The notes under the pieces: model-generated
The model's input: the letters and a program-made list of their open reading frames with translations, nothing else
Told to the model about the DNA's origin: nothing
Database searches by the model: none
Position numbers and translations under genes: made by a program
Virus record (IMG/VR): IMGVR_UViG_3300017824_001452
Origin: a virus
Strand: one strand, 5' to 3'
DNA length: 64,000 bases
In this document: in pieces, positions 1 to 64,000 of the stretch
Layout of the letters: the number at the start of each line of letters is the position of its first letter
Numbering within the stretch: the stretch's first letter is position 1

Positions 1-2
1 TA

Positions 3-3000
3 GTTTATCGTAATCAACGAGATGGCAATGTTGATAAAATTATACAAGCAGAGCCTAGACCATTATATGATTTAGCAGATGAAGAAGACTATAATCTGAG
101 AACTCCAGCCGGAGATATCTATGGTAATGCAGAAGAAGAATCTAAATATCAACGTTATTATCAAAGGATGAATGATTCCTTTCGATCATCAAACGCATTA
201 CCCTTTTTACCTTCAATTTCTATTATAGAAAAATATCCTGGTTTAAAAGAATTATACAAGGACACTTCTTTAGCATCACCTAAAACAAAAGAAGTATCAA
301 ATGCCAACGTAAAAGATTTTGGAAAAACAAAACGTGAATCAAACAAACGATCATATTATAGAAATGACTGGCATGATACCACAGCAGAAACAATGCGTAA
401 CTTTATTGTTCAACCCAAAGATGCAGAAGAAGGTGAATCATATGCCATTAGTTGGAGTCCAGAAATTCCTCAATTAAGTGAAATTTATCATTCTGCTTCA
501 GACGGTACTCAGACAAAGATAGGGGACAAGCAAACTAAAAGACATGTTTTAAAAAGTTTTCCTGAAATCAGAGCATTACAAATAAAAGACTGGGATAAAT
601 TTATTAAAAATAATCCTGAGTATGATGTTAAAGAACATGGCGCAGGTGACAGCAGTTATAATGATGATATATTACAAGATTGGAGTTTTTCGCCCACAGA
701 GGTTGTTGATAATGATCGTGTAATAGTATCACAGTTCGGACCCAAACAAGGAGACCCCTTCCAACTACCTAGTTTTGAAGTTTTTCCTAAACAAAAAAAT
801 CCATTTGGTAAAGTAGGAGATACATTTTTTATTTACTTAAGTTTAAAAGATTATCGCGGCAAGTCAGGAAAAATTAGTGACATTAGAATAGAACGTATCG
901 GGAAAAACACTCATCATTTTGTACCTGTTAATAAATATGGTAGGACTGAAAAACAGGGCAATGAAGATTTTGTACAAGCCGGAGTTCAATTAAGAGAAAA
1001 TCAATATAGTTTAGACTCTAAAGAAATTATCGATTTCTTTAAATACTATCCTGAATTAAGAGGAATGATTAAAGATGAAAATGTACATCCTAAAGTTCCG
1101 CATCCAGCACTTGCAAAACAACCAGAAGATTCTTCAGAAAATGTTCAGCAAATGGACGGATTTAAATTAGAAAAACAAACAACAAATGATCCTAACTTAG
1201 ACAAATACTTTATTGTACCAGATGAAGAAAAATACCCCGGTGAGTATTATACTATGTTTGAGTATCATCCTTTAAAAACAAATCCATTAGGAAAATCAAC
1301 TAACGTATTTACAGATTACGGAAGACCTGTAGCATTTAATGAAAGGGGAATGATTCAATTAGGTGTTGGGGAACAAAAAAATAATAGTTATCATAGTAAA
1401 AACGATTCAATGTCAGACTTTGTAGATTCTGCTAGGGGAGGTGCAGGAAGTATTACACCTAACACACCTCTTTATAATGAACTAATGGAACGTTTTCCCG
1501 AGTTGGCAAATTATATTGCTGAAAAGAGTAAAGAGATTGGAGATGTTAGAACTCAAAATCTAACAGAAGAAGATATAATTGAAGTAGGACAAAACAGAGT
1601 TTATATATTTAAAAACCATGATGGCTCTGATTGTTATTATATTACCCCAATAGCAAATGAAATTAGACGAACCAATGGTGAAATTAGTGATAGACATATA
1701 TCATCTGAAACTGAAAGAAGTATGTCGCAATATCAACGAACTGCCCACACATTAAACCCAAGAAAAATAGCAGGGCATGAAGAAGATTGGGAAGATGACG
1801 ATCATTGGAACTCTGGTGAATCGTATGTGATTAACTTTGAAAGTACAGAAAGCAATCCTTTCTTACAAGTTCCTTTGTACATAGATCCTTTTAGAGGTGT
1901 TGCAGAATTACAAGTCAATGCAATCGAATTCGATAATGATAATAAAAGATATACTGCTACTGAGGCTCCACAAAATAAACAATTTATTATTGATCAATTA
2001 AGTGCTGTACCACAGCCCAATGAAGAAAATATGAACACGGCAAGTTTCACTGCTAGAAACTATCTTACAAGAGCAAAACAAAATCCAGAGTTAATGCGAT
2101 GGTTAGAACAAAAGGCAGAAGAAGCAAATGCAAAGACAAATGGCGTGGGGGCATTTATTAATTTTTTACCTATAACAACAGAACAAATGACAATAGACGT
2201 ACCAAAAGTTCATGGTGTAGATGTAGTAGGTATTGCAAAAATAGGCATTTCAAATCCTTTATATATTTGGCAAGGAAGAAAGGCTATTTTTCAAAATATA
2301 GAAGACAGATTATTAGCAGGTTCAGAAAATTATTATCAGCGGCAGGAGAGTGACAACCCCGACCCTTACACTCAATGGGCCAATGAATATGCTAATTCAA
2401 AAGATTTAGCACCAAAACAAGAAGGCGGCAGTATTAGAGGAATGTCAAGGTTTATATCTGAGACAGTATCAGAAGGTGTTGTCGGCATAAAGCCTGAATC
2501 CGGTGGCAAATTTTTAGATTATGACTATCATCGTACTACTGGCAGAGGCATTACTTTAACTCAAGTACCAGATGCTAAATGGGTAACAACAGGCAATCAA
2601 TTATTAAATTTAAATAAGATAGCCAAACCCAAAGAACTAAAACAAATGGGTTTATCACCTACACAGGCATGGGGTCCTCGACAGGTTGCTCAATTACCTA
2701 ATCCTCAAATAACAAATAAAGGTAAACCTTGGATTAATAACATTAAAGAATTTAAGTTTCCTGATGGCTTGGGTATTAATGCAAGTGGGTATGGTAACAG
2801 ATTGCCGCAAAAAGTTTTAGGTCCGGGAACAGGATATTTAATTACTTTAAATCCTATTAGTGATGAGCCTTATCGAAAACGTAAAGATGGTAAAATAGTA
2901 AACATGCAAAGTCCATGGCATACAGCAACTAGGGCTGTTAGAGATTTAGATTTACCTTGGGATTTTACTCATGGTGTTTTAGATTATTCAAGAGGAGATT

Positions 3001-4370
3001 TTGAAAAGAAAAATACTATGATGATTTATTTTTCTAATAATCGTGTTGCTTATTTCTTAGAGCCAACTTATCACGGTGATTATAGACAGTTTAATCTATC
3101 ACAAGAACAAAAGAAAAAATTATTCTTTGATCCAGAAACAGGTCTTTTCCCTGAACTAAAACCTATATTTGATCAGTATGCAAAATCAAACAAATGGTTA
3201 CGTGAAAATAAATGGCATTATATGCTGTCAAAAGTATTGTTTGAAAGTTTAGGAGATAAAGCATACTGGGAATTAAAAAAGAAAAAGCCAAAGCAAAATT
3301 ATGGTCAACTAGTATTCTTAAATAACATACGATTGACAGGAAGTTATAGTAACGAACAATTAAAAGCAATGGGCTTCTTTATGAAGAACGGCTCTTGGGC
3401 AATACAAAAGCCTAAGTATGACAGACTTGTCAGTGACGGTAAGTTAAAAGAAATGATTAACAGACCATTAAAGACTGGTACAAATAGAATACCTAAAGTA
3501 GGTAAAAAGAAAGTACAAGAAAACGTTTGGGCATTTGATGCAGAAAAAGCATTAGAGTTATTGAAAGAACCTTTACTAAGAGGTGGAGATAATGATGATG
3601 TTGATTTAAGTTGTGAAGTGTGTCAAGGACATGGCTGTGGGCCAGGCTATGACATCAAAGATGACTTGAGACGTTGGAAAGAAATGCTTATTCCAGATGC
3701 TGATTCAAAACCTGAACATCTTACAAACGAATACATTGAAGCAAGAGTAAAGAAACTAGAAGCACTTGTCAATAAGTATCCAAACGGAATACCTGACAAC
3801 ATAGATTGCACTGCTGGCATGTCTAATATGAAACACAGAGAATATCAAAAGATTAAAAGACATGATGCAGAAGATGTATTAGATGATGTTATCGGTGACG
3901 ATGGGTTATTTGATGCTATGTCTGAATTAGATGAAGAAGATGATGTTAGACCACTAATAATGAATTGGCTTAATCCAGACTGGAGAGCAAAACAAAGACC
4001 AGGGTTACCTGAATATCCACTAGTAGCAGATGTTGACTTTGCAGACCTATACAAAAGAGCAAGAAAAATTTATAACCCTTTACGTGTAGTTAAAGAAGGT
4101 AAGAAGTTACCTAGAACTAGTGAGTTCTTACATGTAAAAGAATTAGAAGACATTAAACGATTGTCTGGCGTGTATGAACGTTATCAGATACCAGTACAAG
4201 TTGAAGGTGCAACATCAGCATATTCAGGTTCAAACATATCAAAGACTGCGGCAGAGATTGCAAAGATAATGAAAGAGAAAAACATTCAGCCCGGAACTCC
4301 TGAATGGTTTCAACTGTGGTTTTCACTACCAAAAATGACTGGCGAAAAGCCAACCGGAGATATAAAATGA
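3..4370 (+). CDS. Very large (>1450 aa, 5'-truncated by window) putative virion-internal protein with degenerate repeats, a CxxCxGxG zinc finger and a C-terminal EDIKRLSG motif
   Basis: Frame is open from position 3 (VYRNQRDG...), upstream of the track's M at 168. Contains recurring (F/Y)PEL motifs, CEVCQGHG and ELEDIKRLSG; the stop overlaps the next ATG (ATGA). Confidence 0.75.
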   Translation, partial: VYRNQRDGNVDKIIQAEPRPLYDLADEEDYNLRTPAGDIYGNAEEESKYQRYYQRMNDSFRSSNALPFLPSISIIEKYPGLKELYKDTSLASPKTKEVSNANVKDFGKTKRESNKRSYYRNDWHDTTAETMRNFIVQPKDAEEGESYAISWSPEIPQLSEIYHSASDGTQTKIGDKQTKRHVLKSFPEIRALQIKDWDKFIKNNPEYDVKEHGAGDSSYNDDILQDWSFSPTEVVDNDRVIVSQFGPKQGDPFQLPSFEVFPKQKNPFGKVGDTFFIYLSLKDYRGKSGKISDIRIERIGKNTHHFVPVNKYGRTEKQGNEDFVQAGVQLRENQYSLDSKEIIDFFKYYPELRGMIKDENVHPKVPHPALAKQPEDSSENVQQMDGFKLEKQTTNDPNLDKYFIVPDEEKYPGEYYTMFEYHPLKTNPLGKSTNVFTDYGRPVAFNERGMIQLGVGEQKNNSYHSKNDSMSDFVDSARGGAGSITPNTPLYNELMERFPELANYIAEKSKEIGDVRTQNLTEEDIIEVGQNRVYIFKNHDGSDCYYITPIANEIRRTNGEISDRHISSETERSMSQYQRTAHTLNPRKIAGHEEDWEDDDHWNSGESYVINFESTESNPFLQVPLYIDPFRGVAELQVNAIEFDNDNKRYTATEAPQNKQFIIDQLSAVPQPNEENMNTASFTARNYLTRAKQNPELMRWLEQKAEEANAKTNGVGAFINFLPITTEQMTIDVPKVHGVDVVGIAKIGISNPLYIWQGRKAIFQNIEDRLLAGSENYYQRQESDNPDPYTQWANEYANSKDLAPKQEGGSIRGMSRFISETVSEGVVGIKPESGGKFLDYDYHRTTGRGITLTQVPDAKWVTTGNQLLNLNKIAKPKELKQMGLSPTQAWGPRQVAQLPNPQITNKGKPWINNIKEFKFPDGLGINASGYGNRLPQKVLGPGTGYLITLNPISDEPYRKRKDGKIVNMQSPWHTATRAVRDLDLPWDFTHGVLDYSRGDFEKKNTMMIYFSNNRVAYFLEPTYHGDYRQFNLSQEQKKKLFFDPETGLFPELKPIFDQYAKSNKWLRENKWHYMLSKVLFESLGDKAYWELKKKKPKQNYGQLVFLNNIRLTGSYSNEQLKAMGFFMKNGSWAIQKPKYDRLVSDGKLKEMINRPLKTGTNRIPKVGKKKVQENVWAFDAEKALELLKEPLLRGGDNDDVDLSCEVCQGHGCGPGYDIKDDLRRWKEMLIPDADSKPEHLTNEYIEARVKKLEALVNKYPNGIPDNIDCTAGMSNMKHREYQKIKRHDAEDVLDDVIGDDGLFDAMSELDEEDDVRPLIMNWLNPDWRAKQRPGLPEYPLVADVDFADLYKRARKIYNPLRVVKEGKKLPRTSEFLHVKELEDIKRLSGVYERYQIPVQVEGATSAYSGSNISKTAAEIAKIMKEKNIQPGTPEWFQLWFSLPKMTGEKPTGDIK

Positions 4371-4669
4371 AAGAAGTAAATTATGACGAATTAAATCGTA
4401 TCAGAGAATTATCAGGTACGTTGCGTGAATCATGGCAAGAGAAAATGAAAGATAGACCTATGCCATTTGATGCACAAATATTAGATGATGAACCTGCAAC
4501 TGTAATGAATCCTATCAGTGGTGCTACTATTAAACTTGACCCACAAGAAATTGCAGTATATGATGTTATCATGGGTGCGAACTTAACACAGCAATGGGAC
4601 TTAGTAAGAAAAGGTTCTGACTGGTTTAGAAAACATAATCCAGAAGCATATATGGTTTTAATAGACTAA
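4367..4669 (+). CDS. Hypothetical protein with DELNRIRELSG motif (putative virion-internal)
   Basis: ATGA overlap with upstream stop and GGAG upstream support the start at 4367 (MKEVNYDELNRIRELSGTLRES), not the track's 4304. Confidence 0.75.
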   Translation: MKEVNYDELNRIRELSGTLRESWQEKMKDRPMPFDAQILDDEPATVMNPISGATIKLDPQEIAVYDVIMGANLTQQWDLVRKGSDWFRKHNPEAYMVLID

Positions 4670-4836
4670 TGAAGATAAGAGAAGTTATTACAGAGGCTGA
4701 CGTAGAATACAGTTCTACAAAGCCCGGGAAACGTATGCACAAGATTGGTGATATATATGGTAAAAAGAATACCGATCTGCCCACCGCTAAATATAAAGAT
4801 AATAGAAACGATAAACAAAAAGGAATATTTAAATGA
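4669..4836 (+). CDS. Small basic protein (55 aa) with capsid-targeting-like N-terminus MKIREVITE
   Basis: Not in ORF track; TAATG and ATGA overlaps with both neighbours fill the gap exactly. Confidence 0.7.
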   Translation: MKIREVITEADVEYSSTKPGKRMHKIGDIYGKKNTDLPTAKYKDNRNDKQKGIFK

Positions 4837-5318
4837 AAAAAATAGTATTTGGAGTAGTCGCAGTTGTAGTAATTTTACTTGCATTTGCAGGCTGCCAAGA
4901 AAAAAGACTCGGTAGTGATCCAGTCACATTAGCATTACAAGTTACTAATAAAGGAGATCAATCATTCCAATGTAAGCAAACTTGGGGTGTCGATAAAAAA
5001 GATGTTACTACTGATGTTGCTGTAGGACAAACTGTAAACTTACAGTCTAATACACATTCACCATCAGGATCAGTACTTACATGTTACATTACTCCGCCGA
5101 CATCAGTAAAAGACCCTAATCCAGGTAATGGTAACTTTCAAATGAGTTATGGCTACTGGAGTGGCTCAGCACACGTAACATGTGATAACGATTGTAACAA
5201 AGGTTATCCTACTGCATCAGTTCATTACACAGGTAATAATTGGAAATATACAGCAACTTTTGCAAAACCACAATCAGAACCTTACAACTCTGTTGTAATC
5301 ACTACCGGCGATCTCTAA
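4833..5318 (+). CDS. Predicted lipoprotein, beta-rich, Cys-containing
   Basis: MKK, hydrophobic stretch and lipobox LAFAG-C. Confidence 0.7.
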   Translation: MKKIVFGVVAVVVILLAFAGCQEKRLGSDPVTLALQVTNKGDQSFQCKQTWGVDKKDVTTDVAVGQTVNLQSNTHSPSGSVLTCYITPPTSVKDPNPGNGNFQMSYGYWSGSAHVTCDNDCNKGYPTASVHYTGNNWKYTATFAKPQSEPYNSVVITTGDL

Positions 5319-5319
5319 T

Positions 5320-5889
5320 ATGAAATCAAGGGACTTCAGAAAACTGAACGAGAGCATTGATTTTTCAGTGACGAAGTCCTATGTGGATGACAGAGGCAAA
5401 ACCGTACATGATATGAGTCACTTTGGTGAACGCAAAGATGTAGATTGTTGGGTTTGTGATGGTACAGGTAAAGACAAATATTACGATGAAGCGGACTGTG
5501 ATTATTGCGAGGGTAAAGGACAAAGACTTGAGTTTGTAAGTGATGCTCCTGAAATGAATGTCAGTAATTCTAATGCATTTAAAATCATTGATATGTTAGG
5601 ATTAGAAAAAGTTGCAGGACATGTAGATAATAAAGATTTGCCTGCTGTCATGCGTAGACTTATACAATTAAAAAATGCAGACACATCACAATATACTGAG
5701 CCAGGTTCAATGACAGGCGGTAAGATAGGTGCGTATAAAGACAAAGACGGTATGGATAGAATAGGAAAAACAGGTATAACTATGTACCACGGTGGCACTA
5801 GTGACAGACAAATAAATCAGTACATCGATCAATTAATAAAAATAGTTAAATTTGCCCAAGACAATGACGCCGACTTCGGTTGGGGATAG
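5320..5889 (+). CDS. Hypothetical protein with DnaJ-type zinc finger
   Basis: CWVCDGTG and CDYCEGKG; N-terminus MKSRDFRKLNE. Confidence 0.7.
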   Translation: MKSRDFRKLNESIDFSVTKSYVDDRGKTVHDMSHFGERKDVDCWVCDGTGKDKYYDEADCDYCEGKGQRLEFVSDAPEMNVSNSNAFKIIDMLGLEKVAGHVDNKDLPAVMRRLIQLKNADTSQYTEPGSMTGGKIGAYKDKDGMDRIGKTGITMYHGGTSDRQINQYIDQLIKIVKFAQDNDADFGWG

Positions 5890-5892
5890 TCA

Positions 5893-6363
5893 ATGAAAAT
5901 AAAAATCGTACCAACTGAACCTCGTTGCGGTGATTGTACAATGTGTTGTCAAACTGTAGGGTTTACAGGAGATTGGAAGATTACTGATCTTTACAACGAA
6001 GCAGAAAAATTTGATATTGATTTCGGACCCTGGGAAACTTGCAATAAACTATGCGACACCGGGTGTTCTATACAAGAAAATAAACCTAGAGTCTGTAAAG
6101 AATTCTTTTGTCAATTTATAGAACGCAACCTTTCAGAAAAACACCATCCTAAAAATACAGGGTTTGTAACGTTTAGAGACGGTTTACCCTTAAACAGTCG
6201 AATTGTCATACACTCTAATGATAAAGAATTACCGCCCGATATTCAATACAAAAACAATAAAGAATTACTCAACGACATGTTAGATGAAATGCAAGATAAA
6301 TTAGGACAAGATTGGCTGTTTGCTCAATTAAGTACTAAAAAAGGTAAGATAAGAATACGATGA
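5893..6363 (+). CDS. YkgJ-like CxxCxxCC zinc/Fe-S cluster protein
   Basis: CGDCTMCC...CNKLCDTGCSIQENKPRVCKEFFC pattern. Confidence 0.7.
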   Translation: MKIKIVPTEPRCGDCTMCCQTVGFTGDWKITDLYNEAEKFDIDFGPWETCNKLCDTGCSIQENKPRVCKEFFCQFIERNLSEKHHPKNTGFVTFRDGLPLNSRIVIHSNDKELPPDIQYKNNKELLNDMLDEMQDKLGQDWLFAQLSTKKGKIRIR

Positions 6364-7802
6364 GATTTTTTATCTGCAAGGAAAAATCTAAATTTACAAA
6401 AGACTGGAACATAGAAAATTTTGGTGATTGGTATTTTATACGTGAAAATGATGTTGAATTATTTGAAGGAGAAAATTTTATTGTATTACATTCCGGTTAT
6501 TTAATTGACGATGACATAGATGAAGTTTGTAAAAACTTTAGTTTTAAAAAAACCAATGGAAATTTCTTTGCAATAAAACTCACCAAAGACAATTATGAAT
6601 TAGCATTAGATTATTTTCAAAACCATAAATTGTTTATCGGTAACAAACACGGTATAGAAATTACTAACTATTTGCCCTACATGACAATTAAGCAAGAAGA
6701 CATTGTTAGAACAAGTGTTAAACCAGATCAATATGAACGTGAACTATCAGAAACAGAACGCACTACTTATTATGATAAGATATTTATTTTTGATCCAGGC
6801 TATGATTACATACAAGATGCAAAAGATGCATTTGCACAAGAAATTTGGCATGATCAAGCAGAATTAACCGACTATATACATGGGTGTATGCAACAACACG
6901 CAGATATTATTAAAGAAAAATATCCAGTTAGGATGTGTTCTTTGAGTGAAGGATTTGATTCAGCAGTACAAGGTCAATTTTTTAAAGATGACCGACAATT
7001 ATTATATATTGTAGAGCCGTGCATTTCAGCAGAAAACCATAAAAAATTTATAAAATTAGCACAAGAACAGTTTCCTAATACGCATGTTATGGAATATGAA
7101 ACACAATATAACAGACAGCATTGCCTAGATCACTTGACGGATTCTTCATGTCGTTGGCAATCTGTACTGCCAACACTGATGCAAGTAAAAATGCAAGACA
7201 TTAAACCTGATATTATCATGTACGGCAGTAATGGTAACGAGATGTTTTGTAGAGATTTAATACCTCATATGTTATTTTTGTGTTTACAGTATTATAACAC
7301 TGATAAAATTAAAATGAAAGAAGATTTTTTAGCAGATATACGAAACAAAAATAATCTATATGGCTCTACATATTCAATATTAAATTCTGAAGAAGAACAG
7401 AACTCACACCACGGTTTTACTGCTATTGTTAATAAATTTGTTGACAAATGGTTTGACTCACCGAATACACACTATCTATCACATAAAAAATATGAAGAAT
7501 TTGAAAATGAATTAATAAATCTTACAACTCCTAAATTATATACACGTGTAATTACAGGTAATATAAACATTATGGCTTCATCATTATACAGTGATAGAAA
7601 GATATTTTATGAATTTTTAAAATCTGATAACAATGTATTAAGTGGTACTGCAATGAACGCACCAACACAACGAGCATTGCTAGATAAATATAACTATAAG
7701 TTTGTAACACCACGCAATGATGTAGTTTTTGCAGACTACAATGAATTATATACTACATCTTATGAAGCCACTATTGACCACGATTTAGAGCAAAACATAT
7801 GA
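6360..7802 (+). CDS. Divergent asparagine synthetase-like (PP-loop) protein
   Basis: SLSEGFDS resembles the SGGxDS PP-loop; YGSNGNEMF resembles GxGADExF; N-terminal region is GATase-like. Confidence 0.5.
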   Translation: MRFFICKEKSKFTKDWNIENFGDWYFIRENDVELFEGENFIVLHSGYLIDDDIDEVCKNFSFKKTNGNFFAIKLTKDNYELALDYFQNHKLFIGNKHGIEITNYLPYMTIKQEDIVRTSVKPDQYERELSETERTTYYDKIFIFDPGYDYIQDAKDAFAQEIWHDQAELTDYIHGCMQQHADIIKEKYPVRMCSLSEGFDSAVQGQFFKDDRQLLYIVEPCISAENHKKFIKLAQEQFPNTHVMEYETQYNRQHCLDHLTDSSCRWQSVLPTLMQVKMQDIKPDIIMYGSNGNEMFCRDLIPHMLFLCLQYYNTDKIKMKEDFLADIRNKNNLYGSTYSILNSEEEQNSHHGFTAIVNKFVDKWFDSPNTHYLSHKKYEEFENELINLTTPKLYTRVITGNINIMASSLYSDRKIFYEFLKSDNNVLSGTAMNAPTQRALLDKYNYKFVTPRNDVVFADYNELYTTSYEATIDHDLEQNI

Positions 7803-8422
7803 GAGCAACAGAATTTATAAGTGAAGGATTTGCAGGAATACCTGATTATAAAACAATGCCTGCTTACAAACTTAAAAAAGCATCTAAAGGTAAACACAAA
7901 TTCTTTTTGCCTACAGACACTCCTGTCCCTGCAGGTGTATCTGCATTAGACGAATACAATTTAGATAATGAAAAAGGTTTGGGTGTCGTTCCTAATAATA
8001 CAGGCGGTCAACCAGACTATTTCGGTATTCGTGTTATGATGAAACCTTCTACATTTCATAAGTTAGCATTAAGTTTACCAAGAGATATGCGTAGTTCACA
8101 ATATGAAGATTTAGTTGATAAAGTTCGTAAGGGCGTCCCTATTGCAAGTCCTTTCTTATCTATTGTAATACCCGATGAGTGGGAAGAAGGCGATCTATCA
8201 CAGCCTGCGAAGGTCACAGGGCACGAAGGAAGACACAGAATGTATGCAGTCGATGAAGTAGACGGAGACGTTCCAGTTGAAGTACATATATGGGGAAGAT
8301 TTAAATCTAGTGAAATGCGTAGGCGACATCTCACCGATGAGATGATACAAGAACTAATAAATGGACTCGTTGACGAGACCGGAAATAATTACATTCCTAA
8401 TATCGGCACACTAAAGAACTAA
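7799..8422 (+). CDS. ParB/sulfiredoxin-like domain protein with capsid-targeting-like N-terminus
   Basis: VTGHEGRHR matches the ParB/Srx dG.HR motif; N-terminus MRATEFISE. Confidence 0.6.
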   Translation: MRATEFISEGFAGIPDYKTMPAYKLKKASKGKHKFFLPTDTPVPAGVSALDEYNLDNEKGLGVVPNNTGGQPDYFGIRVMMKPSTFHKLALSLPRDMRSSQYEDLVDKVRKGVPIASPFLSIVIPDEWEEGDLSQPAKVTGHEGRHRMYAVDEVDGDVPVEVHIWGRFKSSEMRRRHLTDEMIQELINGLVDETGNNYIPNIGTLKN

Positions 8423-8423
8423 T

Positions 8424-10067
8424 ATGTCTAAAGGTCACATGATAATCATGGGTGGGTTTATCGAACTGCATGACAATATGTTTGAACAAGCCGATGATCT
8501 TACAGAATATTGGTGGCCCAGTCTTAAACGAAGTGCAGGTAGTCATCGCATTGCAACTGTACTTAGAGAAGAAGGTTATGATGTAGAAGTACTTGATTTT
8601 TGGCCTGCTTGGTCTCGTTTACAATTAATACAATTTTTTCAAACACATGTAAGAGAAGATACATTGGCAATTGGACTTTCAGTAATGTTTCCGTTCGGAA
8701 ACATAGCCCGCAAGGGTGTCGGCGCTAAAAAGAAAATCCTAGAAATGCTTCAAACGATAAAATTTTTAAAAGAACTATATCCACATGTTAAATTTGTAGG
8801 AGGATCGCAAAATTTAGTATCGTTGACAGATTGGGATTTAGATTATTATGTAACTGGGTATGCAGAACTTGCAATTAGTGAACTGCTTAAATATTTTAAA
8901 CGTGAATTTAATACTTTAAAAATAACAGAACGTAAACTAGATCATAAAAAAATAAATGTTATAGATTCTTTGCATGATTATCCAGCATATCCTATGCCTA
9001 CTGCTCATATAAAGTATGAAGAACGAGATTATATAAAACCCACCGAAGTATTGTCTTTAGAACTTTCTCGAGGTTGTAAATTTGCTTGTAAGTTTTGTGC
9101 GTTTAGTTTATTGGGAGTAAGGGGAGATTATTCTCGGTGTAAGGATAGCCTTAGAGAAGAATTGTTAGATAATTATAACAAATGGGGAGTTACAAATTAT
9201 AATTGCACTGATGAAACAATCAATGATAAACCTGAAAAATTAGCCAAATATGCTGAAGTAATTAGAAGTTTACCGTTCCAACCCCATATGGGAGGATTTA
9301 TGAGAGCGGACTTGTTAGTAGCCAAACCTAGTACATGGCAAGATTTATATGATATGGGTTTACGATCACACTATTATGGTTTAGAATCTTTCAATCATGA
9401 GGCGGCTAAGTATGTAGGTAAAGGCATGAACCCAGATAAACTAAAAAGTGGGTTACTTGAAGTACAAAAATGGTTTAAAGACAAAGAAGCAGGGAGAGGA
9501 GATTATAATGTCCATACATCAATAATTTTAGGATTACCGGGCGAGACAAAAGAGTCATTCCTTGAAGGTGCAGACTGGTTAAAGAATAACTTTGGTGGTC
9601 ATTCATATGGGATATCTGTTTTGTATATGGGAGATTCTACTATGGCTAACTTTCTTTCGCATCCTTCAGAGTTTGAGGTTACATGGAGAGAAGGAGATGT
9701 ATTTAGACAATTATCATTAGAAGACCTAAAAGAATTAGATAAAGCAGATCCGATAAAAGATCCTGAAATTAGAACAGAAATATTTGAAAGAAATCAAGTT
9801 AAGTGGGAACATGATACTATGAACATTTGGGACGCATATAAAACATTTGACGAAATGATGGCTGATCCTAATTCATTAAAAAATCATGTCAGTGGACCCG
9901 GTCCTTTTTCTTATCACAGATTTCTTACAACAGGTAAATATACAATGCAAGATATTTACGATAATACTTACGGAGAAAACGGTTTTGAACAAATAACTGA
10001 TAGTGATATAAATAGTCATAGAGAATTTCTTAATGATTATATTAATAAAAAATTAGGCAAAGAGTGA
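8424..10067 (+). CDS. B12-binding-type radical SAM protein
   Basis: LELSRGCKFACKFC (CxxxCxxC), GLESFN, IILGLPGET; N-terminal Rossmann-like domain. Confidence 0.85.
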   Translation: MSKGHMIIMGGFIELHDNMFEQADDLTEYWWPSLKRSAGSHRIATVLREEGYDVEVLDFWPAWSRLQLIQFFQTHVREDTLAIGLSVMFPFGNIARKGVGAKKKILEMLQTIKFLKELYPHVKFVGGSQNLVSLTDWDLDYYVTGYAELAISELLKYFKREFNTLKITERKLDHKKINVIDSLHDYPAYPMPTAHIKYEERDYIKPTEVLSLELSRGCKFACKFCAFSLLGVRGDYSRCKDSLREELLDNYNKWGVTNYNCTDETINDKPEKLAKYAEVIRSLPFQPHMGGFMRADLLVAKPSTWQDLYDMGLRSHYYGLESFNHEAAKYVGKGMNPDKLKSGLLEVQKWFKDKEAGRGDYNVHTSIILGLPGETKESFLEGADWLKNNFGGHSYGISVLYMGDSTMANFLSHPSEFEVTWREGDVFRQLSLEDLKELDKADPIKDPEIRTEIFERNQVKWEHDTMNIWDAYKTFDEMMADPNSLKNHVSGPGPFSYHRFLTTGKYTMQDIYDNTYGENGFEQITDSDINSHREFLNDYINKKLGKE

Positions 10068-10078
10068 TAAATATTAAT

Positions 10079-11338
10079 ATGGACAAGTATAAAAAGACAG
10101 CAGGATTAAACTATTTGAGTGAAAACTCATATAAGGGAGACGGTTCTCCTGGCATGGTAATGGGTATTGCTAGTGATGCTCGTAGTGATACTAACACATA
10201 TGAAGGTAAAAAGCCTACGACTAACAGTAAACACAGTACTGAAAGAGAACTAAAGAAATATGATCCAGCACATGGTCATACAAAACCAGAAGGGGGAAAT
10301 CCCCAAGTATGTCCTAGTTGTAAGGGAGAAGGTTGTACATCATGCGGAAACACAGGAGAAGTCATCAGCAAAAAACGCAATGACCCTAAAGTCGATGAAT
10401 CATTAGAAGATATTAAAAGATTATCTGGACTAACAGAGTCTGGTTTTACAGGGGTTGAGGAAATTGATTTATTAAATGACCCAAATGGTGATCGCACACA
10501 GAAAGCAATATTAAGGCATCAATTAATGACAGATTATAATATTACTTTTTTACCTATACCTGGTGATATTGTTGATCATCCTGAGTTAGGCAAAGTAAAA
10601 GTTTTAAAAATTATAGGTCTTGATACTTATGGTGGTCCAGCAGAATATGAAATAGAGAATAGAAACGGTAAATCTTTTCCTATAACTTTTGATGAGTTGA
10701 CAGATATGATTGGCTTCGGAGAAATAAGTGATGTGCCACAATCAGAAATATCAGAAGATATTAAAAGATTATCTGGCTTATCAGAAGCATTTGCTTGGGA
10801 CGAGATTGACGAAGCAAAACGAAAGGCAAGACATGATGATGACGATGATGAAGAAGAAGATGAAAAGCCAGAAGATCCTGAAAAAGATAAAGTCCCGCAT
10901 ATTTTAATGCAACTAAGAAAAGCCCAAGACGTAGACGGCGATCACCCAATTAAGTTTTTAGACGGTTCAGAAGTTATTTTACCATTAAAAGATATCAATT
11001 TGTTTACAGAAATGTACATGAATGTCAAGCCACAAGACAGAGAAAGATTACAACAAGTGGCTATTATGAGTAAAGATAAGTTTGATAAACTATTGACGTT
11101 CTTCACACCGAAACACGGAAAATTAGAAAAGAGTATCTATGAAGATGAAGAAGCAGGAGATATGATTACAGAAGAACAGTTTGACGAAGCCGCAGGCAAA
11201 AAAGATGCTTGTTATCACAAAGTCAAAAGCAGATATAAAGTATGGCCTAGTGCATACGCATCTGGTGCTTTAGTTAAGTGTCGTAAAGTAGGTGCATCCA
11301 ATTGGGGCACTGGCGGAAAGAAAAAGAAGAAAAAATAA
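10079..11338 (+). CDS. Modular putative virion-internal protein (zinc finger, two EDIKRLSGL linkers, acidic tract, C-terminal KKDACYHKVKSRY module)
   Basis: Start reassigned to the ATG 5 nt after late box GATAAATA (10066-10073); motifs read directly from the translation. Confidence 0.75.
   Translation: MDKYKKTAGLNYLSENSYKGDGSPGMVMGIASDARSDTNTYEGKKPTTNSKHSTERELKKYDPAHGHTKPEGGNPQVCPSCKGEGCTSCGNTGEVISKKRNDPKVDESLEDIKRLSGLTESGFTGVEEIDLLNDPNGDRTQKAILRHQLMTDYNITFLPIPGDIVDHPELGKVKVLKIIGLDTYGGPAEYEIENRNGKSFPITFDELTDMIGFGEISDVPQSEISEDIKRLSGLSEAFAWDEIDEAKRKARHDDDDDEEEDEKPEDPEKDKVPHILMQLRKAQDVDGDHPIKFLDGSEVILPLKDINLFTEMYMNVKPQDRERLQQVAIMSKDKFDKLLTFFTPKHGKLEKSIYEDEEAGDMITEEQFDEAAGKKDACYHKVKSRYKVWPSAYASGALVKCRKVGASNWGTGGKKKKKK
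10405..10776 (+). repeat. 24-nt exact direct repeat AGAAGATATTAAAAGATTATCTGG (10405-10428 and 10753-10776) encoding EDIKRLSG
   Basis: Identical 24-mers flank a ~110-aa internal module; a diverged third copy lies near 4146. Confidence 0.85.
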
Positions 11339-11652
11339 TGCGTATTAATGAAATCTTAACTGAGTCAATTATCCAAGAAGATTTACGAGCCTGGTTCGGC
11401 AAAGGCAAAGACGGTGGTGCCGGAGGCGGTGGTTGGGATAGATACAATACCAAAGGCGAACGTGTAGGTAAATGCGGTGATGGTAAAGGCAAAGGCAAAC
11501 CTAAGTGTTTATCTAAAAGTAAAGCCGCAAGTCTACGTAACTCTGGTGGCAAGAAAGCAATTGGAAACGCAGTCAAAAGAAAGAAAAAGAATGACCCTAA
11601 TAAGAATCGCAGGGGTAAAGCAAAGAACGTAAGCAACAAGCCGAAGAAGTAA
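11338..11652 (+). CDS. Small Gly/Lys-rich basic protein with capsid-targeting-like N-terminus MRINEILTE
   Basis: TAATG overlap with upstream stop supports the start at 11338; EDLRAWF...KPKC pattern. Confidence 0.75.
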   Translation: MRINEILTESIIQEDLRAWFGKGKDGGAGGGGWDRYNTKGERVGKCGDGKGKGKPKCLSKSKAASLRNSGGKKAIGNAVKRKKKNDPNKNRRGKAKNVSNKPKK

Positions 11653-11653
11653 G

Positions 11654-11848
11654 ATGAGAGCATCTGAAGTTGTCAAGCCATATCATCTTTATGCCGCAAC
11701 TGTGTTTGTACAGCAACCGGGATACACAGGCAACATGGACTTCACTGTCTCTGCTCAAACACATTTTGAAGCAAGACAATTAATGAAAAAGATGTATAAT
11801 ATTCCTGACTATAGAATAGGAAGTTTACGTTTAGTTAAACGAGGTTAA
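11654..11848 (+). CDS. Small hypothetical protein (MRASEV N-terminus)
   Basis: Packed ORF directly after the previous gene. Confidence 0.65.
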   Translation: MRASEVVKPYHLYAATVFVQQPGYTGNMDFTVSAQTHFEARQLMKKMYNIPDYRIGSLRLVKRG

Positions 11849-12588
11849 GCAGGTTTACTGTAAACAAAATACTTTCTGTCATTAGCATCTTGTTTGAACG
11901 TCTCTAGTTCTAATCCAAACTCTTTAGCAAAGTTGTGAGCAACTTCAAAACTCCACTCAAATACTTCTACCCAAGGCCCGTTCTTATGTTGAATACCTGG
12001 ATTGACTCTAAAGAACATCTTACCACCTTTAGCAAGTAACTTATTACAGTTTGCTAATCTCACTCTAATATCTTCAATACTATTAAAGTTAATAGATCCT
12101 AATGCTATAATTGCATCAAAGTGTTCATCAACATTTGCATATTCTAAAACATCAACTTGATAGTCTGACATATTGTTATAAGGATCAATGCCGATCAAGT
12201 TTGGTATACGTTCTTTAAATTGATTGTATCCGCAACCTACATCTAATACTGCTTTAGGATTAAGTTTTTTAACTTCATCAACTAACTGCCAGCCTGTATA
12301 ACTATATATTTCTGTCTGTGGCTTCCAAATTTCACCGAAAAACATACTAGAGTATTTGATGTCTAGTTGATCAACAACAGATTCGATAGTGCCTTCCCAT
12401 CTAATTTTTGCATCTAAGTCCATTGTTGCTAAAATATCTTCTTTGAACTTATCAAACTTGACTGGAGTAATAGCCATTTCTTCAAACGTAGTTTTCTCAT
12501 TGAGATTAGTTCTGATGTGATCGTATTTAGGTAAGTTCAGTGCCTCATCTAAATTTTCCATAACCAAGTTAAAAATTTTGCTATTCAT
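11845..12588 (-). CDS. Class I SAM-dependent methyltransferase with N-terminal ACP-like domain
   Basis: VLDVGCG motif I, GIDPY, FDAIIALGS; AAGGA SD upstream. Confidence 0.8.
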   Translation of the reverse strand: MNSKIFNLVMENLDEALNLPKYDHIRTNLNEKTTFEEMAITPVKFDKFKEDILATMDLDAKIRWEGTIESVVDQLDIKYSSMFFGEIWKPQTEIYSYTGWQLVDEVKKLNPKAVLDVGCGYNQFKERIPNLIGIDPYNNMSDYQVDVLEYANVDEHFDAIIALGSINFNSIEDIRVRLANCNKLLAKGGKMFFRVNPGIQHKNGPWVEVFEWSFEVAHNFAKEFGLELETFKQDANDRKYFVYSKPA

Positions 12589-12616
12589 CGAATTTTTTTG
12601 TCCTTACTGTAAATTG

Positions 12617-12632
12617 TATAAATATATTTATA
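12617..12632. promoter_or_regulatory. Perfect palindrome TATAAATATATTTATA = two opposed T4-type late promoters
   Basis: TATAAATA on both strands between divergent genes. Confidence 0.65.
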
Positions 12633-12722
12633 ATTTTTATGAAGTGCGTATATTTTTCTCAATCCCAGAGATAAATACTAGTAGTGATTATTTTAATTAC
12701 TACAACCCTTAAGGAGAATAAT

Positions 12723-13421
12723 ATGAAATCAAACAAAGAATTTGTTGCTAGTATTGTCGAAGGCAATCAAGCATTATTCAAAGCAAGTCAACTTAACGTT
12801 GCAGAGTATTTCGACAACATGCCTGACGAGGATGCGTTGGTAGAACACTTTGTTGGACGTATGGTTAACGAAAGAATGAACATGGTAGAGATTAGTAATA
12901 ATATTGCATCTATGCCTGCTGATGCAGATCCTGTTGAACTTCAAAACTTAACTAAACAAGCAAACGATGAAGCAATTCATTTTCGTTTAGTAAAAGAAGT
13001 TATTGAACATATCAAAGGTGAAGAGATTGATGTTGCAGAAGCAATCGCCGCTGAAGAAGCAAAGCCTACTGCTAAAGGTGCAAGCCTTTTAGAAAAGTAT
13101 GGTGCTGATTCTGATCCAGCCGCTCTTGCCGCATATCAATTAGTTGCAGAAGGTCGTGCAGAAGCCGTTTGGAACACAATGGCAGAAGTAATCGATGATG
13201 AGTTTATCTCAACTCGTTATGCTAAAATTGCTAAAGACGAAGGTTTCCACAGCACAATCGGCGCAATGAAGTTAGAAACTTTAGTCGGTGATGCTGAAAC
13301 TCAAGCACGTATCGAAGAACTTGTTTCAAACATGCGTAAAGACTTGTATGAAATTTCATGCAAAAACACTAGCCATAATGCAGAAGGACAAAAATTAGTA
13401 TCAGAAGCATACGGTTGGTAA
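12723..13421 (+). CDS. Ferritin-like diiron-carboxylate protein
   Basis: E...DEAIH and E...DEGFH ligand pairs; start set by AGGAG SD; late box GATAAATA at 12670. Confidence 0.8.
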   Translation: MKSNKEFVASIVEGNQALFKASQLNVAEYFDNMPDEDALVEHFVGRMVNERMNMVEISNNIASMPADADPVELQNLTKQANDEAIHFRLVKEVIEHIKGEEIDVAEAIAAEEAKPTAKGASLLEKYGADSDPAALAAYQLVAEGRAEAVWNTMAEVIDDEFISTRYAKIAKDEGFHSTIGAMKLETLVGDAETQARIEELVSNMRKDLYEISCKNTSHNAEGQKLVSEAYGW

Positions 13422-13434
13422 GCAGAAGTATGTA

Positions 13435-13986
13435 GTGAATATCGGTCTATCACAGAGGATATTACATTATAACAACGTGGCGTATGATTGCTTAGAACAC
13501 GGTTGGTACAGCCTGTTAAGTGATCATACGTTTTTTTATATCCCTAACATAATAGAACAAGACTATAAAAAATTAGTTAGAGATTTAGACTTAGTAATCT
13601 TAACAGGTGGAGACGCAAGTCCTCAAAGAATACTAGTCGAAACAAAAGTATTAACGCAATGTTATATACAAGACAAACCTGTATTAGGAGTTTGTCACGG
13701 TGCATTTCTTATTAACGAATTAGAGCAAGGAGTTAATAGCACAATAGAAAATCATTACGATACTACTCACGGGATTATTTTAGAAGGTGAGAAGTACGAA
13801 GTAAATAGTTTTCACATGAATCAGTTAAAGGAAGTTGGCGCAGATTTAAATGCTATTGCACACGCCGATGATGGAAGTATTGAAGCATTTAGACACAAAA
13901 ACAGAAAACTTTGGGGACTAGTTTGGCATCCTGAAAGAATGCAAGATCCTGTTTTACCTGACGACCTTAGGAGTTTTATACTATGA
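13435..13986 (+). CDS. Class I glutamine amidotransferase/peptidase C26 (gamma-glutamyl hydrolase, Cj1417-like)
   Basis: ILTGG, LGVCHG nucleophile elbow, VNSFH, WHPE; N-terminal IGLSQR. Confidence 0.85.
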   Translation: MNIGLSQRILHYNNVAYDCLEHGWYSLLSDHTFFYIPNIIEQDYKKLVRDLDLVILTGGDASPQRILVETKVLTQCYIQDKPVLGVCHGAFLINELEQGVNSTIENHYDTTHGIILEGEKYEVNSFHMNQLKEVGADLNAIAHADDGSIEAFRHKNRKLWGLVWHPERMQDPVLPDDLRSFIL

Positions 13987-14759
13987 GAGTATTAATATTT
14001 GGTCTACCCGGAAGTGGTAAGACATATCTAGCAAAACGACTAGTTGAATACTTAGGTGACAATGTTGCCTGGTTTAATGCTGATCAGGTTCGCAGTGATG
14101 TAAATGACTGGGACTTTTCAGAAGAAGGTAGATTAAGACAAAAACAAAGAATAGATAATCTTTGTAAAGAAGCCGAAGACAATGGTAAAATTGCAATCGC
14201 AGATTTTATTTGTCCTTTTAAAAAAGCAAGAAAAGAATTTAGTGCTGATTATGAAATCTTTGTCGATACAATTGAAGAAGGTATATTTGAAGACACAAAT
14301 CAAATATTTGAAAGACCAATTGCTACAGACTATAATATACATGAAAAACGAGGTGATATAGATGCAAAAATTATTGCATATGAAATAGGACAAAGATTTA
14401 TATGGGATAATACAGCACCTACAACTCAAATGTTAGGTAGATGGCAACCATGGCATGGAGGACATCAAGCATTATTTGATAGAGCAATAGCAAAACACGG
14501 ACAAGTTTTTTTAATGGTCAGAGATATGCCCATAGATATTAATAATCCTTTTCCGGCGTATGAAGTAGTAGAAAATTTACAACAAGTTTTATACAAACAT
14601 GCAGGAAAAGTAAAAATACAAGTTGTGCCTAACTTATTAAACATCACATATGGTAGAGATGTAGGATACAAAATCGAACAAGAAACGTTTGAACGTGAAG
14701 TACATGATATAAGTGCAACTAGAATACGTGAACAAATGAGACAAGACGGAGTATTATAA
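13983..14759 (+). CDS. CysC/adenylylsulfate kinase-like domain fused to HxGH cytidylyltransferase
   Basis: GLPGSGKT P-loop, NADQVR, ADFICP; GRWQPWHGGH and ISATRIR. Confidence 0.85.
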   Translation: MRVLIFGLPGSGKTYLAKRLVEYLGDNVAWFNADQVRSDVNDWDFSEEGRLRQKQRIDNLCKEAEDNGKIAIADFICPFKKARKEFSADYEIFVDTIEEGIFEDTNQIFERPIATDYNIHEKRGDIDAKIIAYEIGQRFIWDNTAPTTQMLGRWQPWHGGHQALFDRAIAKHGQVFLMVRDMPIDINNPFPAYEVVENLQQVLYKHAGKVKIQVVPNLLNITYGRDVGYKIEQETFEREVHDISATRIREQMRQDGVL

Positions 14760-15430
14760 TGAAAGGAATGGTAAACGTTTTTGGAACGTTAGACATAAAA
14801 GATCGTTACAACATGACGATTATCAAATTAGAAGCCAATGAACTTAAGACTTATAAACCAATTGGTATGGCGTATGTTATGTTAAGAAATGCTAGTTTTG
14901 AAAGCAATAACATTACATTAACAAATAAAAATGCATGTGTCAATACAGGAGATAATTTTACAATATCTTGCGGAGAACAAGGCTCTGCATGTATCGTTGA
15001 GTTTCCAGGACTTAGTTTATTAGAAAGTCGCATTTTTATACAAGAATGTTTAGACATAGGTAACTTAAGTTATATGGACGGCGGCACAAATACTACAGCA
15101 ATCAATCCAGGTAGATTAGGTGACCCTGTTATTAACTATGTGCATTTTCCTGCAGGTATGTATCAGACATTACACACGCACCCTTCTCACAGAGTTGGAC
15201 TAGTCATCAAAGGCAATGGCAAGATAGAATTAGACAACAAAGAATTTTATGATGTCAACGAAGGCGAAGTATTTTTCATGCGTAGAAATTGTTTACATAA
15301 CTTTATCTGTGACAAAGACGAAGATGTAATCGTGTTTGTATGGGCGCCAGACAGTGGTACAGGCCCTACAGATGAAATTAACCCATTAAAAATTAGAACA
15401 TATGTTGGACAGCAAAGATATCACAAGTAA
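14759..15430 (+). CDS. Cupin-domain protein
   Basis: QTLHTHPSHR...G.G...GEVF...LHNF cupin metal motif. Confidence 0.75.
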   Translation: MKGMVNVFGTLDIKDRYNMTIIKLEANELKTYKPIGMAYVMLRNASFESNNITLTNKNACVNTGDNFTISCGEQGSACIVEFPGLSLLESRIFIQECLDIGNLSYMDGGTNTTAINPGRLGDPVINYVHFPAGMYQTLHTHPSHRVGLVIKGNGKIELDNKEFYDVNEGEVFFMRRNCLHNFICDKDEDVIVFVWAPDSGTGPTDEINPLKIRTYVGQQRYHK

Positions 15431-16067
15431 AAAAATCTTAATCATTACAGGTCCACAAGGGTCTGGTAATCATTTATTCAGTAGACTGTTTAGTTTACAT
15501 GATGACGTAGGCGGCTGGGAAGAATTAAATGAAAAGTATTGGGTACCCAGTGATGAAGAAACATTTGCTGAGTATTGGGTTTATCCTGAACGTCTAAAAG
15601 ATTTTGATTTTAGTAAACATAATTACTGGGTAGCAAACGTCAGTTGTCCATTCATGTACGATGGCACACGTTATACACCTAAAATAAAAGAGTTTGCAGA
15701 CGAATGTATTAAACTAGGCATTGATGTTACAATAGGTATAATCGTAAGAGATAAAAACATAAACGTAGAACAACAGAAAAGAGTTAGAAAAGAAGTAACT
15801 CTGCCGATAGCACTTAACTATTACTATACAAATCTATTAGATTATAATGTGCATTTCTTAGACCATGAAGCATTCTTTTTACATAAGGCTTATTATCTAA
15901 GATATGTAAGTAAAATTTTAGACTTTCCAGTTGCATATGATAATCCAGATATAATGAAATTTATTTGGGAAGATGCAAATCATAAGTATGTCAAATATGT
16001 AGACGAACATTGGCTTGACAAAGAGGTGTGGGACGGTATTAGAACTAAGGAAGAAAGAAACGTATGA
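15402..16067 (+). CDS. P-loop/sulfotransferase-like protein
   Basis: IITGPQGSGNHL N-terminal motif; IIVRD. Confidence 0.55.
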   Translation: MLDSKDITSKKILIITGPQGSGNHLFSRLFSLHDDVGGWEELNEKYWVPSDEETFAEYWVYPERLKDFDFSKHNYWVANVSCPFMYDGTRYTPKIKEFADECIKLGIDVTIGIIVRDKNINVEQQKRVRKEVTLPIALNYYYTNLLDYNVHFLDHEAFFLHKAYYLRYVSKILDFPVAYDNPDIMKFIWEDANHKYVKYVDEHWLDKEVWDGIRTKEERNV

Positions 16068-16684
16068 AATATATTTTTGTAGCAGGGGCACCCGGATCTA
16101 AATGGAGTAGTGTATGTAAAAACATCTACTACAGTGATTCTATAGATCAAAGTGATGCTAGTGAAGACAGAGAGTATTGGCATGATGCTAGTGGGCAACT
16201 AGACTTAATGCATATTGGTGCATACTTTGATCCAGGCATGGAGTTCGGAGATTTCTTTTTGTTTCTTAACAAGTATACAAAAGAAGAATGTGAAGCAGAG
16301 TTTGATAGACCTTTTTCAGGCGAAGGTGTGCGTATTATTAAGAGTCATGTGTTCGCACATCACATAGACTTTCTAAAAGATAACTGGCCAGACTGCCCTA
16401 TTGTTTTAGTTCACAGAGATAATGATGCATGTTTGGGTTGGTGGGTAAGATGTGGACACTTTGATATTACATACCCTCTCTATCATAAATATTATGTGAA
16501 TTTAAGAGAAATGAGTAAGATTGTAGACGATCAAAACAGAGATATCGTCAATGCATGGAAAAGATATGGTGGCATTAGCCCGAAAGATAATTTAGATTTA
16601 GCAGATATATTAAAAATCAATAGGCCACCAGAAGAATATCAGCAAGACTACAATCTAAAAGATATTGGAATAAAAGTAATATGA
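16064..16684 (+). CDS. P-loop/sulfotransferase-like protein
   Basis: FVAGAPGSKWS, IIKSH and IVLVHRD pattern typical of the sulfotransferase fold. Confidence 0.55.
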   Translation: MKYIFVAGAPGSKWSSVCKNIYYSDSIDQSDASEDREYWHDASGQLDLMHIGAYFDPGMEFGDFFLFLNKYTKEECEAEFDRPFSGEGVRIIKSHVFAHHIDFLKDNWPDCPIVLVHRDNDACLGWWVRCGHFDITYPLYHKYYVNLREMSKIVDDQNRDIVNAWKRYGGISPKDNLDLADILKINRPPEEYQQDYNLKDIGIKVI

Positions 16685-17352
16685 CACAAAGCAGTTGGGA
16701 ACAATTAAAACAAAGAAGCAATTATCACTTTGACCCTGATTTGATGCATCCTCTCTATGATACAGTCGATAGAGTAGGCGTAATTGATTTGAGTAGCATC
16801 ACACAAGAAGAATTAGACAAAGTTGTAGCAGAGTCTAAAGAAGCAACATGGCGTACGAGAGGCAACCCTAAAAAAGAATCTAAAGTCAGAGGAGAAGATG
16901 AATTTAAGACTGAAGACTATGACTTAGAAAAGACAGGTTATGGTATTGACTATGTTGTCAGTAATCTTAACTGGGAAGTGCCACCAAACATACAAGCAAT
17001 TGCAGATCAGTTTGGTTTAGATGATATGATGACTAGAATTCATGTACAGAATCCAGGTCAAGTATGGAACTTGCACATGGACAAATTAGAAAAATGGAAC
17101 TTTGAAGACCCAAGTACTGTAGAAAGATACATGATTCAATTATCTGATTGGAGACCCGGTCAATGGTTTAGTTATGGTAACTATACTTTTGAGCATTGGA
17201 AAGCAGGAGATGTGACTACATTTAGATGGCAAGATGTTCCTCACTCAACTGCAAACGCAGGTCATCACCCTCGTATTACTTTACAAGTTACTGGAGTTCG
17301 TACTGATAAATCTAAAGAGTTTATACGATTGTTACGAAAAGGAGAGTTATAA
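16681..17352 (+). CDS. 2OG-Fe(II) oxygenase (AspH-like)
   Basis: PGQVWNLHMD (HxD), HSTANAG (distal H), RITLQVTG. Confidence 0.75.
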   Translation: MTQSSWEQLKQRSNYHFDPDLMHPLYDTVDRVGVIDLSSITQEELDKVVAESKEATWRTRGNPKKESKVRGEDEFKTEDYDLEKTGYGIDYVVSNLNWEVPPNIQAIADQFGLDDMMTRIHVQNPGQVWNLHMDKLEKWNFEDPSTVERYMIQLSDWRPGQWFSYGNYTFEHWKAGDVTTFRWQDVPHSTANAGHHPRITLQVTGVRTDKSKEFIRLLRKGEL

Positions 17353-17613
17353 CTCTCTTTTGTTGACATCCTTGCAGATTTCTTTTGCAAGATCACTACC
17401 AGTTGTCACAAACAAAAACGGAAAGAACGCATGTATGATAACAGCAAGGCCTGTTAATAGCATACTTACACCATAGTACAATGCACAACTTAAATGTTCC
17501 GTGTATGTTTCACCCAAAGAGTGTGGATGTTCTGTAAATTTGTTTCGGAGTTTATTGAAAAACGTGATTGTTTTGCTCTCCGTATATTTTAATATACTTG
17601 CCGGCAATTTCAT
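17347..17613 (-). CDS. Small membrane protein, DUF6356-like (start uncertain)
   Basis: FTEHP..GETY.EH...HAFFPFLF..TGS signature. Confidence 0.6.
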   Translation of the reverse strand: MKLPASILKYTESKTITFFNKLRNKFTEHPHSLGETYTEHLSCALYYGVSMLLTGLAVIIHAFFPFLFVTTGSDLAKEICKDVNKREL

Positions 17614-18091
17614 CTGCTTCTGATTCTATAGGAGACCCTGGATAACTTGAATTGGGTGTGATTAAACCTTTTTCTCCTTGTCTGATATGAACAAGTTCAT
17701 GGAATACTGTTCTAAGAATATCAATTAGATTTCTGTTGCCATAGACCCAAATCTCGTCAGAACCAAGTTCGTGTCTACCCGTATGATGACCGTCTTGTGC
17801 CTCTTGTGTATCATAACTTAACTTGACTTTAGGCATATTTTCAATTTTTAAAACATTACCCATCCAATGTGCGGCTTTTGTTACTTCATCCTCAATGTTT
17901 AAACCATCATCAAACATTTGATCAGAAGCAGTTAATTCTTGTCTTGCTTTGTGTGCTTGTTTGGCAGCCTGCTTGGCATTACGATAAATTTTACCTTTTT
18001 CGTCTACGTTATATTGATCACTCTTAATCTTGGGAAGTCTGTTTTCCAAGTCTTTAAGCGGATCTTCATTGATAAATTGATAGGCTCTCAT
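17552..18091 (-). CDS. Zincin-like metallopeptidase with capsid-targeting-like N-terminus MRAYQFINE
   Basis: FHELVH (HExxH) plus downstream E.EA; start reassigned to the ATG 5 nt after GATAAATA. Confidence 0.7.
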   Translation of the reverse strand: MRAYQFINEDPLKDLENRLPKIKSDQYNVDEKGKIYRNAKQAAKQAHKARQELTASDQMFDDGLNIEDEVTKAAHWMGNVLKIENMPKVKLSYDTQEAQDGHHTGRHELGSDEIWVYGNRNLIDILRTVFHELVHIRQGEKGLITPNSSYPGSPIESEADEIAGKYIKIYGEQNNHVFQ

Positions 18092-18096
18092 ACTAT

Positions 18097-18104
18097 TATT
18101 TATC
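18097..18104 (-). promoter_or_regulatory. Late promoter GATAAATA (leaderless geometry)
   Basis: 5 nt upstream of ATG at 18091; no SD. Confidence 0.6.
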
Positions 18105-18131
18105 AATAATTGCTTTTGGGAAATGTTTTGC

Positions 18132-18160
18132 TTGACTCTAACCGTATTAAATATTACAAT
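18132..18160 (+). promoter_or_regulatory. sigma70-type early promoter
   Basis: TTGACT-N17-TACAAT, 7 nt before ATG 18168. Confidence 0.65.
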
Positions 18161-18167
18161 AGAACAC

Positions 18168-18389
18168 ATGATATTACCTGAAGTTGAAAAAGCACTACAT
18201 ATCATTTGGGAACTAGAGTATGAAATGTTGAATGAAAGAAACTGTGGTTACACGGGTTCAGACATGAAAAAGAAACTCTGGCAGATCAAAATGAGAGTAG
18301 ACAAAGCAATTGCAAAGGCCCCGGTCTATCATGGTGACCCAAACTACGAACAAGAATATCTTGTAGCAAAAATTAAAGGCGAAGTATGA
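18168..18389 (+). CDS. Hypothetical protein, paralog of 33089..33325
   Basis: Shared EM...N.GY....K..L...K...DK.IA.AP...G pattern. Confidence 0.7.
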   Translation: MILPEVEKALHIIWELEYEMLNERNCGYTGSDMKKKLWQIKMRVDKAIAKAPVYHGDPNYEQEYLVAKIKGEV

Positions 18390-19186
18390 AGTTAGGTATA
18401 ATCGGTAAAGGGTTTGTTGGCTCCGCAGTCAGCAATGGTTTTACTAATGATACAGAACAATTTATCGTTGACCCAGCAATTAATTCTCACACAATCAAAG
18501 ATTTAGTAGAATGGAATCCAGACATGATATTTGTCTGTGTGCCTACTCCACAACAAGAATCACATTTAGACGTAGATACTCACATAGTACGTGAAGTATT
18601 ACTTAACATTGGACTTACAGACTATGCAAACGTTGTAGTAGTTAAATCTACTATTACTCCTAATCATCTAACGCAGTTTAAGAAACTTTTTAGTGGATTA
18701 CGACTTGTATATAATCCTGAGTTCTTAACTGAAGCAAACAGTTTAGAAGACTTTATCAATCCAAATATGCAAATACTAGGTGGAGAGTTACAAGACTGCA
18801 TCGAAGTAGAACAAGCATACATTCATCATAGTCAAGTCAAAATCGTACCCACATTCAAAACAGACTTCACAACAGCAAGTCTAATCAAATACACAATTAA
18901 CAGTTGGTTAGCAACGAAAGTATCATTCTTTAATGAATTATTTCATTTGCACCAATCAAGCAATGCAGAGACTACATGGGAGCAGTTTACTGACATGGTA
19001 AAACGTGACCCAAGAATAGGAGACAGTCATATGCAAGTCCCTGGACCAGATGGTAAGTTTGGTTTTGGTGGACACTGTTTTCCGAAAGATACAAAAGCAT
19101 TGTTATATTATTCTAAACTAGAGGGGGCGCCGCTCACTCTATTAGAAAATGTCATCCAACAAAACGATGACGACAGAAACGGGTAA
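18386..19186 (+). CDS. ugd: UDP-glucose/GDP-mannose 6-dehydrogenase family (short form lacking C-terminal domain)
   Basis: GKGFVG, CVPTP, VKSTI, YNPEFL, GFGGHCFPKD. Confidence 0.88.
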   Translation: MKLGIIGKGFVGSAVSNGFTNDTEQFIVDPAINSHTIKDLVEWNPDMIFVCVPTPQQESHLDVDTHIVREVLLNIGLTDYANVVVVKSTITPNHLTQFKKLFSGLRLVYNPEFLTEANSLEDFINPNMQILGGELQDCIEVEQAYIHHSQVKIVPTFKTDFTTASLIKYTINSWLATKVSFFNELFHLHQSSNAETTWEQFTDMVKRDPRIGDSHMQVPGPDGKFGFGGHCFPKDTKALLYYSKLEGAPLTLLENVIQQNDDDRNG

Positions 19187-19223
19187 ATATACCCTTGACA
19201 ACATACAGACTATTCTGTATACT
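19181..19223 (+). promoter_or_regulatory. GGGTA-N4-TACCC inverted repeat abutting sigma70 promoter
   Basis: GGGTAAATATACCC followed by TTGACA-N17-TATACT. Confidence 0.7.
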
Positions 19224-19258
19224 ATATGCATAGATTTACATAATCATAGGAGATAATA

Positions 19259-19519
19259 ATGGCAGGTAAATACTTTAATCCAGAGCAAGTTAATAAAATG
19301 AAGCAACTTGTTAATGAAGGCATGGCAGTAATGCAAGAAGTTGAGACACTTAACGGCGGACTCAATGATACTGTAAAAGCAATCGCAGAAGAACTTGAAA
19401 TCAAGCCTTCTATTCTTAAGAAAGCAATTAGAATTGCATACAAAAGCAATCTAATGGACACAAATGCTGACCACGAACAACTGAACGATATCTTGGAGAC
19501 TGTTGGTCGAACTCTTTAA
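19259..19519 (+). CDS. Small DNA-binding protein, T4 DsbA/GapR-like
   Basis: Size, helical pattern (...IAEELEIKPSILKKAIRIAYK...) and position near the polymerase; AGGAG SD. Confidence 0.55.
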   Translation: MAGKYFNPEQVNKMKQLVNEGMAVMQEVETLNGGLNDTVKAIAEELEIKPSILKKAIRIAYKSNLMDTNADHEQLNDILETVGRTL

Positions 19520-20145
19520 TGCCAAGACTTGTCACGTTTGGATGTTCATTTACATACGGCCACAGTTTACCTGACTGTTATATAGGAAATGGACGTCCAG
19601 GTGATTCTCCTAGTAAGTTTGCTTGGCCAAATCTACTAGCAGAAAAGTTAGATTACGAGTGTTTAAATTTATCTGCTTGTGGTTCGGGTAATTATCAAAT
19701 TTTACTAGATATTTTACGGACAGATTTTAAACAGGATGATTTAGTTGTAATAGGATATTCGTATTTTGATAGATATGAAAATTACCTAATGACTGATAAA
19801 ATTGACGCAGGCTTTCAAATAACTTCAGAGTCTAAAGAACTTCAACATAGAATAGAAATCAATAAAGTTATGTTAGGTGAGACAAGTGAAGAACAAAAGT
19901 TTTGGAATAATTGGTTATCCATACAACATGCAGAAATGATATTAAACTCTAAAAATATAAAAAATTATTCGTTTCTCAATGTGCCAGAAATAGCACAAGA
20001 AACAAAACCTGACTTGATCGAAATGCAAAACTTTATCGATCATATCAAATTAACATTTAAGGATTATGCTTTGGACAAAGAACATCCAGGAATTGAGACT
20101 CATCAGTTGCAATCAGAACAACTTTATAGTACAATAGCACTATGA
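19519..20145 (+). CDS. SGNH/GDSL-like hydrolase
   Basis: FGCSFTYG block I, GSGN, D..HP block V. Confidence 0.65.
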   Translation: MPRLVTFGCSFTYGHSLPDCYIGNGRPGDSPSKFAWPNLLAEKLDYECLNLSACGSGNYQILLDILRTDFKQDDLVVIGYSYFDRYENYLMTDKIDAGFQITSESKELQHRIEINKVMLGETSEEQKFWNNWLSIQHAEMILNSKNIKNYSFLNVPEIAQETKPDLIEMQNFIDHIKLTFKDYALDKEHPGIETHQLQSEQLYSTIAL

Positions 20146-22856
20146 GTTATATCGACGCCATACATGATAAATCTGCGGAACGAATACATGTCGTAGAACG
20201 TACCCCTGAGGGTAACAGAGACTTTAAAGAGTATCCTACGAATTATGTTCTGTATTATGAAGATCCTAAGGGCAAACATCGATCACTTTATGGCACTCCT
20301 GTCAAAAAGTTTTCGTCACGTAAACAAGCAGAGTGGGAGAAAGAGAAACGCATCCACGGTAAGAAACGTCTGTTTGAAGCAGACATTCCGATCGTCTTCA
20401 GATGCCTTAGTGAAAACTATCTGAAGGTTGATGCCCCTAAACTGCATACGTGTTTCTTTGATATCGAGGTAGACTTTGATCCTAGTAGAGGATTCTCTCC
20501 TCCAAGTGATCCATTCAATCCTGTGACTGCTGTTAGTCTATACTTAGACTGGCTTGATCAGTTAGTATGTCTTGCAGTTCCCCCTAAGCATATGACGTAT
20601 GAGACTGCACAAGAAGCAATCGCAGAGTTCCCTGATACTATGTTGTTCAGAACAGAGAAAGAATTGTTTGATGCATTCTTTTCTTTAATCGAAGATGCAG
20701 ATGTGTTGTCAGGTTGGAACTCAGAAGGATATGATATTCCGTATATGGTCAATCGTGTTACACGTGTGATGTCTAAAGATGATACACGTAGATTTTGTCT
20801 GTTAGGGCAGTATCCTAAGAAACGTAAATATGAACGATTTGGTAAAGAAGAAGAAACGTTTGACTTAGTTGGTCGTATTCACTTAGACTATCTACAACTC
20901 TATAAAAAGTACAACTATGAATCTCGCCATAGTTATAAACTAGATGCGATTGGTGAAATGGAAGTTGGTGAAAAGAAGACTGAGTATGAAGGGTCACTAG
21001 ATCAACTGTACAACAAAGACTTTAAAAAGTTCATCGAATATAACAGACAGGATACATTACTGCTTAAGAAACTAGATGATAAGTTGCAGTTCTTAGAACT
21101 TGCTAATCAACTGGCGCATGAAAATACTGTGTTGCTTCCAACTGTTATGGGCTCAGTTGCTATGATTGAAATGGCAGTGATGAATGAAGCACATGAACGT
21201 GGCATGGTTGTACCCAATAAGATAAGACAGAATATCAATACAATCAGTGAAGGACAAGCGGCAGGTGCTTATGTGATGAATCCTAAGAAAGGACTACATG
21301 AGTGGATAGGCTCTATTGATATTAACTCACTTTATCCTTCAACTATTCGTGCATTGAACATGGCTCCAGAGACAATCGTCGGGCAAGTCAGACAGACTCT
21401 TACTGAACAATATATGCAAGAGAAAGGACTGGAACTGGCTAAGAAGAAACCTAGATACAAAGAAGGTGATGCTCCAGTAGAAGGACCCGTACTATGGGAA
21501 GGTCTTTTCGGCTCACTAGAGTACACTGCCATTCAAAATCAGGAACGTGGCACTATGCTGACGATTGATTATGAAGATGGCAGAGAAGAACAGATGAGTG
21601 CCGCAGAAGCATGGAAGATGATTTACGATTCTAATAATCCTTATATCCTTAGTGCAAATGGTACAATCTTTAGATCAGATACTGAAGGTGTGATTCCTGG
21701 ACTGTTATCTAAATGGTATTCTGATCGTAAGATTATGCAAGGTAAACTCAGAGAAGCAACTACAAAAGAAGACATTGAGTATTGGGACAAACGTCAGTTA
21801 GTTCGTAAAATTTTGCTTAACTCTGCATATGGTGCACTTTTGAATGAGCATTGTCGATTCTATGATAAACGCATAGGACAAAGTACAACACTCACAGGTC
21901 GTTCTATCACTAAGCATATGTCAGCATTTGTTAATGAAATAATGACTGGTAAATATGATCACACAGGTGACTCAATGATTTATGGTGATACTGACTCATG
22001 TTACTTTAGTGCATGGCCCATGCTTAAAGATGATCTTCCAGCAGATATGTCATTAGAAGACAAAAAGCAGACATTTATTGACTTGTATGAAAGTATGTCT
22101 GACCAATGTAATGTATCGTTTCCTGGCTTTATGGAAAAAGCATTTCATTGTCCACGTGACAAAGGTATGATTATCAAAGGTGGCAGAGAAGTCTGTGGTG
22201 ACAGAGGATTGTTTATTACTAAGAAAAGATATGCAATCAATATCTATGATGCAGAAAATAAACGTACTGACAAAGATGGTGCGATGAAAGTTAAGGCAAT
22301 GGGCTTAGACTTAAAGAGAGCAGATACTCCTGCATATGTACAAGACTTCTTAATGGAAGTTTTAGAAATGACACTATCAGGTAAACAACGTGATGATATT
22401 ATCGAAAAGATTAAAGAGTTTAAAATATCATTAGGTCAACAGGATTCTTGGACAAAAGGTTCTCCTAAGTCTGTTAACAAATTGACATATTATACTGAAC
22501 TAGAAAAGAAATCTAAGACTGGTCGAGCAAACATGCCGGGTCACGTAAGAGCGGCAATGAATTGGAACACACTTAAAAGAATACATGATGACAATTATTC
22601 AATGGAGATCATGGATGGATTCAAAGTAGTAGTATGTAAACTCAAAACTAATGCGTTAGGTTATACGAGTATTGCATACCCTACAGATCAACTTAGACTT
22701 CCTGAATGGTTCAAAGACATGCCATTTGATGACAACTTAATGGAGTCTACTTTAGTAGATGAAAAAATCAGCAACTTGCTAGGAGTTCTTAAATGGGACT
22801 TACGAGCAAACACAGACACTAATTCAACGTTTGATGAGTTGTTTAGTTTCGGGTAA
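20142..22856 (+). CDS. polB: Family B DNA polymerase (T4 gp43-like)
   Basis: ExoI FFDIEV, ExoII GWNSEGYD, ExoIII YNRQD, DINSLYPS, KILLNSAYG, YGDTDS, KKRY. Confidence 0.97.
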   Translation: MSYIDAIHDKSAERIHVVERTPEGNRDFKEYPTNYVLYYEDPKGKHRSLYGTPVKKFSSRKQAEWEKEKRIHGKKRLFEADIPIVFRCLSENYLKVDAPKLHTCFFDIEVDFDPSRGFSPPSDPFNPVTAVSLYLDWLDQLVCLAVPPKHMTYETAQEAIAEFPDTMLFRTEKELFDAFFSLIEDADVLSGWNSEGYDIPYMVNRVTRVMSKDDTRRFCLLGQYPKKRKYERFGKEEETFDLVGRIHLDYLQLYKKYNYESRHSYKLDAIGEMEVGEKKTEYEGSLDQLYNKDFKKFIEYNRQDTLLLKKLDDKLQFLELANQLAHENTVLLPTVMGSVAMIEMAVMNEAHERGMVVPNKIRQNINTISEGQAAGAYVMNPKKGLHEWIGSIDINSLYPSTIRALNMAPETIVGQVRQTLTEQYMQEKGLELAKKKPRYKEGDAPVEGPVLWEGLFGSLEYTAIQNQERGTMLTIDYEDGREEQMSAAEAWKMIYDSNNPYILSANGTIFRSDTEGVIPGLLSKWYSDRKIMQGKLREATTKEDIEYWDKRQLVRKILLNSAYGALLNEHCRFYDKRIGQSTTLTGRSITKHMSAFVNEIMTGKYDHTGDSMIYGDTDSCYFSAWPMLKDDLPADMSLEDKKQTFIDLYESMSDQCNVSFPGFMEKAFHCPRDKGMIIKGGREVCGDRGLFITKKRYAINIYDAENKRTDKDGAMKVKAMGLDLKRADTPAYVQDFLMEVLEMTLSGKQRDDIIEKIKEFKISLGQQDSWTKGSPKSVNKLTYYTELEKKSKTGRANMPGHVRAAMNWNTLKRIHDDNYSMEIMDGFKVVVCKLKTNALGYTSIAYPTDQLRLPEWFKDMPFDDNLMESTLVDEKISNLLGVLKWDLRANTDTNSTFDELFSFG

Positions 22857-22874
22857 ATCACATGTCCAAAACAT

Positions 22875-22903
22875 TTGCTTTACACAATAAATCCAGATAT
22901 AAT
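22875..22903 (+). promoter_or_regulatory. sigma70-type promoter (GGGTAAAT box at 22851)
   Basis: TTGCTT-N17-TATAAT. Confidence 0.6.
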
Positions 22904-22942
22904 ACACAGTATATCTACCTAAATACATTACGAGGAGTATAA

Positions 22943-23677
22943 ATGAAAGATAACTTATTAGACATCATCGGTTACACGCATAGTCTAGGCATCATTGATC
23001 TAGTAAAGATCGTGGGAACTGATACAGAAACTGAAATTCATGCAATTGCAGAAGATAAATCTGTTATTGTGACAGGCAAAACTAAAACGCCTGTTGCAGA
23101 TTTTATCGGAACATTTGGTATGCCGAATCTAACTAAACTAAAAACTATTTTAGGCTTTGATGTCTACAATGATGATAGTTCTACAATCGACATGACTAAA
23201 GCAAACAAAGATGGCAACGAAGTTCCTAGTGCAATTCACTTTGCAACTAAGCAAGGAGATTTTGTTAACGACTATCGTTTGATGTCACAAGCAATCATCG
23301 AAGAAAAAGTAAGAAATGTTACTTTCAAAGGTGCTAATTGGGACGTAGAATTTGAACCAACAGTTGCAGGTATCATGCGTTTAAAAATGCAGGCACAAGC
23401 AAACTCTGAAGAATTGAACTTTACTACTAAAACAGAAGATGGCGATCTTAAAATCTTTTTTGGTGATCCTTCAACTCACTCAGGTAATTTTGTATTTCAA
23501 CCTACAGTAACAGGTGAACTTACAAGAGCATGGATGTGGCCTGTTAAGGTATTCTTGTCTATTATGGATTTGCCAGGTGACAAGACTGTACGTATTTCTG
23601 ATCAAGGTGCGGCTCAAATTACAGTAGACAGTGGTTACACAATTTACGAATATCTCTTGCCGGCACAAGCCAAGTAA
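22943..23677 (+). CDS. Sliding clamp (gp45/PCNA-like)
   Basis: 244 aa with alternating beta/alpha pattern, directly after the polymerase; ends with YEYLLPAQ, like clamp C-termini. Confidence 0.7.
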   Translation: MKDNLLDIIGYTHSLGIIDLVKIVGTDTETEIHAIAEDKSVIVTGKTKTPVADFIGTFGMPNLTKLKTILGFDVYNDDSSTIDMTKANKDGNEVPSAIHFATKQGDFVNDYRLMSQAIIEEKVRNVTFKGANWDVEFEPTVAGIMRLKMQAQANSEELNFTTKTEDGDLKIFFGDPSTHSGNFVFQPTVTGELTRAWMWPVKVFLSIMDLPGDKTVRISDQGAAQITVDSGYTIYEYLLPAQAK

Positions 23678-24379
23678 TTGATTATTCAACGTAGCAACAC
23701 TCATTGGGAACAGCCCGAGTTTTGGACTAGGGGAAACCATACACAACAAGTGGTTAGAAGTCAAGGCTTGTGCAATGATATTGTGGGGACTCATTATTCA
23801 TATATCCCTATCGGCAAAGTAGCATCAACGTTTATGTCAGAATTTTTGGCACAGTTAAAGTGGATCAATACTGCATATAATTACAATGATGTTGATAAAC
23901 ATCGTACTCCTAAAAAGTATATGGTTATTTTGCGAGATCCAGTAGAACGTTGGTGTTCTGGTATTGTAGAGTACTTGGTTAATCATCGTAGTTTTATAGA
24001 AGGCAGGGATAATCACGGATGGACTCTACAAGATAGAGAAATGCTAGATTTTATCTTTGGTGTTGCAAAGTTTGACAGACACACGTGTTCTCAGGTAGAT
24101 TATCTGCACGGCTTAGATACAAACGATTGTGTATTCTTTAAACTAGATAATAATTTTGAAGATACAATGAAACGGTTTGCAGAAAAAGAATTACATTCAC
24201 CCATAAATGATGTAATTATTAGAGATTTTGCATATAATACATCAGAAAGAGAAACACACAAAAAACTTAGGAATACAATTGATTTTCAAATTAAAAATAA
24301 TCCTAGGTATATGAAGAGGATAAAAGATCATTTTGCAGATGATCTTGTGTTGTTTAATCAAGTAACATTTTATGAATAA
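23678..24379 (+). CDS. Sulfotransferase family 2-like protein
   Basis: YIPIGKVAST (5'-PSB-like) and LRDPVERWCS (3'-PB-like). Confidence 0.65.
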   Translation: MIIQRSNTHWEQPEFWTRGNHTQQVVRSQGLCNDIVGTHYSYIPIGKVASTFMSEFLAQLKWINTAYNYNDVDKHRTPKKYMVILRDPVERWCSGIVEYLVNHRSFIEGRDNHGWTLQDREMLDFIFGVAKFDRHTCSQVDYLHGLDTNDCVFFKLDNNFEDTMKRFAEKELHSPINDVIIRDFAYNTSERETHKKLRNTIDFQIKNNPRYMKRIKDHFADDLVLFNQVTFYE

Positions 24380-25928
24380 CGAGAATATGGCAGAACAAAT
24401 CAATCTTTCAAAAGAGCATAAGGCAGATTGGGCACTATTTTTGCCTGCAGTCAGTAGTTTTTTTATTACTGGCTTAGGTAAGCAAAGGTGTGGGGAAGAC
24501 TATTTCCCACAAGAACGTATACCTGCAGGGTTCAATGGAGACGTAGAACGTCTTAATTTCTTAAACTCTAAAGAAGGTTTGTTCACTTATAAGTGGGGAT
24601 TGTATTCTGCTGGCCATGCAGACTTAGATGTAACTAAGGACATTCCTGCTGAATCTATCATACGTGATAGAGAAGAGGGTACGTTTATGTTAGGCGACTC
24701 TGGTGGTTTTCAGATTATGAAAGGTCAATGGCCTGCTGACTGGAAGAATCCTGATTGTCCTAAAGCACTTGAGCAACGTAAAAAAGTTCTTACGTGGATG
24801 GACACGTATATGGACTATGGCATGTGTTTAGACATACCCTCACAGACTGTGCGAAATCAACATCTGTATGATAAGCACGGTATTAAAACCATAGAGGAAG
24901 CCGCACTGGCAACGCATATCAACAACGATTACTTTATACATAATCGTAATGGTAACTGCAAGTTTTTAAATGTCTTGCAGGGGTTAAATCATACGCAGTC
25001 AGATAACTGGTATGAGGAAATGAAGATGTATTGCGATCCGAATAAGTACCCAGATAATCATTTTAATGGTTGGGCATTTGGTGGTCAAAATAAAATTGAC
25101 ATACATCTTACCTTAAAAAGAATCGTTGGTATTATACATGATGGACTGTTAGAACCCGGAAAGCATGACCTTATTCATTGCTTAGGTACATCTATCTTAG
25201 AATATGCTGTCCTGTTTTCTGATATTCAGAAAGCAGTAAGAAAGTATCACAATCCAAACTTACAGATTACGTTTGATTGTGCAAGTCCTTTCTTTGGTGC
25301 GGCTAAAGGGTTGGCATACTTTAACTCTAATATGGAACACAATACTAAGTGGACATACTCTATGGAAAAGACTGCTGAGAGCAAAGACTTTGATCAGGAC
25401 ATGCGTAAATTCAGTGACGCCGTATTAGCAGAGGGCATACATGAAACGTTTGCAGACTCTCCTGTCACTAACGCAATGGTTATGAAGGACCTTTGTTATC
25501 GTGGTCATGGTTTCTTAAACAAGCACGGGAAAGAAACTAAAACGTCTTGGGACACACTAAGTTATACGTTGTTACAAGCACACAATGTATATCAACATAT
25601 GTTTGCGGTACAAGAAGCCAACAGACAATATGATAATGGTGTTGTCCCTGCAATGTTGATGAATGAAACATTTGATCGTGTTAGATTTGGAGACGTTGTT
25701 GATGAAATCTTTGCTCTTAAAGATAGACAAAAATCATTAGACTTGATCGATCAACATAGCAGACTATGGATGCAAATTCAATCAGGATCACAAGGATTTT
25801 CAGGTAAAAGGGCTATCAATGCAGGAACAATGTTTGATCAACTTTTTTCTGTAGAAGAAGAAACACCCATAAATAATGATGAAGAACACGAAGACAGTGA
25901 TGAATTAATGCAGGGTGTTGATGAATAA
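24372..25928 (+). CDS. dpdA: DpdA/TGT-family 7-deazaguanine DNA transglycosylase
   Basis: GDSGGFQ, MCLDIP, VLQG, WAFGG, IHCLG, FDCASP TGT-fold motifs; lies next to the polymerase and with folE/queD/queE. Confidence 0.82.
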   Translation: MNNENMAEQINLSKEHKADWALFLPAVSSFFITGLGKQRCGEDYFPQERIPAGFNGDVERLNFLNSKEGLFTYKWGLYSAGHADLDVTKDIPAESIIRDREEGTFMLGDSGGFQIMKGQWPADWKNPDCPKALEQRKKVLTWMDTYMDYGMCLDIPSQTVRNQHLYDKHGIKTIEEAALATHINNDYFIHNRNGNCKFLNVLQGLNHTQSDNWYEEMKMYCDPNKYPDNHFNGWAFGGQNKIDIHLTLKRIVGIIHDGLLEPGKHDLIHCLGTSILEYAVLFSDIQKAVRKYHNPNLQITFDCASPFFGAAKGLAYFNSNMEHNTKWTYSMEKTAESKDFDQDMRKFSDAVLAEGIHETFADSPVTNAMVMKDLCYRGHGFLNKHGKETKTSWDTLSYTLLQAHNVYQHMFAVQEANRQYDNGVVPAMLMNETFDRVRFGDVVDEIFALKDRQKSLDLIDQHSRLWMQIQSGSQGFSGKRAINAGTMFDQLFSVEEETPINNDEEHEDSDELMQGVDE

Positions 25929-25944
25929 ATGGGTAAATGCAGTA

Positions 25945-25973
25945 TTGACAACAATGCAAAAACCTAGTATTAT
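25945..25973 (+). promoter_or_regulatory. sigma70-type promoter (GGGTAAAT box at 25931)
   Basis: TTGACA-N17-TATTAT. Confidence 0.65.
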
Positions 25974-25978
25974 GAGTA

Positions 25979-26074
25979 ATGATAGAAATATTGTTTTGGA
26001 GTTTGATAGTTGTTACATGGGCATCATATGGCATGCATGTAATAAGACAATACATCAGACATCATTTGGAGTAA
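25979..26074 (+). CDS. 31-aa single-pass membrane peptide
   Basis: MIEILFWSLIVVTWASYGMHVIRQYIRHHLE; ATG 5 nt after the -10; not in ORF track. Confidence 0.5.
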   Translation: MIEILFWSLIVVTWASYGMHVIRQYIRHHLE

Positions 26075-26081
26075 AAGAAAT

Positions 26082-26489
26082 ATGAATACAAGAGTTAAAA
26101 AGCCAAGTTTGTTTAGAAGGACAGTTATGTTTTTGGTTAATTCTTGGAGACGTGTAATGGATGTGAGATATAATCCAATCGGTAAAATCCCTGATCCAAG
26201 TCTACAAACATATTTCATGTTAGTATTGTTTACTGTATGGAGTGTATGGTTTGGATTCTTAGCATCTAATTACTTAGGTTTCTTTAACTACAATACTGTA
26301 GTCAGTATTATTATTCACATTTCTATTCTGCTTCCACTAGCATTCACTAACGCAGTCTTTGTTGATGCAGAACGTGACGGACATAAGTGGCTTAAAGAAT
26401 GGAAAGAAGAACAAAACAGATACACATTGGTAACAAATAGATTGCGTAAAAAAAATCTGACTATTTGGGACCCTAGCAAGGAAGCATAA
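26082..26489 (+). CDS. Hypothetical membrane protein (2 TM)
   Basis: Two hydrophobic segments; packed in the operon. Confidence 0.75.
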   Translation: MNTRVKKPSLFRRTVMFLVNSWRRVMDVRYNPIGKIPDPSLQTYFMLVLFTVWSVWFGFLASNYLGFFNYNTVVSIIIHISILLPLAFTNAVFVDAERDGHKWLKEWKEEQNRYTLVTNRLRKKNLTIWDPSKEA

Positions 26490-26878
26490 TGAGAAGTATA
26501 TGGGTAACATTTAGCAAAGAGGGTGTACATAAGTATCCCGGTGCTGATACAGATCCTAAGTTAGCAACAGGCGACTGGGACGATGTATCATTTTTAGGTT
26601 ACCCACACAGACATATTTTTCATTTTAAAGTATGGATCGAAGTCTACCATGATGATAGAGATATTGAATTCATACAATTCAAACGTTGGTTGGAAAGACT
26701 GTACGAAGAAGTAGAAAGCAGTACAGGTGTCTTACAACTAGATCACAAATCCTGTGAAATGATTGCTGACGAACTGGCAAGTGAAATAAATTTAAAGTAT
26801 CCAGGTCGTTGGCTTAAAATTTCGGTAGCCGAAGATAATGAAAACGGTTGCGAAATGGAGTATCAGTATAATGACTGA
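26489..26878 (+). CDS. dpdL: Second QueD-like T-fold protein, DpdL-like (candidate CDG decarboxylase)
   Basis: LGYPHRHIF matches LxxxHRHxF; also IEFIQFK, SCEMIA and VAEDNENG QueD-like motifs; close to dpdA. Confidence 0.65.
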   Translation: MRSIWVTFSKEGVHKYPGADTDPKLATGDWDDVSFLGYPHRHIFHFKVWIEVYHDDRDIEFIQFKRWLERLYEEVESSTGVLQLDHKSCEMIADELASEINLKYPGRWLKISVAEDNENGCEMEYQYND

Positions 26879-26920
26879 TATTAACTTAAATAGTAATATG
26901 AGAATACAAGGAATATTACG

Positions 26921-27139
26921 ATGTCAAACCCTAAAACTATCAAAGTTTTTGAGGACCTTGAGGCTTTTACAGCCTTCTGTAAAGAATACGGGTATAAGGT
27001 TAAACCCGAATGTCTTTACAACAAGAGTAGTCGCATTTGGCGACTGTATAGTCAACGATATTTGGCAGGGAAACCCGTCAGGAACATGTGGGAGATAGAT
27101 GGCCAGAAATACGAAAAAAGACGACACTACAAAAGGTAG
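26921..27139 (+). CDS. Small basic hypothetical protein
   Basis: AAGGA SD; packed ORF. Confidence 0.7.
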   Translation: MSNPKTIKVFEDLEAFTAFCKEYGYKVKPECLYNKSSRIWRLYSQRYLAGKPVRNMWEIDGQKYEKRRHYKR

Positions 27140-28142
27140 CAAGAAAATGACTGCTAAAAAAACTGTAGCAAAGAAGACGCCTGCTAAAAAGCCGGCAACT
27201 AAAAAAGCGCCTACAAAGACAGTCAAAAAGAAAGCACCAGTCGCAACAAAGAAAACTGTTGAAAAGGCAGTTGAACCGAAACCAGTCTTGCAAAAGATTG
27301 AAATGCCGAAAACTCCTACAAGAGAAAATGGCACAGTAGTCTTAGTAACAGGTGGTTTTGATCCTATGCATTCAGGTCATTTAGATTATATCGATGCCGC
27401 TAAAGAATTAGGTCGTGAGGAATCATGGCATGGCGCTAAAGTAGTAGTCGGTGTCAATAGTGATGATTGGCTTGTTCGTAAGAAAGGCAAGTGTTTTATG
27501 CCTGTCGAAGAACGAGTACGACTGCTATTAGCATTGCGTAATGTAGATCAAGTAATCACATTTGATGATTCGGACGATTCCAGCATGAATGCTATCCATA
27601 TTACTAGACATATGTTCCCGGATGAGCATATAATATTTGCTAATGGCGGAGATAGAACTAGTGCTAACATTAAAGAAATGAACTATCCAGATACAAATGT
27701 ATCATTTTCATTTGGAGTAGGTGGAGATAAAACTCAATCTAGTTCTAGTCTTTTAGGTGAATGGGCGGCTCCTCGAACTGAACGTGATTGGGGTTACTAT
27801 CGTGTACTGCATGAGTTTAGTAGAGAAGTCAAAGTTAAGGAACTAACAGTTGATCCTGGCGCATCGTTAAGTATGCAAAGGCATCAAGGCAGGGGAGAGT
27901 TTTGGTTTGTTGCTAGTGGTGTTGCTACAGTTTATACAGTAGCATATCCCAATGATCCTAAACGTGATATCGGTGACATTTTAGTTGGTAAGTTTGGTAA
28001 ACATGATTCAACTTGGATTCCAGTGAATGAATGGCACAGACTAGTTAATAACGAAAGTGAACCACTTACTGTATGTGAAATTCAATTTGGAGATAACTGT
28101 ATTGAAGAAGATATTGAACGAGTGTTTAGACCTAAGGGGTAA
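27099..28142 (+). CDS. HxGH cytidylyltransferase fused to mannose-6-P isomerase-type cupin, with Lys/Ala-rich N-terminal tail
   Basis: TGGFDPMHSGH, GVNSD, FANGGDR; RDWGYYRVL, SLSMQRH, WHRLVN, EIQFG..C.EEDIER. Start is 27099 or 27147. Confidence 0.85.
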   Translation: MARNTKKDDTTKGSKKMTAKKTVAKKTPAKKPATKKAPTKTVKKKAPVATKKTVEKAVEPKPVLQKIEMPKTPTRENGTVVLVTGGFDPMHSGHLDYIDAAKELGREESWHGAKVVVGVNSDDWLVRKKGKCFMPVEERVRLLLALRNVDQVITFDDSDDSSMNAIHITRHMFPDEHIIFANGGDRTSANIKEMNYPDTNVSFSFGVGGDKTQSSSSLLGEWAAPRTERDWGYYRVLHEFSREVKVKELTVDPGASLSMQRHQGRGEFWFVASGVATVYTVAYPNDPKRDIGDILVGKFGKHDSTWIPVNEWHRLVNNESEPLTVCEIQFGDNCIEEDIERVFRPKG

Positions 28143-28144
28143 TT

Positions 28145-29335
28145 ATGCGTAAACTATATTACATGGGCTTAGAACCCTACGAAGCAAGATACACATTACA
28201 ACTGCAACAGTGGAATACTGAAGCATTTGACAAACGTAAACTTGACTACGTAGTTGTTCCAGGTGAACTATTAACAACTGATCAGTCCATTGTAACAGGT
28301 CAAGTATTAGACGCACACGGTCGTTCATACTTTGGTATGTCACAAATGATGTCATTAGTTAAACTGATGAAAGAAGGCGAAGTAACAAGTGAAGACTGTA
28401 TCTTCTTTGAAGATATGTTTCAGCCAGGTATTGAATCACTTCCTTATATAATGAATCAAGTTTCAGAAGAACACAGACCTAAAGTCTTTGTAAGATGTTT
28501 AGCACAGTCTGTTGATCCAGATGATTTCGTACATGTCTGGGGCATGGAGAAATGGATGAGTTTGTATGAGAAAATGGTCAATGAATTTGTAACAGGTGTC
28601 TTAGCAACTAATGAAGAAATGGTTGCACATATGAAGATTGCAGGTTGGACTGCTCCTATCTATAATATTTCAGGTCTTGCATTTGGTAAAGAAGAAGTGC
28701 GTAGACGATTACTAGAACTAGAAGAATTCAAACCCTTTGAAGAACGTAAAATGCGAGTGGCGTTTACTGCTCGTTGGGACCAAGAGAAACAACCTGACTT
28801 TTATATGGATCTTATTGAAGAATGGTATGCTAGATATGGTAAGAAGCATGGTATTGAATTCTGTCTACTATCAGGTGGAGAGTTAAGAAGCAATAATGAT
28901 TCGTACATGAAACGTACAAAGAAATTGCAGAAACAAAAGAAACTAGTTATCCATGAGAATCTATCTAAGAATGATTACTATAGAATTCTGAACGATACTA
29001 GAGTTGTATTTAATTGTGCATTACAAGACTGGGTAAGTAATACAGTCTCTGAAGGTGATGCATTAGGATGTAATGTTTTATTCCCTGCGTACAGAAGTTT
29101 CCCTGAAACGTTTGCTAATGACAGGGATAGACTTTATATTCCATGGTCAATTGATGATGTGATCGATAAGATGCATCCTCTATTGGGTATTCAACATCAA
29201 AATCAAGGTAAAATTAGTGATTGGACTAATGGCACTATTGATCGTTGTATCGACATCATGCAAGGTAAAGGTGAACAATGGTTGCGTATGTCAGCCGATT
29301 ACAGAAAACATACTAGAGAAAACAAATTTAAATAG
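28145..29335 (+). CDS. GT-B glycosyltransferase (candidate DNA-modifying)
   Basis: FTARWDQEKQP, FNCALQDWVSNTVSEG..LGC..LFP.YRSFPE GT4-like C-terminal motifs. Confidence 0.75.
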   Translation: MRKLYYMGLEPYEARYTLQLQQWNTEAFDKRKLDYVVVPGELLTTDQSIVTGQVLDAHGRSYFGMSQMMSLVKLMKEGEVTSEDCIFFEDMFQPGIESLPYIMNQVSEEHRPKVFVRCLAQSVDPDDFVHVWGMEKWMSLYEKMVNEFVTGVLATNEEMVAHMKIAGWTAPIYNISGLAFGKEEVRRRLLELEEFKPFEERKMRVAFTARWDQEKQPDFYMDLIEEWYARYGKKHGIEFCLLSGGELRSNNDSYMKRTKKLQKQKKLVIHENLSKNDYYRILNDTRVVFNCALQDWVSNTVSEGDALGCNVLFPAYRSFPETFANDRDRLYIPWSIDDVIDKMHPLLGIQHQNQGKISDWTNGTIDRCIDIMQGKGEQWLRMSADYRKHTRENKFK

Positions 29336-29343
29336 GAATAATT

Positions 29344-30252
29344 ATGAAACATTTTAAACTACTAGTAGCAGTAGGATTTTTAAGTGCCATTGTTGGATGT
29401 GCGCCTTTTGAATCACCTGTTAAAGCACAAGGATCACAGACATTCAAACCTGGATTCACTATTGATTATACAGATTGCGGAGAAATAAGTTCTCCAGACG
29501 GAGCAAACTCAATGCAATTTGGCAAGCCAGATGAATCATGTGGTGGAAGAGTTGTCTCTGATCAAGGCTATAAAAACATTACACAAATAAGATTTACAGC
29601 AGATTTGAGTAGTGCTAATGGAAACTTTGTTACAAGTACTTTTTACATGGTAAACAATCCAACGAATCCTAGTTTACAACCTATCCATGACAACTATTGT
29701 GATGCAGGTGGAAACAAAGCAGAATGGAATTGCCAAGAAGTAGACTTCTTTGAAGTCAACAAAAACGTATTCTTTCAGCATACCATGCACATTGGTGATG
29801 GTAGTGTAAACGCTCCTCAAAACTTTCAGTTTAGTTACTCAACTACTGAAGATCAATGTTTTGTAAATCTAGCAGAAGGTACAGGGATTGTTTCTTGGAA
29901 CGGTATTGATATCAAACAACCAGTTGACTTTGTTGTTGACTTAGATGAAAACGGTATGACCGTAACGATTAAACAAGGATCAATTTCAACAGTTGTATAT
30001 CAAATGGGAGAAGGTTTTTCAGGGTCAACAACTTTTGATTCAGATCAAATTGCACGTTGGCAAGAAGGTAGAGCCCAAGGCTATTGGCTTAACTTAAGTC
30101 GTTGGCAAGATGATAAAGGTCAACCACCATGGTCACCGGGTGCGCCACAAGGCTTTTATAATTGGAGTTGTCCATGGGGTAGTGTCTGTGGAGCAACCGA
30201 TTCATACTTTAAAGTATATAATATTGAAGTAGACGCAGAAGATACCATCTAA
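29344..30252 (+). CDS. Lipoprotein with clan GH-B (GH7-like) glycoside hydrolase signature
   Basis: Lipobox AIVG-C; YCDA and [10 protein letters not shown] (ExDxxE). Confidence 0.65.
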
Positions 30253-30262
30253 GGAGTACGTA

Positions 30263-31396
30263 ATGCGAATTGAATCTGAGATTAAGTTAGACTTTTCAGA
30301 TGTATTAATTAAACCAAAGAGATCAACACTAGGATCACGTAAACAAGTACAATTAGAACGAGAATATACATTCAGAAATTACGTTCCCCCGGATATGTCT
30401 ATAGAAGCAATTAGACCTGAATCAGCACAATACTCTGGTATCCCTATTATGGCAAGTAATATGGACGGTGTTGGGACTTTTGATATGGCAAATAAACTTG
30501 CTGAATTAGGTTTGTTCACTTGTCTAGTTAAAACTTATAGTGTAGAACAATTAACACAATTCTTTTTAGAAACAAATGGCACAAGACGAGAGCATGTTGC
30601 CATGAGTATAGGTATCACTGACGATGATATTGAAAAACTAGACAGAGTAATGAAAGTTAGTGCTGTTAAATTTTTATGCATAGATGTTGCTAACGGTTAC
30701 TCAGAACGTTTTGCAGGAGTAGTCAAACGAATTAGAGAAAAGCATCCGTCATTAGTTATCATTGCAGGTAACGTAGTGACAGGTGAAATGACAGAGGAGT
30801 TAATATTAAGTGGAGCCGACATCGTTAAAGTGGGCATTGGGCCTGGTAGTGTTTGCACTACTCGCATTAAGACTGGAGTTGGGTACCCGCAGTTATCCGC
30901 AATCATGGAGTGTGCTGACGCCGCTCATGGTCTTGGTGGACACATCATTGCTGATGGGGGTTGTTCAAGTTCTGGAGATGTAGCAAAAGCATTTGGTGCA
31001 GGCGCTGACTTTGTTATGCTAGGTGGTATGTTAGCAGGACATGACGAAGGTGGCGGCGAAATCATAGAGAAAACTTACATCACTAATGAACAAGCACCAG
31101 CAACAAGTGCAGGCATTGGTAAAAAGGTCCAAAAACAATTTATTCAATTTTATGGCATGAGCAGTGATACAGCAAACAAGAAACACTTTGGTGGACTAAA
31201 AGATTATCGTAGTTCAGAGGGTCGAACAGTATCGATTCCTTATAAGGGCGATGTTGCTAACACAGTGCAAGACATCTTAGGGGGCATTAGAAGCGCCTGT
31301 ACTTACGCAGGAGCACGTAAACTTAAAGACTTGAGTAAGTGTACTACCTTTGTTAGAGTAAATAATCAATATAACAAAGTATTTGAAAACAATTGA
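30263..31396 (+). CDS. guaC: GMP reductase
   Basis: [52 protein letters not shown]. Confidence 0.95.
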
Positions 31397-32331
31397 AATC
31401 TCCAACGCATTTAATTACAGCAGGGTGTTCTTATTCACAACCTGCTAATAAAGATATCACATGGCCGTTAGAGTTACAACACCAAATAAAATCTTTAAGA
31501 TATGTAGCACATAAAGGTCATGGTGCCTCTGGTAATTCAATTATATCACGCAAAGTAATATCTACTGTACTATCGGCATTAGAACAGGGTGTATCACCTG
31601 ACCAAATGTTAGTAGGAATTATGTGGTCTGGTTGTGACAGACAATCACACTATTCTGAAAAATATCAACACAATTTTATGAAAACTACTGTAAGGGGAGG
31701 TCTACAAGATTACGATGTTTTTATAGATCAAATCAATACCGGAACATATGATTTTCCGGTATTTGTAGATATCACTGACAATTATGGCGAAATGAAAGAA
31801 TACGGCAATGTATTAAATCCTCTTTCAATAAGAAATCCAAACATACCTTGTCATTATATATTAAATCCGCATTGGAACGATGAACTGACTATAAAGTATT
31901 TTGAAAGTTTTGTTAACCCTGAAAAAGCAATTATAGAAACATGTGAACACATTTTAAGAACGCAATGGTTTCTTAAAGACAAGGGTATCAGATATTTTAT
32001 GACAGAATATGACCATGATGTTTTTACATATATGGGACCTCACTATCTAAGTAAAAATTATTCTGATCAATCAGAATGTAAAATAAACCCAGACGAGTAT
32101 ACAAAAGAAAAACATTTTGCACATTTAACAAACCCGGAAATTAATTATCTTTACAAAGAAATAGATAAAAATTATTGGTTACCAATAAAACATTTACAAG
32201 ATTGGGTAACTAACATAAGTGTATATAATCATAGAGAATCAGGTGATCCGCATCCAAGCACTGAGCAACATAAAGATTTTACGGAACAAATTATTGTTCC
32301 CTTTTTACTTGAAAAATATAATATACAGTAA
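31393..32331 (+). CDS. SGNH-like hydrolase
   Basis: TAGCSYS, GASGN, IMWSG.DR, DPHPS. Confidence 0.6.
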
Positions 32332-32415
32332 TATAATGTATAAATACATTTGTAACACAAAGGTTACGACACAATTTAAAATAACTATATCCGCGTTAGG
32401 AAGGAGAAAAGGCAA

Positions 32416-33087
32416 ATGTCTTACAACAAAACAAAAACAGACCCTGTTCTAGGGCAACAAGTACACGATCACTTAGTCAAAATGGGAGTTGAAACTCCAG
32501 TTACTGATAATGGTCTTTCTCGTACAGAAAAAATCGACAAGATAGAAGAACACTTCAATCACATTATGAATACTTTAGGACTTGACTTATCAGATGATAG
32601 TCTTATAGATACTCCTAAACGTGTCGCAAAAATGTATGTAAACGAAATCTTTTGGGGACTTGATTATGATGCGTTTCCCAAAGCAACTGTTGTTGAAAAC
32701 AAAATGAATTATAACGAAATGGTCGTAGAGAAAAATATTTCTGTGCAATCTAACTGTGAACATCACTTTGTTGTTATTGATGGTCTAGCAACTGTTGCAT
32801 ATGTACCTAATGAAAAAGTATTGGGTCTATCAAAGATTAATCGTATTGTCGAATACTTTGCAAAAAGACCTCAAATACAAGAACGTTTAACTGAGCAAGT
32901 TTATCACGCACTATCTTTTATCTTGGAAACAGAAGATGTAGCAGTAATGATTGATGCACAACATTATTGTGTGAAATCAAGAGGTGTTGAAGATACAGGC
33001 AGTTCAACGATTACAAGCAGACTAGGCGGCGGTTTCAAATCGGATCCAGAAGTCAGAGCAGAATTTTTAGCACTAGCAAGGCAGTAA
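32416..33087 (+). CDS. folE: GTP cyclohydrolase I
   Basis: [40 protein letters not shown]. Confidence 0.97.
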
Positions 33088-33088
33088 T

Positions 33089-33325
33089 ATGGCAGGTCCA
33101 CAATTTCCTGATATAGATGATATCATGTCTCGTATCCGCAAGATGAATATCGAAATGACTTCACCTTATAATGATGGATATGTTTCATGGGGTATTAAAC
33201 AAGACTTATATCTACTTAAGTTCTTTTTAGACAAAGTTATTGCAGATGCGCCTGAGTTTGTTGGGGAAGAGCAATGGTTAAAAGATAAAGAAGAAGAAAT
33301 AATTATGGAGATTTTAAAGAAGTGA
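33089..33325 (+). CDS. Hypothetical protein, paralog of 18168..18389
   Basis: Shared motif EMTSPYNDGY...KQDLY..K..LDKVIADAPEF.G. Confidence 0.7.
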   Translation: MAGPQFPDIDDIMSRIRKMNIEMTSPYNDGYVSWGIKQDLYLLKFFLDKVIADAPEFVGEEQWLKDKEEEIIMEILKK

Positions 33326-33777
33326 TATTTAATAAAATCAGACAACTTAAAGATGAAGGCAAGACTATTGGTATTACGTTTAGTACATTTGATTTACTAC
33401 ATGCCGGTCACATTGCAATGTTGTCAGAAGCAAAAAATCATTGTGATTATTTAATTGCAGGATTACAAACTGATCCAACAATAGATCGGCCTGACGAAAA
33501 GAATCCGCCTATACAATCAATTGTAGAACGTCAAATACAATTAGCGGCTACAAGATATGTAGACGAAATAGTAATCTATCAAACAGAACAAGACTTGAGA
33601 GATTTACTTTTAGTCTTGCCACTAGATGTAAGAATCATCGGTGTTGAATATAAAGAACAGGAGTTCTCTGGCAAAGAAATTTGCAATGCTAGAGATATTA
33701 AAGTAATATATAATGGCAGAGATCATAGTTTTAGTTCCTCGTCATTACGCAAACGAGTAGCAGAGGGAGAAAAATGA
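33322..33777 (+). CDS. Glycerol-3-phosphate cytidylyltransferase-like (TagD-like)
   Basis: FSTFDLLHAGH, RYVDE, RDHSFSSSSLR. Confidence 0.85.
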   Translation: MIFNKIRQLKDEGKTIGITFSTFDLLHAGHIAMLSEAKNHCDYLIAGLQTDPTIDRPDEKNPPIQSIVERQIQLAATRYVDEIVIYQTEQDLRDLLLVLPLDVRIIGVEYKEQEFSGKEICNARDIKVIYNGRDHSFSSSSLRKRVAEGEK

Positions 33778-34307
33778 AGTTACCGAAGTTTTTAAACAAA
33801 TCAAAAAAAGTAAAAATGCCTGAACTTGATTTCGGCAAAGGGAAATATCTATCAACTAAGACATATGGAAACGATAGAGGATTCTCTTGTTGTTTTAGAC
33901 AATGGCGTGCAACGCATTCACATTGTTCGTTGTTACATGGTTATTCTTTAGGATTTAAACTTGTTTTTGAATGTGATTCACTTGATGAACGTAACTGGGT
34001 TATGGACTTTGGTGGTTTAAAAGAACTTAAAGACTGGTTAGAAGATCATTTTGATCACACCATTGTTGTAGCAAAAGATGATCCTGAGATCGGACAGTTC
34101 AGGGCATTACAAAAACGTGGCTTAGCAAAAGTCAAGGTATTCGACAATGTAGGATCAGAAAAGTTTGCTGAAGAAGTATTTAGGCAAATGACTATTATCA
34201 TTGAACGATCAAAGTATGAAGGCAAAGCCCTTAATAACACTGTAAGAGTTAAAAGTGTTGAAGTGTTTGAACATGATGCCAACTCAGCAATTTACGAGAG
34301 AGAATAA
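33774..34307 (+). CDS. queD: 6-carboxytetrahydropterin synthase
   Basis: HCSLLHGY, WVMDFGGLK, FDHT, VEVFEH. Confidence 0.9.
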   Translation: MKLPKFLNKSKKVKMPELDFGKGKYLSTKTYGNDRGFSCCFRQWRATHSHCSLLHGYSLGFKLVFECDSLDERNWVMDFGGLKELKDWLEDHFDHTIVVAKDDPEIGQFRALQKRGLAKVKVFDNVGSEKFAEEVFRQMTIIIERSKYEGKALNNTVRVKSVEVFEHDANSAIYERE

Positions 34308-34390
34308 TGGATTTATCTACCGCATTACTAGCAGTTATTTTATTAGCAGTAATGTATTGGCTTAACAATAATAACAGACCGAGGTTTTAA
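34307..34390 (+). CDS. 27-aa membrane peptide
   Basis: MDLSTALLAVILLAVMYWLNNNNRPRF; TAATG coupling; not in track. Confidence 0.5.
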   Translation: MDLSTALLAVILLAVMYWLNNNNRPRF

Positions 34391-34391
34391 T

Positions 34392-34646
34392 ATGGCTGTA
34401 GGACAAACAATGTCATTTGCCACTATACCCAGAGATAGACTTGTATCTATCTGTCAGAGTTCAAACAAAGCAGATGTATTTGAAGATATCTTAAAAACAC
34501 ACCCTCAGATCTCCAGAGAGCGCCTTATAGAACGATTGACAGATCAAGGTATTGATGATACACAAAGAATTTTAAAAGATTTAGACGATTATATTGAACT
34601 GCATAATGCAGGACTGTCTAGTGCTATAGGTATTTTAGGTTTATAA
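34392..34646 (+). CDS. Hypothetical protein
   Basis: GAGG SD; packed ORF. Confidence 0.65.
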   Translation: MAVGQTMSFATIPRDRLVSICQSSNKADVFEDILKTHPQISRERLIERLTDQGIDDTQRILKDLDDYIELHNAGLSSAIGILGL

Positions 34647-34789
34647 TGTTAGAAATTATAGGCTTTTTTACTATAGCATATCTTGTTATCAAGTTCTTTC
34701 CAGAGATACTTGAAGCAGTATTTAAATTTTCAGTTATTATAATAGGCTTATCATTCTTTTTAATTTTGATGGCCTTGCTTTTTAACTAA
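34646..34789 (+). CDS. 47-aa hydrophobic membrane protein
   Basis: MLEIIGFFTIAYLVIKFFPEILEAVFKFSVIIIGLSFFLILMALLFN; TAATG coupling. Confidence 0.55.
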   Translation: MLEIIGFFTIAYLVIKFFPEILEAVFKFSVIIIGLSFFLILMALLFN

Positions 34790-34824
34790 TAAATATAATA
34801 GTAGCATATTATAGGAGAAGAAAA

Positions 34825-35178
34825 ATGGCAGAGAAAAAAACAACAAAAAAGAAAGCACCTGCTAAAAAGCCGGTTGCTAAAAAAACTGTTGCTAAAAAAT
34901 CTAAAAAACTAACGTTAGATACTTTTCCTTTTGATGAATTATTAAAGATTTGTAAAAAGGATGAAGTAGTTGCAGAGAAAATGCAACAACTTATCAGTGA
35001 TTATTCATTTGAAAAAGATCAAGCCGAACGTGAAAGATGTATAACTATTGCGTATGGTAACTGGGCTAAAGTCAATTATGACGTAGACGGTGATGGTCAT
35101 GTAGATGAAAAAGAACTTGACGGTAACAAACATGCAGATAAGATTTTAAAAGCAATTAACAAAAAGATTAATGAATAA
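34825..35178 (+). CDS. Lys/Ala-rich N-terminal tail plus EF-hand loop protein
   Basis: KKAPAKKPVAKK; DVDGDGHVDEKE canonical EF-hand loop; AGGAG SD; late box upstream. Confidence 0.7.
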   Translation: MAEKKTTKKKAPAKKPVAKKTVAKKSKKLTLDTFPFDELLKICKKDEVVAEKMQQLISDYSFEKDQAERERCITIAYGNWAKVNYDVDGDGHVDEKELDGNKHADKILKAINKKINE

Positions 35179-35371
35179 AATTATTAGAGCAACCATAACA
35201 ATTGAAGTACCTTATGACAACGAGTTACTAAATTACGGATCTAAATTAGATCAAAAACTTAGAGAAGTTATAGACAGAACCAAACATTTAAGTTGTAGTG
35301 TTCAAGCAGGTAATTTAGAACCTAGTACTGAACCAGTTTTAGAAAGATTAAAGACTAAGGAGAATGTATGA
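35171..35371 (+). CDS. Hypothetical protein
   Basis: Packed ORF. Confidence 0.55.
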   Translation: MNKIIRATITIEVPYDNELLNYGSKLDQKLREVIDRTKHLSCSVQAGNLEPSTEPVLERLKTKENV

Positions 35372-35538
35372 GAGAATCAAAAATAGTTACTGAAGAAGTT
35401 TACGTAGTTGAACTTATCGAAAATGGCGAAGTAAAGGAAAGAAGGTACCTTCCAGGCAAGTCAAAGTATTATGCAGAAGACTGTGCTGAAAATTGGACTA
35501 ACGGCGTTATAAAGGAAGCAAATGAACAAACGGCTTAG
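35368..35538 (+). CDS. 56-aa hypothetical protein (KS.YYAEDCAENW motif)
   Basis: AAGGAG SD and ATGA overlap; not in track. Confidence 0.65.
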   Translation: MRESKIVTEEVYVVELIENGEVKERRYLPGKSKYYAEDCAENWTNGVIKEANEQTA

Positions 35539-36079
35539 TATCGGTGACGTAAAAAACGCCGTACAAGAAATCCTAAGGCAAATGCACTTAGATAATTTTA
35601 GACCTGATTATGTAGTAGGTATTACAAGGGGAGGTTTACTTCCTGCTAAGATGATATCACATTATCTTAAAGTTCCCATGCACACATTAGATATATCATT
35701 ACGTGATAATGTTCAAGGAGGACCAGAGAGTAATCTATGGATGCCTTGTGATGCGTTTGGTGCAGTTGATCCAAACGATGTTCCAGTATTTAAAAATAGA
35801 TGGGACGCAACTAAACGCAAAAACATTCTTATTGTAGAAGACATCAATGACAGTGGTGCAACTCTTAATTGGATTAAACAAGACTGGGAACAATCTTGTT
35901 TTCCAAACGAAAGACATACATGGAACATTGTTTGGAAAAACAATGTTAAGTTCGCAGTTCTTGTAAACAATGAAGCAAGTCAATTCGATGGAGTTGACTA
36001 TCAATATGAATCGATCAATCGACTAGAAACTCCTGATCTTTGGCTAGACTTCCCTTGGGAAAGTTGGTGGTTAGATTAG
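35522..36079 (+). CDS. Type I purine phosphoribosyltransferase (Gpt-like)
   Basis: VVGITRGGLLPA, ILIVEDINDSGATL PRPP loop, WLDFPWE. Confidence 0.88.
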   Translation: MNKRLSIGDVKNAVQEILRQMHLDNFRPDYVVGITRGGLLPAKMISHYLKVPMHTLDISLRDNVQGGPESNLWMPCDAFGAVDPNDVPVFKNRWDATKRKNILIVEDINDSGATLNWIKQDWEQSCFPNERHTWNIVWKNNVKFAVLVNNEASQFDGVDYQYESINRLETPDLWLDFPWESWWLD

Positions 36080-36080
36080 G

Positions 36081-36109
36081 TTGACTTTACTATCAATAGG
36101 TGATATAAT
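36081..36109 (+). promoter_or_regulatory. sigma70-type promoter
   Basis: TTGACT-N17-TATAAT. Confidence 0.7.
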
Positions 36110-36115
36110 ATGATA

Positions 36116-36280
36116 ATGGAAATACTAGAATTTATTTTTGTTTTAATTATTACAGTGGGCATGGGTTACTTTGCTTACATGAGTAGTGTAATGGTATCAG
36201 AAAAGAAAGCAAGGTATAGAGCAGGTACGCATGACTATTATGATAACCCTATTGAGGACGTAGATGACACTAAAGTATAG
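36116..36280 (+). CDS. 54-aa single-pass membrane protein
   Basis: MEILEFIFVLIITVGMGYFAYM...GTHDYYDNPI; ATG 6 nt after the -10; not in track. Confidence 0.6.
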   Translation: MEILEFIFVLIITVGMGYFAYMSSVMVSEKKARYRAGTHDYYDNPIEDVDDTKV

Positions 36281-37151
36281 TGAAACATTCTTTTCAGCAC
36301 AAGGTGAAGGTCAATACGTAGGCATCCCGTCATTATGGATGCGATTCTTTTTATGTAATTTACAATGCAATGGTTTTGGTCAAAAGGATCCAACTGATCC
36401 CAGTACATATGATTTGCCTTATGAAAAGATTGACATTACAAATATCGATAATGTATTTGATCTTCCTGTATTTGATAAAGGATGTGACAGTTCATACACA
36501 TGGAGTAAGAAGTTTAAGCATCTTATCACAGATAAAACTGTAACAGAAGCAGTAGACGAACTTACAGCACTGTTGCCACATGGTAAGTTCATGCACCCTG
36601 CTACACAACAAGAAGCACATATGGTATTCACAGGTGGCGAGCCAATGCTTAAGAACACACAACCAGGCATGATGCAAGTTATAGACGAGTTCAAACGTAG
36701 AGATAACATGCCAATGAACGTAACTGTGGAAACTAACGGCACTAAACCTATCACAGATGAATTTGCTAATTGGGTACATTGTAATTACTCAGGTTGGGTA
36801 GGAAGAGAATGGTATTGGTCGATCAGTCCTAAACTATGGTCAACAGCAGGTGAACAATCTAAGAAAGCAATCAAGCCTGAAGTAGTAGGTAGATATGCTG
36901 AAGTTAGTCCTGTAGGTCAACTAAAGTATGTTGTCAATGGTACAGACGAGAGTTGGCGTGAAGTAGAAGAATATACTAAACTGTTCAGAGAAGCAGGATG
37001 TAATTATCCCGTATGGATTATGGGAGTAGGTGGAACATATGAAGGCTTAGTACAAACAGAAGCAACAATTGCAGACGAAGCCATTAGACGAGGGTACTTT
37101 TATACAAGTAGAGTACACGTTCATATATATGGTAACGCAATAGGCAAATGA
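36264..37151 (+). CDS. queE: 7-carboxy-7-deazaguanine synthase (radical SAM)
   Basis: SETFFSAQGEG, RFFLCNLQC...CDS (with insertion), VFTGGEP, VETNGT, SISPKL, RVHVHIYG. Confidence 0.92.
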   Translation: MTLKYSETFFSAQGEGQYVGIPSLWMRFFLCNLQCNGFGQKDPTDPSTYDLPYEKIDITNIDNVFDLPVFDKGCDSSYTWSKKFKHLITDKTVTEAVDELTALLPHGKFMHPATQQEAHMVFTGGEPMLKNTQPGMMQVIDEFKRRDNMPMNVTVETNGTKPITDEFANWVHCNYSGWVGREWYWSISPKLWSTAGEQSKKAIKPEVVGRYAEVSPVGQLKYVVNGTDESWREVEEYTKLFREAGCNYPVWIMGVGGTYEGLVQTEATIADEAIRRGYFYTSRVHVHIYGNAIGK

Positions 37152-37217
37152 GAATCATTAATTTCTTGTAAATCAATGGATTACATGATAAATAGTGATG
37201 TATAAAGGAAAACAACA

Positions 37218-37415
37218 ATGAATCATCTATTAGAAGCATTAATTAAAAAACTTGAAGGCGAAATTGCAATGGCAAAAGCCAACATTCAAGTATACATTGA
37301 TAACCCTGCAGGTATCGGAGAGCATCCTGATGTTGTCCAAGCAGTTGAATCACAGATTGAAGCAATCGCAAACGCAGAGGAGAAGATAGATACAATTCAA
37401 AAACATTATAGATAA
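37218..37415 (+). CDS. Small helical-hairpin hypothetical protein (NPAGIGEHPD motif)
   Basis: Late box GATAAATA and AAGGA upstream. Confidence 0.75.
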   Translation: MNHLLEALIKKLEGEIAMAKANIQVYIDNPAGIGEHPDVVQAVESQIEAIANAEEKIDTIQKHYR

Positions 37416-37421
37416 AACAAT

Positions 37422-37913
37422 ATGGCATATTCAGATAAAGTAGTACAACGGTTCGAGGACGTTTTAAAAAATCCCGAAAAACACGCAGTAGGAAGATTCG
37501 ATCCAAATGATGCAGATGTAGCAACTGGAATGACAGGTGCACCCGCATGTGGAGACGTAATGAAACTGCAACTCAAGTTAGATAAAGACGAAAGAATTGT
37601 TGATGTCAAATTCAAAACATACGGCTGTGGATCCGCAATAGCAAGTTCAACTATGTTCGTTGAAATGCTAATGGGTAAGACAGTAGAAGAAGCACAACAA
37701 ATCAAAGACAGAGACATAGCAACCGCACTAGAACTCCCCGCAATTAAATTGCATTGTAGTGTATTAGCCGAAGCAAGTATTAAAGATGCCCTTAAAAACT
37801 GGGACGAAAAACGAGAAGAATTTATTGGAAGTAGTGATAGCATGATTGGACATAACAATCCACCGTCTGGATTACTTCAAATAGAGGAACCTACTACTAC
37901 AGTAGAAATTTAA
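37422..37913 (+). CDS. iscU: Fe-S cluster scaffold protein IscU with C-terminal extension
   Basis: MAYSDKV, GAPACGDVM, FKTYGCGSAIAS, LPAIKLHCSVLA. Confidence 0.95.
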   Translation: MAYSDKVVQRFEDVLKNPEKHAVGRFDPNDADVATGMTGAPACGDVMKLQLKLDKDERIVDVKFKTYGCGSAIASSTMFVEMLMGKTVEEAQQIKDRDIATALELPAIKLHCSVLAEASIKDALKNWDEKREEFIGSSDSMIGHNNPPSGLLQIEEPTTTVEI

Positions 37914-37956
37914 TACAACACATATTTAATTATAAATATACAAACTAAAAGGAAGA

Positions 37957-38124
37957 ATGGCTAAAGCAAGTAGAAGAAAAATAAACAAGTCGTTAATTAA
38001 CGGTACAGGTAAAAAATGCACATCAACAGGTGTTGGTGGAAGGGGTCGCAGAGTAAAGATTGCGATGAGTACAATGAATAAGGCAAAGAAACGTTCAATG
38101 TCTATTAATAGAGGTCAAGGATAA
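37957..38124 (+). CDS. 55-aa very basic protein ending RGQG
   Basis: TATAAATA late box at 37931 and AAGGA SD; TAATG coupling to the next gene; not in track. Confidence 0.7.
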   Translation: MAKASRRKINKSLINGTGKKCTSTGVGGRGRRVKIAMSTMNKAKKRSMSINRGQG

Positions 38125-38345
38125 TGCCAGTTAAATTTAAACCATCACAAAAAACAGTACAAAGAGGTACTAAAGTAACAACTACAACTCACTACTATAT
38201 TAAAAATACTCCTAAGCAAGAACTTATTGATTATATTAATAGTAGTAATGGTAGACCTAAAATCAAGCAAAAATGCAGAAATGAACTTGATCGCAGAGGT
38301 GTAAAGTTAGTTTGGGAAAAAAAGTCTACAGATTCTATAATTTAA
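38124..38345 (+). CDS. Small basic hypothetical protein
   Basis: Packed ORF. Confidence 0.7.
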   Translation: MPVKFKPSQKTVQRGTKVTTTTHYYIKNTPKQELIDYINSSNGRPKIKQKCRNELDRRGVKLVWEKKSTDSII

Positions 38346-38346
38346 G

Positions 38347-38375
38347 TTGACATCTTATATCGTCGGTGATATAAT
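38347..38375 (+). promoter_or_regulatory. Consensus sigma70 promoter
   Basis: TTGACA-N17-TATAAT (with TG extension). Confidence 0.8.
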
Positions 38376-38381
38376 TGTTGC

Positions 38382-38535
38382 ATCTTTTGACATAGAGGAG
38401 ACTGAAGCAATGGAAACATTACACCTGACGGGAATTCCCAGCCGAGTACAGGACATTTAGAATAAAAAATATGGGCCGAACAATACTAAACAATATATGA
38501 GAAAATAATGAAGGATCGAAAGGTCCTTCCTTTTT
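38382..38535 (+). ncRNA. Candidate ~155-nt small RNA (or 16-aa peptide gene 38410..38460)
   Basis: Bounded by its own consensus promoter and an intrinsic terminator; no ORF longer than 16 aa. Confidence 0.5.
38510..38535 (+). terminator. Rho-independent terminator
   Basis: GAAGGATC-GAAA-GGTCCTTC then CTTTTT. Confidence 0.75.
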
Positions 38536-38549
38536 GGGTATAAAAGATG

Positions 38550-38578
38550 TTGACATTGATTTTGAGAGGAAGTATAAT
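38550..38578 (+). promoter_or_regulatory. Consensus sigma70 promoter (leaderless geometry)
   Basis: TTGACA-N17-TATAAT, 6 nt before ATG 38585. Confidence 0.8.
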
Positions 38579-38584
38579 AGTTAC

Positions 38585-38779
38585 ATGAGTGCTAATGATG
38601 GATATTACTTAATGCTAGATGCAAAGCAACTATGGCTTGCAGATAATCCTAGCAAAACAGACAGAGACTTTTTCAGAATAGGTGTAGACGTACAAGACGA
38701 ATACACAGAAAAAGCAGGTGGCAAAAAGATTAAGTATCTTGGTGCCGGTGCTTGGTTGTGGGAGAGAAATGTACAATAA
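38585..38779 (+). CDS. Hypothetical protein
   Basis: Start reassigned downstream of the promoter (MSANDGYY). Confidence 0.6.
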   Translation: MSANDGYYLMLDAKQLWLADNPSKTDRDFFRIGVDVQDEYTEKAGGKKIKYLGAGAWLWERNVQ

Positions 38780-40127
38780 ACGCATAGCATTCTTAATGTC
38801 ATATCAACATCTTATTCCCCATGGGGGCATAGGACAATTTGCTTTAAGTTTCGTAAAGCAAATGAAGGATAATAATATCAAAGTTGATATCATTACAGAC
38901 AAATTTGACAAGCATACAGAGTTTACTAAGACTTTGCAGAACGACGGTGCTAGATTTATCTACACAGACAATCCTTTGTCTTATTCTAAACATCAAGGTA
39001 TCTTCATGTATGGCGATAGTTACTGTTTAGAACGTATGATTAACTTTAGGAACTCAGTGATCAAAGCCTTAGAGTCTAATCTGTATGATTCTATTGTTTG
39101 TAATACTTACGAAACTTCACGTTTAATGTCTGAGATCGGATTAGAAGATTGTATTCAGATTATCAACTACACACATTTAGAAAGTCAGTTATTTGAGAAT
39201 ACAAAGAATCCTTTCTTAGACAACGTGAATCATTCTATGAGATTGCAAAGACAAATCTCTAACACAACTATTGGTACGCAAAGTGAGTTCAACACTCAGG
39301 TACTAGGTAGTTCAGAACTTAACGCAGTACATCTACCTATACCATTACCCGAACCTAGTCTATTAGAAGAACATCACAAAGAAAGAACAGGTGTACTTTA
39401 TATCGGTAGATGGGAAGAAGGAAAAGGTCCTGAAGACTTTTTGAAAGTTATTGAACAGACTAAACTGCCTGCTAAAGTTATGACTAACGCAAATGGTGCT
39501 AAGAAGTTTGAGGCACGATTAAAAGAGTTAGGCGTAGACTATGAAATTAAGTCAGGTATTATAGGACAAGAAAAGGTTAACTTTATTACTGGTGCAAGGA
39601 TAGCATTCAATCCAAGTACTGTTGAGAGTTATGGTATTGCATTTTTAGAACAACATATTCAATTGCCTACTGTAGCATACGAAGGAAAACGTTGGCTAAA
39701 GAATTTCGATGATAAGTATTATTATGTAGGAGACAAAAGTAACGTAGCAGATATTATCTCCGTGCTTTATGAAGAATATCCTACAGCAGAGTCTTATTAT
39801 AAGTTAGGTGCATTGGCTCATTATAATGCACAAGAACAACTGATTGCTCAAAAGTGGATAAACTGTTTTAACAGTTTTGTTAGCAAAAAGTCTAATAATT
39901 CGACTGCAGGTATATTACAGCATACCACAACAAGTCACGCAGATTACATTAGTAGTCTGAACAGAAGTACAATATGTATTGATGATGTACGAAGTGTATT
40001 GACTAATAGGCATAAGTTCATAGTATGTTACACAGATACTGACACTTGGTTGACAACTGATCCATATTTTCAACCACCTGAAACTGTATCAAGTACACAA
40101 TCAGCACAATTATTTGAAGGATTATAA
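38769..40127 (+). CDS. GT4-like glycosyltransferase
   Basis: PHGGIGQF, LYIGRWEEGKG, PSTVESYGIAFLE; GGAG SD supports the start at 38769. Confidence 0.85.
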   Translation: MYNKRIAFLMSYQHLIPHGGIGQFALSFVKQMKDNNIKVDIITDKFDKHTEFTKTLQNDGARFIYTDNPLSYSKHQGIFMYGDSYCLERMINFRNSVIKALESNLYDSIVCNTYETSRLMSEIGLEDCIQIINYTHLESQLFENTKNPFLDNVNHSMRLQRQISNTTIGTQSEFNTQVLGSSELNAVHLPIPLPEPSLLEEHHKERTGVLYIGRWEEGKGPEDFLKVIEQTKLPAKVMTNANGAKKFEARLKELGVDYEIKSGIIGQEKVNFITGARIAFNPSTVESYGIAFLEQHIQLPTVAYEGKRWLKNFDDKYYYVGDKSNVADIISVLYEEYPTAESYYKLGALAHYNAQEQLIAQKWINCFNSFVSKKSNNSTAGILQHTTTSHADYISSLNRSTICIDDVRSVLTNRHKFIVCYTDTDTWLTTDPYFQPPETVSSTQSAQLFEGL

Positions 40128-40354
40128 TGGGCGAATGGTTTACAAAATTCTGGAAGAAGCCAGAACCAATAGAGATTAAAAAAGAAACAGTCGTTATAGA
40201 CATGATGAAGGATGACGTAGATCCTGATGAAGTAACGATTGAGAACGCATACAAAACTAGATGGATATGGTATCACACAATATTAGCCATAGGCATCTTT
40301 CTTACTAACGTATTGCTAATTGCAATACTAACTATACTGGCGATAAAATTATGA
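40127..40354 (+). CDS. Small membrane protein
   Basis: C-terminal TM helix. Confidence 0.7.
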   Translation: MGEWFTKFWKKPEPIEIKKETVVIDMMKDDVDPDEVTIENAYKTRWIWYHTILAIGIFLTNVLLIAILTILAIKL

Positions 40355-41190
40355 AAAAAGTATTAATAACAGGATGTTCGGGCTATATAGGTTCTCATTT
40401 AATTAACAAATTAAAAGACGATTATGATGTATGGGGATTAGATTTGTTTCCTCCTAAAGCAGAGATTAAAGAGAGCCAGTTTATACAGCATGACATCAAT
40501 CATCCTTTTGGAGAGTTTCCAGAAGAATTTGATACAGTCATTCATCTAGCGGCTAGAGTCAGAGTTAACGAAAGTAAACAAGTACCTATTCAATACTACA
40601 TCACTAACCTTAATGGTACGATGAACGTATTGGCTAAGATTAAAACAAAGAACTTTATATTCTCATCCACAGGTGTTGCTGAGTATTGTAATGATCCATA
40701 TGGTACGTCTAAAAAAGCGGCAGAAGATGTCGTAATTGAGTATTGTACTGAACACAACAAACAAGATTTTACTATTTTTAGGTTTTATAATGTAGCAGGG
40801 GTAGACGGTCATGGTCCGACTAACCCAGATGGACTAATGGCAAACTTATTACAAGCACCACAAAAAGGACATTTTACAATTTTTGGTGACGACTATGATA
40901 CACCCGACGGTACATGCGTGAGAGATTATATTCACGTGAATGAAGTCTGTGAGGGTATTAAATCAGCAATTGAAAAACCAGCAAACAAAGTTGAATGTTT
41001 AGGACACGGAAAAGGTTACAGTGTTAAAGAAATGGTTGAAACATTTAAACAAGTTAATAATATAGACTTTAAAGTCGTACACTCAACACGCAGACAAGGT
41101 GACCTACCCGAAACTGTTTTAAAAGAAAAATCTGAGTATATGAAGGAACTTTATACTTTAGAAGAATTACTTAAAGTAGTACAGGATTAG
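40351..41190 (+). CDS. galE: UDP-glucose 4-epimerase-like NAD-dependent epimerase
   Basis: TGCSGYIG, HLAA, YGTSK, FRFYNVAG, DYDTPDGTCVRDYIHV. Confidence 0.88.
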   Translation: MKKVLITGCSGYIGSHLINKLKDDYDVWGLDLFPPKAEIKESQFIQHDINHPFGEFPEEFDTVIHLAARVRVNESKQVPIQYYITNLNGTMNVLAKIKTKNFIFSSTGVAEYCNDPYGTSKKAAEDVVIEYCTEHNKQDFTIFRFYNVAGVDGHGPTNPDGLMANLLQAPQKGHFTIFGDDYDTPDGTCVRDYIHVNEVCEGIKSAIEKPANKVECLGHGKGYSVKEMVETFKQVNNIDFKVVHSTRRQGDLPETVLKEKSEYMKELYTLEELLKVVQD

Positions 41191-43085
41191 TGCATCAACA
41201 AGTAGGTACCTAAAACATCAGCACGATTGGCTGAATCGTCTCCGTCTCCCGGCTTGACAATAACGTTATAAATCCCTCTTTTAAATGATCTATCACCGTC
41301 TGCTACTCCGCCGCCTACTCCGCCTCCACCATATGGTGTCTTCATCATTTCATCATAAGTGATAATTGATTTAGGATCGATAGAATATTTGGCAGCCATA
41401 CGTTCTTTAAACGTTTCAAAATCTTTTTGATCGTTCCACTGCCATTCACCATCAGGACCTTTTACTAATCTGTTTCCGTCTTTTTTAAGTAGATCACTAA
41501 ACAAGTCTTTTGGTACTACAGTTGAATGTTTTTCTATACCGAAATCTACACGTTTTTGTTCTGCTTTTCTAGCACCCATTGAGAAGTTAATCATAAAGTT
41601 AGGTGGTCTATTTTGAGTAGCACCCGATACATCTGCTCGTTTAGTATATGCATAGAAGTCTACTGTTGGGTGTGTAGCGGCTAGTTTGTATGCTAAGTCT
41701 AAGTATTCATCAGAAAAAAAGTCTCCTGCATCATGCCAACGTACAGTAACTTTATGTTTTTCTTGTTTAGCATCACCTTTACGTTTTTGTTCATCAATTT
41801 CTGCATTTAATTGATCAAAGAAACCACTTGGATCATTATACAGATAGTTTAAAATTCTTGTTTGACTAAGTGATACTGGAGCCCATTGTACATAACCGCC
41901 TTTTAATGCATAGCAGAATGTCTTACATTCGCCTGCTCCCGGGCATGTATTAATAATTACAAACTCTTTCTTTTCTTCATCATAGCCTAATCCTGTTAAA
42001 GCAGGAAGACCGATGTTGTAGAAAATACTAGTTGTACCGTCACTATGTTGCATCTTTTCGTTTTGCTTAAGTAACGTTTTGGGTCTTTCAGTAATGTCTG
42101 CGGCCAACTTATCTAAATCAAATCGTTTTCCTTCTGGATCTACAATCGGAATATAATTCTTAACGTTTGATCTATGCACATAAGGCAACTTGTACTTGTC
42201 AGTTTTCTTCTTATCTTTTGACAGAACTCTGTCTAAGTAATCGTTTAATTCTTTATCTTTAATGACTCTTGTAGGTGCATCGATTGCTTCATCGACATCA
42301 TCTTTAACTTTTTTTCCAGTCTGACCGCCCAGTTGTTTGATGTGTCTAAGTTCTCTAGCCCACTCACCTTCGTCTGATTTGTTATGATCTCTGGAGTCTG
42401 TCTTAGGGGGAGTTGCTTTTAGCATTCTATCTGCTAAATCTTTTTCTGTAGATTTGCTGTAAGGTACTGCTGGTTTTTTACCATCTTTACCTAGTTCTTC
42501 AAACATAGTGTCATCAGTTTCTAATTCTTCTTCTCTACCTGTAACGACTTCATCTTCTCTAGGACCAAATCCAATTCTTACTGGATTACCTTCAGCATCA
42601 ACGTGACCTGTACCTAAACATTGTCTACATGTAACAACTTCGGCATCGTCTTCAGTTTCATCAACTACTGTACCGTCTCCATCACATTGATTACATTGAT
42701 ATACTTTAGCAACTTCTATTCTAGTGCTACCATCAGCACGTGGTTGCCATTTATATTCGTTTAATTCGTCTTCTTCTAATTCACCGGGCTTAGATCCAAA
42801 GTAAGAATCCATTTCCTGATCAATTGTTGGTAATTTATTATCAGAGATATTTTCGTCTACTTCTCTATTTGGAACTTCAACACCCTCGTCACGTAAAAAT
42901 TCGGGTAAAGTTTCTACCTCGAATTTATCGACCATTGCTTCTAATGTTTCTTCGGCGTGAGCGGCAAATCTTGCGTTGCCTTTGACGAAATCTGACGTTT
43001 CTCCAGGATTAGATTCGGGTAAATGAGGCTTGACATCACTCTCATTTTCCTGTATCATATCTAGTATGTTTCGTATATCACTCAT
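41187..43085 (-). CDS. Acidic N-terminal region with zinc finger fused to phage gp88-like (radical-SAM-related) domain
   Basis: TCPGAGECKTFCYA, VRWHDAGDF, FYAYTK; CNQCDGDG/CRQCLGTG; GATAAATA-N5-ATG. Confidence 0.7.
   Translation of the reverse strand: MSDIRNILDMIQENESDVKPHLPESNPGETSDFVKGNARFAAHAEETLEAMVDKFEVETLPEFLRDEGVEVPNREVDENISDNKLPTIDQEMDSYFGSKPGELEEDELNEYKWQPRADGSTRIEVAKVYQCNQCDGDGTVVDETEDDAEVVTCRQCLGTGHVDAEGNPVRIGFGPREDEVVTGREEELETDDTMFEELGKDGKKPAVPYSKSTEKDLADRMLKATPPKTDSRDHNKSDEGEWARELRHIKQLGGQTGKKVKDDVDEAIDAPTRVIKDKELNDYLDRVLSKDKKKTDKYKLPYVHRSNVKNYIPIVDPEGKRFDLDKLAADITERPKTLLKQNEKMQHSDGTTSIFYNIGLPALTGLGYDEEKKEFVIINTCPGAGECKTFCYALKGGYVQWAPVSLSQTRILNYLYNDPSGFFDQLNAEIDEQKRKGDAKQEKHKVTVRWHDAGDFFSDEYLDLAYKLAATHPTVDFYAYTKRADVSGATQNRPPNFMINFSMGARKAEQKRVDFGIEKHSTVVPKDLFSDLLKKDGNRLVKGPDGEWQWNDQKDFETFKERMAAKYSIDPKSIITYDEMMKTPYGGGGVGGGVADGDRSFKRGIYNVIVKPGDGDDSANRADVLGTYLLMH
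43030..43058 (+). promoter_or_regulatory. sigma70-type promoter for uvsE inside the antisense gene
   Basis: TTGACA-N17-TATCAT. Confidence 0.55.
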
Positions 43086-43123
43086 AGGTTTATTTATCCA
43101 TCACTTTATAAGAGTATTTATCA

Positions 43124-44146
43124 ATGTTTACAGATAATAATATTAAACGCATAGGTTTCGCCTGCAAATGGTCTGAGATCAATGACAAAGATCAACTAGT
43201 TTCTACTGAGGGACTCAATACAGGTGGCACTACACTAACGTGGTTGCGTAATAACCCTGACAAAGCAGAAGACAAGATGTGGGAAGTCATGGAACGCAAC
43301 TTGACTAATACATACAATCTTGTATCTAAAGTTGCTACTCTTCCCCTATCACTACGTATGGTACGTCTAACTAGTGATATGATGACTGGTTACACACATC
43401 CGGAGTTCTCATATTTTTACAAACGTGCTGATGTTATCAATCGCATGGAGCAACTATGTGCGCCGATCGGTGAAGTTGCACGTGCAAACAATGTTAGACT
43501 ATCATTTCATCCAGGTCAATTTACTGTCCTTGCTTCAGAAACTGACAGTATTGTCGATAATAGTATAGAGGAGTTTGAATATCATGTGGATATGGCAAGG
43601 GCAATGGGTTACGGTAAGCAATTTCAGGACTTCAAAATCAACGTACACATCTCAGGACGTAGAGGTCCCCAAGGTATCATTGATATCTTACCTAGACTCT
43701 CTCCCGAGGCCCGCAACACAATCACAATCGAAAACGATGAAATGTCATGGGGACTTGACGCAAGCCTCGAACTCGCCGATCATCTTGCACTCGTACTGGA
43801 CATACACCATCACTGGGTCAAAGAGGGAGAATATATTCTACCAACAGATGATAGATGTAAACGTATAATTGATTCTTGGCGAGGTGTTCGTCCTGTCATT
43901 CACTATTCAGTATCACGTGAGGATTATCTTACAGGACACAACCTTGATCAAATGCCCGATCTGAATACTCTACTAGAGTCAGGGCACAAGAAACAAAAAC
44001 TTAGGGCACATTCTGACTACTACTGGAACAATGCTGTTAATGATTGGGCCATCGAACATCTATCATGGGCTGATATGATGTGCGAGTCTAAAGCAAAAAA
44101 TCTTGCGTCCTTCCAATTACATGATAAGTATATAGAGAGGACTTAA
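43124..44146 (+). CDS. uvsE: UV damage endonuclease
   Basis: IGFACK, RLSFHPGQF, IENDE, VLDIHHH, HYS, AHSD, MCESKAK. Confidence 0.93.
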   Translation: MFTDNNIKRIGFACKWSEINDKDQLVSTEGLNTGGTTLTWLRNNPDKAEDKMWEVMERNLTNTYNLVSKVATLPLSLRMVRLTSDMMTGYTHPEFSYFYKRADVINRMEQLCAPIGEVARANNVRLSFHPGQFTVLASETDSIVDNSIEEFEYHVDMARAMGYGKQFQDFKINVHISGRRGPQGIIDILPRLSPEARNTITIENDEMSWGLDASLELADHLALVLDIHHHWVKEGEYILPTDDRCKRIIDSWRGVRPVIHYSVSREDYLTGHNLDQMPDLNTLLESGHKKQKLRAHSDYYWNNAVNDWAIEHLSWADMMCESKAKNLASFQLHDKYIERT

Positions 44147-44560
44147 ATGTTAGACAAGATTAAAAACATGTTCGGTAAAAAGCCCGAACCCAAAAAGAAA
44201 AAATCAGCACCGAAACTTAGTGAAAAAGAAAAAGCAACTAGAGCCGGGGAGCCTTGGGTATCTATTTTAAATGTAGATGTCAATCCTGATGATATAAACA
44301 ACGGTGCTTTTGAAATGGATTGGAATGATAAGTTTGTATTGAATCTTATTAAGGCAGGTTACAAAGAAAAAGAAGACGATACAGATGAAATGATTGTAGA
44401 CAGATGGTTTCAACAAGTTTGTCGCAATATTGCACTAGAAGTATATGAGCAAGATCAAGCAGATCCTTACAATAGAAAAGATAAAGATCCTATTACCGGT
44501 GCTGACATGAGAGTTGTCAGCAGTAAAGACATAGGTGACGGAAGGTCGGAGGTAAGTTAA
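44147..44560 (+). CDS. Hypothetical protein
   Basis: GATAAGTA late-like box and GAGG SD upstream. Confidence 0.75.
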   Translation: MLDKIKNMFGKKPEPKKKKSAPKLSEKEKATRAGEPWVSILNVDVNPDDINNGAFEMDWNDKFVLNLIKAGYKEKEDDTDEMIVDRWFQQVCRNIALEVYEQDQADPYNRKDKDPITGADMRVVSSKDIGDGRSEVS

Positions 44561-44883
44561 TGGAAAGGATAGTGTTTTGTAAAAAATATCAAGAGGAACT
44601 TCCTGCAATGTCATTTCCACCTTTACCTGGACAAGCCGGTATAGACTTAATGGAAACTGTATCTCAAAAAGCCTTTGATGCATGGAAACTGCATCAAACT
44701 ACACTAATCAATGAACGTAGACTAGACTTGTCTATTGCTGAGAATAGAACATTCCTTATTGAAGAAATGCATAAATTTTTCGATAACAAAGAAGTTGCTC
44801 AAGCAGAAGGTTTTGTAGATCCAAACAAAACATTGGACAATGCAGTTCAGTCATATCAACCTCCTTTATCCGATAATAAATAG
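44560..44883 (+). CDS. yggX: Fe(II)-trafficking/oxidative damage protection protein YggX
   Basis: RIVFCKKY, PPLPG, VSQKAFDAW..HQTTLINE.RL. Confidence 0.9.
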   Translation: MERIVFCKKYQEELPAMSFPPLPGQAGIDLMETVSQKAFDAWKLHQTTLINERRLDLSIAENRTFLIEEMHKFFDNKEVAQAEGFVDPNKTLDNAVQSYQPPLSDNK

Positions 44884-44888
44884 TCTAC

Positions 44889-46397
44889 ATGACTAAGCAT
44901 AACCTAGATCAAGGGTTTATCCCCTATAAAGATGACATAATTAAATGCATTAAGACGGAACTAGATAATCCCCATGGACCTAGTTTTTCAGGAAGTATGC
45001 ACACTTCAATATTGTTGGGAGCCGATGCATATAAAGAGTATTTTGAAATTCACGGCTATAACTTTTCAATACAATCATACATAGGGCCCGGTAGAAATTG
45101 GGTAGGTGATGATAGATATAATGAAGCAATTCGTATTATAGGCGATTATATATGGGAAAAAGCACAAGAGGCCGGCAAAAACAAATTTGTTTTAAAATGT
45201 GCATCAGAAGGTTATACCTTTTTAGATTTAAAAATTTGGTCTGATGTATTTGAATACATTAATCATGGATACTTAGTAGGTGATGATAAACCAGACATAG
45301 TAACTATGAACCATTTTGCAATGATTTGGGCATGTGCTCCTCATACAAAAAACTATCGATATATGATAGAACACAACAAAAAATATAAATTAATGTTGCA
45401 TATGGCTCAGATATGTACTAACGGATTAGAAGATACACTTAATAGTCAATGGTCTAGGGCCAATAAAGAAGAACAAAAAACATTAAGAAAATTAAACAGT
45501 AAACCAAAAATTAAACCCTATAAATTTTTGTTTTACAACAACCATCCTAAAATAAACAGAATTTATTTTGTAGGTCAAATAATTAGACGAAATTTACATG
45601 ACAAAGGAATGATGTCATTAAACATAACTGAAGATCAGTGGTGGAATTGTATTGAACAATATGCTGATCCTGACAATGATTTTATTCAAGCCTTTTTCCC
45701 TGAAACAGGGCCAGACGTGTTTCAAGCATTGATTAATAACAAAGATTTGACCTTACAATTAAAAGGTTTAGGAAGCAGAGATTACCAAGGCACCAATCAA
45801 TTTGATTTAAATAATTTTCATATGGACCAAGATCAATGGATATCTTTAGGTGAAGATACTATTGAACATGTAAATAAATGTTATTTTGCTATTATTACCG
45901 AAACAAAATACTTACAAGATGTAACTAATAAAACTCATCCAAACTTGTATAGTTCCGGCTGGAAGGTGCAGAGGCCAACCGCTATCTACGAAGAAAAGGA
46001 AGTAATTGACCATGAGTATGAATTTCCATGTACTATAGATACTAACTTTATAGATTGTATTACATTTACTGAAAAAACATATAAATTTATTATGGCAAAA
46101 ATTCCTTTTATTTTGTGTGGCATGCCCGGTGCGTTAGCAGTATTAAGAGAAACAGGATACAAGACCTTTTCGCCATGGATTAATGAAGCATATGACTTGA
46201 TCGAAAATGACGAAGATAGAGCAGTTGCAATTGCTGATGAAATCGAAAGGCTATGTTCTATGAATGATGAGTGGTGGTTAGACGCCCAAAAAGAACTTAT
46301 CCCTAGACTGGAATACAACTTTCAACATCTTATTGCATCTAATGGAAGGTGTCAACAAACCTTCAGATTTGCAATCGGCGCTCACACCGAAGATTAA
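44889..46397 (+). CDS. Putative glycosyltransferase-like protein
   Basis: FAIITET...FTEKTYK.I...PFIL.G...L...GYKTF...INE.YD pattern of GT10-like phage proteins. Confidence 0.5.
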   Translation: MTKHNLDQGFIPYKDDIIKCIKTELDNPHGPSFSGSMHTSILLGADAYKEYFEIHGYNFSIQSYIGPGRNWVGDDRYNEAIRIIGDYIWEKAQEAGKNKFVLKCASEGYTFLDLKIWSDVFEYINHGYLVGDDKPDIVTMNHFAMIWACAPHTKNYRYMIEHNKKYKLMLHMAQICTNGLEDTLNSQWSRANKEEQKTLRKLNSKPKIKPYKFLFYNNHPKINRIYFVGQIIRRNLHDKGMMSLNITEDQWWNCIEQYADPDNDFIQAFFPETGPDVFQALINNKDLTLQLKGLGSRDYQGTNQFDLNNFHMDQDQWISLGEDTIEHVNKCYFAIITETKYLQDVTNKTHPNLYSSGWKVQRPTAIYEEKEVIDHEYEFPCTIDTNFIDCITFTEKTYKFIMAKIPFILCGMPGALAVLRETGYKTFSPWINEAYDLIENDEDRAVAIADEIERLCSMNDEWWLDAQKELIPRLEYNFQHLIASNGRCQQTFRFAIGAHTED

Positions 46398-46450
46398 TTT
46401 ACCCAATTTACCCATAAAGGCTTGCAATATACGTATATTTTGCGTATAAT
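46396..46450 (+). promoter_or_regulatory. AATTTACCC tandem repeat plus sigma70 promoter
   Basis: AATTTACCC x2 (46396-46413); TTGCAA-N17-TATAAT. Confidence 0.65.
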
Positions 46451-46483
46451 AGCATATTATTAAATGATAAATAAGAGACTCAT

Positions 46484-47491
46484 ATGAAATATGCCCTTAT
46501 AGATACGGCAAACACGTTTTTTCGTGCCCGTCATGTCGCAAGTCGGAATTCAAATACTTGGGAAAAGATAGGTATGGCACTGCATCTACAGTTAGCATCT
46601 GCTAATCAGGCAGTGCGTAGGTTTGGTATTGACCATGTTGTATTTTGTTTAGAGGGTCGTTCATGGCGTAAAGAGTTTTACACACCTTACAAAGCAAATC
46701 GTAAGGTAGCGGCACAGTCATTGACTGAAGCGGAACAAGAAGAAAATGAAATGTTTTGGGAGACTTATGAAACATTTACAACGTATCTCAAGGACAAGAC
46801 TAACTGTAGTGTCTTACGAGATCCCAATGCTGAGGCTGACGATTTGATTGCTCGTTTCATTGCATTACATCCTGATGATGAACATGTCATTATATCTAGT
46901 GACTCAGATTATGTTCAACTTATCGCAGAGAATGTACATCAATACAATGGCGTGTCTAATCAGTTTATCTGCTTAGATGGTTACTTTGATGACAAAAATC
47001 GTCCAATCAAAGACAAGAAAACAGGTGAACCCAAGTTACTTGAAGACCCTGCTTATCTACTCTTTGAAAAATGTATGCGTGGCGACACTACTGATAATGT
47101 GTTTAGTGCATATCCAGGTGTACGTAAGAAGGGTACAAAGAACAAAACAGGTTTGCTAGAAGCATATGCAGATAAAGACAAGGGTGGATTCAACTGGAAT
47201 AACATCATGTTACAACGTTGGACTGATCATAATGAAGTCGAACATAGAGTACGTGATGATTATGAACGCAATCGTGTGTTGATCGATTTGACAGCACAAC
47301 CCGAGGTTATTAGAAATCAAGTTGATACTACTATCAAAAATGGCGTAAATGAAAAGAAAGAAGTCCCTCAAGTAGGTGTACACTTTATGCGTTTTTGTGG
47401 TAAGTATGAACTTAACAGAATCAGTGATCAAGCAGATAGTTATTCTAAATGGTTGAACGCACCATATTCAGGGAAACTAGTAGATGGTTAA
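46484..47491 (+). CDS. rnh: T4 RNase H-like 5'-3' exonuclease
   Basis: LIDTAN, SWRK..Y..YKANR, EADDLIA, ISSDSDYVQL, GDTTDNV. Confidence 0.9.
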   Translation: MKYALIDTANTFFRARHVASRNSNTWEKIGMALHLQLASANQAVRRFGIDHVVFCLEGRSWRKEFYTPYKANRKVAAQSLTEAEQEENEMFWETYETFTTYLKDKTNCSVLRDPNAEADDLIARFIALHPDDEHVIISSDSDYVQLIAENVHQYNGVSNQFICLDGYFDDKNRPIKDKKTGEPKLLEDPAYLLFEKCMRGDTTDNVFSAYPGVRKKGTKNKTGLLEAYADKDKGGFNWNNIMLQRWTDHNEVEHRVRDDYERNRVLIDLTAQPEVIRNQVDTTIKNGVNEKKEVPQVGVHFMRFCGKYELNRISDQADSYSKWLNAPYSGKLVDG

Positions 47492-48002
47492 AACTGAAAA
47501 TAAAATTTACGTTTACGAACTTAATGGAGAAAAAATGATATTAGATGTAGAATTGACTGCAAAGCCCGTCAAAGATGATGAGTTTTGGATTTTAAAAGAC
47601 GGCGAAAGAAAAGTCGGTAATGTTTGTGCAAACAATGTAGGAACATTTAACGTTACTTTACAAGACGAAGTATTTGAATTTGAGTCTATCAAAAAGATTC
47701 AAAAGAATACCAAAATTAAGTTTGTGGCACCCAAAGAATCTAAGAAACAAACAGAGACACCTTACCCAGAGTATCCTACTACAGCAAGGACATATAACTC
47801 TGTGTATGATGTAAAAAGAGGTCTTCATGTTTTTACAAAAACAAAAAAATCAAAATGTTTTCATGCCGCAGGTTATTTTGTAGTCGAACATAATGGCATC
47901 GAACAAGTAATATTTTGTCCAAAATATATCTTTATTCAAAGATATCCCTATCAAGGACCATTTAAAACACGTGAAGAAGCAAAAAATCTGATAAATATAT
48001 AA
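47484..48002 (+). CDS. Hypothetical protein
   Basis: Packed ORF. Confidence 0.75.
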   Translation: MVKTENKIYVYELNGEKMILDVELTAKPVKDDEFWILKDGERKVGNVCANNVGTFNVTLQDEVFEFESIKKIQKNTKIKFVAPKESKKQTETPYPEYPTTARTYNSVYDVKRGLHVFTKTKKSKCFHAAGYFVVEHNGIEQVIFCPKYIFIQRYPYQGPFKTREEAKNLINI

Positions 48003-48009
48003 GCATATT

Positions 48010-48210
48010 ATGTTACGCATAAAAGATTTTGTGAACACGGTATCATTGGGAGAAACGAAAAGGAAAACTACTATTGTACTTCCAATCGAACAAGCCAAAG
48101 GTTTACGTGATGAATTAGTTATGTTGTTAGCAGATTTGCATGAATTAAAAAAGGAAAAGGATAGTGAAGAAACAATTAGTGTACAAGTTAAAGGCGGCTC
48201 TTTCAAGTGA
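48010..48210 (+). CDS. Hypothetical protein
   Basis: Late box upstream; ends VKGGSFK. Confidence 0.7.
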   Translation: MLRIKDFVNTVSLGETKRKTTIVLPIEQAKGLRDELVMLLADLHELKKEKDSEETISVQVKGGSFK

Positions 48211-48506
48211 GTAGAAGCCAACCCCATGTCATATTGGAGTATGTCGATAAAGAAACATACAAATGCGATCAAATTATCGAAGCATCAGGTATTTGGGCCG
48301 TATACTATGATGATCAGCCCATTAACCTAAAATCCTCACATTATCTAAATGACGATGCGGCCCCAAAGTATAAGAAAACTAGTTTCTCTAATCCGGGACA
48401 TGCAAGAAATCTGTGCCGTAAATTGAATTCTCAATTTAAAACAGATAAATTCACAGTAGTATTTTTAAACTCCGGACGTATTGTTTATCCGGATGATCTT
48501 TCCTAA
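48207..48506 (+). CDS. Hypothetical protein (KYKKTSFSNPGHA motif)
   Basis: GTGA overlap start. Confidence 0.75.
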   Translation: MSRSQPHVILEYVDKETYKCDQIIEASGIWAVYYDDQPINLKSSHYLNDDAAPKYKKTSFSNPGHARNLCRKLNSQFKTDKFTVVFLNSGRIVYPDDLS

Positions 48507-48909
48507 ATCCAAAGAAGAAATAACTAAAGCAGTTCTTAAAGAAATACCTGAAGGTGTTGTGCCTTCCAATATGCCTATAGGAGACATTGTATTTAAAATA
48601 TGGTTAACAGGTAGGGGAGGACAAGGCTTAAGACTAAGTGAAGAAGGACTTAGATTATTTGATTTAGCAAAACTTGAATACTATGATTTTGAGTTGGGAC
48701 TTAATCCTAAAACAATGCACAAAAGAAGAATTATTGCTCCGGAAGCATTTATACAAGAAATTATAAAAAAGATTAAATGTCCATATTATCTCGGAGTCCA
48801 TAAGTTAAGAGATAAAAAAGGTGAACCTTTTATCAGAGTGTATGATCATAAGACAGCCATGATGATTACATTACATGGTAATTTAAGAGAATATTTAGAG
48901 TCTGTATGA
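48493..48909 (+). CDS. Hypothetical protein
   Basis: ATG at 48493 (MIFPKS). Confidence 0.7.
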   Translation: MIFPKSKEEITKAVLKEIPEGVVPSNMPIGDIVFKIWLTGRGGQGLRLSEEGLRLFDLAKLEYYDFELGLNPKTMHKRRIIAPEAFIQEIIKKIKCPYYLGVHKLRDKKGEPFIRVYDHKTAMMITLHGNLREYLESV

Positions 48910-48977
48910 CACTTTATGACACTTTCAATTTACATACAGCCCTTATTTCTTCCGTGGTATGACACTTTATGACACTT
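48904..48977. repeat. Two copies of GTATGACACTTTATGACACTT (each two tandem TATGACACTT), 53 bp apart
   Basis: 48904-48924 and 48957-48977 are identical. Confidence 0.9.
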
Positions 48978-49122
48978 GCTACGAAAAGTATCATAATTAA
49001 CAATTAGGTATAAATAGAGTTGTAGGAGGGTCCTACATAGTAGTATTTTTTGCACAATCCTAAAATCCTTTTTTAGGGTGCCTAAAATCTACATCCTTTG
49101 CAATACACACACGGAGACAACA

Positions 49123-49245
49123 TTGAAGAAATTCTTAAGCATTAAGCAACACTGTTCGTTTGATGGAGAAAAACTAGGGGAAGTAATGTTATTTGTAACA
49201 ACGACTTGGATCATGGTTCACTCAATCGGACAAATTGGTATTTAA
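49123..49245 (+). CDS. 40-aa peptide with hydrophobic C-terminal half
   Basis: GGAG SD and TTG start: MKKFLSIKQHCSFDGEKLGEVMLFVTTTWIMVHSIGQIGI; late box at 49009; terminator downstream. Confidence 0.55.
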   Translation: MKKFLSIKQHCSFDGEKLGEVMLFVTTTWIMVHSIGQIGI

Positions 49246-49285
49246 AATCCAATAGCAGTTCCTCAAAGAAAAGACTCAGAAAAAC

Positions 49286-49319
49286 AAAAATGCCCATTTC
49301 GCAAGATTTGGGCATTTTT
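49286..49319. terminator. Bidirectional intrinsic terminator
   Basis: AAAAATGCCCA ... TGGGCATTTTT. Confidence 0.8.
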
Positions 49320-49322
49320 CTA

Positions 49323-49351
49323 TTGACTTCGGGCAATATTTTATGTATACT
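49323..49351 (+). promoter_or_regulatory. sigma70-type promoter
   Basis: TTGACT-N17-TATACT. Confidence 0.7.
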
Positions 49352-49383
49352 GTATAAACACTTGACACATATAGGTACACAAA

Positions 49384-51087
49384 ATGACATTTTTTAAACA
49401 TATTACACTCATTCCTTTACTAGCAATCATCACTGCATGTGGTGGCGGTGGAGGTGGTGGTGACACTGCAGGAGCAATCATCGGTGGTACAATCAGTGGT
49501 GGCGGTAGTAGCGGTGGCAACAATTCTAGCGCCTCTGTATCAATGACTGCAAGTAAAACAAGCATTGTAAAAGGTGACAGTGTAACAATCACTTGGTCTA
49601 GTTCAAATGCATCCTCGTGTACAGCATCTGGTTATTGGTCAGGTAGCAAGTCATTAAGTGGCAGTGAGAACTTCACAATGGATAGTTATGGTGACTATAC
49701 GTTCTCTCTTAACTGCTCAGGTGGTACTGCAAGTGTAGATGTTACTGTTAATGACGAAGATAGTGAAGGTACGTGTACTAACCCGCACAATGCAAAAATC
49801 AAAGAAGAATATCTAGGTGACTTTGATATACCTATGCCACAGAATTCATTTGGAGAAGGACATCTTAAAGCAATCGGTTTTAAAGATTATGGTGTTCAAT
49901 GGATATACGAAAACTTAAAAAACAAAACTAACTTAGTAGAAAATTGCACATCAGCACAGTATATCAAGTTAATGTATAGAACAACATTACGCCGACTCAA
50001 AGAACATGGTGTAGAGACTGCATGGGTCTATAACTTTGGTTACTGGAACGATCACACAGAAGAAACATGGACTATCAATCACGGTCGTAAACATATAAGT
50101 GATTGGCAGATAGAATATATTGCTGAAACTGCCCAAGAATTAGGAATGAATATGCATTATGCATGGCAGTTTTTAGCCTTAGATGATACCAATACATTTT
50201 TGTTTCCTTTTGATGGCATGGTCTATGTTGACCGAGCATTGTTAAAAAGGATTATGGATACCCATGAAAAGCATATGATTTGGGAAGCAGAAAGATTAGA
50301 GCAGTTGGGTGTAGGTGGTATGTCAGCAGACTGGAGTGCTATGTGGGTTTGCTTTTGTGGACTTGAAGGTGAAGCAGATCAAGCCGAAGCCAATTGGATG
50401 GCATCATATTACATGGAACGTATGGCAGGCATTGTATCAGAAATTAAAGCAAGATTTAGTGGTGAGGTATACGTAGGAGAAGGGGTATTATGGAACGATA
50501 GTAGAGTCTTTAATGAAGTCGACGGAGTTTTACTTAGCCTGCCTAACATATTAAGCAAAGGCGAAGAACAAAATGCTACAGTCGAATTAATGGAAGAACG
50601 TATATCAAAGTATGTAAACGATCTATATAATAATTGGACTTGTAATACTCAACAACCATGTTGGGAATATACTACGTATGATCTTCCCCCAGTAATTTGG
50701 AATCTATTTGCACAAAGTCATAAAATGTTTTTAAGCACAGGTTGGAAAGAAGACGGCTTTTGCACTGAAGGCACATATGATGGTGTATCATATGAGGGTC
50801 GATGTATGCAATGGTTTATCCCAACAGATTTTTCAGCACAAGCAATTTTTATAGAAGGTATGCTTAGAGCAATTGATAAAGATCCTTGGTTCAATACAAA
50901 AGGAACTACTGCAAGTACCGCTTATTGGTTATCAGATACATTGATTCCCAGCAGTAAAGAAAGGCTTGATGATGGGATAGAGGGTTTCCCGAATATCTCT
51001 CAATCAGTAAGAGGCAAACCAGCAGAAAAAATTATTAAGGCCTGGTACACAGGAGAATATGAACAATACAATCCGGAGTATGAATAA
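49384..51087 (+). CDS. Lipoprotein: Gly/Ser linker, Ig/PKD-like domain and TIM-barrel glycoside hydrolase-like (GH113-like) domain
   Basis: Lipobox ITA-C then GGGG; TITWSSSNASSCTASG.WSG; C-terminal SVRGKPAEKIIKAWY. Confidence 0.6.
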   Translation: MTFFKHITLIPLLAIITACGGGGGGGDTAGAIIGGTISGGGSSGGNNSSASVSMTASKTSIVKGDSVTITWSSSNASSCTASGYWSGSKSLSGSENFTMDSYGDYTFSLNCSGGTASVDVTVNDEDSEGTCTNPHNAKIKEEYLGDFDIPMPQNSFGEGHLKAIGFKDYGVQWIYENLKNKTNLVENCTSAQYIKLMYRTTLRRLKEHGVETAWVYNFGYWNDHTEETWTINHGRKHISDWQIEYIAETAQELGMNMHYAWQFLALDDTNTFLFPFDGMVYVDRALLKRIMDTHEKHMIWEAERLEQLGVGGMSADWSAMWVCFCGLEGEADQAEANWMASYYMERMAGIVSEIKARFSGEVYVGEGVLWNDSRVFNEVDGVLLSLPNILSKGEEQNATVELMEERISKYVNDLYNNWTCNTQQPCWEYTTYDLPPVIWNLFAQSHKMFLSTGWKEDGFCTEGTYDGVSYEGRCMQWFIPTDFSAQAIFIEGMLRAIDKDPWFNTKGTTASTAYWLSDTLIPSSKERLDDGIEGFPNISQSVRGKPAEKIIKAWYTGEYEQYNPEYE

Positions 51088-51371
51088 TGAGTATTTGGAA
51101 TGAAGGTAGATATGCTACCAATATAAAATGGGTAGCACAGTTACTCTTTAATGGTGGAGTTGAAGAACTAGAAAAATGGTTAAACACACTAGATGAGCAA
51201 CAGGATAAGGACGATATCGTTCTTATGTTAGCACAAATGACTCAACATTTGAGCAAGACAATTGAACCCAAAGTTGAGGGTGCTGAATACAAAGGTCCTG
51301 AGCCAGTTGAATCACCAACAATCCGTCAAAAACCGTTCTTGCGTATCGTTAGAGACGATGAAACTGAGTAA
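51087..51371 (+). CDS. Hypothetical protein
   Basis: TAATG coupling; GGAG SD. Confidence 0.65.
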   Translation: MSIWNEGRYATNIKWVAQLLFNGGVEELEKWLNTLDEQQDKDDIVLMLAQMTQHLSKTIEPKVEGAEYKGPEPVESPTIRQKPFLRIVRDDETE

Positions 51372-51449
51372 GTTATTGATATTATTACAGTAAAAAAGTG
51401 AAAATAATTGGATAAAAGGCTTGACTTTGGGCACAATTTTGCGTATAAT
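51369..51449 (+). promoter_or_regulatory. IHF consensus site plus sigma70 promoter
   Basis: TAAGTTATTGATA = YAANNNNTTGATW (51369-51381); TTGACT-N17-TATAAT (51421-51449). Confidence 0.65.
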
Positions 51450-51481
51450 ATATGTATATTATGAACAATCAAGGAGAAGGA

Positions 51482-51892
51482 ATGTACTTAATTATCGACA
51501 ACACTAATCAAGCAATCCACAGAGAGCCTAACAAAAAGAGTTATGCCTCTACCCAGTACAAAACAGTAGGTGCCGCTAAAGCAGGCATTACCCGTACTGT
51601 AAAGTATTATCAAAAGGCTTATGATCAAGTTGCTGAATGCGTAGCAAATGGTGAGCCTGAGTATGCGGCTCCATTGCACAATGCATACCGTGATGCTACT
51701 GAGCCACAGTTTAATCTTACTCACAAGCAGTTTGCATCATCTTATACGATTGTTGCTGTCGAAGATTACGTTGAACCAATGATTACTAAGACTGGTATCT
51801 GTCCAGGCACTGGTAAAAAAATCACTGTAACTGAGGGAATCAATACTCCTCACTACATGTCTACACTTTCAGAATCATACTGGAGTGCATAA
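51482..51892 (+). CDS. Early hypothetical protein (INTP.Y.S..SESYWS C-terminus)
   Basis: AAGGAG SD supports the ATG at 51482. Confidence 0.75.
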   Translation: MYLIIDNTNQAIHREPNKKSYASTQYKTVGAAKAGITRTVKYYQKAYDQVAECVANGEPEYAAPLHNAYRDATEPQFNLTHKQFASSYTIVAVEDYVEPMITKTGICPGTGKKITVTEGINTPHYMSTLSESYWSA

Positions 51893-51895
51893 GGA

Positions 51896-52570
51896 ATGAG
51901 AACTATGCGTAGAAACAAAATCGAATATTCAGCCAATGATGTTTGGGCCGCTTCTGCAAAAGCATACTTGCTTAACGGCAAGACTTATGTGAAGGCACAT
52001 GAGGGTTCTGATAAGGTAAAATCCAACCGTGACATTATGTTGGAACTTCTGCAAAACAACCTTAAGGGTGTTGATGCTACTACCAAGAATCTTGGTGTTC
52101 AAGTTCGTCAACATTACAAAGCCTTGACATTTAAAATGTTGCAAGGTGGTTGGATGTCAGATTTTGATAAGTCTGCTATGGCATTAGCAGATAAAGACAT
52201 GATCACCAATTCAAGTGATTTCGGTATGATCGCAAGTCTTCCAAAAGCATATGACCGTGCTATCATTAAAAAAGGTCAAGAGGACCGAATTGCTGAGGAG
52301 TCTAAGACTTCTACTGCTATCGGTAAAATCAAAGACAGATTAGAGTTAGACATTACTGTTCTTAGAACCATTCTGTCACACAGGTATAATTGTTACTTTA
52401 TCACTGCTAAGACTAGCACTGGTAACGTAGTCTTTTTTGCCTCTTCTACTTTGCATCCAGCAGTAGACACTGAACTTAGAATTAAGGGCACAGTCAAAGG
52501 TCATCGTACTGACGATGATGGACTAGTGACCACCCAGTTGAATCGTGTTAAAGTAATGGAGGAAAAATGA
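51896..52570 (+). CDS. Hypothetical protein with C-terminal OB-fold-like region
   Basis: IGKIKDRL...IKGTVKGH...TQLNRVK pattern. Confidence 0.65.
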   Translation: MRTMRRNKIEYSANDVWAASAKAYLLNGKTYVKAHEGSDKVKSNRDIMLELLQNNLKGVDATTKNLGVQVRQHYKALTFKMLQGGWMSDFDKSAMALADKDMITNSSDFGMIASLPKAYDRAIIKKGQEDRIAEESKTSTAIGKIKDRLELDITVLRTILSHRYNCYFITAKTSTGNVVFFASSTLHPAVDTELRIKGTVKGHRTDDDGLVTTQLNRVKVMEEK

Positions 52571-52725
52571 AAAATCTAGTAATAGGCTTTGTCATAGGAT
52601 ACCTGGTTTGTACATTTATGTACGGCGGAGCAGGTGCAGTTGGTGACGTTGTAAGTGCATCAGTTACCCAACTATCCGTATGGTGGGACCAAATAGTAGA
52701 AGCATTTAATCAACCTAGGGGTTGA
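52567..52725 (+). CDS. 52-aa membrane protein
   Basis: GGAGG SD, ATGA overlap, N-terminal TM; not in track. Confidence 0.6.
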   Translation: MKNLVIGFVIGYLVCTFMYGGAGAVGDVVSASVTQLSVWWDQIVEAFNQPRG

Positions 52726-52750
52726 CATTCTTGCTGTTTGGATGTATAAT
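52722..52750 (+). promoter_or_regulatory. Consensus sigma70 promoter
   Basis: TTGACA-N17-TATAAT. Confidence 0.8.
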
Positions 52751-52776
52751 AATAGAATAATATTTAGGAGAAGCAT

Positions 52777-54213
52777 ATGAGTGCAAGTTGGATACACAAA
52801 CTTAACGAATCTAATTCAAAACTTCATAAACAAGATGTTTTGAAACAAGCATTAGAGGCAGCCACATTAGGCAGTGATAATGCAGATACGTTTCTAAAAC
52901 TTGCAGGCATGTGCTACAATCCTTACGTTACATTTGGTGTGCGTAAGGTTCCTTCTAAGACTTCAACTACTACTGAAGTAATCGAAGATCCTGAGACAGG
53001 TCAACGACAAGTCTCAATTCAACGTCCTACTGAAGCAGAAGATAATTGTTTTGCTGAGGAGAATCCTTGGGAAGACTTTGTTGCATTACTAGAAGAACTG
53101 AAAGAACGTAAGTTAACTGGTAATGCCGCTATCGAAGCAGTAGAAGAAATGGCTGTGCGATTTACTGACGATGAATGGAACAACTTTTGTGCTCCAGTCA
53201 TTCGCAGAGATTTACGTGCAGGATTTTCTGTTGCTACAATTAACAAAGTTTGCAAGAAAACTGACTACGAAGTACCAGTTTTCAAATGTCAACTTGCTAC
53301 TAACTCAGAAGGTCGCCCTGAAATGTCAGGCACTAAAAGGCTGGAACCAAAATTAGATGGTGTCAGAGTTCTGATGGTAGTATCATTTGAACCAGGCATG
53401 TATGATCACCCTGAGCCAATTGCAACATGTTACAGTCGTAACGGAAAAGTATTTGAGAACTTCACTCACATTGAAGCACAAGTAATTAGTAATGTAAGAA
53501 AAATAATTACCTTGTTAGGCAAGGAAATCGGCAATTGCAGAAATGGATTTGTGTTCGATGGTGAAGTAGTTGGTGCATCATTCAATGAATTGATGACACA
53601 AGCACGTAGAAAAACTGATGCTAAGGCTGATGATACAGTATTTCATGTATTCGATGTCATGCCACTAGCAGACTTTCAACGTGGGCATTGCAACGCACAA
53701 TTTAGAAAACGTGTTACTGCAATGAATAACTTAGCACCCTTGTTTGCTGATCTTAGTTCACTAGAAACTATGTCGCACATCATTGTTGACTTAGACACTG
53801 ATGAAGGTAAACAAGAACTTAAGACATACTCTAACGATATGGTCAATGCAGGATTTGAGGGCATTATGATCAAAGACTTAGAGGCTCCTTACGAATGTAA
53901 ACGTAACCTCTTCTGGATGAAATGGAAGCCTACTATTACTGTAGACTTAGAAGTCATCGAATTAGAACAGGGCACTGGTCGTAATGAAGGTAGACTGGGT
54001 GCATTAGTTTGTCAAGGTACAGACGATGGCAAACTTATCAAAGTAAATGTTGGGTCTGGATTTTCAGACGAACAACGAGACGAGTTCTGGTCAGCATCTG
54101 ATGATGTTATTGGCGAGACTGCTGAAGTATTATGTGATGCAGTATCTCAAAATCAGGATGGCTCGTATAGTTTACGATTCCCAAGATTCGTAAGATTTAG
54201 GGACGACAAATAA
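52777..54213 (+). CDS. lig: ATP-dependent DNA ligase
   Basis: EPKLDGVR (KxDG), SRNGK, FDGEV, EGIMIK, WMKWK, SLRFPRFVRFRDDK. Confidence 0.96.
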   Translation: MSASWIHKLNESNSKLHKQDVLKQALEAATLGSDNADTFLKLAGMCYNPYVTFGVRKVPSKTSTTTEVIEDPETGQRQVSIQRPTEAEDNCFAEENPWEDFVALLEELKERKLTGNAAIEAVEEMAVRFTDDEWNNFCAPVIRRDLRAGFSVATINKVCKKTDYEVPVFKCQLATNSEGRPEMSGTKRLEPKLDGVRVLMVVSFEPGMYDHPEPIATCYSRNGKVFENFTHIEAQVISNVRKIITLLGKEIGNCRNGFVFDGEVVGASFNELMTQARRKTDAKADDTVFHVFDVMPLADFQRGHCNAQFRKRVTAMNNLAPLFADLSSLETMSHIIVDLDTDEGKQELKTYSNDMVNAGFEGIMIKDLEAPYECKRNLFWMKWKPTITVDLEVIELEQGTGRNEGRLGALVCQGTDDGKLIKVNVGSGFSDEQRDEFWSASDDVIGETAEVLCDAVSQNQDGSYSLRFPRFVRFRDDK

Positions 54214-54221
54214 GGAAAATT

Positions 54222-54668
54222 ATGAAAATTGAAATAGGTAAGCAATATCAAATATCTAACAAATTTAAAAAATCCTATATAGAAAAGGAATTTTTAAAAA
54301 ACTATGACAACGGAGATGTTGTTGTAATTGAACAAGGATGGCGCTCTGGTAACTGGTTTGTTACTCCTCAGGATGCAGAAGAAGTTCAAATGTTAACAGA
54401 GGCTCAACAAGATGGATTCAATGATGAACTATGTGTCAATGATTTTATCGAAGCAGAAATGATAGATTCATGGGACGGTTGTTGGGACGACTGGGATTGG
54501 AGTGGTTACAAGTCAAAAGAAGGCGATGAACTTGAAGAATTCCAAGAAGAAGTATACGAAGAAGGAATGTTCTATTTGCTAGAAAATGGTTTTGATACTG
54601 ATGATTGCGAATGCTACTTTCAAGGACAAATAGTAATAGTAGAGGGCGATTCCTCTTACAAAGAATAA
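54222..54668 (+). CDS. Acidic hypothetical protein
   Basis: AAGGA SD; packed ORF. Confidence 0.75.
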   Translation: MKIEIGKQYQISNKFKKSYIEKEFLKNYDNGDVVVIEQGWRSGNWFVTPQDAEEVQMLTEAQQDGFNDELCVNDFIEAEMIDSWDGCWDDWDWSGYKSKEGDELEEFQEEVYEEGMFYLLENGFDTDDCECYFQGQIVIVEGDSSYKE

Positions 54669-54679
54669 AGGAGAATAAT

Positions 54680-54868
54680 ATGGCATTAGACAAAGAAAAC
54701 GTAATTGTATCTGAATTTACTGATGATGAAGGGAATCTTCATACATTAGCAGATATGCTTCCAGCACAACCAGGTGATGAAGATTACATCAATGTTGACG
54801 AAGGTCAATGTTGCTGTGGTGAATATGACTGCAAGGATGAATATGTTCATTGGAGTTCAGGATACTAA
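54680..54868 (+). CDS. Small acidic protein with CCCG..DC...Y.HW motif
   Basis: AAGGAG SD supports the ATG at 54680. Confidence 0.65.
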   Translation: MALDKENVIVSEFTDDEGNLHTLADMLPAQPGDEDYINVDEGQCCCGEYDCKDEYVHWSSGY

Positions 54869-54869
54869 A

Positions 54870-55184
54870 ATGGCAAAAGTAATTGTAGCAACGATGTCTG
54901 AGTGGCACCAAGTAGAAAGAAAATATGCAGTGGAAATTGACATTGCATATCTTACGGATATGTTTCCGGATAAGTCTAAAGAAGAAATTCAACAATTGTT
55001 TGATGACCTCGAATCAGGTGTTGTACTTGTTGATGACCTAGAAGAAATGGGTTACGAAGAAAATGGTTATGATAAGTTTTACGGAATCGATTGGGACTAC
55101 CTAGACGAAGACGATTGGTGGACGATGAGAAAAGGTGGATTTGATGTCACATATGATATGGAAGTAATTGAAAAAGATGACTGA
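54870..55184 (+). CDS. Acidic hypothetical protein
   Basis: ATG immediately after the upstream stop (MAKVIV). Confidence 0.7.
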   Translation: MAKVIVATMSEWHQVERKYAVEIDIAYLTDMFPDKSKEEIQQLFDDLESGVVLVDDLEEMGYEENGYDKFYGIDWDYLDEDDWWTMRKGGFDVTYDMEVIEKDD

Positions 55185-55479
55185 CCTCAATTACACTCCG
55201 GATCAATGGCCAGAGAATATCAAAAAGTTAAGACTGCATAAACTAATTGGTGCAAAATATACCTTTCCAGACGGTGATTATTTACAGGTTAGAGAAGTTA
55301 AACTTAGAGACAAGGGTATTGAAGGCAAAGGAGAAGACGGTATTGCACCTATGATTACATACCATATTCGACAAGGTCCTGGAATACCTAGACAACTTAA
55401 CATGTTTTACCAAGAATTTATTGACACATATGGTCATTTGTTTGCTAAAGAACTTGGAAGAGAAAATAATACTAAATAA
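55168..55479 (+). CDS. Hypothetical protein
   Basis: Packed ORF; true start possibly 55177. Confidence 0.7.
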   Translation: MKKMTDLNYTPDQWPENIKKLRLHKLIGAKYTFPDGDYLQVREVKLRDKGIEGKGEDGIAPMITYHIRQGPGIPRQLNMFYQEFIDTYGHLFAKELGRENNTK

Positions 55480-55503
55480 CCATGCAAAATCTTACTAAAT
55501 ACT

Positions 55504-57561
55504 ATGTACGATAATGCAGAGGAAAAATCTTATATGAAGACAAGTATCTTTATAGCCTGGCTTACTTTATTTACAGCACTTACTATCAGTGGTGTTGCCA
55601 TTTATTATTCAGTGTCAGGTCTAGCCGCTATATTCTCAGCGGCAGTTATCCCTATTATAGTTATGGGAGGAGTTTTAGAAGTAAGCAAACTTGTTACAGC
55701 AGTTTGGTTACATAGATATTGGGGAATAGCCACGTGGTGGTTAAAGACTTACCTTAGTATTGCCGTATTGGTTTTAATGTTAATTACGTCAATAGGTATC
55801 TTTGGATTCTTGTCTAAGGCACATGATACTGCATCTGGTAATGCAACAGAAGCAATTGCAACAGTACAAAGAATAGACGGGCAAATTGCAAGAGAAGAAA
55901 ACAGAATTGAAATATTAGAAGAACGTATCGCAAGTCTGCAATCCACAGACGGATTCGATGTATCTGCATCTATTACCCAACAAGAAACAATCAGAGACGG
56001 TGCATGGGAACGAGTACAGGGTGACATTGATTATGCACAGGGTCAGATAGACAGACTTAGAGATCAATTAGCAGTATTAGATGAAGCAGTAAATGACCTC
56101 AGAAACAGAGGTGTAGAAGTAATTACTACAGATGAAGGTGGAACGTTTAGACGAGCAGAGACTGAAACAATTGACTATGTGGCTCAAGCAGAAGCCCTCT
56201 ATGAACAGCAAACACCACAACGTGAGTCAATTGCAGATGATATTGCAACACAACAAGCAAACATTGACAGATACAGGGCACAAGCACAGACAACAATAAA
56301 CGATGCTAACGCAGAAATTAATCGTTTAAGAGATCAATCTACATCATCACAAGACGATGATTTGAACCAAATTGATGAATGGAACGCAGATATAGATGAT
56401 ATCTACAATGTAATCGACCAACTAAAAGATGAAAAGTTTGAGTCTGAGCAGGCAGTTAGATTAGTAGAAAGTGAAGTAGGACCCATCAGATATATCGCAG
56501 AGTTTTTTACTGGTACAGAAGAAGCAGATAATAATCTATTAGAAACCGCAGTATCATGGTTGATTATGGTTATCATTTTTGTATTCGATCCTTTAGCAGT
56601 CTTATTGCTGATTGCATCACAATATACATTTGAGCAACGCAGAAAGGAAAAACAAAGCCTGGAAAAGCCACAACCAGACGATGATCCAGATCCTGAACCC
56701 ATGGGAAAAGGGTTTGATATGGAACCTTTTGGTTCGGAACATGGTCGTCAACATATGCTTAACAGCAAAGATGATGATATCCCTGACCTAGAAGACTACG
56801 ATAAAATGAAAGCAGACCTGCAATCAAAACCAAGCAGTCCGCCTAGTGCTGTAGATGATGCCGCAAATGTCATGTCTGGTTTTGATTTAGATTTTTCAAA
56901 ATTAGAACCCAGTGTAAAAGAAGCAAAAGATGCTTTTGAAAATTGGGAACTTAGTAAGTTTCACAAAAAGTTGCAAGAAGAAGTCTCGGTTGAAAACGAT
57001 CAGGTGAGTGAGCCTGTACCCGAGCCTGTCTTAGATCAACCTGAAGTGATAACAGAAGATCCAGAGTTACAAGCAAAAATAGATGAAACTAAACAAGCAT
57101 TTAAAGAGTATGAGGGCAACAAAGTTGAAGAAGAGGTTGAAGAAGGACCTAGAGTTTCACAAGGTGTCACATACGAAAAAGTAAGAGACAGTGACTATTA
57201 TATTGACCCAGAAGGCAAACAGATACATGAAAATGCTATTAAAGAAATGCACCCTGAATTGCAATTACAAGAAGACAGTGGCGCAAGACAAGCAGGAACT
57301 AGTTTCGGAACCACATTCCCAATCATCGCAGTCAAAGGCGATATCTTTGTAAGAGTTGATCAGATGCCAAATCGTGTCTTTAAGTTTGAGGGCAAGGATT
57401 GGATGGAGATCGATAAAGATTCGACAGACTCATATACGTTTGATGAAGAATATATCAAATACATAATTGCTCAAATTAAAACAGGCGAGTATGACATTGA
57501 TTTATTATCAGAAGCAGAACGTGTCCAAGTAGAGATTTATCTTACAAAAAATTCTGGGTAA
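55504..57561 (+). CDS. Membrane protein: 3 N-terminal TM, long coiled coil, TM, acidic C-terminal domain
   Basis: YYSVSGLAAIF, GIFGFLSKAH, EVGPIRYIA, IIFVFDPLAV. Confidence 0.8.
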   Translation: MYDNAEEKSYMKTSIFIAWLTLFTALTISGVAIYYSVSGLAAIFSAAVIPIIVMGGVLEVSKLVTAVWLHRYWGIATWWLKTYLSIAVLVLMLITSIGIFGFLSKAHDTASGNATEAIATVQRIDGQIAREENRIEILEERIASLQSTDGFDVSASITQQETIRDGAWERVQGDIDYAQGQIDRLRDQLAVLDEAVNDLRNRGVEVITTDEGGTFRRAETETIDYVAQAEALYEQQTPQRESIADDIATQQANIDRYRAQAQTTINDANAEINRLRDQSTSSQDDDLNQIDEWNADIDDIYNVIDQLKDEKFESEQAVRLVESEVGPIRYIAEFFTGTEEADNNLLETAVSWLIMVIIFVFDPLAVLLLIASQYTFEQRRKEKQSLEKPQPDDDPDPEPMGKGFDMEPFGSEHGRQHMLNSKDDDIPDLEDYDKMKADLQSKPSSPPSAVDDAANVMSGFDLDFSKLEPSVKEAKDAFENWELSKFHKKLQEEVSVENDQVSEPVPEPVLDQPEVITEDPELQAKIDETKQAFKEYEGNKVEEEVEEGPRVSQGVTYEKVRDSDYYIDPEGKQIHENAIKEMHPELQLQEDSGARQAGTSFGTTFPIIAVKGDIFVRVDQMPNRVFKFEGKDWMEIDKDSTDSYTFDEEYIKYIIAQIKTGEYDIDLLSEAERVQVEIYLTKNSG

Positions 57562-57608
57562 ATCAATTACCCAAAAGTATTGCATAAACCTTCTCAATTT
57601 CATATAAT
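57555..57608 (+). promoter_or_regulatory. TGGGTAA-N5-TTACCCA inverted repeat plus sigma70 promoter
   Basis: Inverted repeat 57555-57573; TTGCAT-N17-TATAAT. Confidence 0.65.
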
Positions 57609-57652
57609 ACTAAGTAAGTTAAATTAATAACGCCCAAGTTAGGAGGGTAAGT

Positions 57653-58381
57653 ATGAAAAACATTTCAAATGTAGTATTGTTATCAGCATTGATTGTAACC
57701 ACAACGGGTTGTTCAATGTTCGGTGGCAAAAAAGCAGACAACGTTGAAGTCCCTAAGACTACAGCAGTCACTCAGCAAAAACTCAGCACATTCTTTGAAG
57801 ACGATGGTATCAGAGTCAATTGGGAATGTATTGACAGAAACGGTTGGACTCTTAACATTACATGTAAAGAATCTGAGATCAAATCGATTGAAGCAACCAT
57901 TACTATTCCATCAAACGGTGGCACTAATTTTAATGGTCAGTCTGCAAATCAAATAGGTCAACTTGAATCTATGGCAATGATTGCTAGGTTCATCAACGAA
58001 GATATTACTACTGAAAGGGTAGTAACTCTTATGGCTCAAAACGTTGAAAAAGCAGACGATACTTATCGTAATCCTATCAAGGGTACAGGGCAAAACAATG
58101 TAAATGCTCCAAGACTACCAGCAGTCGTTGGCATTACAAGCAGTGAGCCACTAGCACCTAGAGACCCTGGCAAACCAAACATGAACTTTGCTGTTCGTTC
58201 TAATATCAATGATACTGTAAGAGAACTCAACACAGTTGTCAGAGGGAACGCACAAGCAATCATGCGAGGAACAGTGTTTGAAGTCGATCAAAAAGACGAT
58301 CAATTGATTCAAATCACTGCTACATGGCATAGAGAAAGAGCCGAAACAATTCAGAACGATATAGCACCTTATTTTAACTAG
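57653..58381 (+). CDS. Predicted lipoprotein
   Basis: Lipobox TTG-C; AGGAGG SD. Confidence 0.75.
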   Translation: MKNISNVVLLSALIVTTTGCSMFGGKKADNVEVPKTTAVTQQKLSTFFEDDGIRVNWECIDRNGWTLNITCKESEIKSIEATITIPSNGGTNFNGQSANQIGQLESMAMIARFINEDITTERVVTLMAQNVEKADDTYRNPIKGTGQNNVNAPRLPAVVGITSSEPLAPRDPGKPNMNFAVRSNINDTVRELNTVVRGNAQAIMRGTVFEVDQKDDQLIQITATWHRERAETIQNDIAPYFN

Positions 58382-58391
58382 GAGTTATTAT

Positions 58392-59357
58392 ATGAGGCTA
58401 GTTCTCGCGGTCTTATTCATACTTACTTCTCCCGCGGCATATGCAATGCAAGTCGAGGGAGAAGGTCCTACACTAGAGATAGCACTTAATAACGCATTTA
58501 AAGTAGCAATTGACAATGAAGTAGGTGTCATATTAGATACTGAACGCCATTTGCAAAATGGTGAAATAGTGCATAATCAAATCTTATCATATAGTGCAGG
58601 ATATATCAAAACATATCAAATTAAACATCACATCTATATTAGAGACTTAAACTTACATAGAGTAATTGTAAACGTTTCTGTAGCCAGTTCTAAGTTAAAG
58701 AACTTTTTGTTGAGTCGTAATCATAATCCATTGGGTTTTAATGTTGATAACATCAAAGCACAAATACGATTGTACAAAGAGGGTTATGTAGACGGACAAA
58801 AGTTACTTGACAATACTCTTAAGTATTTTCCTAGTGAGGCTTTTAATGTGACTGTACATGATTTTAGTGTCGTTGCAGACTATCACAATCCTAACAAACA
58901 TTATTTACATGTCCCTTACACTATATCTTGGGACCAAAAATATTTGGTAGCATTGCAAGAACTTTTAATTTTGTTTGAGGGTGACAGGGGAGGCCGTACA
59001 TATATTTCATTTGACGAAGAACGAGTTTATATTTCGGACCAAATAATGTATAGAAAATTGCGAAAAGTATTTGGTCGCAATGACTTTGTGCTATTAAATA
59101 TTAACTCATTGCATAATGAATCCTCGATAAATATATGTGTACAAAGTATAAGATATATTCCTGATCAACCTTGGGGAAGTAGTAAAGCATTATATACGTA
59201 CACGGGCGGGGGATTATCATTTCACACAAGTAGAGAAACTACAAGTTTTTTGATGCACCCTATAAATGAACAAGATTTAAGTGAATTTGAGGGAACAACA
59301 GAGTTGACTTTAACAGTCTCCTCCGCTAAAAACTGTCCAGAAAATTCAATAAGATAA
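58392..59357 (+). CDS. Secreted protein with LPP20/FlgT-N-like N-terminal domain
   Basis: Signal peptide AYA; GEG.T.E.AL.NA...AI...VGV pattern. Confidence 0.55.
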   Translation: MRLVLAVLFILTSPAAYAMQVEGEGPTLEIALNNAFKVAIDNEVGVILDTERHLQNGEIVHNQILSYSAGYIKTYQIKHHIYIRDLNLHRVIVNVSVASSKLKNFLLSRNHNPLGFNVDNIKAQIRLYKEGYVDGQKLLDNTLKYFPSEAFNVTVHDFSVVADYHNPNKHYLHVPYTISWDQKYLVALQELLILFEGDRGGRTYISFDEERVYISDQIMYRKLRKVFGRNDFVLLNINSLHNESSINICVQSIRYIPDQPWGSSKALYTYTGGGLSFHTSRETTSFLMHPINEQDLSEFEGTTELTLTVSSAKNCPENSIR

Positions 59358-59366
59358 GTACATCAT

Positions 59367-60569
59367 ATGAGTGAAAAAAATGAGTTTCATTGTTCTTTTT
59401 GTGGTACACACAAAGAAAATGTACAAAAATTAATTGTCGGTGAACAAGTAGCAATCTGTTCTGATTGTGTTGCCCTTTGCCAAACATTAATTGAAGAAGA
59501 ACAACCAGATGATGCTCAAGCAAAATCTGATGTTATAGAAAAGGTTGAACCTCATGCTATACTTAGACACCTAGATAAGTATGTTGTTGGTCAGAAGTCT
59601 GCTAAAGAGGTCCTAGCAGTAGCAATTACTAATCATTACAAACGTGTATTCAATCCTCCCCCTGCAGGATTAACTATTCAAAAAGGTAACGTACTTTTAT
59701 TAGGACCAACAGGGTGTGGTAAAACTTTACTTGCACAAACAGTTGCAAAATATCTTAATGTTCCTTTTATTGTTGCTGATGCTACTAACTTAACCGAAGC
59801 AGGATATGTCGGTGAAGACGTAGATAGTATGATAAGTGTATTATTATCAAAAGCAGACGGTGATGTAGCAAAAGCAGAACGTGGCATCATTTTTATTGAT
59901 GAAATAGACAAAATAGCACGTAAGAGTGAAAACGTTTCTATAACACGTGACGTAAGCGGAGAGGGCGTACAACAAGCACTTTTAAAGATTGTAGAAGGTA
60001 CAGTATGTCGTGTTGCTCAACACGGCAAACGTAAGCACCCTCAGGAGCCCCTCATTGAAGTTAATACTAAAGACATACTCTTTATAGCAGGCGGTGCATT
60101 CGATGGTCTAATAGACGTTGTGAAGGCTAGAACAACGGGTACAAACATAGGTTTCGGTAGTGAATTGAAAGATACAGAGTCAGGGCATTTTAAAGATGTA
60201 AAAGCAGATGACTTAATGAAGTTTGGAATGATTCCTGAATTTATTGGAAGATTCCCTACAACAATTAATGTAGAAGAATTATCTAAACAAGAACTAATCA
60301 AAGTACTGACAACAGTTAAAAATAATTTTATTGATCAATACACCTATCTTTTTAGCATTGATGAGATTGAGTTGTCTTTTACTGACGATGCGATTGAAGA
60401 AATAGTAATTAATTGTATGCAACAAAAGACAGGCGCACGTGGTTTACAAACAGAAATAGAAAGAGTTTTACGACCTCATATGTTTGATTCAGGAAAATAT
60501 AAAAAGAAAGGTATTACGGAACTAAATATAGACAAGGAATTAGTAATTAACCCACAACCAATTAAATGA
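59367..60569 (+). CDS. clpX: ATP-dependent Clp protease ATP-binding subunit ClpX
   Basis: CSFCG zinc finger, [39 protein letters not shown] loop, TGARGL. Confidence 0.97.
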
Positions 60570-60862
60570 CATATAGAACTAACAAACATAAAGGAAGAAA
60601 TTTTAACGACAGGAAAAAACCATTCGTTCAACAACCTCGAGGCAACAAAGTTGTTGTAATCGACGGCAATGTAGATCAAGCATTACGTAAATTTAAAAAG
60701 AAAGTTTCAAACTCTGGCTTAATTGATGACATCAAAAAGAATGAATTTTATGAAAAGCCAACAAATAAAAGAAAAATTAAAAAAGCAATGGCTATCAAAC
60801 GTGAAAAGAAAAGACAAGCCACTGAGTTAGGACCACGTAGTCCTAGAAGTAGAAAATATTAA
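60566..60862 (+). CDS. rpsU: 30S ribosomal protein bS21 with basic N-terminal extension
   Basis: NVDQALRKFKKKV...G...FYEKPT.KRK.KK. Confidence 0.88.
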   Translation: MTYRTNKHKGRNFNDRKKPFVQQPRGNKVVVIDGNVDQALRKFKKKVSNSGLIDDIKKNEFYEKPTNKRKIKKAMAIKREKKRQATELGPRSPRSRKY

Positions 60863-60914
60863 CCCAAAATTACTTGAAAAATACTTTTTTATCATTATAT
60901 AATGATAAATAGTT

Positions 60915-60994
60915 ATGTGAAAAAGATAGGTTTCTTATTCACATGGATGCCGAAAGGGTCCAAACTTTAATCTTGCTTTAAAAAGGAGAATATT
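60915..60994 (+). promoter_or_regulatory. ROSE-like RNA thermometer in hsp20 5' UTR
   Basis: Two hairpins, then UCUUGCU pairing with AGGAGA SD with a bulged G; late box at 60904. Confidence 0.65.
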
Positions 60995-61450
60995 ATGACA
61001 AGCAATATACCAACCTTACGTCTAAAATCTTTAGACATACCCTCAATACATAAATTTGGAATCGGGTTCGATTCGATCTTTGATGACCTTAATCGACTAG
61101 CCGCAGTTGCTGGGAAGGATAATTATCCTCCCTACAATGTAGTCAAGCATGACGATGACAATTATGTTATCGAACTTGCAGTCGCAGGGTTTAGTAAAGA
61201 TACTATTTCTATTGAGGTAGATCAAAACCAGTTAAAAATCTCATCTAAAGTAAAAGAAGATGTTGATGAAGGACTGGAGTATTTGCACAGAGGAATTAGT
61301 GCAAGACACTTTGAGAGATCATTTACATTAGCAGATCACGTTTACGTAAAAGATGCTAAAATGACAGATGGAATCTTAAAAGTTATCTTAGAACGTCAAT
61401 TACCTGAGGAACTCAAACCCAGAACTATTGACATCTCCTCTGATAAATAA
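60995..61450 (+). CDS. Small heat shock protein Hsp20 (IbpA-like)
   Basis: IGFD, NYPPYNV, ELAVAGF, YLHRGIS.R.F.RSFTL, DGIL. Confidence 0.95.
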   Translation: MTSNIPTLRLKSLDIPSIHKFGIGFDSIFDDLNRLAAVAGKDNYPPYNVVKHDDDNYVIELAVAGFSKDTISIEVDQNQLKISSKVKEDVDEGLEYLHRGISARHFERSFTLADHVYVKDAKMTDGILKVILERQLPEELKPRTIDISSDK

Positions 61451-61466
61451 TATAATAGAGGTATGT

Positions 61467-61490
61467 TGTGCGTAGTTTCGGCTACGCACA
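61467..61490 (+). other. Stable UUCG-tetraloop hairpin between hsp20 and clpS (terminator or 5' stabiliser)
   Basis: TGTGCGTAG-T-TTCG-G-CTACGCACA, just downstream of late box 61442. Confidence 0.6.
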
Positions 61491-61520
61491 CATTTAATCA
61501 CTCTAAACCAAGGAATTATT

Positions 61521-61835
61521 ATGACACAAGAATTTGATGCAACAACAGAAGGAAAAATCAAACCTAATTTCGCATTGCAGGAACCGCCTTTGTTCAAAGT
61601 TATTTACATCAATGATGAAGTAACAACTATGGAATTTGTCGTAGATACCTTATGTGATTATTTTTCTTACAATCCAGATACCGCATCCAATATTACTGCT
61701 GACATTCATAGAGACGGTTCGGCTACTGTAGCAGTTTTACCCTACGAGATCGCAGAACAAAAAGGTATCGAAGTTACTTTAGAAGCACGTTCAAAGGGTT
61801 ATCCGCTTCAAATCAAAGTAGAAGCAGAATCTTAA
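61521..61835 (+). CDS. clpS: N-end rule adaptor ClpS
   Basis: PPLFKVIYINDEVTTMEFVV, IHRDGSA, YEIAEQK, GYPL. Confidence 0.93.
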   Translation: MTQEFDATTEGKIKPNFALQEPPLFKVIYINDEVTTMEFVVDTLCDYFSYNPDTASNITADIHRDGSATVAVLPYEIAEQKGIEVTLEARSKGYPLQIKVEAES

Positions 61836-62563
61836 ACTAAAACAGAAATTCTTTTAGGATTAAATTGTTTGACATTCTTCCCTTCTAGGGGATTGCTTAC
61901 ACACTGAATATCACATTTACGGGGAAGTATTAAAGTTGCTTCAACAGGTTTATCATATGATCCATAGATCCAATGAGTGACTTTACTTTCACTATCTGCA
62001 TTTAGAACAGTATCTAGTGGTGTTTGTGTTTCAACGTATTCAGGCACTTGACCAAAATAACAGTTTTCATTAGGGACACCATTAGTTACAATTACAATCT
62101 TTTTAACATCTAAGTGGCGTTGAAGTTTTTCTATAGTCTTATGCAAAAAGCCCATGTCATCTAATCTATATTGGTTATATTTCAAATCATCTATTGATAT
62201 AGATTTTCCGGGCTCATGTGCAGTCTCCCAACAGTTACTACCAATAACTGCAACACCATCGATTATCACTATATTATGATGTAAAATGACAATGTTAGGT
62301 ATTTTTTGTGCTATTGTTACTAACTGAGAAGTTCTATGATTGATATCGCCATCACAATCTTCATACTCAAGCATGCCTGGTGTGTAAAAGACACCTTGAT
62401 ATTGTTGACTAAGATGGACAAGGGTTTGCGTTACGGTTCTCATATCAGAACTAATGTTTCCCGTTAATATGCAATACAAACTTGTAGGTTTATCATGCCA
62501 ATTAAAAGAATCATTAGGTTCTAAATTCAGATCACTGAGTACATCAAACCCGATATCGATCAT
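61832..62563 (-). CDS. Calcineurin-like metallophosphoesterase fold with substituted metal ligands (pseudo-enzyme)
   Basis: SDLN, TGN, PGMLE, VTNGVP, WIYGSYD sit at the positions of the five canonical motifs. Confidence 0.6.
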   Translation of the reverse strand: MIDIGFDVLSDLNLEPNDSFNWHDKPTSLYCILTGNISSDMRTVTQTLVHLSQQYQGVFYTPGMLEYEDCDGDINHRTSQLVTIAQKIPNIVILHHNIVIIDGVAVIGSNCWETAHEPGKSISIDDLKYNQYRLDDMGFLHKTIEKLQRHLDVKKIVIVTNGVPNENCYFGQVPEYVETQTPLDTVLNADSESKVTHWIYGSYDKPVEATLILPRKCDIQCVSNPLEGKNVKQFNPKRISVLV

Positions 62564-62573
62564 TTATTATGCC

Positions 62574-62870
62574 TTACTTGATTTGTAAATTAGGCTTTGC
62601 TGATCCTTTTTTAGGTCCAGACTTTTTAGGTGCTGCCTTCTTAGGGGCCGCTTTTTTTGCAGTAGTCTTTTTAGGTGCCGCTTTTTTAGGAGCAGTTTTA
62701 GCAGGTGCCTTTTTTCTAGGAGCCGCTTTTGCTCTTGGTTTAGCAGGAGTTTTTGGAGTAGTTACTGTAGAAGATTTACCGCTAGATTTTTTATCATCTT
62801 TTTTACGGTAAAAATAAACTACGGCGACAACTACTGCCAAGCCTAAAATGACTGAAATTTCATTTTCCAT
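62574..62870 (-). CDS. N-terminally membrane-anchored protein with histone H1-like KKAAP tail
   Basis: TM VILGLAVVVAVVYFY then KKAPAK/KKAAPKK repeats; AAGGAG SD. Confidence 0.8.
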   Translation of the reverse strand: MENEISVILGLAVVVAVVYFYRKKDDKKSSGKSSTVTTPKTPAKPRAKAAPRKKAPAKTAPKKAAPKKTTAKKAAPKKAAPKKSGPKKGSAKPNLQIK

Positions 62871-62890
62871 ATTATCTCCTTTTGGATTAC

Positions 62891-62919
62891 ATTCTACATT
62901 GTATTTATGAGGAAGTCAA
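62891..62919 (-). promoter_or_regulatory. sigma70 promoter with late box nested in the spacer
   Basis: TTGACT-N17-TAGAAT; spacer contains CATAAATA. Confidence 0.55.
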
Positions 62920-62984
62920 CTGCTTTGTTTTTTATTTTAACCAAATAATTTTATAAATAATTATGACACAGAGGAGAATCATCA

Positions 62985-63488
62985 ATGAAAAAAGAGAGGG
63001 CTGAAAAAATCCTAAACTTTTGGATGAACGAAAAACTACCTACAGTAGCCCAACAAAAACGACAACCATACAGACCTGATCTTTATATAGTACGCAAAAC
63101 ATGGCGAGTACTAAATGCCACATGTTTTAACAACGAACTTAAAATGCCGGCATTTACATTTCACTCTCGCAAGTCATGGTGGGCAATGTGTTGTAGTGAT
63201 GATAGCAAACCAAGAAAATTAAAATCAAAATCCTGTTGTGAAATACAACTAAGTGATAAGTGGTTTTGTAGGCAATGGTTTATTGATACACTTGCACATG
63301 AAATGGCACATCAATATCAATGGGACATCGATGGTGTAAAACGAGTCAACAAGGGTTGGGAGCCTATTATGTCTCATGGACCTTCATTTTTTAAACATAG
63401 AGATAACATTGACAAATACGGCATGTCTTTAAAAGTATGTCACAGAAACGCCAAATGGTTTAAGTATCAGTCTTTAAAGAAATGCTGA
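62985..63488 (+). CDS. SprT-like zinc metalloprotease
   Basis: LN..CF.NEL, TLAHEMAHQYQ, SHGPSF; TATAAATA and GAGGAG upstream. Confidence 0.8.
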   Translation: MKKERAEKILNFWMNEKLPTVAQQKRQPYRPDLYIVRKTWRVLNATCFNNELKMPAFTFHSRKSWWAMCCSDDSKPRKLKSKSCCEIQLSDKWFCRQWFIDTLAHEMAHQYQWDIDGVKRVNKGWEPIMSHGPSFFKHRDNIDKYGMSLKVCHRNAKWFKYQSLKKC

Positions 63489-63499
63489 TAAATACTATC

Positions 63500-64000
63500 A
63501 TGCATGATTCATTACTTAACACATTAGATTTAATTAACGAAGACGTAACTCTTAGTGCCAGTCAAATTAATAAGTATCAGGAAAGATTTGACAAGTTTAT
63601 TGAGATGATTCGTACTGGCATGGCCTTTTACACTGTAGACAGAGAAGCAGTAATTGCTGAACCTAGTGAAGCAGATAGATTTCAAGGTTTAAAAGACGAA
63701 GATCAGTTTAAGGGCGGACTTAAAATTAAATTAGAAACTGGTGATGAGATACCTTTAAGTAAGTTACTAAAGACACCAGACTTAGGTGGACAAGCAATCG
63801 TTGGGCAAGATGAAGGAGAGTCTACTGAAGAAGTCGGTAAAGAATCAGCAGTACTCAAACCGTCTCAAATCGGAATCACAGATAAAGATATTCCAGCAAG
63901 TAAATTAGGTCAAGAAATTATTGCTAATGAGTCACTAAACTCTACTGAATATGGTAAAGTTGTAGTGCAAATGGCTATTGATATTATGGAAGGTAAGAAT
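63500..64000 (+). CDS. 3'-truncated protein with capsid-targeting-like N-terminus (MHDSLLNTLDLINE)
   Basis: GATAAATA-N5-ATG; frame open to the window end; not in track. Confidence 0.7.
   Translation, partial: MHDSLLNTLDLINEDVTLSASQINKYQERFDKFIEMIRTGMAFYTVDREAVIAEPSEADRFQGLKDEDQFKGGLKIKLETGDEIPLSKLLKTPDLGGQAIVGQDEGESTEEVGKESAVLKPSQIGITDKDIPASKLGQEIIANESLNSTEYGKVVVQMAIDIMEGKN

Follow-up and report, generated by a model that had tools for sequence, protein, structure and literature searches.

A T4-like nine-residue N-terminal tag on unrelated proteins, enzymes included, of an uncultured T4-related giant phage

The capsid-targeting sequence (CTS) of phage T4 is the textbook route for loading phage proteins for injection, and T4 IPI and Alt are examples of injected proteins able to disarm the host, or to reprogramme it, as the phage enters. 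The cutting motif of SPN3US-type phiKZ-like phages is (S/A/G)-x-E. T4 carries the CTS on IPI, IPII, IPIII and Alt, where the gp21 prohead protease cleaves it off (Mullaney and Black 1996; summaries in PMC9026906 and PMC5694885). Mutagenesis in T4 assigns targeting to residues 4 and 7 and processing to residues 8 and 10 (PMC9026906). T4 depends on IPIII for infecting one or more E. coli strains (PMC9391042). That T4-like phages can recruit varied proteins by means of the CTS is an idea already published (PMC9026906), so the present finding extends it and does not overturn it. Two other systems bear comparison. phiKZ-like giant phages such as SPN3US package protease-processed ejection or inner-body proteins in the head, a likeness to the role proposed here, but their propeptides are mostly longer than 100 residues, compared with 8–15 residues for the leaders described below (PMC5694885). 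In the jumbo phage RsoM2USA, which has an S77 protease (as does XacN1), ORF89 was identified in a virion band by LC-MS/MS (PMC8504454), and we find that it carries a T4-like leader of ten residues; unlike the cargos described here, that of ORF89 is a repeat protein, and the phage is distant.

We analysed a 64,000-nucleotide stretch of DNA (hereafter the window) from an uncultured T4-related giant phage. Its DNA polymerase is less than 60% identical to all records of the phage collection searched (best 49%), a megablast of the window against known phages gave no match, an exact 41-mer of the window is absent from the viral contig collection, and a literature search gave no relevant match to the leader strings. 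An earlier note had listed eight gene starts, five of them (4669+, 5320+, 7799+, 11338+ and 18091−) as sharing a leader that ends in [ILF]-x-E and three (11654+, 43085− and 63500+) as variants. All eight N-termini read as quoted, and one further leader is missing from that list (10079, a 15-mer ending in YLSE). The leaders are 8–15 residues long, each begins at a start codon and, with the exception of the start at 11654, they end in ITE, LNE, ISE, LSE, LTE, INE, IQE and INE, in agreement with the gp21 cutting motif (L/I)-x-Glu.

We then searched all six frames of the window (2743 Met codons) with a tight regular expression, M-[KRQ]-x-x-[EQDKN]-phi-phi-x-E. It gives five matches, all at gene starts (4669, 7799, 11338, 18091− and 35368), whereas 0.16 are expected from position-specific N-terminal frequencies, and none of 20000 column shuffles gave five. 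The tight motif is also enriched relative to internal Met sites in two related genomes (G001, 128 kb, and G006, 95% complete) and in RsoM2USA. By contrast, the loose rule ([ILF]-x-E within ~13 residues of Met) is not enriched, being found in 15% of N-termini and 20% of internal Met sites; the observation of a common leader is borne out, but the loose rule by itself is no proof, and the "variants" therefore need other support. The motifs are short, which leaves some room for chance resemblance or for common descent of paralogues. The excess over expectation speaks against this, as do the cargos, which are mutually unrelated (no BLASTP pair with E < 0.05 after removal of the first 15 residues) and fall into 37 clusters elsewhere (see below), so this explanation is scarcely credible.

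The safest calls from sequence are the core 9-mers at 4669, 7799, 11338 and 18091−; those at 10079, 5320, 43085− and 63500 rank as likely leaders, 35368 as a possible one and 11654 as doubtful. A longer "second type" of leader (M-x-D...N-L-L...phi-x-E) was defined post hoc and rests on four genes only. Several of these genes encode small or unassigned cargos, and Pfam and PHROGs searches returned no family for most cargos. The gene at 4669–4836 (+) encodes a 55-residue protein (pI 9.7) with a 9-residue leader (4669–4695) and a basic, internal-protein-like cargo of 46 residues; five of its ten differences from the orthologue in a third relative (G005) lie within the leader, yet the motif is kept (Fisher p = 0.006). 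The gene at 5320–5889 (+) has a looser 11-residue leader ending in LNE (5320–5352) and a 178-residue cargo with a CxxCxGxG zinc-knuckle; 10 of the 11 leader residues are conserved in the G005 orthologue, the whole protein being 61% identical. At 10079–11338 (+), the 15-residue leader (10079–10123) precedes a modular cargo of 404 residues with two EDIKRLSG repeats, and in two metagenome proteins (P0017 and P0020) a tight-type leader ends in a Glu that is followed immediately by the NSY(K/R)GDGSPG sequence of this protein. The gene at 11338–11652 (+) combines a leader (11338–11364) with a Gly/Lys-rich basic cargo of 95 residues (pI 10.5). The candidate fifth tight leader, at 35368–35538 (+), is followed by an acidic cargo of 47 residues, and a single orthologue was available for comparison. 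The gene at 63500–64000 (+) has a 14-residue second-type leader ending in INE (63500–63541) and a cargo that runs past the window end; this cargo has 517 residues in G001, and the G006 orthologue (54% identical) has a leader of the same type. The 64-residue basic protein at 11654–11848 (+) starts with MRASEV, which the earlier note took as a leader variant. Despite its resemblance to a leader, it lacks the Glu at the expected position, and its first 15 residues contain no hydrophobic-x-Glu site; a cleavable leader is not supported there.

Three cargos have recognisable domains. The readings that the earlier note gave two of them gain fold-level support, and the third, a putative Fe-S enzyme in that note, has a clear Pfam match for the GP88 domain. 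(i) The gene at 7799–8422 (+) encodes a leader (7799–7825), a disordered linker and a ParB/Srx-like domain, whose best Foldseek matches are sulfiredoxin, Osa, ParB and Noc, although these matches are weak (E only 0.016). In its AF2 model, pLDDT is below 50 at residues 1–15 and 19–50. The tight leader is present in 34 of 64 homologues, and the domain is found behind at least five different N-terminal modules, with the leader always first. Some ParB-like homologues have a leader lacking the Glu, or no leader, which counts against a T4-type reading. (ii) The gene at 17552–18091 (−) encodes a leader (18065–18091) and a zincin-like metallopeptidase with HExxH, which matches minigluzincins, Wss1 and SPRTN consistently but weakly in Foldseek (E about 0.02). 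A leader is present in 103 of 120 homologues, and in a 28-sequence alignment of the family Met1 and Glu9 are invariant, that is, as fully conserved as HExxH. In both AF2 models the leader and the adjoining linker are disordered. (iii) The gene at 41187–43085 (−) has a 13-residue second-type leader ending in IQE (43047–43085) and a 619-residue cargo with a GP88 domain (PF17338). Its G006 orthologue has an 8-residue core-type leader instead, indicating that leaders have been swapped between orthologues.

The starts of several of these genes share a further feature. ATAAATA-N5-ATG, which resembles a T4 late promoter, occurs four times in the window (0.72 expected), each time at the start of a leader-bearing gene: 10067–10081 (+) at the 10079 gene, 18089–18103 (−) ahead of the zincin gene, 43083–43097 (−) ahead of the GP88 gene and 63488–63502 (+) ahead of the 63500 gene. 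In G006, ATAAATA precedes a 75-residue head gene, again with N5, and also the portal gene, where the spacer is 4 nt. Such boxes may point to expression at the time of prohead assembly. Because four leader genes begin 5 nt past such a box, their mRNAs may be leaderless, and the same favoured codons recur in many leaders; the similarity could then reflect constraints on translation start (A-rich first codons, leaderless late mRNAs) and no peptide signal at all. We consider this very improbable. The peptide is kept while synonymous sites vary (the 11338 leader shows four synonymous and no non-synonymous changes across three genomes), and Glu9 is invariant among zincin homologues that span 49–89% identity. 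Leaders are also found on intra-operon genes with overlapping stop and start codons, and most window genes, including most of those behind ATAAATA boxes, have no leader.

We next considered how the leader is distributed among relatives and viral contigs. Homologues keep it at the very start of the protein, but the modules that follow vary. A single leader-coding DNA pattern occurs at no fewer than 142 gene starts on at least 120 viral contigs; among the pattern matches listed, 140 are open reading frames of at least 40 residues, 134 have a stop no more than 30 codons upstream, and the cargos fall into 37 unrelated clusters. The suggestion that the leader is a portable tag therefore holds both within the window and elsewhere, and these comparisons demonstrate, at the level of sequence, a conserved and portable N-terminal module on unrelated proteins. 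The accompanying suggestion that it is mostly absent from metabolic genes holds within the window; in relatives, however, the tagged proteins include an NT5C nucleotidase, a GNAT acetyltransferase, an amidoligase and one with a weak HAD-like match. A virion role for tagged enzymes such as the nucleotidase is not obvious, and this counts against a T4-type reading.

The earlier note had likened the leader to the T4 CTS. In form it does match the T4 CTS and gp21 propeptides, and comparison supports a T4-type reading well. As a positive control, the regular expression lengthened by one residue finds T4 IPII, IPIII, gp24 and Alt, with one internal false match. When the two are aligned at the Glu, the conserved positions 6, 7 and 9 of the leaders here match T4 residues 7, 8 and 10; the place of T4 residue 7 is invariably taken by F, I, V or L, and that of Tyr4 mostly by Ala. 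Shared with the T4 CTS are (i) a length of about ten residues and a position at the very N-terminus, (ii) an acidic residue followed by two hydrophobic residues, any residue and Glu, and (iii) unrelated, partly basic cargo. Without its second residue, the ten-residue propeptide of T4 gp24 is almost identical to the 11338 leader, although gp24 is a shell protein and the 11338 cargo a small basic one. The differences are that the leaders here have nine residues instead of ten, that the cargos have no homology to T4, and that they include zincin-like, ParB/Srx-like and GP88 proteins and, in relatives, GNAT, amidoligase and nucleotidase enzymes.

If the leader works as in T4, a gp21 homologue is expected in the phage. 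Neither the window nor G001 contains one, or any head genes. In G006, however, the genes for portal, core, an S77 (gp21-type) protease, scaffold and major capsid protein form one run, and S77 is present in all five other long leader-bearing contigs. By this evidence the lineage encodes, as T4 does, an S77 protease of the gp21 type within a head module of T4 type; set against a T4-type reading is that the protease is seen only in a relative, whose DNA polymerase is 74% identical.

The leader could instead be a recognition tag for machinery other than the prohead, either a radical-SAM/B12 enzyme or the phage ClpX/ClpS. The radical-SAM gene (8424–10067) lies within the leader cluster between two leader genes, and the window encodes both ClpX and ClpS. 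Nevertheless, no homologue of the radical-SAM enzyme was found in RsoM2USA, XacN1, T4 or 120 leader-bearing viral loci (982 kb), and a distant one in G006 lies ~75 kb away from the leader cluster; a RiPP-like recognition leader was rejected because tag and modifying enzyme do not co-occur. To our knowledge, the leader is also unlike published N-terminal ClpX motifs or ClpS N-degrons. Since, moreover, it ends in an S77 cutting motif and co-occurs with S77 in the long contigs, we regard another machinery as improbable.

Alternatively, the leader may be a propeptide cut by the head protease or another protease that serves only to keep enzymes inactive or to time their activity, with cargo that is neither retained nor injected. 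The motif does terminate in a protease site and several cargos are enzymes, but the tag is also present on small basic cargos that are not enzymes, the same ten residues suffice for packaging in T4 (PMC9026906), and ORF89 of RsoM2USA is present in virions (PMC8504454). We judge this unlikely, though it is the least improbable of the alternatives. In RsoM2USA, a single leader-bearing protein among ten virion bands has a roughly estimated probability of ~0.16 by chance and is weak evidence. The XacN1 virion enzymes chitinase and lipase have no such leader, which counts against a T4-type reading. Atu_ph07 has essentially no leaders of this family, and its 147-protein virion list is thus no test of whether tagged proteins are enriched.

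Our preferred reading, to which we assign a probability of about 70%, takes the short leader as a T4-type propeptide for capsid targeting. By analogy, the tagged proteins probably enter the virion and are injected into the host. The leader would bind the scaffolding core as the head assembles and so bring the tagged protein into the prohead; a cut by the head protease would then follow, after the Glu that ends the hydrophobic-hydrophobic-x-Glu motif; and the mature cargo would be kept in the head and enter the host with the DNA. The proposed cargo comprises small basic proteins, the ParB/Srx-like protein, the zincin-like peptidase, the GP88-domain protein and modular proteins.

More tentatively, and at somewhat less than even odds, the tag may mark a large, recombination-reshuffled arsenal of small proteins and enzymes, which uncultured jumbo phages of a widespread T4-related clade would load into the capsid and inject as first-minute effectors. 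If so, this arsenal would include zincin-like peptidases, ParB/Srx-like proteins, GNAT acetyltransferases, amidoligases and nucleotidases, and the injected repertoire, probably with anti-defence proteins, could be read from sequence via the tag. Should the tag work in these distant uncultured jumbo phages as it does in T4, a simple sequence rule would list their injected proteins, and the list would offer a wealth of candidate enzymes for anti-defence and host takeover. The way T4 loads proteins would then also prove to be ancient and to have been reused widely.

The eight N-terminal peptides that the earlier note had proposed as leaders were all found at the coordinates it assigned to them (genes are named here by their start coordinates). 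A tight leader motif (Met, Lys/Arg/Gln, x, x, Glu/Gln-like, hydrophobic, hydrophobic, x, Glu), scanned across six frames, has five matches in the window, all of which are real gene starts: 4669, 7799, 11338, 18091 (minus strand) and 35368, the last being absent from the note's list. Chance as the source of the likeness is excluded by the motif statistics, i.e. five matches against 0.16 expected from position-specific N-terminal frequencies, with none of 20 000 column shuffles reaching five. The tight motif is also commoner at gene starts than at internal Met sites in the IMG/VR relatives G001 and G006 and in the Ralstonia jumbo phage RsoM2USA. The looser rule ([ILF]-x-E within ∼13 residues) shows no enrichment: 15% of N-termini fit it, versus 20% of internal Met sites, and on its own it lends no support to the "variants" of the note. 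Compared without their first 15 residues, the cargo proteins show no similarity to one another. The leader family is real.

Lengthened by one residue, the tight motif recovers from the T4 genome IPII, IPIII, the vertex protein gp24 and Alt, which are classical gp21-processed, capsid-targeted proteins, with one internal false match. It also matches the uncharacterised gp61.1 (NC_000866 18966-19130(-)), a 54-aa hypothetical protein adjoining the primase gene, whose ten-residue N-terminus has the capsid-targeting pattern; gp61.1 may be an unrecognised packaged protein. In the ten-residue T4 tag, which is enough for packaging of foreign proteins, residues 4 and 7 serve targeting and residues 8 and 10 processing (PMC9026906; PMC5694885). 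With the two kinds of tag aligned at the Glu, the conserved positions of the window leaders (6, 7 and 9) line up with T4 residues 7, 8 and 10. The 4669 and 11338 proteins also resemble T4 internal proteins in their small size and basic charge (pI 9.7 and 10.5). From the comparative evidence we favour, with a probability of roughly 0.7, a T4-type capsid-targeting propeptide that would be removed by a protease and is carried by diverse cargo. The leader proteins would be packaged, cleaved and injected. The mechanism itself is already known from T4, and published work has suggested that T4-like phages use such tags more widely (PMC9026906).

The leader is both conserved and portable. In the 7799 protein, the tight leader is present in 34 of 64 metagenome homologues and a relaxed one in several others, and at least five different N-terminal modules precede its C-terminal domain, with the leader first every time. 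The RsoM2USA homologue, whose gene and that of the head protease are 4 kb apart, has a ten-residue leader differing from the T4 internal-protein tag at four positions. The 18091 family has ∼1400 members, and 103 of the best 120 carry the leader; in a 28-sequence alignment (49–89% identity), Met1 and Glu9 never vary and equal HExxH in conservation. The 11338 leader differs among the window, G001 and G005 (a 49-kb IMG/VR relative) by four synonymous and no non-synonymous changes. Such synonymous variation and the invariant Glu contradict a purely translational origin of the likeness. The G005 orthologue of 4669 has a different leader on a retained mature part: half of all differences fall within the nine leader residues (Fisher p = 0.006), and the first 21 bases of its leader are those of the window 7799 leader. 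In the 10079 protein the leader is 15 residues long and ends in YLSE; in two metagenome proteins a tight-type leader is fused to its post-leader sequence, with the junction exactly at the Glu. A single leader-coding DNA pattern has at least 142 matches on at least 120 IMG/VR contigs; among the 142 matches listed, 140 start an ORF of 40 aa or more, 134 lie no more than 30 codons from an upstream stop, and the cargos form 37 unrelated clusters (60–583 aa). Several otherwise unrelated small leader proteins (G006 202652-203770 and IMG/VR loci such as L250, L255, L308 and L315) share a Ser/Gly-rich motif, SG-x-(V/I)A-x-V...P-x-G, right after the leader, which may be a second shared module.

A B12-binding radical-SAM gene (8424-10067) lies within the leader cluster, and the leader could be imagined as a recognition site for this enzyme. 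We reject this because no homologue of the enzyme occurs in RsoM2USA, XacN1, T4 or any of the 120 leader-bearing loci listed, and its G006 relative is ∼75 kb away. The gene itself looks like a swapped cassette: identity to the G001 and G005 counterparts is only 54–55%, against ∼90% at the nucleotide level in the rest of the region.

Other N-termini are less certain. The 43085 (minus strand) and 63500 proteins have a longer leader, described by a post-hoc pattern (M-x-D...N-L-L...hydrophobic-x-E), and we tentatively regard both as likely leaders. In G006, the 63500 orthologue and an unrelated protein of 230 aa have the longer type, while the 43085 orthologue has an eight-residue core-type leader in its place. 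A leader on 5320 is plausible. The N-terminus of 11654 (MRASEV), also listed in the note, lacks the Glu of a cleavable leader and would be at best an uncleaved tag. A giant protein (168-4370, with its start upstream) may be another head-packaged precursor; its 2019-aa G001 orthologue has a 12-residue N-terminal peptide ending ILLE and stops near an EDIKRLSG motif. EDIKRLSG-type motifs occur at 4146, 4394, 10406 and 10754, two of them within the 10079 protein. This protein has 419 aa versus 306 aa in G001, and the module missing from G001 is exactly that between the two copies, as if lost or gained through recombination at the repeat.

The cargos include probable enzymes. The 7799 model (mean pLDDT 81; residues 1–15 and 19–50 below 50) has sulfiredoxin, Osa, ParB and Noc as top fold matches, with E only ∼0.02. 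For the 18091 model, the fold matches are minigluzincins, Wss1 and SPRTN (E ∼0.02, high probability), and HExxH is kept in the family. A GP88 domain is clearly recognisable in the 43085 protein (E = 2e-31); its gene neighbours encode a UvdE UV-endonuclease and a 5'-3' exonuclease (43124-44146 and 46484-47491). Tagged proteins in relatives include an NT5C nucleotidase, an amidoligase, a GNAT acetyltransferase and a weak HAD-like match. ClpX (zinc finger + AAA), Hsp20 and ClpS are encoded in a single stretch (59367-61835), with an SprT-like zincin at 62985-63488.

The window has 34–38% G+C and almost all genes on the same strand. The family-B DNA polymerase encoded at 20142-22856 reaches no more than 49% identity to its counterparts in the jumbo phages Phosso, Atu_ph07, Serratia BF and relatives, and a nucleotide search against known phages gave no match; on these grounds, we take the window to come from an uncultured jumbo phage that belongs to the wider T4-related group. 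The window is syntenic throughout with G001 (128 kb; nucleotide identity mostly 88–94%, 78–81% in two blocks), and G006 (335 kb, estimated completeness 95%) has a 74% identical DNA polymerase. No head genes, a gp21-type protease included, were found in the window or G001; G006 encodes a peptidase of the gp21-type S77 family (PF03420, E = 7e-29). Its head genes run in the order portal, small protein, 294-aa core protein, protease, scaffold and major capsid protein, and all except the portal (5/6) have a hydrophobic-x-Glu site within the first 16 residues. The N-terminus of the core protein, which adjoins the protease, resembles the longer leader loosely by eye and does not match the post-hoc pattern. 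The major capsid protein has LLAE followed by a Ser/Thr/Ala/Gly-rich stretch, as does T4 gp23 at its maturation site.

S77 is also encoded in all five other long leader-bearing contigs (191–525 kb) and in RsoM2USA, XacN1 and Atu_ph07. Atu_ph07 (MF403008.1, whole genome), which has a large virion proteome, carries S77 yet essentially no leaders of this type, so the tag is not universal among T4-related jumbo phages. A virion link comes from RsoM2USA ORF89, a protein of 28.56 kDa by calculation that opens with a T4-like leader of ten residues: the paper on this phage (PMC8504454) counts ORF89, at 28.57 kDa, among the ten bands that LC-MS/MS identified from virions. This is a single case from a distant phage. 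By eye, ORF88, ORF89 and ORF90 (65163-67654(-)) look like three paralogous repeat proteins, each with a short and different leader-like N-terminus.

Expression timing may fit packaging as well. ATAAATA-N5-ATG has four matches in the window versus 0.72 expected, all at leader-gene starts: 10067-10081 (+, 10079), 18089-18103 (-, 18091), 43083-43097 (-, 43085) and 63488-63502 (+, 63500). In G006, the box precedes a 75-aa head gene with N5 spacing and the portal gene with a 4-nt spacer, and at several leader genes box and spacing are the same or nearly so. The box resembles the T4 late promoter TATAAATA. Its spacing to the ATG suggests leaderless late mRNAs, which would fit expression during head assembly. 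The leader should be of real value for predicting injected proteins.

Follow-up and report, generated by a model that had tools for sequence, protein, structure and literature searches.

Organization of the locus

Eight adjoining enzyme genes of an uncultured jumbo phage whose core is of the T4 type raise the question of what, if anything, they make or modify together. They occupy positions 11845-17352 of the window, the whole 64,000-nucleotide stretch of phage DNA analysed here, and an earlier note on this DNA had read them as a late-expressed, rewired version of the pathway to O-methyl phosphoramidate (MeOPN). Sequence comparison and fold prediction make it more likely that the set would oxidise, sulfate and methylate a compound than that it would run a phosphoramidate pathway. 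Our preferred reading, to which we give a probability of about 0.45, is a modular, probably late accessory cassette, carried by uncultured aquatic jumbo phages, that tailors a low-molecular-weight substrate. No published description of the cassette was found in the literature.

All eight enzyme ORFs proved intact and overlapping in the ORF check, in agreement with the tight packing described earlier, and the plus-strand genes either overlap one another or are separated by gaps of at most 13 nt. The features are as follows.

11845..12588, minus strand: SAM methyltransferase, class I, 247 aa, with an N-terminal extension of ~90 aa; divergent from the operon
12589..12722, no strand: divergent promoter and leader region with T4-late-type boxes and RBS
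12684..13421, plus strand: diiron carboxylate oxidase/oxygenase of ferritin-like / heme-oxygenase-like fold
13435..13986, plus strand: hydrolase of the C26 / class I glutamine-amidotransferase fold, in a phage clade related to Cj1417-type gamma-glutamyl-CDP-amidate hydrolases
13983..14759, plus strand: fusion of an APS kinase and an NMNAT-like HxGH nucleotidyltransferase; accessory cassette gene and candidate miniature PAPS synthase
14759..15430, plus strand: metal-dependent cupin, 223 aa, with a Cupin_2 match; facultative member
15402..16067, plus strand: P-loop-like protein 15402, 221 aa, possibly of sulfotransferase fold
16064..16684, plus strand: distant sulfotransferase-family protein 16064, 206 aa, with PF13469 matches in relatives
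16681..17352, plus strand: 2-oxoglutarate (2OG)/Fe(II) oxygenase, prolyl-hydroxylase-like, 223 aa; final operon gene

A hairpin (17342-17357) lies at the end of the 2OG oxygenase gene. Elsewhere in the window, the genes upstream of the cassette include large ones of structural or cargo type, and a DNA polymerase gene lies 3 kb downstream of it.

The genes had been described as driven from late boxes. The T4-late-type boxes are conserved, but they belong to a single divergent promoter region and do not recur before each gene. Two TATAAATA boxes stand back to back at 12617-12624 (plus strand) and 12625-12632 (minus strand), an ATAAATA box follows at 12671-12677 (plus strand), and the ribosome-binding sequence AAGGAG precedes an ATG at 12723, which is probably the start of the diiron gene and would give a protein of 232 aa. 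In 69 related loci, the 120 nt preceding the diiron gene contain TAAATA 75 times in all, the background being 6.6% per 120 nt. The cassette is probably transcribed late from this one divergent promoter region.

The C26 hydrolase and the phosphoramidate pathway

The protein encoded at 13435 is a C26 hydrolase, as had been called: it matches Pfam PF07722 at 62 bits, and C87, H165 and E167 form an invariant Cys-His-Glu triad within GxCxG and HPE motifs. Its grouping with Cj1417-type enzymes rather than with PuuD was also confirmed. All 41 phage members have their best match in NF045546, the gamma-glutamyl-CDP-amidate hydrolase equivalog, and only 5 of them match the PuuD model; every phage member scores below the NF045546 cutoff of 250 bits, the window protein reaching 100.9 bits, and equivalog status is therefore not assigned. 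The phage proteins form one separate clade on a long stem (SH-aLRT 99). They have 25 family-signature residues in common with the bacterial enzymes, including R8, D18, W24, N38, R65, E69, H107, H112, N124, S125, H127, E150 and WHPER, whereas they carry Y17, H88, F91 and D60 where the bacterial enzymes have R, R, Q and N, so that two arginines conserved on the bacterial side are replaced (R-to-Y and R-to-H). The protein is a true, if distant, relative of Cj1417-type hydrolases.

In Campylobacter jejuni, the MeOPN donor is produced by the Cj1418 glutamine kinase, the Cj1416 cytidylyltransferase, the Cj1417 hydrolase and the Cj1415 kinase (PMC11800397). If the phage ran a rewired pathway of this type, the C26 hydrolase, the nucleotidyltransferase and a 3'-kinase would make a 3'-phospho-NDP-amidate-like donor, the sulfotransferase-fold proteins would transfer it to glycans, and the methyltransferase would methylate it. 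Several features are consistent with this: the kinship of the hydrolase to the Cj1417 family, the cellular relatives of which sit in MeOPN-type triads; the APS-kinase-family domain (the family of Cj1415), whose gene directly follows the C26 gene and is joined to it by an ATGA overlap; the presence of a methyltransferase; and the resemblance of 3'-phospho-CDP-amidate to PAPS (PMC11800397).

The gene neighborhoods of the cellular relatives argue against it. These relatives sit in triads of a PPDK_N-type glutamine kinase, the C26 hydrolase and a cytidylyltransferase, with the kinase (PF01326) present at 68 of 79 loci and the PF00483 cytidylyltransferase at 73 of 79, and the candidate transferases there are TagF-like. 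Homologues of five phage genes, those for the diiron protein, 16064, 15402, the oxygenase and the methyltransferase, were missing from all 78 bacterial loci, and the phage cassette in turn has no TagF-like transferase. The glutamine kinase, which the earlier note had reported missing, is indeed absent: a Pfam search of the cluster proteins gave no match to PF01326 or PF00391, PF01326 likewise did not occur in five related phage records, among them one of 98% completeness (positive controls, 13 of 14 genomes), and no replacement was found in the cassette. The near-invariant partner of the C26 enzyme in phages is instead the diiron enzyme, and possible diiron-C26 fusion proteins exist. Together with the low NF045546 score, the lost arginines, and a kinase fusion that differs in its nucleotidyltransferase and is dispensable (see below), this makes a phosphoramidate pathway very improbable. 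The kinship of the hydrolase stands, and it is the only cassette enzyme truly related to the Campylobacter pathway.

The APS-kinase::nucleotidyltransferase fusion

The reported fusion of a CysC-like kinase to a nucleotidyltransferase was upheld in its architecture but not in the identity of its second domain. A trimmed APS-kinase domain spans residues 1 to ~125 (PF01583 at 44 bits covers 3-88, with a profile common to the CysC and Cj1415 types), and an HxGH/ISxTxxR nucleotidyltransferase domain lies at about 145-258. The P-loop and the DxxR, FSxxxR and I(S/C)P motifs of APS kinases are all recognizable: G7-K13, D34, R37, F45, R50 and P78 are invariant, at least 90% of the sequences have S46, the I-C/A-P motif is retained, and the lid region is shortened. 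Profile matches in the PDB are to APS kinases (2e-12) and NMNATs (7e-7). The second domain had been called a cytidylyltransferase, yet its nearest solved relatives are NMN adenylyltransferases with a PF01467-like HxGH motif, whereas the MeOPN cytidylyltransferases adjoining the hydrolase are of the PF00483 type. It gave no sequence match to ATP sulfurylase either, matching NMNATs instead.

The fusion matches phrog_10255 (E 3e-55) and has 264 viral relatives. It is absent from most cassettes; in the closest relatives (L084 and L085) it is missing as an exact indel of window positions 13982-14757, while it is 80-81% identical in contigs that have no cassette. Pfam-grade sulfotransferases neighbor it in 31 of 80 viral loci, and a sulfotransferase-type neighbor, counting 16064- and 15402-type proteins too, accompanies 25 of 53 distinct fusion sequences; glycosyltransferase neighbors are also frequent. 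In Sano-like phages and DLP6, it sits among replication genes beside a cupin, MazG or an Fe(II) oxygenase.

The earlier note had assumed something other than a plain PAPS-supplying kinase, but the canonical sulfotransferases and glycosyltransferases that accompany the fusion elsewhere point to PAPS supply, an outcome that the note itself had named as one that would count against its reading. The fusion is most likely an optional add-on supplying a 3'-phospho-nucleotide donor. This donor is probably PAPS, a proposal based on gene context because the nucleotidyltransferase resembles an NMN adenylyltransferase rather than a known ATP sulfurylase. Like the bifunctional PAPS synthases (PDB 1x6v, 2gks), the phage protein joins an APS kinase to a nucleotidyltransferase of the broad HxGH superfamily and co-occurs with sulfotransferases in many viral contigs; unlike these enzymes, which combine ATP sulfurylase and APS kinase, it has an NMNAT-like second domain of ~110 residues and a trimmed kinase lid.

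The diiron protein

The call of a diiron ferritin-like protein held. E63, E96xxH99, E156 and E186xxH189 are invariant among 22 homologues, and the predicted model (pLDDT 92) has a four-helix core carrying these E/ExxH/E/ExxH ligands, which are of the ferritin-like type and not of the three-His heme-oxygenase-like type. The best VIA matches are CADD (Z 17.1), HrmI (16.0), ADO (15.6) and UndA (15.3). CADD, HrmI, BesC, UndA and ADO are diiron oxidases whose substrates are free amino acids and acids; the phage protein has its best PDB fold matches in this group (Z 15-17) and a complete diiron ligand set, but only 9-16% sequence identity. The phage protein has 220 viral relatives at 62-75% identity, and a search of 1.84 billion representative proteins gave only 113 matches. 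2OG oxygenases accompany the diiron enzyme in the HrmI/HrmJ and Bes pathways, as one does here, and no precedent was found for an obligatory C26 partner of such oxidases.

The 2OG oxygenase, sulfotransferase-like proteins, methyltransferase and cupin

The 2OG oxygenase assignment was borne out by the double-stranded beta-helix of the model (pLDDT 94) and by invariant H132xD134, H188 and R198. All Foldseek and VIA matches of 16681 are 2OG oxygenases; free-proline hydroxylases are the best of them (proline 3-hydroxylase, Z 12.3), and protein prolyl hydroxylases, namely PHD2, the EF-Tu prolyl hydroxylase and a viral collagen prolyl hydroxylase, are also among the neighbors. These latter matches, the late-type promoter and the large structural or cargo-type genes upstream are consistent with late modification of a virion or host protein by prolyl or other hydroxylation, O-sulfation and methylation, in which the diiron-C26 pair would have a peptide, or glutamine or glutamyl side chains, as its substrate. 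We regard this as unlikely, although less so than any other alternative considered here, given that the best matches of the oxygenase are free-proline hydroxylases, that the C26 relatives act on small molecules, that 26 of 72 loci have a TctC-type solute-binding protein within the cassette, and that no conserved candidate protein-substrate gene travels with the cassette across these loci.

The two proteins described as having a sulfotransferase fold differ in how far they bear this out. In the 16064 family, 21 of 35 members match Sulfotransfer_3 (PF13469; best E 1.3e-6), and part of the members of its ESM Atlas neighbor cluster carry PF13469/PF00685; 16064 itself scores 19.1 bits against a Pfam cutoff of 27, and its profile aligns to real sulfotransferases with an hhalign probability of 3.9%. 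Its gene almost always directly precedes the oxygenase gene. The 15402 family, sometimes present as tandem paralogues, has thinner evidence: none of its 41 members has a Pfam match, and 15402 matches real sulfotransferases weakly in hhalign (28.6% probability, E 6e-4); the alignment brings the loop and an RD motif into register. Its loop, GPQGSGNH, has no Lys/Arg, the basic residue of the PAPS-binding loop, and its ESM Atlas neighbors include sulfotransferase clusters. Sulfotransferase activity of either protein is therefore a weak assignment.

For the methyltransferase, the conserved VLDVGCGY motif favors the original call, while Pfam adds little: of several weak class I matches only Methyltransf_11 exceeds its cutoff (22.0 vs 21.2 bits). 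Its profile retrieved nothing from PDB sequences, and faint CmoB-like matches were seen. The cupin was confirmed by Cupin_2 at 41 bits and by invariant H139xH141..H144 and H180.

The CmoB-like matches, the DNA polymerase gene downstream and the fusion among replication genes in Sano-like phages and DLP6 could hint at modification of phage DNA or tRNA. The cassette, however, has no DNA-binding, glycosylase or transglycosylase domain, fold searches show no member resembling known base-modifying enzymes, and DNA-modification genes do not usually have a late promoter, making a nucleic-acid target just as improbable as the phosphoramidate pathway.

Conservation and modularity

The operon recurs in ~100 uncultured aquatic giant-phage contigs, which supports the co-conservation that the earlier note had predicted. 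Among 72 dereplicated loci carrying the diiron gene, the C26 gene follows it in 69. The 16064-type sulfotransferase-like gene and the methyltransferase are each found in 54, the latter adjoining the diiron gene divergently, and they are followed by the 2OG oxygenase (45), the 15402 family (40), the TctC-type solute-binding protein (26), the cupin (12) and the kinase fusion (at least 10). The TctC protein is absent from the present window. A glycan target, as had been suggested earlier, is not indicated because the cassette lacks a glycosyltransferase and many relatives carry the TctC-type binding protein.

The cassette falls into two parts, module A (the diiron and C26 genes) and module B (centered on the oxygenase and its sulfotransferase-like partner). 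Module A stands alone in loci L088-L101, and L026 and L075 have the methyltransferase, TctC, sulfotransferase-like, oxygenase and fusion genes without module A; as the modules occur apart, they may act on different substrates. This separation, the variable gene order and the mobility of the fusion are what would be expected of independent auxiliary metabolic genes in a hypervariable region, co-occurring through shared phage ancestry and forming no single pathway. On the other hand, the diiron-C26 and sulfotransferase-oxygenase adjacencies are still found at identities as low as 34-60%, the stop and start codons overlapping, one conserved promoter is common to the genes, and possible diiron-C26 fusion proteins were seen. 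Independent genes are accordingly a doubtful explanation, less probable than protein modification.

Proposed function

In the preferred reading of a small-molecule tailoring cassette, module A would consist of the diiron oxidase/oxygenase, almost always followed by the C26 hydrolase. The latter descends from the Cj1417-type family, which cleaves N5-substituted glutamine, with catalytic and glutamyl-side residues kept and the two conserved arginines lost; it would probably split a gamma-glutamyl amide, though not CDP-glutamine, into glutamate and an amine-type product, in a reaction that could precede the diiron step or follow it. In module B, a prolyl-hydroxylase-like 2OG oxygenase is translationally coupled to a sulfotransferase-family protein, and we infer that hydroxylation would precede O-sulfation. 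This module would also take in the second P-loop paralogue family, the SAM methyltransferase and, in this window, the cupin, with the fusion as an optional donor supply. The substrate is most likely amino-acid-like or a carboxylate. Against this reading stand the sub-cutoff score of 16064, the missing loop Lys/Arg of 15402, the absence from the window of TctC (the hint of a small-molecule substrate), the protein prolyl hydroxylases among the oxygenase neighbors, and the separate occurrence of modules A and B.

A more specific version is speculative and considerably less probable. In it, the Cj1417-family hydrolase and its new partner, the diiron enzyme, would form a new two-enzyme unit making a reactive, nitrogen-containing small molecule from N5-modified glutamine, and the remaining enzymes would hydroxylate, sulfate and methylate the metabolite, using PAPS from an unrecognised miniature ATP sulfurylase. 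If true, the phage would encode a small-molecule pathway for which no counterpart has been described.

Hydroxylase, sulfotransferase and APS-kinase genes also form tailoring sets in bacterial natural-product clusters, as in cylindrospermopsin (CyrI/CyrJ/CyrN) and saxitoxin (SxtN/SxtO) biosynthesis. The phage cassette similarly couples a 2OG hydroxylase to a sulfotransferase-like gene and has a dedicated APS-kinase-type gene and a methyltransferase. Unlike these sets, it is phage-borne and predicted to be late, has no scaffold-building enzymes (PKS, NRPS or amidinotransferase), and includes the diiron-C26 pair and, in relatives, the TctC binding protein.

Organization and enzymes of the cassette

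The cluster at window positions 11845-17352 (the cassette) is best accounted for as a modular tailoring set, its function being a prediction. One part would consist of a diiron oxidase and its partner, a gamma-glutamyl-amide hydrolase, a second would couple a 2OG hydroxylase to sulfotransferase-like proteins and a methyltransferase, and a putative donor-supplying kinase fusion would be an optional add-on. The eight ORFs lie where the earlier note had placed them and are named here by start coordinate:

11845 (-), methyltransferase
12684 (+), diiron protein
13435 (+), C26 hydrolase
13983 (+), kinase fusion (APS-kinase domain and HxGH NMNAT-like nucleotidyltransferase domain)
14759 (+), cupin
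15402 (+), sulfotransferase-like candidate
16064 (+), sulfotransferase-like candidate
16681 (+), 2OG oxygenase

The seven plus-strand genes are coupled through ATGA overlaps at 13983, 16064 and 16681, a 1-base overlap at 14759 and a 29-nt overlap at 15402, with a 13-nt gap ahead of 13435. The methyltransferase gene is divergent, separated by 134 nt from the ATG (12723, with AAGGAG before it) at which the diiron gene probably starts, and this region contains two TATAAATA boxes back-to-back and one ATAAATA. TATAAATA shows no enrichment over the whole window (7 copies versus 8.3 expected), and six of the seven copies are directly upstream of genes. TAAATA was found 75 times within 120 nt 5' of the diiron gene in 69 related loci, the background rate being 6.6% per 120 nt. 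Because of the box placement in the divergent region and the conservation of TAAATA over these 69 loci, a shared late-type promoter for the cassette is plausible.

The methyltransferase gave weak class I Pfam matches and no others. The ligands of the diiron protein (E63, E96xxH99, E156 and E186xxH189) are invariant, and its confident model (pLDDT 92) matches heme-oxygenase-like and ferritin-like diiron oxidases; since these are helical bundles, the Z scores (CADD 17.1, HrmI 16.0, ADO 15.6 and UndA 15.3) indicate no more than the fold class. The C26 protein has a Cys-His-Glu triad, the cupin has its metal-binding histidines, and 16681 is a 2OG/Fe oxygenase by its fold and HxD...H...R residues. 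The first domain of the kinase fusion is an APS kinase with the family motifs, while the second (about 110 residues, with GRWQPWHGGH and ISATRIR) is closest, among solved structures, to NMN adenylyltransferases. 16064 is a distant sulfotransferase-family protein (PF13469 is matched by 21 of 35 relatives), 15402 appears weakly sulfotransferase-like, and no kinship between the two was detectable outside a loop. Profile searches against PDB sequences with the diiron protein, oxygenase, 16064, 15402 and methyltransferase returned no credible match.

Co-conservation and modularity

With the kinase fusion, C26 protein and diiron protein as queries, scans of IMG/VR recovered 264, 31 and 220 relatives, respectively. 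Co-conservation was counted over 72 dereplicated loci carrying the diiron gene. The C26 gene is directly 3' of the diiron gene in 69 of them, the divergent methyltransferase and 16064 are each present in 54, the oxygenase in 45 (nearly always immediately after 16064) and the 15402 family in 40, so that the co-conservation expected by the earlier note is borne out. The cupin is found in 12/72 loci and the kinase fusion in at least 10/72. A TctC-type solute-binding protein, of which the window has no gene, lies between C26 and 16064 in 26/72. The diiron-C26 pair is missing from two contigs (L026 and L075) that do have the methyltransferase, TctC, 16064, the oxygenase, the kinase fusion and a GDSL-like gene, and fourteen others (L088-L101) have that pair by itself or with a weak oxygenase homologue. 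The cassette is modular.

The 15402 family is present as two or three tandem in-cassette paralogues in L106, L134, L158, L160, L169 and L174. The diiron family is narrow, with 113 matches among 1.84 billion representatives, and its distant cellular relatives are unnamed. Among cultured phage genomes, tblastn gave no match to the diiron protein, and the cluster DNA had no match, near or distant. In two database proteins, P0247 (416 aa, 21 member sequences) and P0248 (419 aa, 7 member sequences), the diiron and C26 parts are joined via a single Q (...AYGW-Q-M(R/K)IGL...). These are either true fusions or the product of a gene caller reading a stop codon as Q; the two genes abut under both readings, and the second would be a hint that those phages recode stop codons. 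Phage-type genes also occur on two contigs binned into MAGs, namely L189 (2.7 kb, Chitinophagaceae; C26 at 40% identity) and L190 (Nitrosopumilaceae; cupin, 15402-type, diiron and C26 genes at 41-68% identity), which are probably mis-binned phage contigs.

C26 hydrolase and the phosphoramidate pathway

The earlier note had read the cluster as a rewired phosphoramidate (MeOPN-type) pathway. In Campylobacter, Cj1415-Cj1418 convert glutamine, ATP and CTP to CDP-phosphoramidate 3'-phosphate (PMC11800397). Our comparison with this system was made via the NCBIfam model of Cj1417 (NF045546) and 78 cellular loci. NF045546 was the top match for 41/41 phage C26 proteins (best E 4.8e-32), all scoring far under its 250-bit equivalog cutoff, and the PuuD model matched five of the 41, which agrees with the proposal that the C26 protein is not PuuD-like. 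In a quick maximum-likelihood tree, where long-branch effects are possible, the phage proteins group in a single clade (SH-aLRT 99) whose stem measures 1.59 changes per site. In a column comparison, phage and bacterial proteins had 25 family-signature residues in common. R, R, Q and N of the bacterial enzymes are replaced in the phage proteins by Y17, H88, F91 and D60, respectively. We infer that the phage enzymes kept the glutamyl-side chemistry and that their leaving-group pocket has changed, a pocket which in Cj1417 must accommodate the CDP-phosphoryl group.

A scan for C26 relatives over one genome per prokaryote species gave 192 at 28-41% identity. Eighty loci were kept, the phage-like L189 and L190 among them, and 79, including these two, have a C26 ORF. 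A PPDK_N + PEP-utilizers protein of about 990 aa is directly upstream of C26 in 68/79 loci and a 262-aa PF00483 nucleotidyltransferase directly downstream in 73/79; a full-length APS kinase is present in 21/79, a TagF-like glycerophosphotransferase in 27/79 and methyltransferases in several. This gene set (kinase, C26, PF00483 and APS kinase) agrees with the published Cj1415-Cj1418 pathway (PMC11800397). PPDK_N was not found in five related phage records, and homologues of the phage diiron protein, 16064, 15402, oxygenase and methyltransferase were found in none of the cellular C26 loci except the phage-like L190.

The triads of glutamine kinase (PPDK_N + PEP-utilizers), C26 hydrolase and PF00483 cytidylyltransferase (L191-L268), many of them also with an APS kinase, TagF-like transferase and methyltransferases, occur in bacteria and archaea from over a dozen phyla, with examples in Pelagibacteraceae, Verrucomicrobiota, Planctomycetota, Acidobacteriota, Streptomyces and the haloarchaeon Natronomonas. 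Therefore, judging from gene content, phosphoramidate-type loci seem to have a much wider distribution than in Campylobacter alone.

The kinase fusion as an accessory gene

In two contigs 83-99% identical to the window (L084 and L085), bases 13982-14757 are exactly absent and C26 abuts the cupin; L086 also has no kinase fusion, with a less clean junction alignment. The more distant L087 has the fusion at the same place. Insertion was dropped as the sole reading of this pattern, since the position in L087 makes loss in L084-L086 equally possible. Between the window and L003-L005, identity is 84-86% for the fusion and 95-100% for the genes flanking it; relative to the copies in L006-L008, where no other cassette gene occurs within 10 kb, the window's fusion is 80-81% identical. 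The gene is mosaic. Similar RBS-start sequences (GGAGT..TATA..ATG) flank it and could be exchange mediators. One relative, 98% complete and 354 kb long, carries the cassette together with a homologue of the kinase domain only, more than 65 kb off, and two records, each 66% complete, are without a kinase fusion homologue.

In a survey of 80 loci found using the fusion as query, its commonest neighbours were Pfam-grade sulfotransferase-domain proteins (31/80) and GT25, GT2 and GT1 glycosyltransferases, with NAD epimerase, methyltransferase and SAM synthetase also recurrent. These neighbours are the company expected of a PAPS supplier, for which the fusion is a candidate. NAD salvage, by a kinase joined to an NMNAT, was ruled out as the main reading because of the APS-kinase-specific motifs and the sulfotransferases alongside. 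In the cultured Stenotrophomonas and Xylella phages DLP6 (L001) and Sano (L002), the fusion is found amid replication genes, adjoining an Fe(II) oxygenase and a Ser/Thr phosphatase in DLP6 and near MazG and a cupin annotated as cysteine dioxygenase in Sano.

The phosphoramidate analogy fails on four points, namely the glutamine kinase, the fold of the cytidylyltransferase, the transferases and the fact that the kinase is dispensable. Of the three tests attached to it, co-conservation and a C26 protein unlike PuuD hold; on the third, that the kinase be other than a plain APS kinase supplying PAPS, the gene context speaks for probable PAPS supply.

Substrate and significance

A small molecule is favoured as the substrate of the cassette because many relatives encode TctC and the structural neighbours include free-amino-acid hydroxylases and oxidases, although the target may instead be a protein or nucleic acid. 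Phage auxiliary genes are mostly single enzymes boosting host pathways, and a cassette of several enzymes for oxidation and sulfation, under a putative promoter of its own, would depart from this. Neither the cassette nor a mini PAPS synthase from a phage was described in any paper found by full-text literature searches. Conservation of the cassette at 35-75% identity in about a hundred giant-phage contigs suggests that, late in infection, these phages produce or alter one specific compound.

Source phage and flanking genes

The window has a G+C content of 31-40% and nearly every gene on the plus strand. Genes outside the cassette include:

6360-7802 (+), weak Glyco_trans_4_3 match (E 4e-4), nothing stronger
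8424-10067 (+), B12-binding radical SAM protein
17552-18205 (-), 217 aa, HELVH (HExxH-type) motif, no Pfam match
18386-19186 (+), 266-aa UDP-glucose/GDP-mannose dehydrogenase-like protein with NAD-binding and central domains only, lacking the C-terminal domain
20142-22856, DNA polymerase

The DNA polymerase shares 49% identity with its counterpart in Sinorhizobium phage Phosso and 46% with the one in Agrobacterium phage Atu_ph07, which points to an uncultured jumbo phage with a T4-type core as the source. IMG/VR contigs L003-L005 are near-identical to the window, with 94-100% protein identity in neighbouring genes. Conservation of the dehydrogenase-like gene is limited to the closest relatives, homologues of the 17552-18205 protein adjoin the cassette in about 15 related loci, and weak homologues of the radical SAM protein lie near the kinase fusion in viral contigs L014-L016, L037-L041 and L047.

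Follow-up and report, generated by a model that had tools for sequence, protein, structure and literature searches.

A compact GH7-related jelly-roll family of predicted membrane-anchored glycoside hydrolases in uncultured aquatic phages

Fungi and other eukaryotes draw their main cellulases from glycoside hydrolase family 7 (GH7), the origin of which is unexplained. The catalytic domains of the family measure ~320 to 440 aa, with loops that shape a long cleft or tunnel. A shorter variant is RsSymEG1 (PDB 8POF), an endoglucanase of the GH7 "smaller form" from symbiotic protists of the termite gut. The GH16 beta-glucanases (laminarinases, lichenases, and plant EG16) share the jelly roll of clan GH-B and the ExDx(x)E motif and are often lipoproteins in marine Bacteroidota. 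Among phage lipoproteins, Llp of T5 and other early examples inactivate the receptor, with Llp being a small receptor-binding blocker without an enzymatic fold. GH7 has been stated not to be found in bacteria (PMC3490864). Our search of the literature on RsSymEG1, on GH7 homologues, and on GH7 in connection with phages or auxiliary metabolic genes found no account of a family related to GH7 in phages or bacteria.

Here, we analyzed a stretch of 64,000 nucleotides (the window) from the viral record IMGVR_UViG_3300017824_001452, which derives from an uncultured giant ocean phage. An earlier note, made from the sequence alone, had proposed that one of its genes encodes a lipoprotein with a minimal GH7-like or GH7/GH16-intermediate hydrolase, based on seven motifs arranged as in GH7 cellulases. 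The open reading frame (ORF) on the plus strand and all seven motifs, in the proposed order, are present in the translation. The features of the gene and its product, here named P0001, are as follows:

29334..29337, plus strand: Shine-Dalgarno-like AGGA, 6 nt 5' of the ATG, read directly from the sequence
29344..30252, plus strand: coding sequence of the GH7-like lipoprotein P0001 (302 aa), stop codon included, from the ORF list and its translation
29344..29400, plus strand: predicted lipoprotein signal peptide, residues 1 to 19, with n-region MKHFK, a 12-residue h-region, and lipobox I-V-G-C; Cys19 is encoded by 29398-29400
Residues 84 to 89 of the translation: FTADLS
Residues 99 to 103 of the translation: TFYMV
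29695..29703, plus strand: Y118-C119-D120 (within YCDA, residues 118 to 121), counterpart of the GH7 "YCD(A/S)Q" active-site segment
29731..29760, plus strand: putative catalytic motif C130-Q-E132-V-D134-F-F-E137-V-N139, residues 130 to 139, by homology with GH7
29776..29790, plus strand: Q145-H-T147-M-H149, counterpart of the GH7 segment ending in the conserved active-site His
Residues 188 to 193 of the translation: IDIKQP
30079..30111, plus strand: G246-YWLNLSRW254-QD, residues 246 to 256, counterpart of the GH7 "GMVLVMSLWDD" strand
Residues 291 to 296 of the translation: VYNIEV, a C-terminal strand

No competing ORF of at least 50 aa was found inside 29344..30252 on either strand. The gene is tightly packed between a glycosyltransferase-like (GT-like) gene upstream (8-nt gap), whose stop codon overlaps the AGGA, and guaC (10-nt gap). 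These short distances suggest co-transcription, and the gene is probably transcribed together with its non-structural neighbors. A sigma-70 scan (29 sites versus 28 expected) revealed no promoter-like site above chance directly upstream of the gene. The T4-type late box TATAAATA was absent between 12.6 and 32.3 kb, including the region upstream of the gene, and was not enriched in the window; the time of expression would have to be judged from the position of the gene. Comparison with seven homologues gave dN/dS values of 0.11 to 0.30, i.e., P0001 is under purifying selection.

As a single sequence, P0001 had no match in Pfam, PHROGs, or NCBIfam, and the corresponding PDB search returned no GH7 chain, so that its link to GH7 needs comparison of profiles or folds. 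The sole PDB match, nuclease S1 (E = 0.005), is a helical protein with a low-complexity alignment and was treated as spurious. The Pfam GH7 model PF00840 (Glyco_hydro_7; gathering score of 27 bits) gave no match to P0001 at E values up to 1. It missed 33 relatives as well, and in alignment A2 (34 members) it matched only P0079, itself a true GH7. The model also missed G001, a Haliea genome with a member of the family, and it yielded 0 matches in 401 Pseudomonadota genomes and likewise 0 in control genomes, so that the latter zero counts carry little weight. With P0001 alone as the query, phmmer searches of 1.84 billion proteins reached P0079 and P0080, both above the Pfam GH7 cutoff, at E values of 2.4e-4 and 3.3e-4. 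A family profile built without these two proteins matched 8pof (E = 4.4e-12) and the GH7 endoglucanase (EG) I 5w0a (E = 0.0033) in the PDB. The resulting alignment paired six of the seven motifs with their GH7 counterparts, and the seventh, the VYNIEV strand, was paired by hhalign. The latter program aligned the family with 19 PF00840-positive GH7s of the haptophyte type over 204 columns (probability of 99.3%; E = 8.7e-21). In a tree that is unrooted between eukaryotic GH7 and the phage family, since the groups meet on long branches and the distance to GH16 is too large for its use as an outgroup, the phage family and haptophyte-type GH7 form the two sides of a split with 100% support and a branch of ~1.7 substitutions/site.

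A template-free AlphaFold2 model of P0001 (pLDDT of 90.9) shows the beta-jelly-roll (beta-sandwich) fold of clan GH-B in a folded domain of residues ~31 to 300. In the signal peptide part of the model, pLDDT falls below 50, in line with expectation for such a segment. Foldseek searches with the model identified GH7 as the best structural match, with GH16 entries appearing from rank 36. The structural overlap with GH7 comprises ~245 of the ~270 residues of the domain, and the GH7 targets have 321 to 445 aa; P0001 thus has neither the size nor the loops of a GH7 catalytic domain. Against viral predicted structures, all matches were at the level of the fold (E of 1e-6 or worse, 8 to 13% identity); they comprised GH16s of giant viruses and proteins of chloroviruses, and none was an annotated viral relative. 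Because the Pfam GH7 model misses the tested members and the domain has only ~270 aa, we refer to P0001 as a GH7-related sister family, neither ordinary GH7 nor GH16. The term "GH7/GH16 intermediate" in the earlier note holds only for size; the sequence lies clearly on the GH7 side.

The residues expected in a GH7 active site are present in P0001, namely, Glu-x-Asp-x-x-Glu followed by His, and YCD together with a Cys two residues before the nucleophile. Eleven positions are invariant in all 110 family sequences, including Y118, D120, E132, D134, E137, and H149. Y118-C119-D120 (each residue 110/110) aligned with GYCDAQ of 8pof and 5w0a and with YCDAN of haptophyte-type GH7; the equivalent of GH7 Gln175 is Gly122 in P0001. 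The motif at residues 130 to 139 aligned column by column with CNELDIWEAN of 8pof and CCNEMDILEAN of 5w0a, with C130 also invariant and N139 found in 109 of the 110 sequences. By homology with GH7, we take E132 to be the nucleophile, D134 the helper, and E137 the acid/base. C119 and C130, both without exception in the family, match a GH7 disulfide and are likely to be partners in such a bond, as judged from the sequence. Further downstream, Q145-H-T147-M-H149 aligned with QLAVH of 8pof (Q145 invariant, T147 in 109 of 110), and the strand at residues 246 to 256 with GHVIVVSLWAS of the same structure. G246 is found in every sequence, and W254, presumably a sugar-stacking platform as known from GH7, in 105 of the 110. 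Three independent lines, namely, sequence profiles, template-free fold prediction, and conservation of ExDxxE, His, and YCD under purifying selection, bear out the proposal of a minimal GH7-like jelly-roll hydrolase carried as a phage lipoprotein.

Substrates of Lgt and LspA have a PROSITE PS51257-type signal with a lipobox, [LVI][ASTVI][GAS]C, within the first 35 residues. P0001 conforms to this rule with its basic, K-rich n-region, a hydrophobic core of 12 residues, and a lipobox ending at Cys19, and it is probably exported by Sec and lipid anchored at this residue. Of 57 family representatives, at least 36 carry a lipobox-like motif, and 48 have a hydrophobic segment at the N terminus. One clade of the family has Bacteroidota-type lipoprotein signals, and in some relatives the lipobox is replaced by an uncleaved-looking hydrophobic anchor such as MKKAILTFVAAFVVGFVGYANY. 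The earlier note had placed the protein on display on the infected cell. The lipobox would be compatible with the surface as well as with the periplasmic side, and in Proteobacteria most lipoproteins face the periplasm.

Family members were found in at least 109 IMG/VR viral loci of aquatic phages, including contigs of 200 to 340 kb, and in only five bacterial genomes among those of 185,579 species. Searches of 50,697 GenBank phage records by tblastn with four divergent members gave no match, nor did megablast with the 12-kb neighborhood. The four Halieaceae copies are chromosomal, lie outside polysaccharide-utilization loci, and are nested inside a phage clade. Around the Halieaceae copies and a planctomycete copy, only housekeeping genes were observed, without transporters or other carbohydrate-active enzymes (CAZymes), and the planctomycete relatives carry dockerin-like modules. 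In every source, members are named "hypothetical," apart from one mislabeled "azurin."

In the phage genomes, the family gene is located in non-structural regions, and nrdA and/or nrdB (ribonucleotide reductase) adjoin it in ~50 of 85 loci. No recurrent linkage to identified tail-fiber or other virion structural genes was detected in these 85 loci; a PAAR-type gene lies ~1.7 kb downstream in 38 loci and is never adjacent. Likewise, no transporter or sugar-catabolic partner was linked to the gene in the phage loci examined. The adjacent NrdA proteins suggest hosts in two phyla (Xanthomonas/Ralstonia type and Flavobacterium type). The cleft residues are conserved across the lower-GC contig set (0.30 to 0.39), which includes the clade of the window, and the higher-GC set (0.40 to 0.46). 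Fused forms of 560 to 2,000 aa, in which a diagnostic carbohydrate-binding module might occur, were not found, a negative of little weight. A functional tie to the GT-like and nucleotidyltransferase-cupin genes near P0001 was considered and rejected, because only the four closest loci (L001 to L003 and L010) have these neighbors in common. In seven Flavobacterium-phage-like loci, the family gene adjoins a gene for a partner lipoprotein (family A5), and in L076 the two are fused. A5 has no Pfam or PDB sequence match, its AlphaFold model was too poor for use (pLDDT of 35.5), and the family is absent from the window.

We consider it likely that P0001 represents a compact, phage-dominated, and previously unannotated GH7-sister glycoside hydrolase of clan GH-B, with a jelly-roll catalytic domain of ~270 aa, acting as an envelope-anchored retaining endo-beta-glycanase. 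The protein would be made inside the infected cell, exported by Sec, and acylated at Cys19. A tether of 12 residues would then fix it to one of the membranes of the host envelope, a location in which oxidation of its cysteine pairs is possible. There, it would most likely act as a retaining beta-glycanase with an open cleft. An endo mode is suggested because almost all of the domain is taken up by the alignment to the GH7 core and nothing is left for tunnel-forming loops. E132 would attack the anomeric carbon with E137 as acid/base and D134 tuning the nucleophile, Y118, D120, and H149 would complete the -1 subsite, and W254 and an aromatic residue at position 272 would stack the -2 and +1 sugars. 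By analogy with GH7, the substrate may be a beta-1,4- or mixed-linkage gluco-type chain. Since the Pfam GH7 model misses P0001 and 33 relatives, the family is far from characterized enzymes and its specificity could differ completely; the Gly at the position of GH7 Gln175 also speaks against our reading.

As to the purpose of such an enzyme, for which the earlier note had named foraging and removal of a receptor polysaccharide, we tentatively favor, at somewhat less than even chances, a phage-specific one, in which the host's own envelope polysaccharide (capsule, exopolysaccharide, O-antigen-type receptor, or periplasmic glucan) is cut. Infected cells and debris might then stop adsorbing phages, and progeny could escape. 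The tight packing with the GT-like gene and guaC, the adjacency to nrdA/nrdB, the count of at least 109 viral loci against five bacterial genomes, and the Halieaceae copies, which lie outside polysaccharide-utilization loci and within a phage clade, all speak for a phage-specific use outside the virion. As the main alternative, the gene could serve foraging as an auxiliary metabolic gene, with the enzyme degrading abundant dissolved or particulate beta-glucan (laminarin, algal cellulose, or mixed-linkage glucan) near the infected cell. The products would supply the metabolism of the host and thereby the replication of the phage while a lengthy jumbo-phage infection lasts. We regard this as unlikely, although several observations agree with it. 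Active-site and cleft residues are kept across the apparent host phyla and both GC sets, which suggests a common substrate and fits an environmental glycan better than a host-specific receptor. The Bacteroidota-type signals of one clade resemble those of surface glycanases of polysaccharide-utilization systems, secreted GH7 glucanases are the nearest relatives among eukaryotes, and the dockerin-like modules of the planctomycete homologues, typical of secreted polysaccharide degraders, count against the phage-specific use that we favor. However, a generally useful enzyme would be expected in bacteria at large, where it is rare and surrounded by housekeeping genes, the phage loci offer no partner for uptake or catabolism of sugars, and most lipoproteins of Proteobacteria face the periplasm. 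On balance, the distribution data lean toward a phage-specific use.

Three other readings are less likely still. An accessory role in lysis or breaching of the envelope, in which the protein cuts a structural glycan (peptidoglycan strands or a glucan layer) from the periplasm like a membrane-tethered endolysin or a helper of outer membrane disruption, is very improbable. The export signal and predicted tether would suit it, the uncleaved-looking anchors of some relatives are reminiscent of signal-anchor-release (SAR) endolysins, and if the substrate were a universal one, for example, peptidoglycan, the conservation across host phyla would be accounted for. Yet we know of no clan GH-B enzyme that cleaves peptidoglycan, the gene is found with nucleotide-metabolism genes and away from holin- or spanin-like genes, a wall hydrolase exported constitutively in active form would risk lysing the cell too early, and a lipid anchor cannot be released like a SAR domain. 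Still less credit is due to a non-catalytic lectin-like or virion-associated protein on a glucanase-like scaffold. Tail and decoration proteins of phages often contain concanavalin-A-like jelly rolls, as the fold-level matches illustrate, but a lectin would not be expected to keep the three catalytic carboxylates, the His, and YCD invariant in 110 of 110 sequences, virions assemble in the cytoplasm, which does not agree with a Sec/lipoprotein signal, and the 85 loci show no recurrent virion-gene linkage. We give the least weight of all to an ordinary bacterial jelly-roll enzyme (a GH16 laminarinase/lichenase or similar) with convergent or clan-wide GH7-like motifs. P0001 does share with GH16 the fold and the ExDx(x)E motif on one strand, and GH16 annotations occur among the Foldseek hits from rank 36 and among the viral fold-level matches. 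In contrast, Pfam GH16 (PF00722) gave no match at E values up to 1, hhalign against 19 bacterial GH16 domains reached a probability of 4% (E = 0.011) over 47 columns, compared to 99.3% over 204 columns for GH7, and the best GH16 chain in the profile-PDB search had an E value of 0.4 versus 4e-12 for GH7. Structural alignments covered ~192 residues for GH16 versus ~245 for GH7, and the YCD...C disulfide pair with the following His is a GH7 feature. Neither placement in a bacterial GH16 subfamily nor a fold other than the jelly roll, which the earlier note had named as the outcomes that would contradict it, was obtained.

The envelope-anchored GH7-sister glycanase that we favor would have several consequences. 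A compact GH7-homologous sister family is widespread in uncultured aquatic phages and unseen by the tested Pfam, PHROGs, and NCBIfam models. If active, it would provide a minimal GH7 scaffold of ~270 aa that is relevant to enzymologists and to CAZy classification, its exported, membrane-anchored glycanase would join the few phage proteins that act on the host envelope from within, and it would correct viral "auxiliary metabolic gene" surveys that are now blind to it. A bolder proposal is possible but doubtful, namely, that the family is the first GH7-superfamily lineage of prokaryotic viruses and a new CAZy-level family of clan GH-B with a minimal GH7 core, which phages of several phyla use as a lipid-anchored "receptor-destroying" or envelope-glycan-trimming factor for catalytic superinfection exclusion and progeny protection. 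If this proposal were true, the textbook-eukaryotic GH7 would have deep relatives in the phage pool, which bears on the origin of eukaryotic cellulases.

Among known systems, the PF00840-positive GH7s nearest to the phage family are the small haptophyte-type enzymes (Prymnesium polylepis EP00966_P179430, here P0086, and the marine metagenome proteins P0079 and P0082 to P0126), with P0079, reached directly from P0001 by phmmer, as the founding member of the set. Like the phage, they come from marine plankton; they have 310 to 430 aa, include the additional Cys-rich segments that GH7 typically has, and lack a lipobox. RsSymEG1 shares ~15% identity with P0001 and has 321 aa compared to ~270 aa. 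It is a secreted eukaryotic enzyme, not a lipoprotein, and is recognized as GH7, whereas PF00840 does not pick up the phage family. The fungal GH7s (Trichoderma reesei Cel7B/EG I, 1EG1; T. harzianum EG I, 5W0A; and Cel7A, 1CEL) are larger, with 370 to 440 aa, and their long loops form a deep cleft or a tunnel. They show 12 to 17% identity to P0001 and have Gln after YCD(S/A) where P0001 has Gly; their substrate is cellulose, while the phage enzyme is a predicted glycanase. GH16 beta-glucanases are similar to P0001 in their small size but have no significant sequence relation to it, at the level of either models or profiles, and lack the YCD/C disulfide segment.

Virion-borne depolymerases (tailspikes or tail fibers) have no export signal, are encoded in tail modules, and are usually trimeric beta-helices or appended to fibers. 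P0001 does not fit this description; it has a Sec/lipoprotein signal, a jelly roll, and GT-like and guaC genes as neighbors (nrdA/nrdB in ~50 of the 85 loci), and the family yielded no fused form of 560 aa or more, the last point being weak evidence. To our knowledge, destruction of a receptor by an enzymatic lipoprotein is not among the established strategies of phages. The closest functional analogy to the role that we tentatively favor is T5 Llp, which is not homologous to P0001 but is likewise a non-structural lipoprotein that a phage encodes and that, once exported, acts on the envelope of the infected host.

The GH7-like lipoprotein gene comprises 909 nt and encodes a protein of 302 amino acids (P0001, to which the residue numbers below refer), with the sequence AGGA 6 nt 5' of its ATG. 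The locus contains the following genes:

27099-28142, +, cytidylyltransferase(-like) domain fused to a ManC-type cupin (Pfam), farther upstream
28145-29335, glycosyltransferase-like gene with weak Pfam GT1 matches, upstream of the P0001 gene with a gap of 8 nt
29344-30252, +, GH7-like lipoprotein gene (P0001)
30263-31396, GMP reductase gene guaC (Pfam IMPDH/GMP reductase, E = 3e-70), 10 nt after the P0001 gene

The product of 27099-28142 starts with a Lys/Ala/Pro-rich, histone-H1-like tail of ~70 residues (Pfam HC2, E = 0.002), which is odd on a sugar-nucleotide enzyme. A 312-amino-acid open reading frame with a TTG start (31393-32331, +) shares 4 nt with the 3' end of guaC. The sole match to this frame is weak (DUF6071, E = 0.009), and it shows 31 to 41% identity across four syntenic loci versus 60 to 90% for neighboring genes. 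As judged from its sequence, the window is phage DNA. It encodes a T4-family DNA polymerase (phrog_262, E = 1e-197) and an ATP-dependent ligase, and the polymerase is closest to those of jumbo phages (43 to 49% identity), e.g., Sinorhizobium phage Phosso, Agrobacterium phage Atu_ph07, and Serratia phage BF. GenBank phage records contained no match to the P0001 protein or to its region.

As a single sequence, P0001 was assigned to no family by Pfam, PHROGs, or NCBIfam, and phmmer of the PDB retrieved no GH7 protein. Relatives were obtained by a word-indexed search (39) and by exhaustive phmmer of 1.84 billion representatives (44 clusters). Their source names are "hypothetical" and, for P0037, "azurin," an apparent misannotation; in P0081, an N-terminal piece of a family member is linked to the C terminus of an ABC-transporter ATPase, so that this protein is probably a chimera produced by assembly or gene calling. 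Among the weakest phmmer matches were P0079 (E = 2.4e-4) and P0080 (E = 3.3e-4), both of which exceed the Pfam GH7 cutoff (E = 4.7e-8 and 4e-25, respectively). P0079 has PF00840-positive relatives in marine plankton, among them a protein of the haptophyte Prymnesium polylepis.

A3, a profile built from 30 phage-type sequences with these two GH7 proteins left out, matched the small GH7 endoglucanase RsSymEG1 (8pof, E = 4.4e-12) and Trichoderma harzianum EG I (5w0a, E = 0.0033) in the PDB, whereas the best GH16 chain reached E = 0.4. The alignment to the GH7 structure pairs FTADLS with FDVDMS, FYMV with LYTV, YCDAG with YCDAQ, the catalytic 10-residue motif with CNELDIWEAN, and GYWLNLSRW with GHVIVVSLW; it also pairs QHTMH with QLAVH and places a family segment on GH7 VDTSKPFTVVT. 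In hhalign, A3 matched 19 PF00840-positive sequences (A4) with 99.3% probability (E = 8.7e-21, 204 columns), compared with 4% over 47 columns for 19 GH16 domains from Pseudomonadota genomes used as a control. The GH7-like signature described in an earlier note, whose seven motifs all occur in the P0001 translation in the order claimed, is borne out by both profile methods. The note had also proposed the comparison with GH16 and left room for a GH7/GH16 intermediate; the GH7-related part of that reading stands, and the intermediate is not supported at the sequence level.

AlphaFold2 modeling of P0001 on A3 without templates yielded a mean pLDDT of 90.9 and a pTM of 0.87, with disorder confined to the signal peptide and a nearly all-beta domain at residues ~31 to 300. 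In structural comparison, the Z gap between GH7 and GH16 was small by itself, and the assignment to GH7 is based on alignment coverage together with the sequence profiles. Since ~245 of the ~270 domain residues superpose on the core of GH7 proteins 321 to 445 amino acids long, P0001 is essentially a GH7 core minus the cleft- or tunnel-forming loops; the model thus points to a putative open cleft and endo action.

Y118, C119, D120, C130, E132, D134, E137, Q145, H149, G246, and P265 are kept in all 110 aligned family sequences; R69, Y76, Y101, N139, T147, M205, and W254 are near-invariant, and position 272 is aromatic (W, Y, or F) in 106. By homology with GH7, we take E132 to be the nucleophile, E137 the acid/base, and D134 the helper, with H149, Y118, and D120 lining the -1 subsite. 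C119-C130 presumably matches the GH7 disulfide that fixes the YCD loop on the catalytic strand, and W254 and aromatic residue 272 presumably match the residues that stack the -2 and +1 sugars. Unlike GH7, where Gln follows YCD(S/A), P0001 has Gly122. Pairwise dN/dS (Nei-Gojobori) between P0001 and seven homologues was 0.11 to 0.30, at dS from 0.13 to >2.

The N terminus of P0001, MKHFK followed by a 12-residue stretch and GC, conforms to a classical lipoprotein signal in which Cys19 is predicted to be lipidated. A lipobox was found in at least 36 of 57 non-redundant family members, a lower bound because the pattern used missed "MSC" forms. A strongly hydrophobic N-terminal segment is present in 48 of the 57; the others are mostly fragments or belong to a small signal-less clade. 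One large clade has the signal style LAAC(T/S)KTT, another LFSCNN/FIGCNN, and the clade of P0001 its own 10-residue style or an anchor that looks uncleaved. In Escherichia coli, sorting of lipoproteins to the outer membrane or elsewhere depends on Asp after the lipidated Cys. Because Ala follows Cys19, P0001 would be destined for the outer membrane by this rule.

A pattern-plus-tblastn scan of IMG/VR yielded 109 relatives, of which 80 were fetched, on contigs of up to 303 kb and including one giant-virus-labelled bin; cluster members of the family occur on contigs of up to 345 kb. Among prokaryotes (one genome each of 185,579 species), five matches were found, in four Halieaceae metagenome-assembled genomes and one planctomycete, each with a single copy. 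The neighbors of these copies are housekeeping genes (uvrB, purK, and those for SAH hydrolase, thiolase, and others), with no polysaccharide-utilization genes alongside. Bacterial versions of 440 to 460 amino acids (P0043, P0054, and L085:5488-6861, the last located amid housekeeping genes in Planctomycetes bacterium TMED75) carry a dockerin-type module N-terminal to the GH7-like domain (Pfam Dockerin_1, E about 1e-4). In a maximum-likelihood tree, computed by a quick method and subject to long-branch warnings, one long, 100%-supported branch splits the phage-type family from the GH7 sample, the Halieaceae genes fall inside a phage clade, and P0001 belongs to a well-supported nine-member clade with other low-GC contigs. 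The few bacterial copies look phage-derived.

All flanking open reading frames of 85 loci were clustered. The window's neighbor genes are common to only four loci, and in about 50 of the 85 (within L017-L068, L070, and L076; e.g., L062:3577-7913) the GH7-like gene adjoins the class Ia ribonucleotide reductase genes nrdA and/or nrdB. It lies between them, just after nrdB, in the order nrdB-X-nrdA (L070), or in the order nrdB-nrdA-X (L076). Given this frequency and the existence of at least three arrangements, the nrdA-nrdB junction may be a hot spot at which the GH7-like cassette has inserted repeatedly. In the large clade, the neighboring NrdA most resembles those of Xanthomonas, Ralstonia, and Stenotrophomonas T4-like phages (55 to 61%), and in L070 it most resembles that of Flavobacterium phage "immuto" (69%). 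These affinities are consistent with the two signal-peptide styles and suggest that the family's phages may infect hosts in at least two phyla. No tail-fiber or other identified virion structural gene is adjacent or recurrently linked to the GH7-like gene in the loci examined.

A PAAR-type gene lies ~1.7 kb downstream of the GH7-like gene in 38 loci. A few kilobases downstream, the large nrd-linked clade also carries genes for a PAAR protein and for a homologue of Gram-negative porins; a phage-encoded outer-membrane porin is unusual. The homologue at L018:11073-11978 (300 amino acids; Pfam Porin_4, E = 9e-22) lies ~4 kb downstream on a T4-like phage contig, and its family (f13) occurs in L017-L022, L031, and L045, with a PAAR-motif protein nearby (L062:8453-8722). 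Second copies, tandem duplicated or partial, of the GH7-like gene or its partner were seen at L014:5232-6816, L012, L013, L016, and L069:6007-7548.

In seven Flavobacterium-phage-like loci, the GH7-like gene adjoins a gene for a conserved lipoprotein of ~230 amino acids (A5) with the motifs HEGxYAFCGASGAxPTG and GPLNEAAVPLRKA:

L072:7595-8293, A5 gene
L074:7590-8366, A5 gene
L075:7690-8385, A5 gene
L078:4769-5485, A5 gene
L080:4769-5485, A5 gene
L071:8107-8800, A5 gene
L069:6940-7545, A5 gene
L076:6004-7536, A5 joined to the C terminus of the GH7-like protein

Because of the fusion in L076, A5 is likely a functional partner of the glycanase. It had no Pfam or PDB sequence match, its AlphaFold model (pLDDT 35.5) was too low for use, and the family is not present in the window.

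Taken together, P0001 is quite probably a retaining endo-beta-glycanase, from a family related to GH7, that is made in the infected cell, exported, and anchored in a membrane. For its purpose we tentatively favor a role specific to the phage, directed at an envelope glycan of the host itself. Three points support this choice: the family is found overwhelmingly in viruses and hardly at all in bacteria; the rare bacterial copies appear phage-derived and lie outside nutritional loci; and the gene behaves as a cassette of one gene in non-structural regions, as do other phage genes for envelope modification or exclusion. Cutting this glycan would keep infected cells and debris from adsorbing phage and would free progeny. 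Foraging on common external beta-glucans, which we consider unlikely, draws on the cleft being kept across phages of different host phyla and on the dockerin-like modules of planctomycete versions; both also count against the host-envelope purpose. Three further readings are poorly supported: a lysis-related wall hydrolase is improbable, a lectin or virion protein slightly less probable still, and an ordinary GH16 enzyme the least probable.

In the literature searched, no family related to GH7 was described from phages or bacteria. PF00840, the Pfam model of GH7 itself, does not recognize P0001, which lacks roughly a third of the loops of even the smallest solved GH7 domain. For these reasons we place the family within clan GH-B as a related sister of GH7, neither GH7 in the strict sense nor GH16; its member P0001 is homologous to the GH7 endoglucanases and predicted to work alike.
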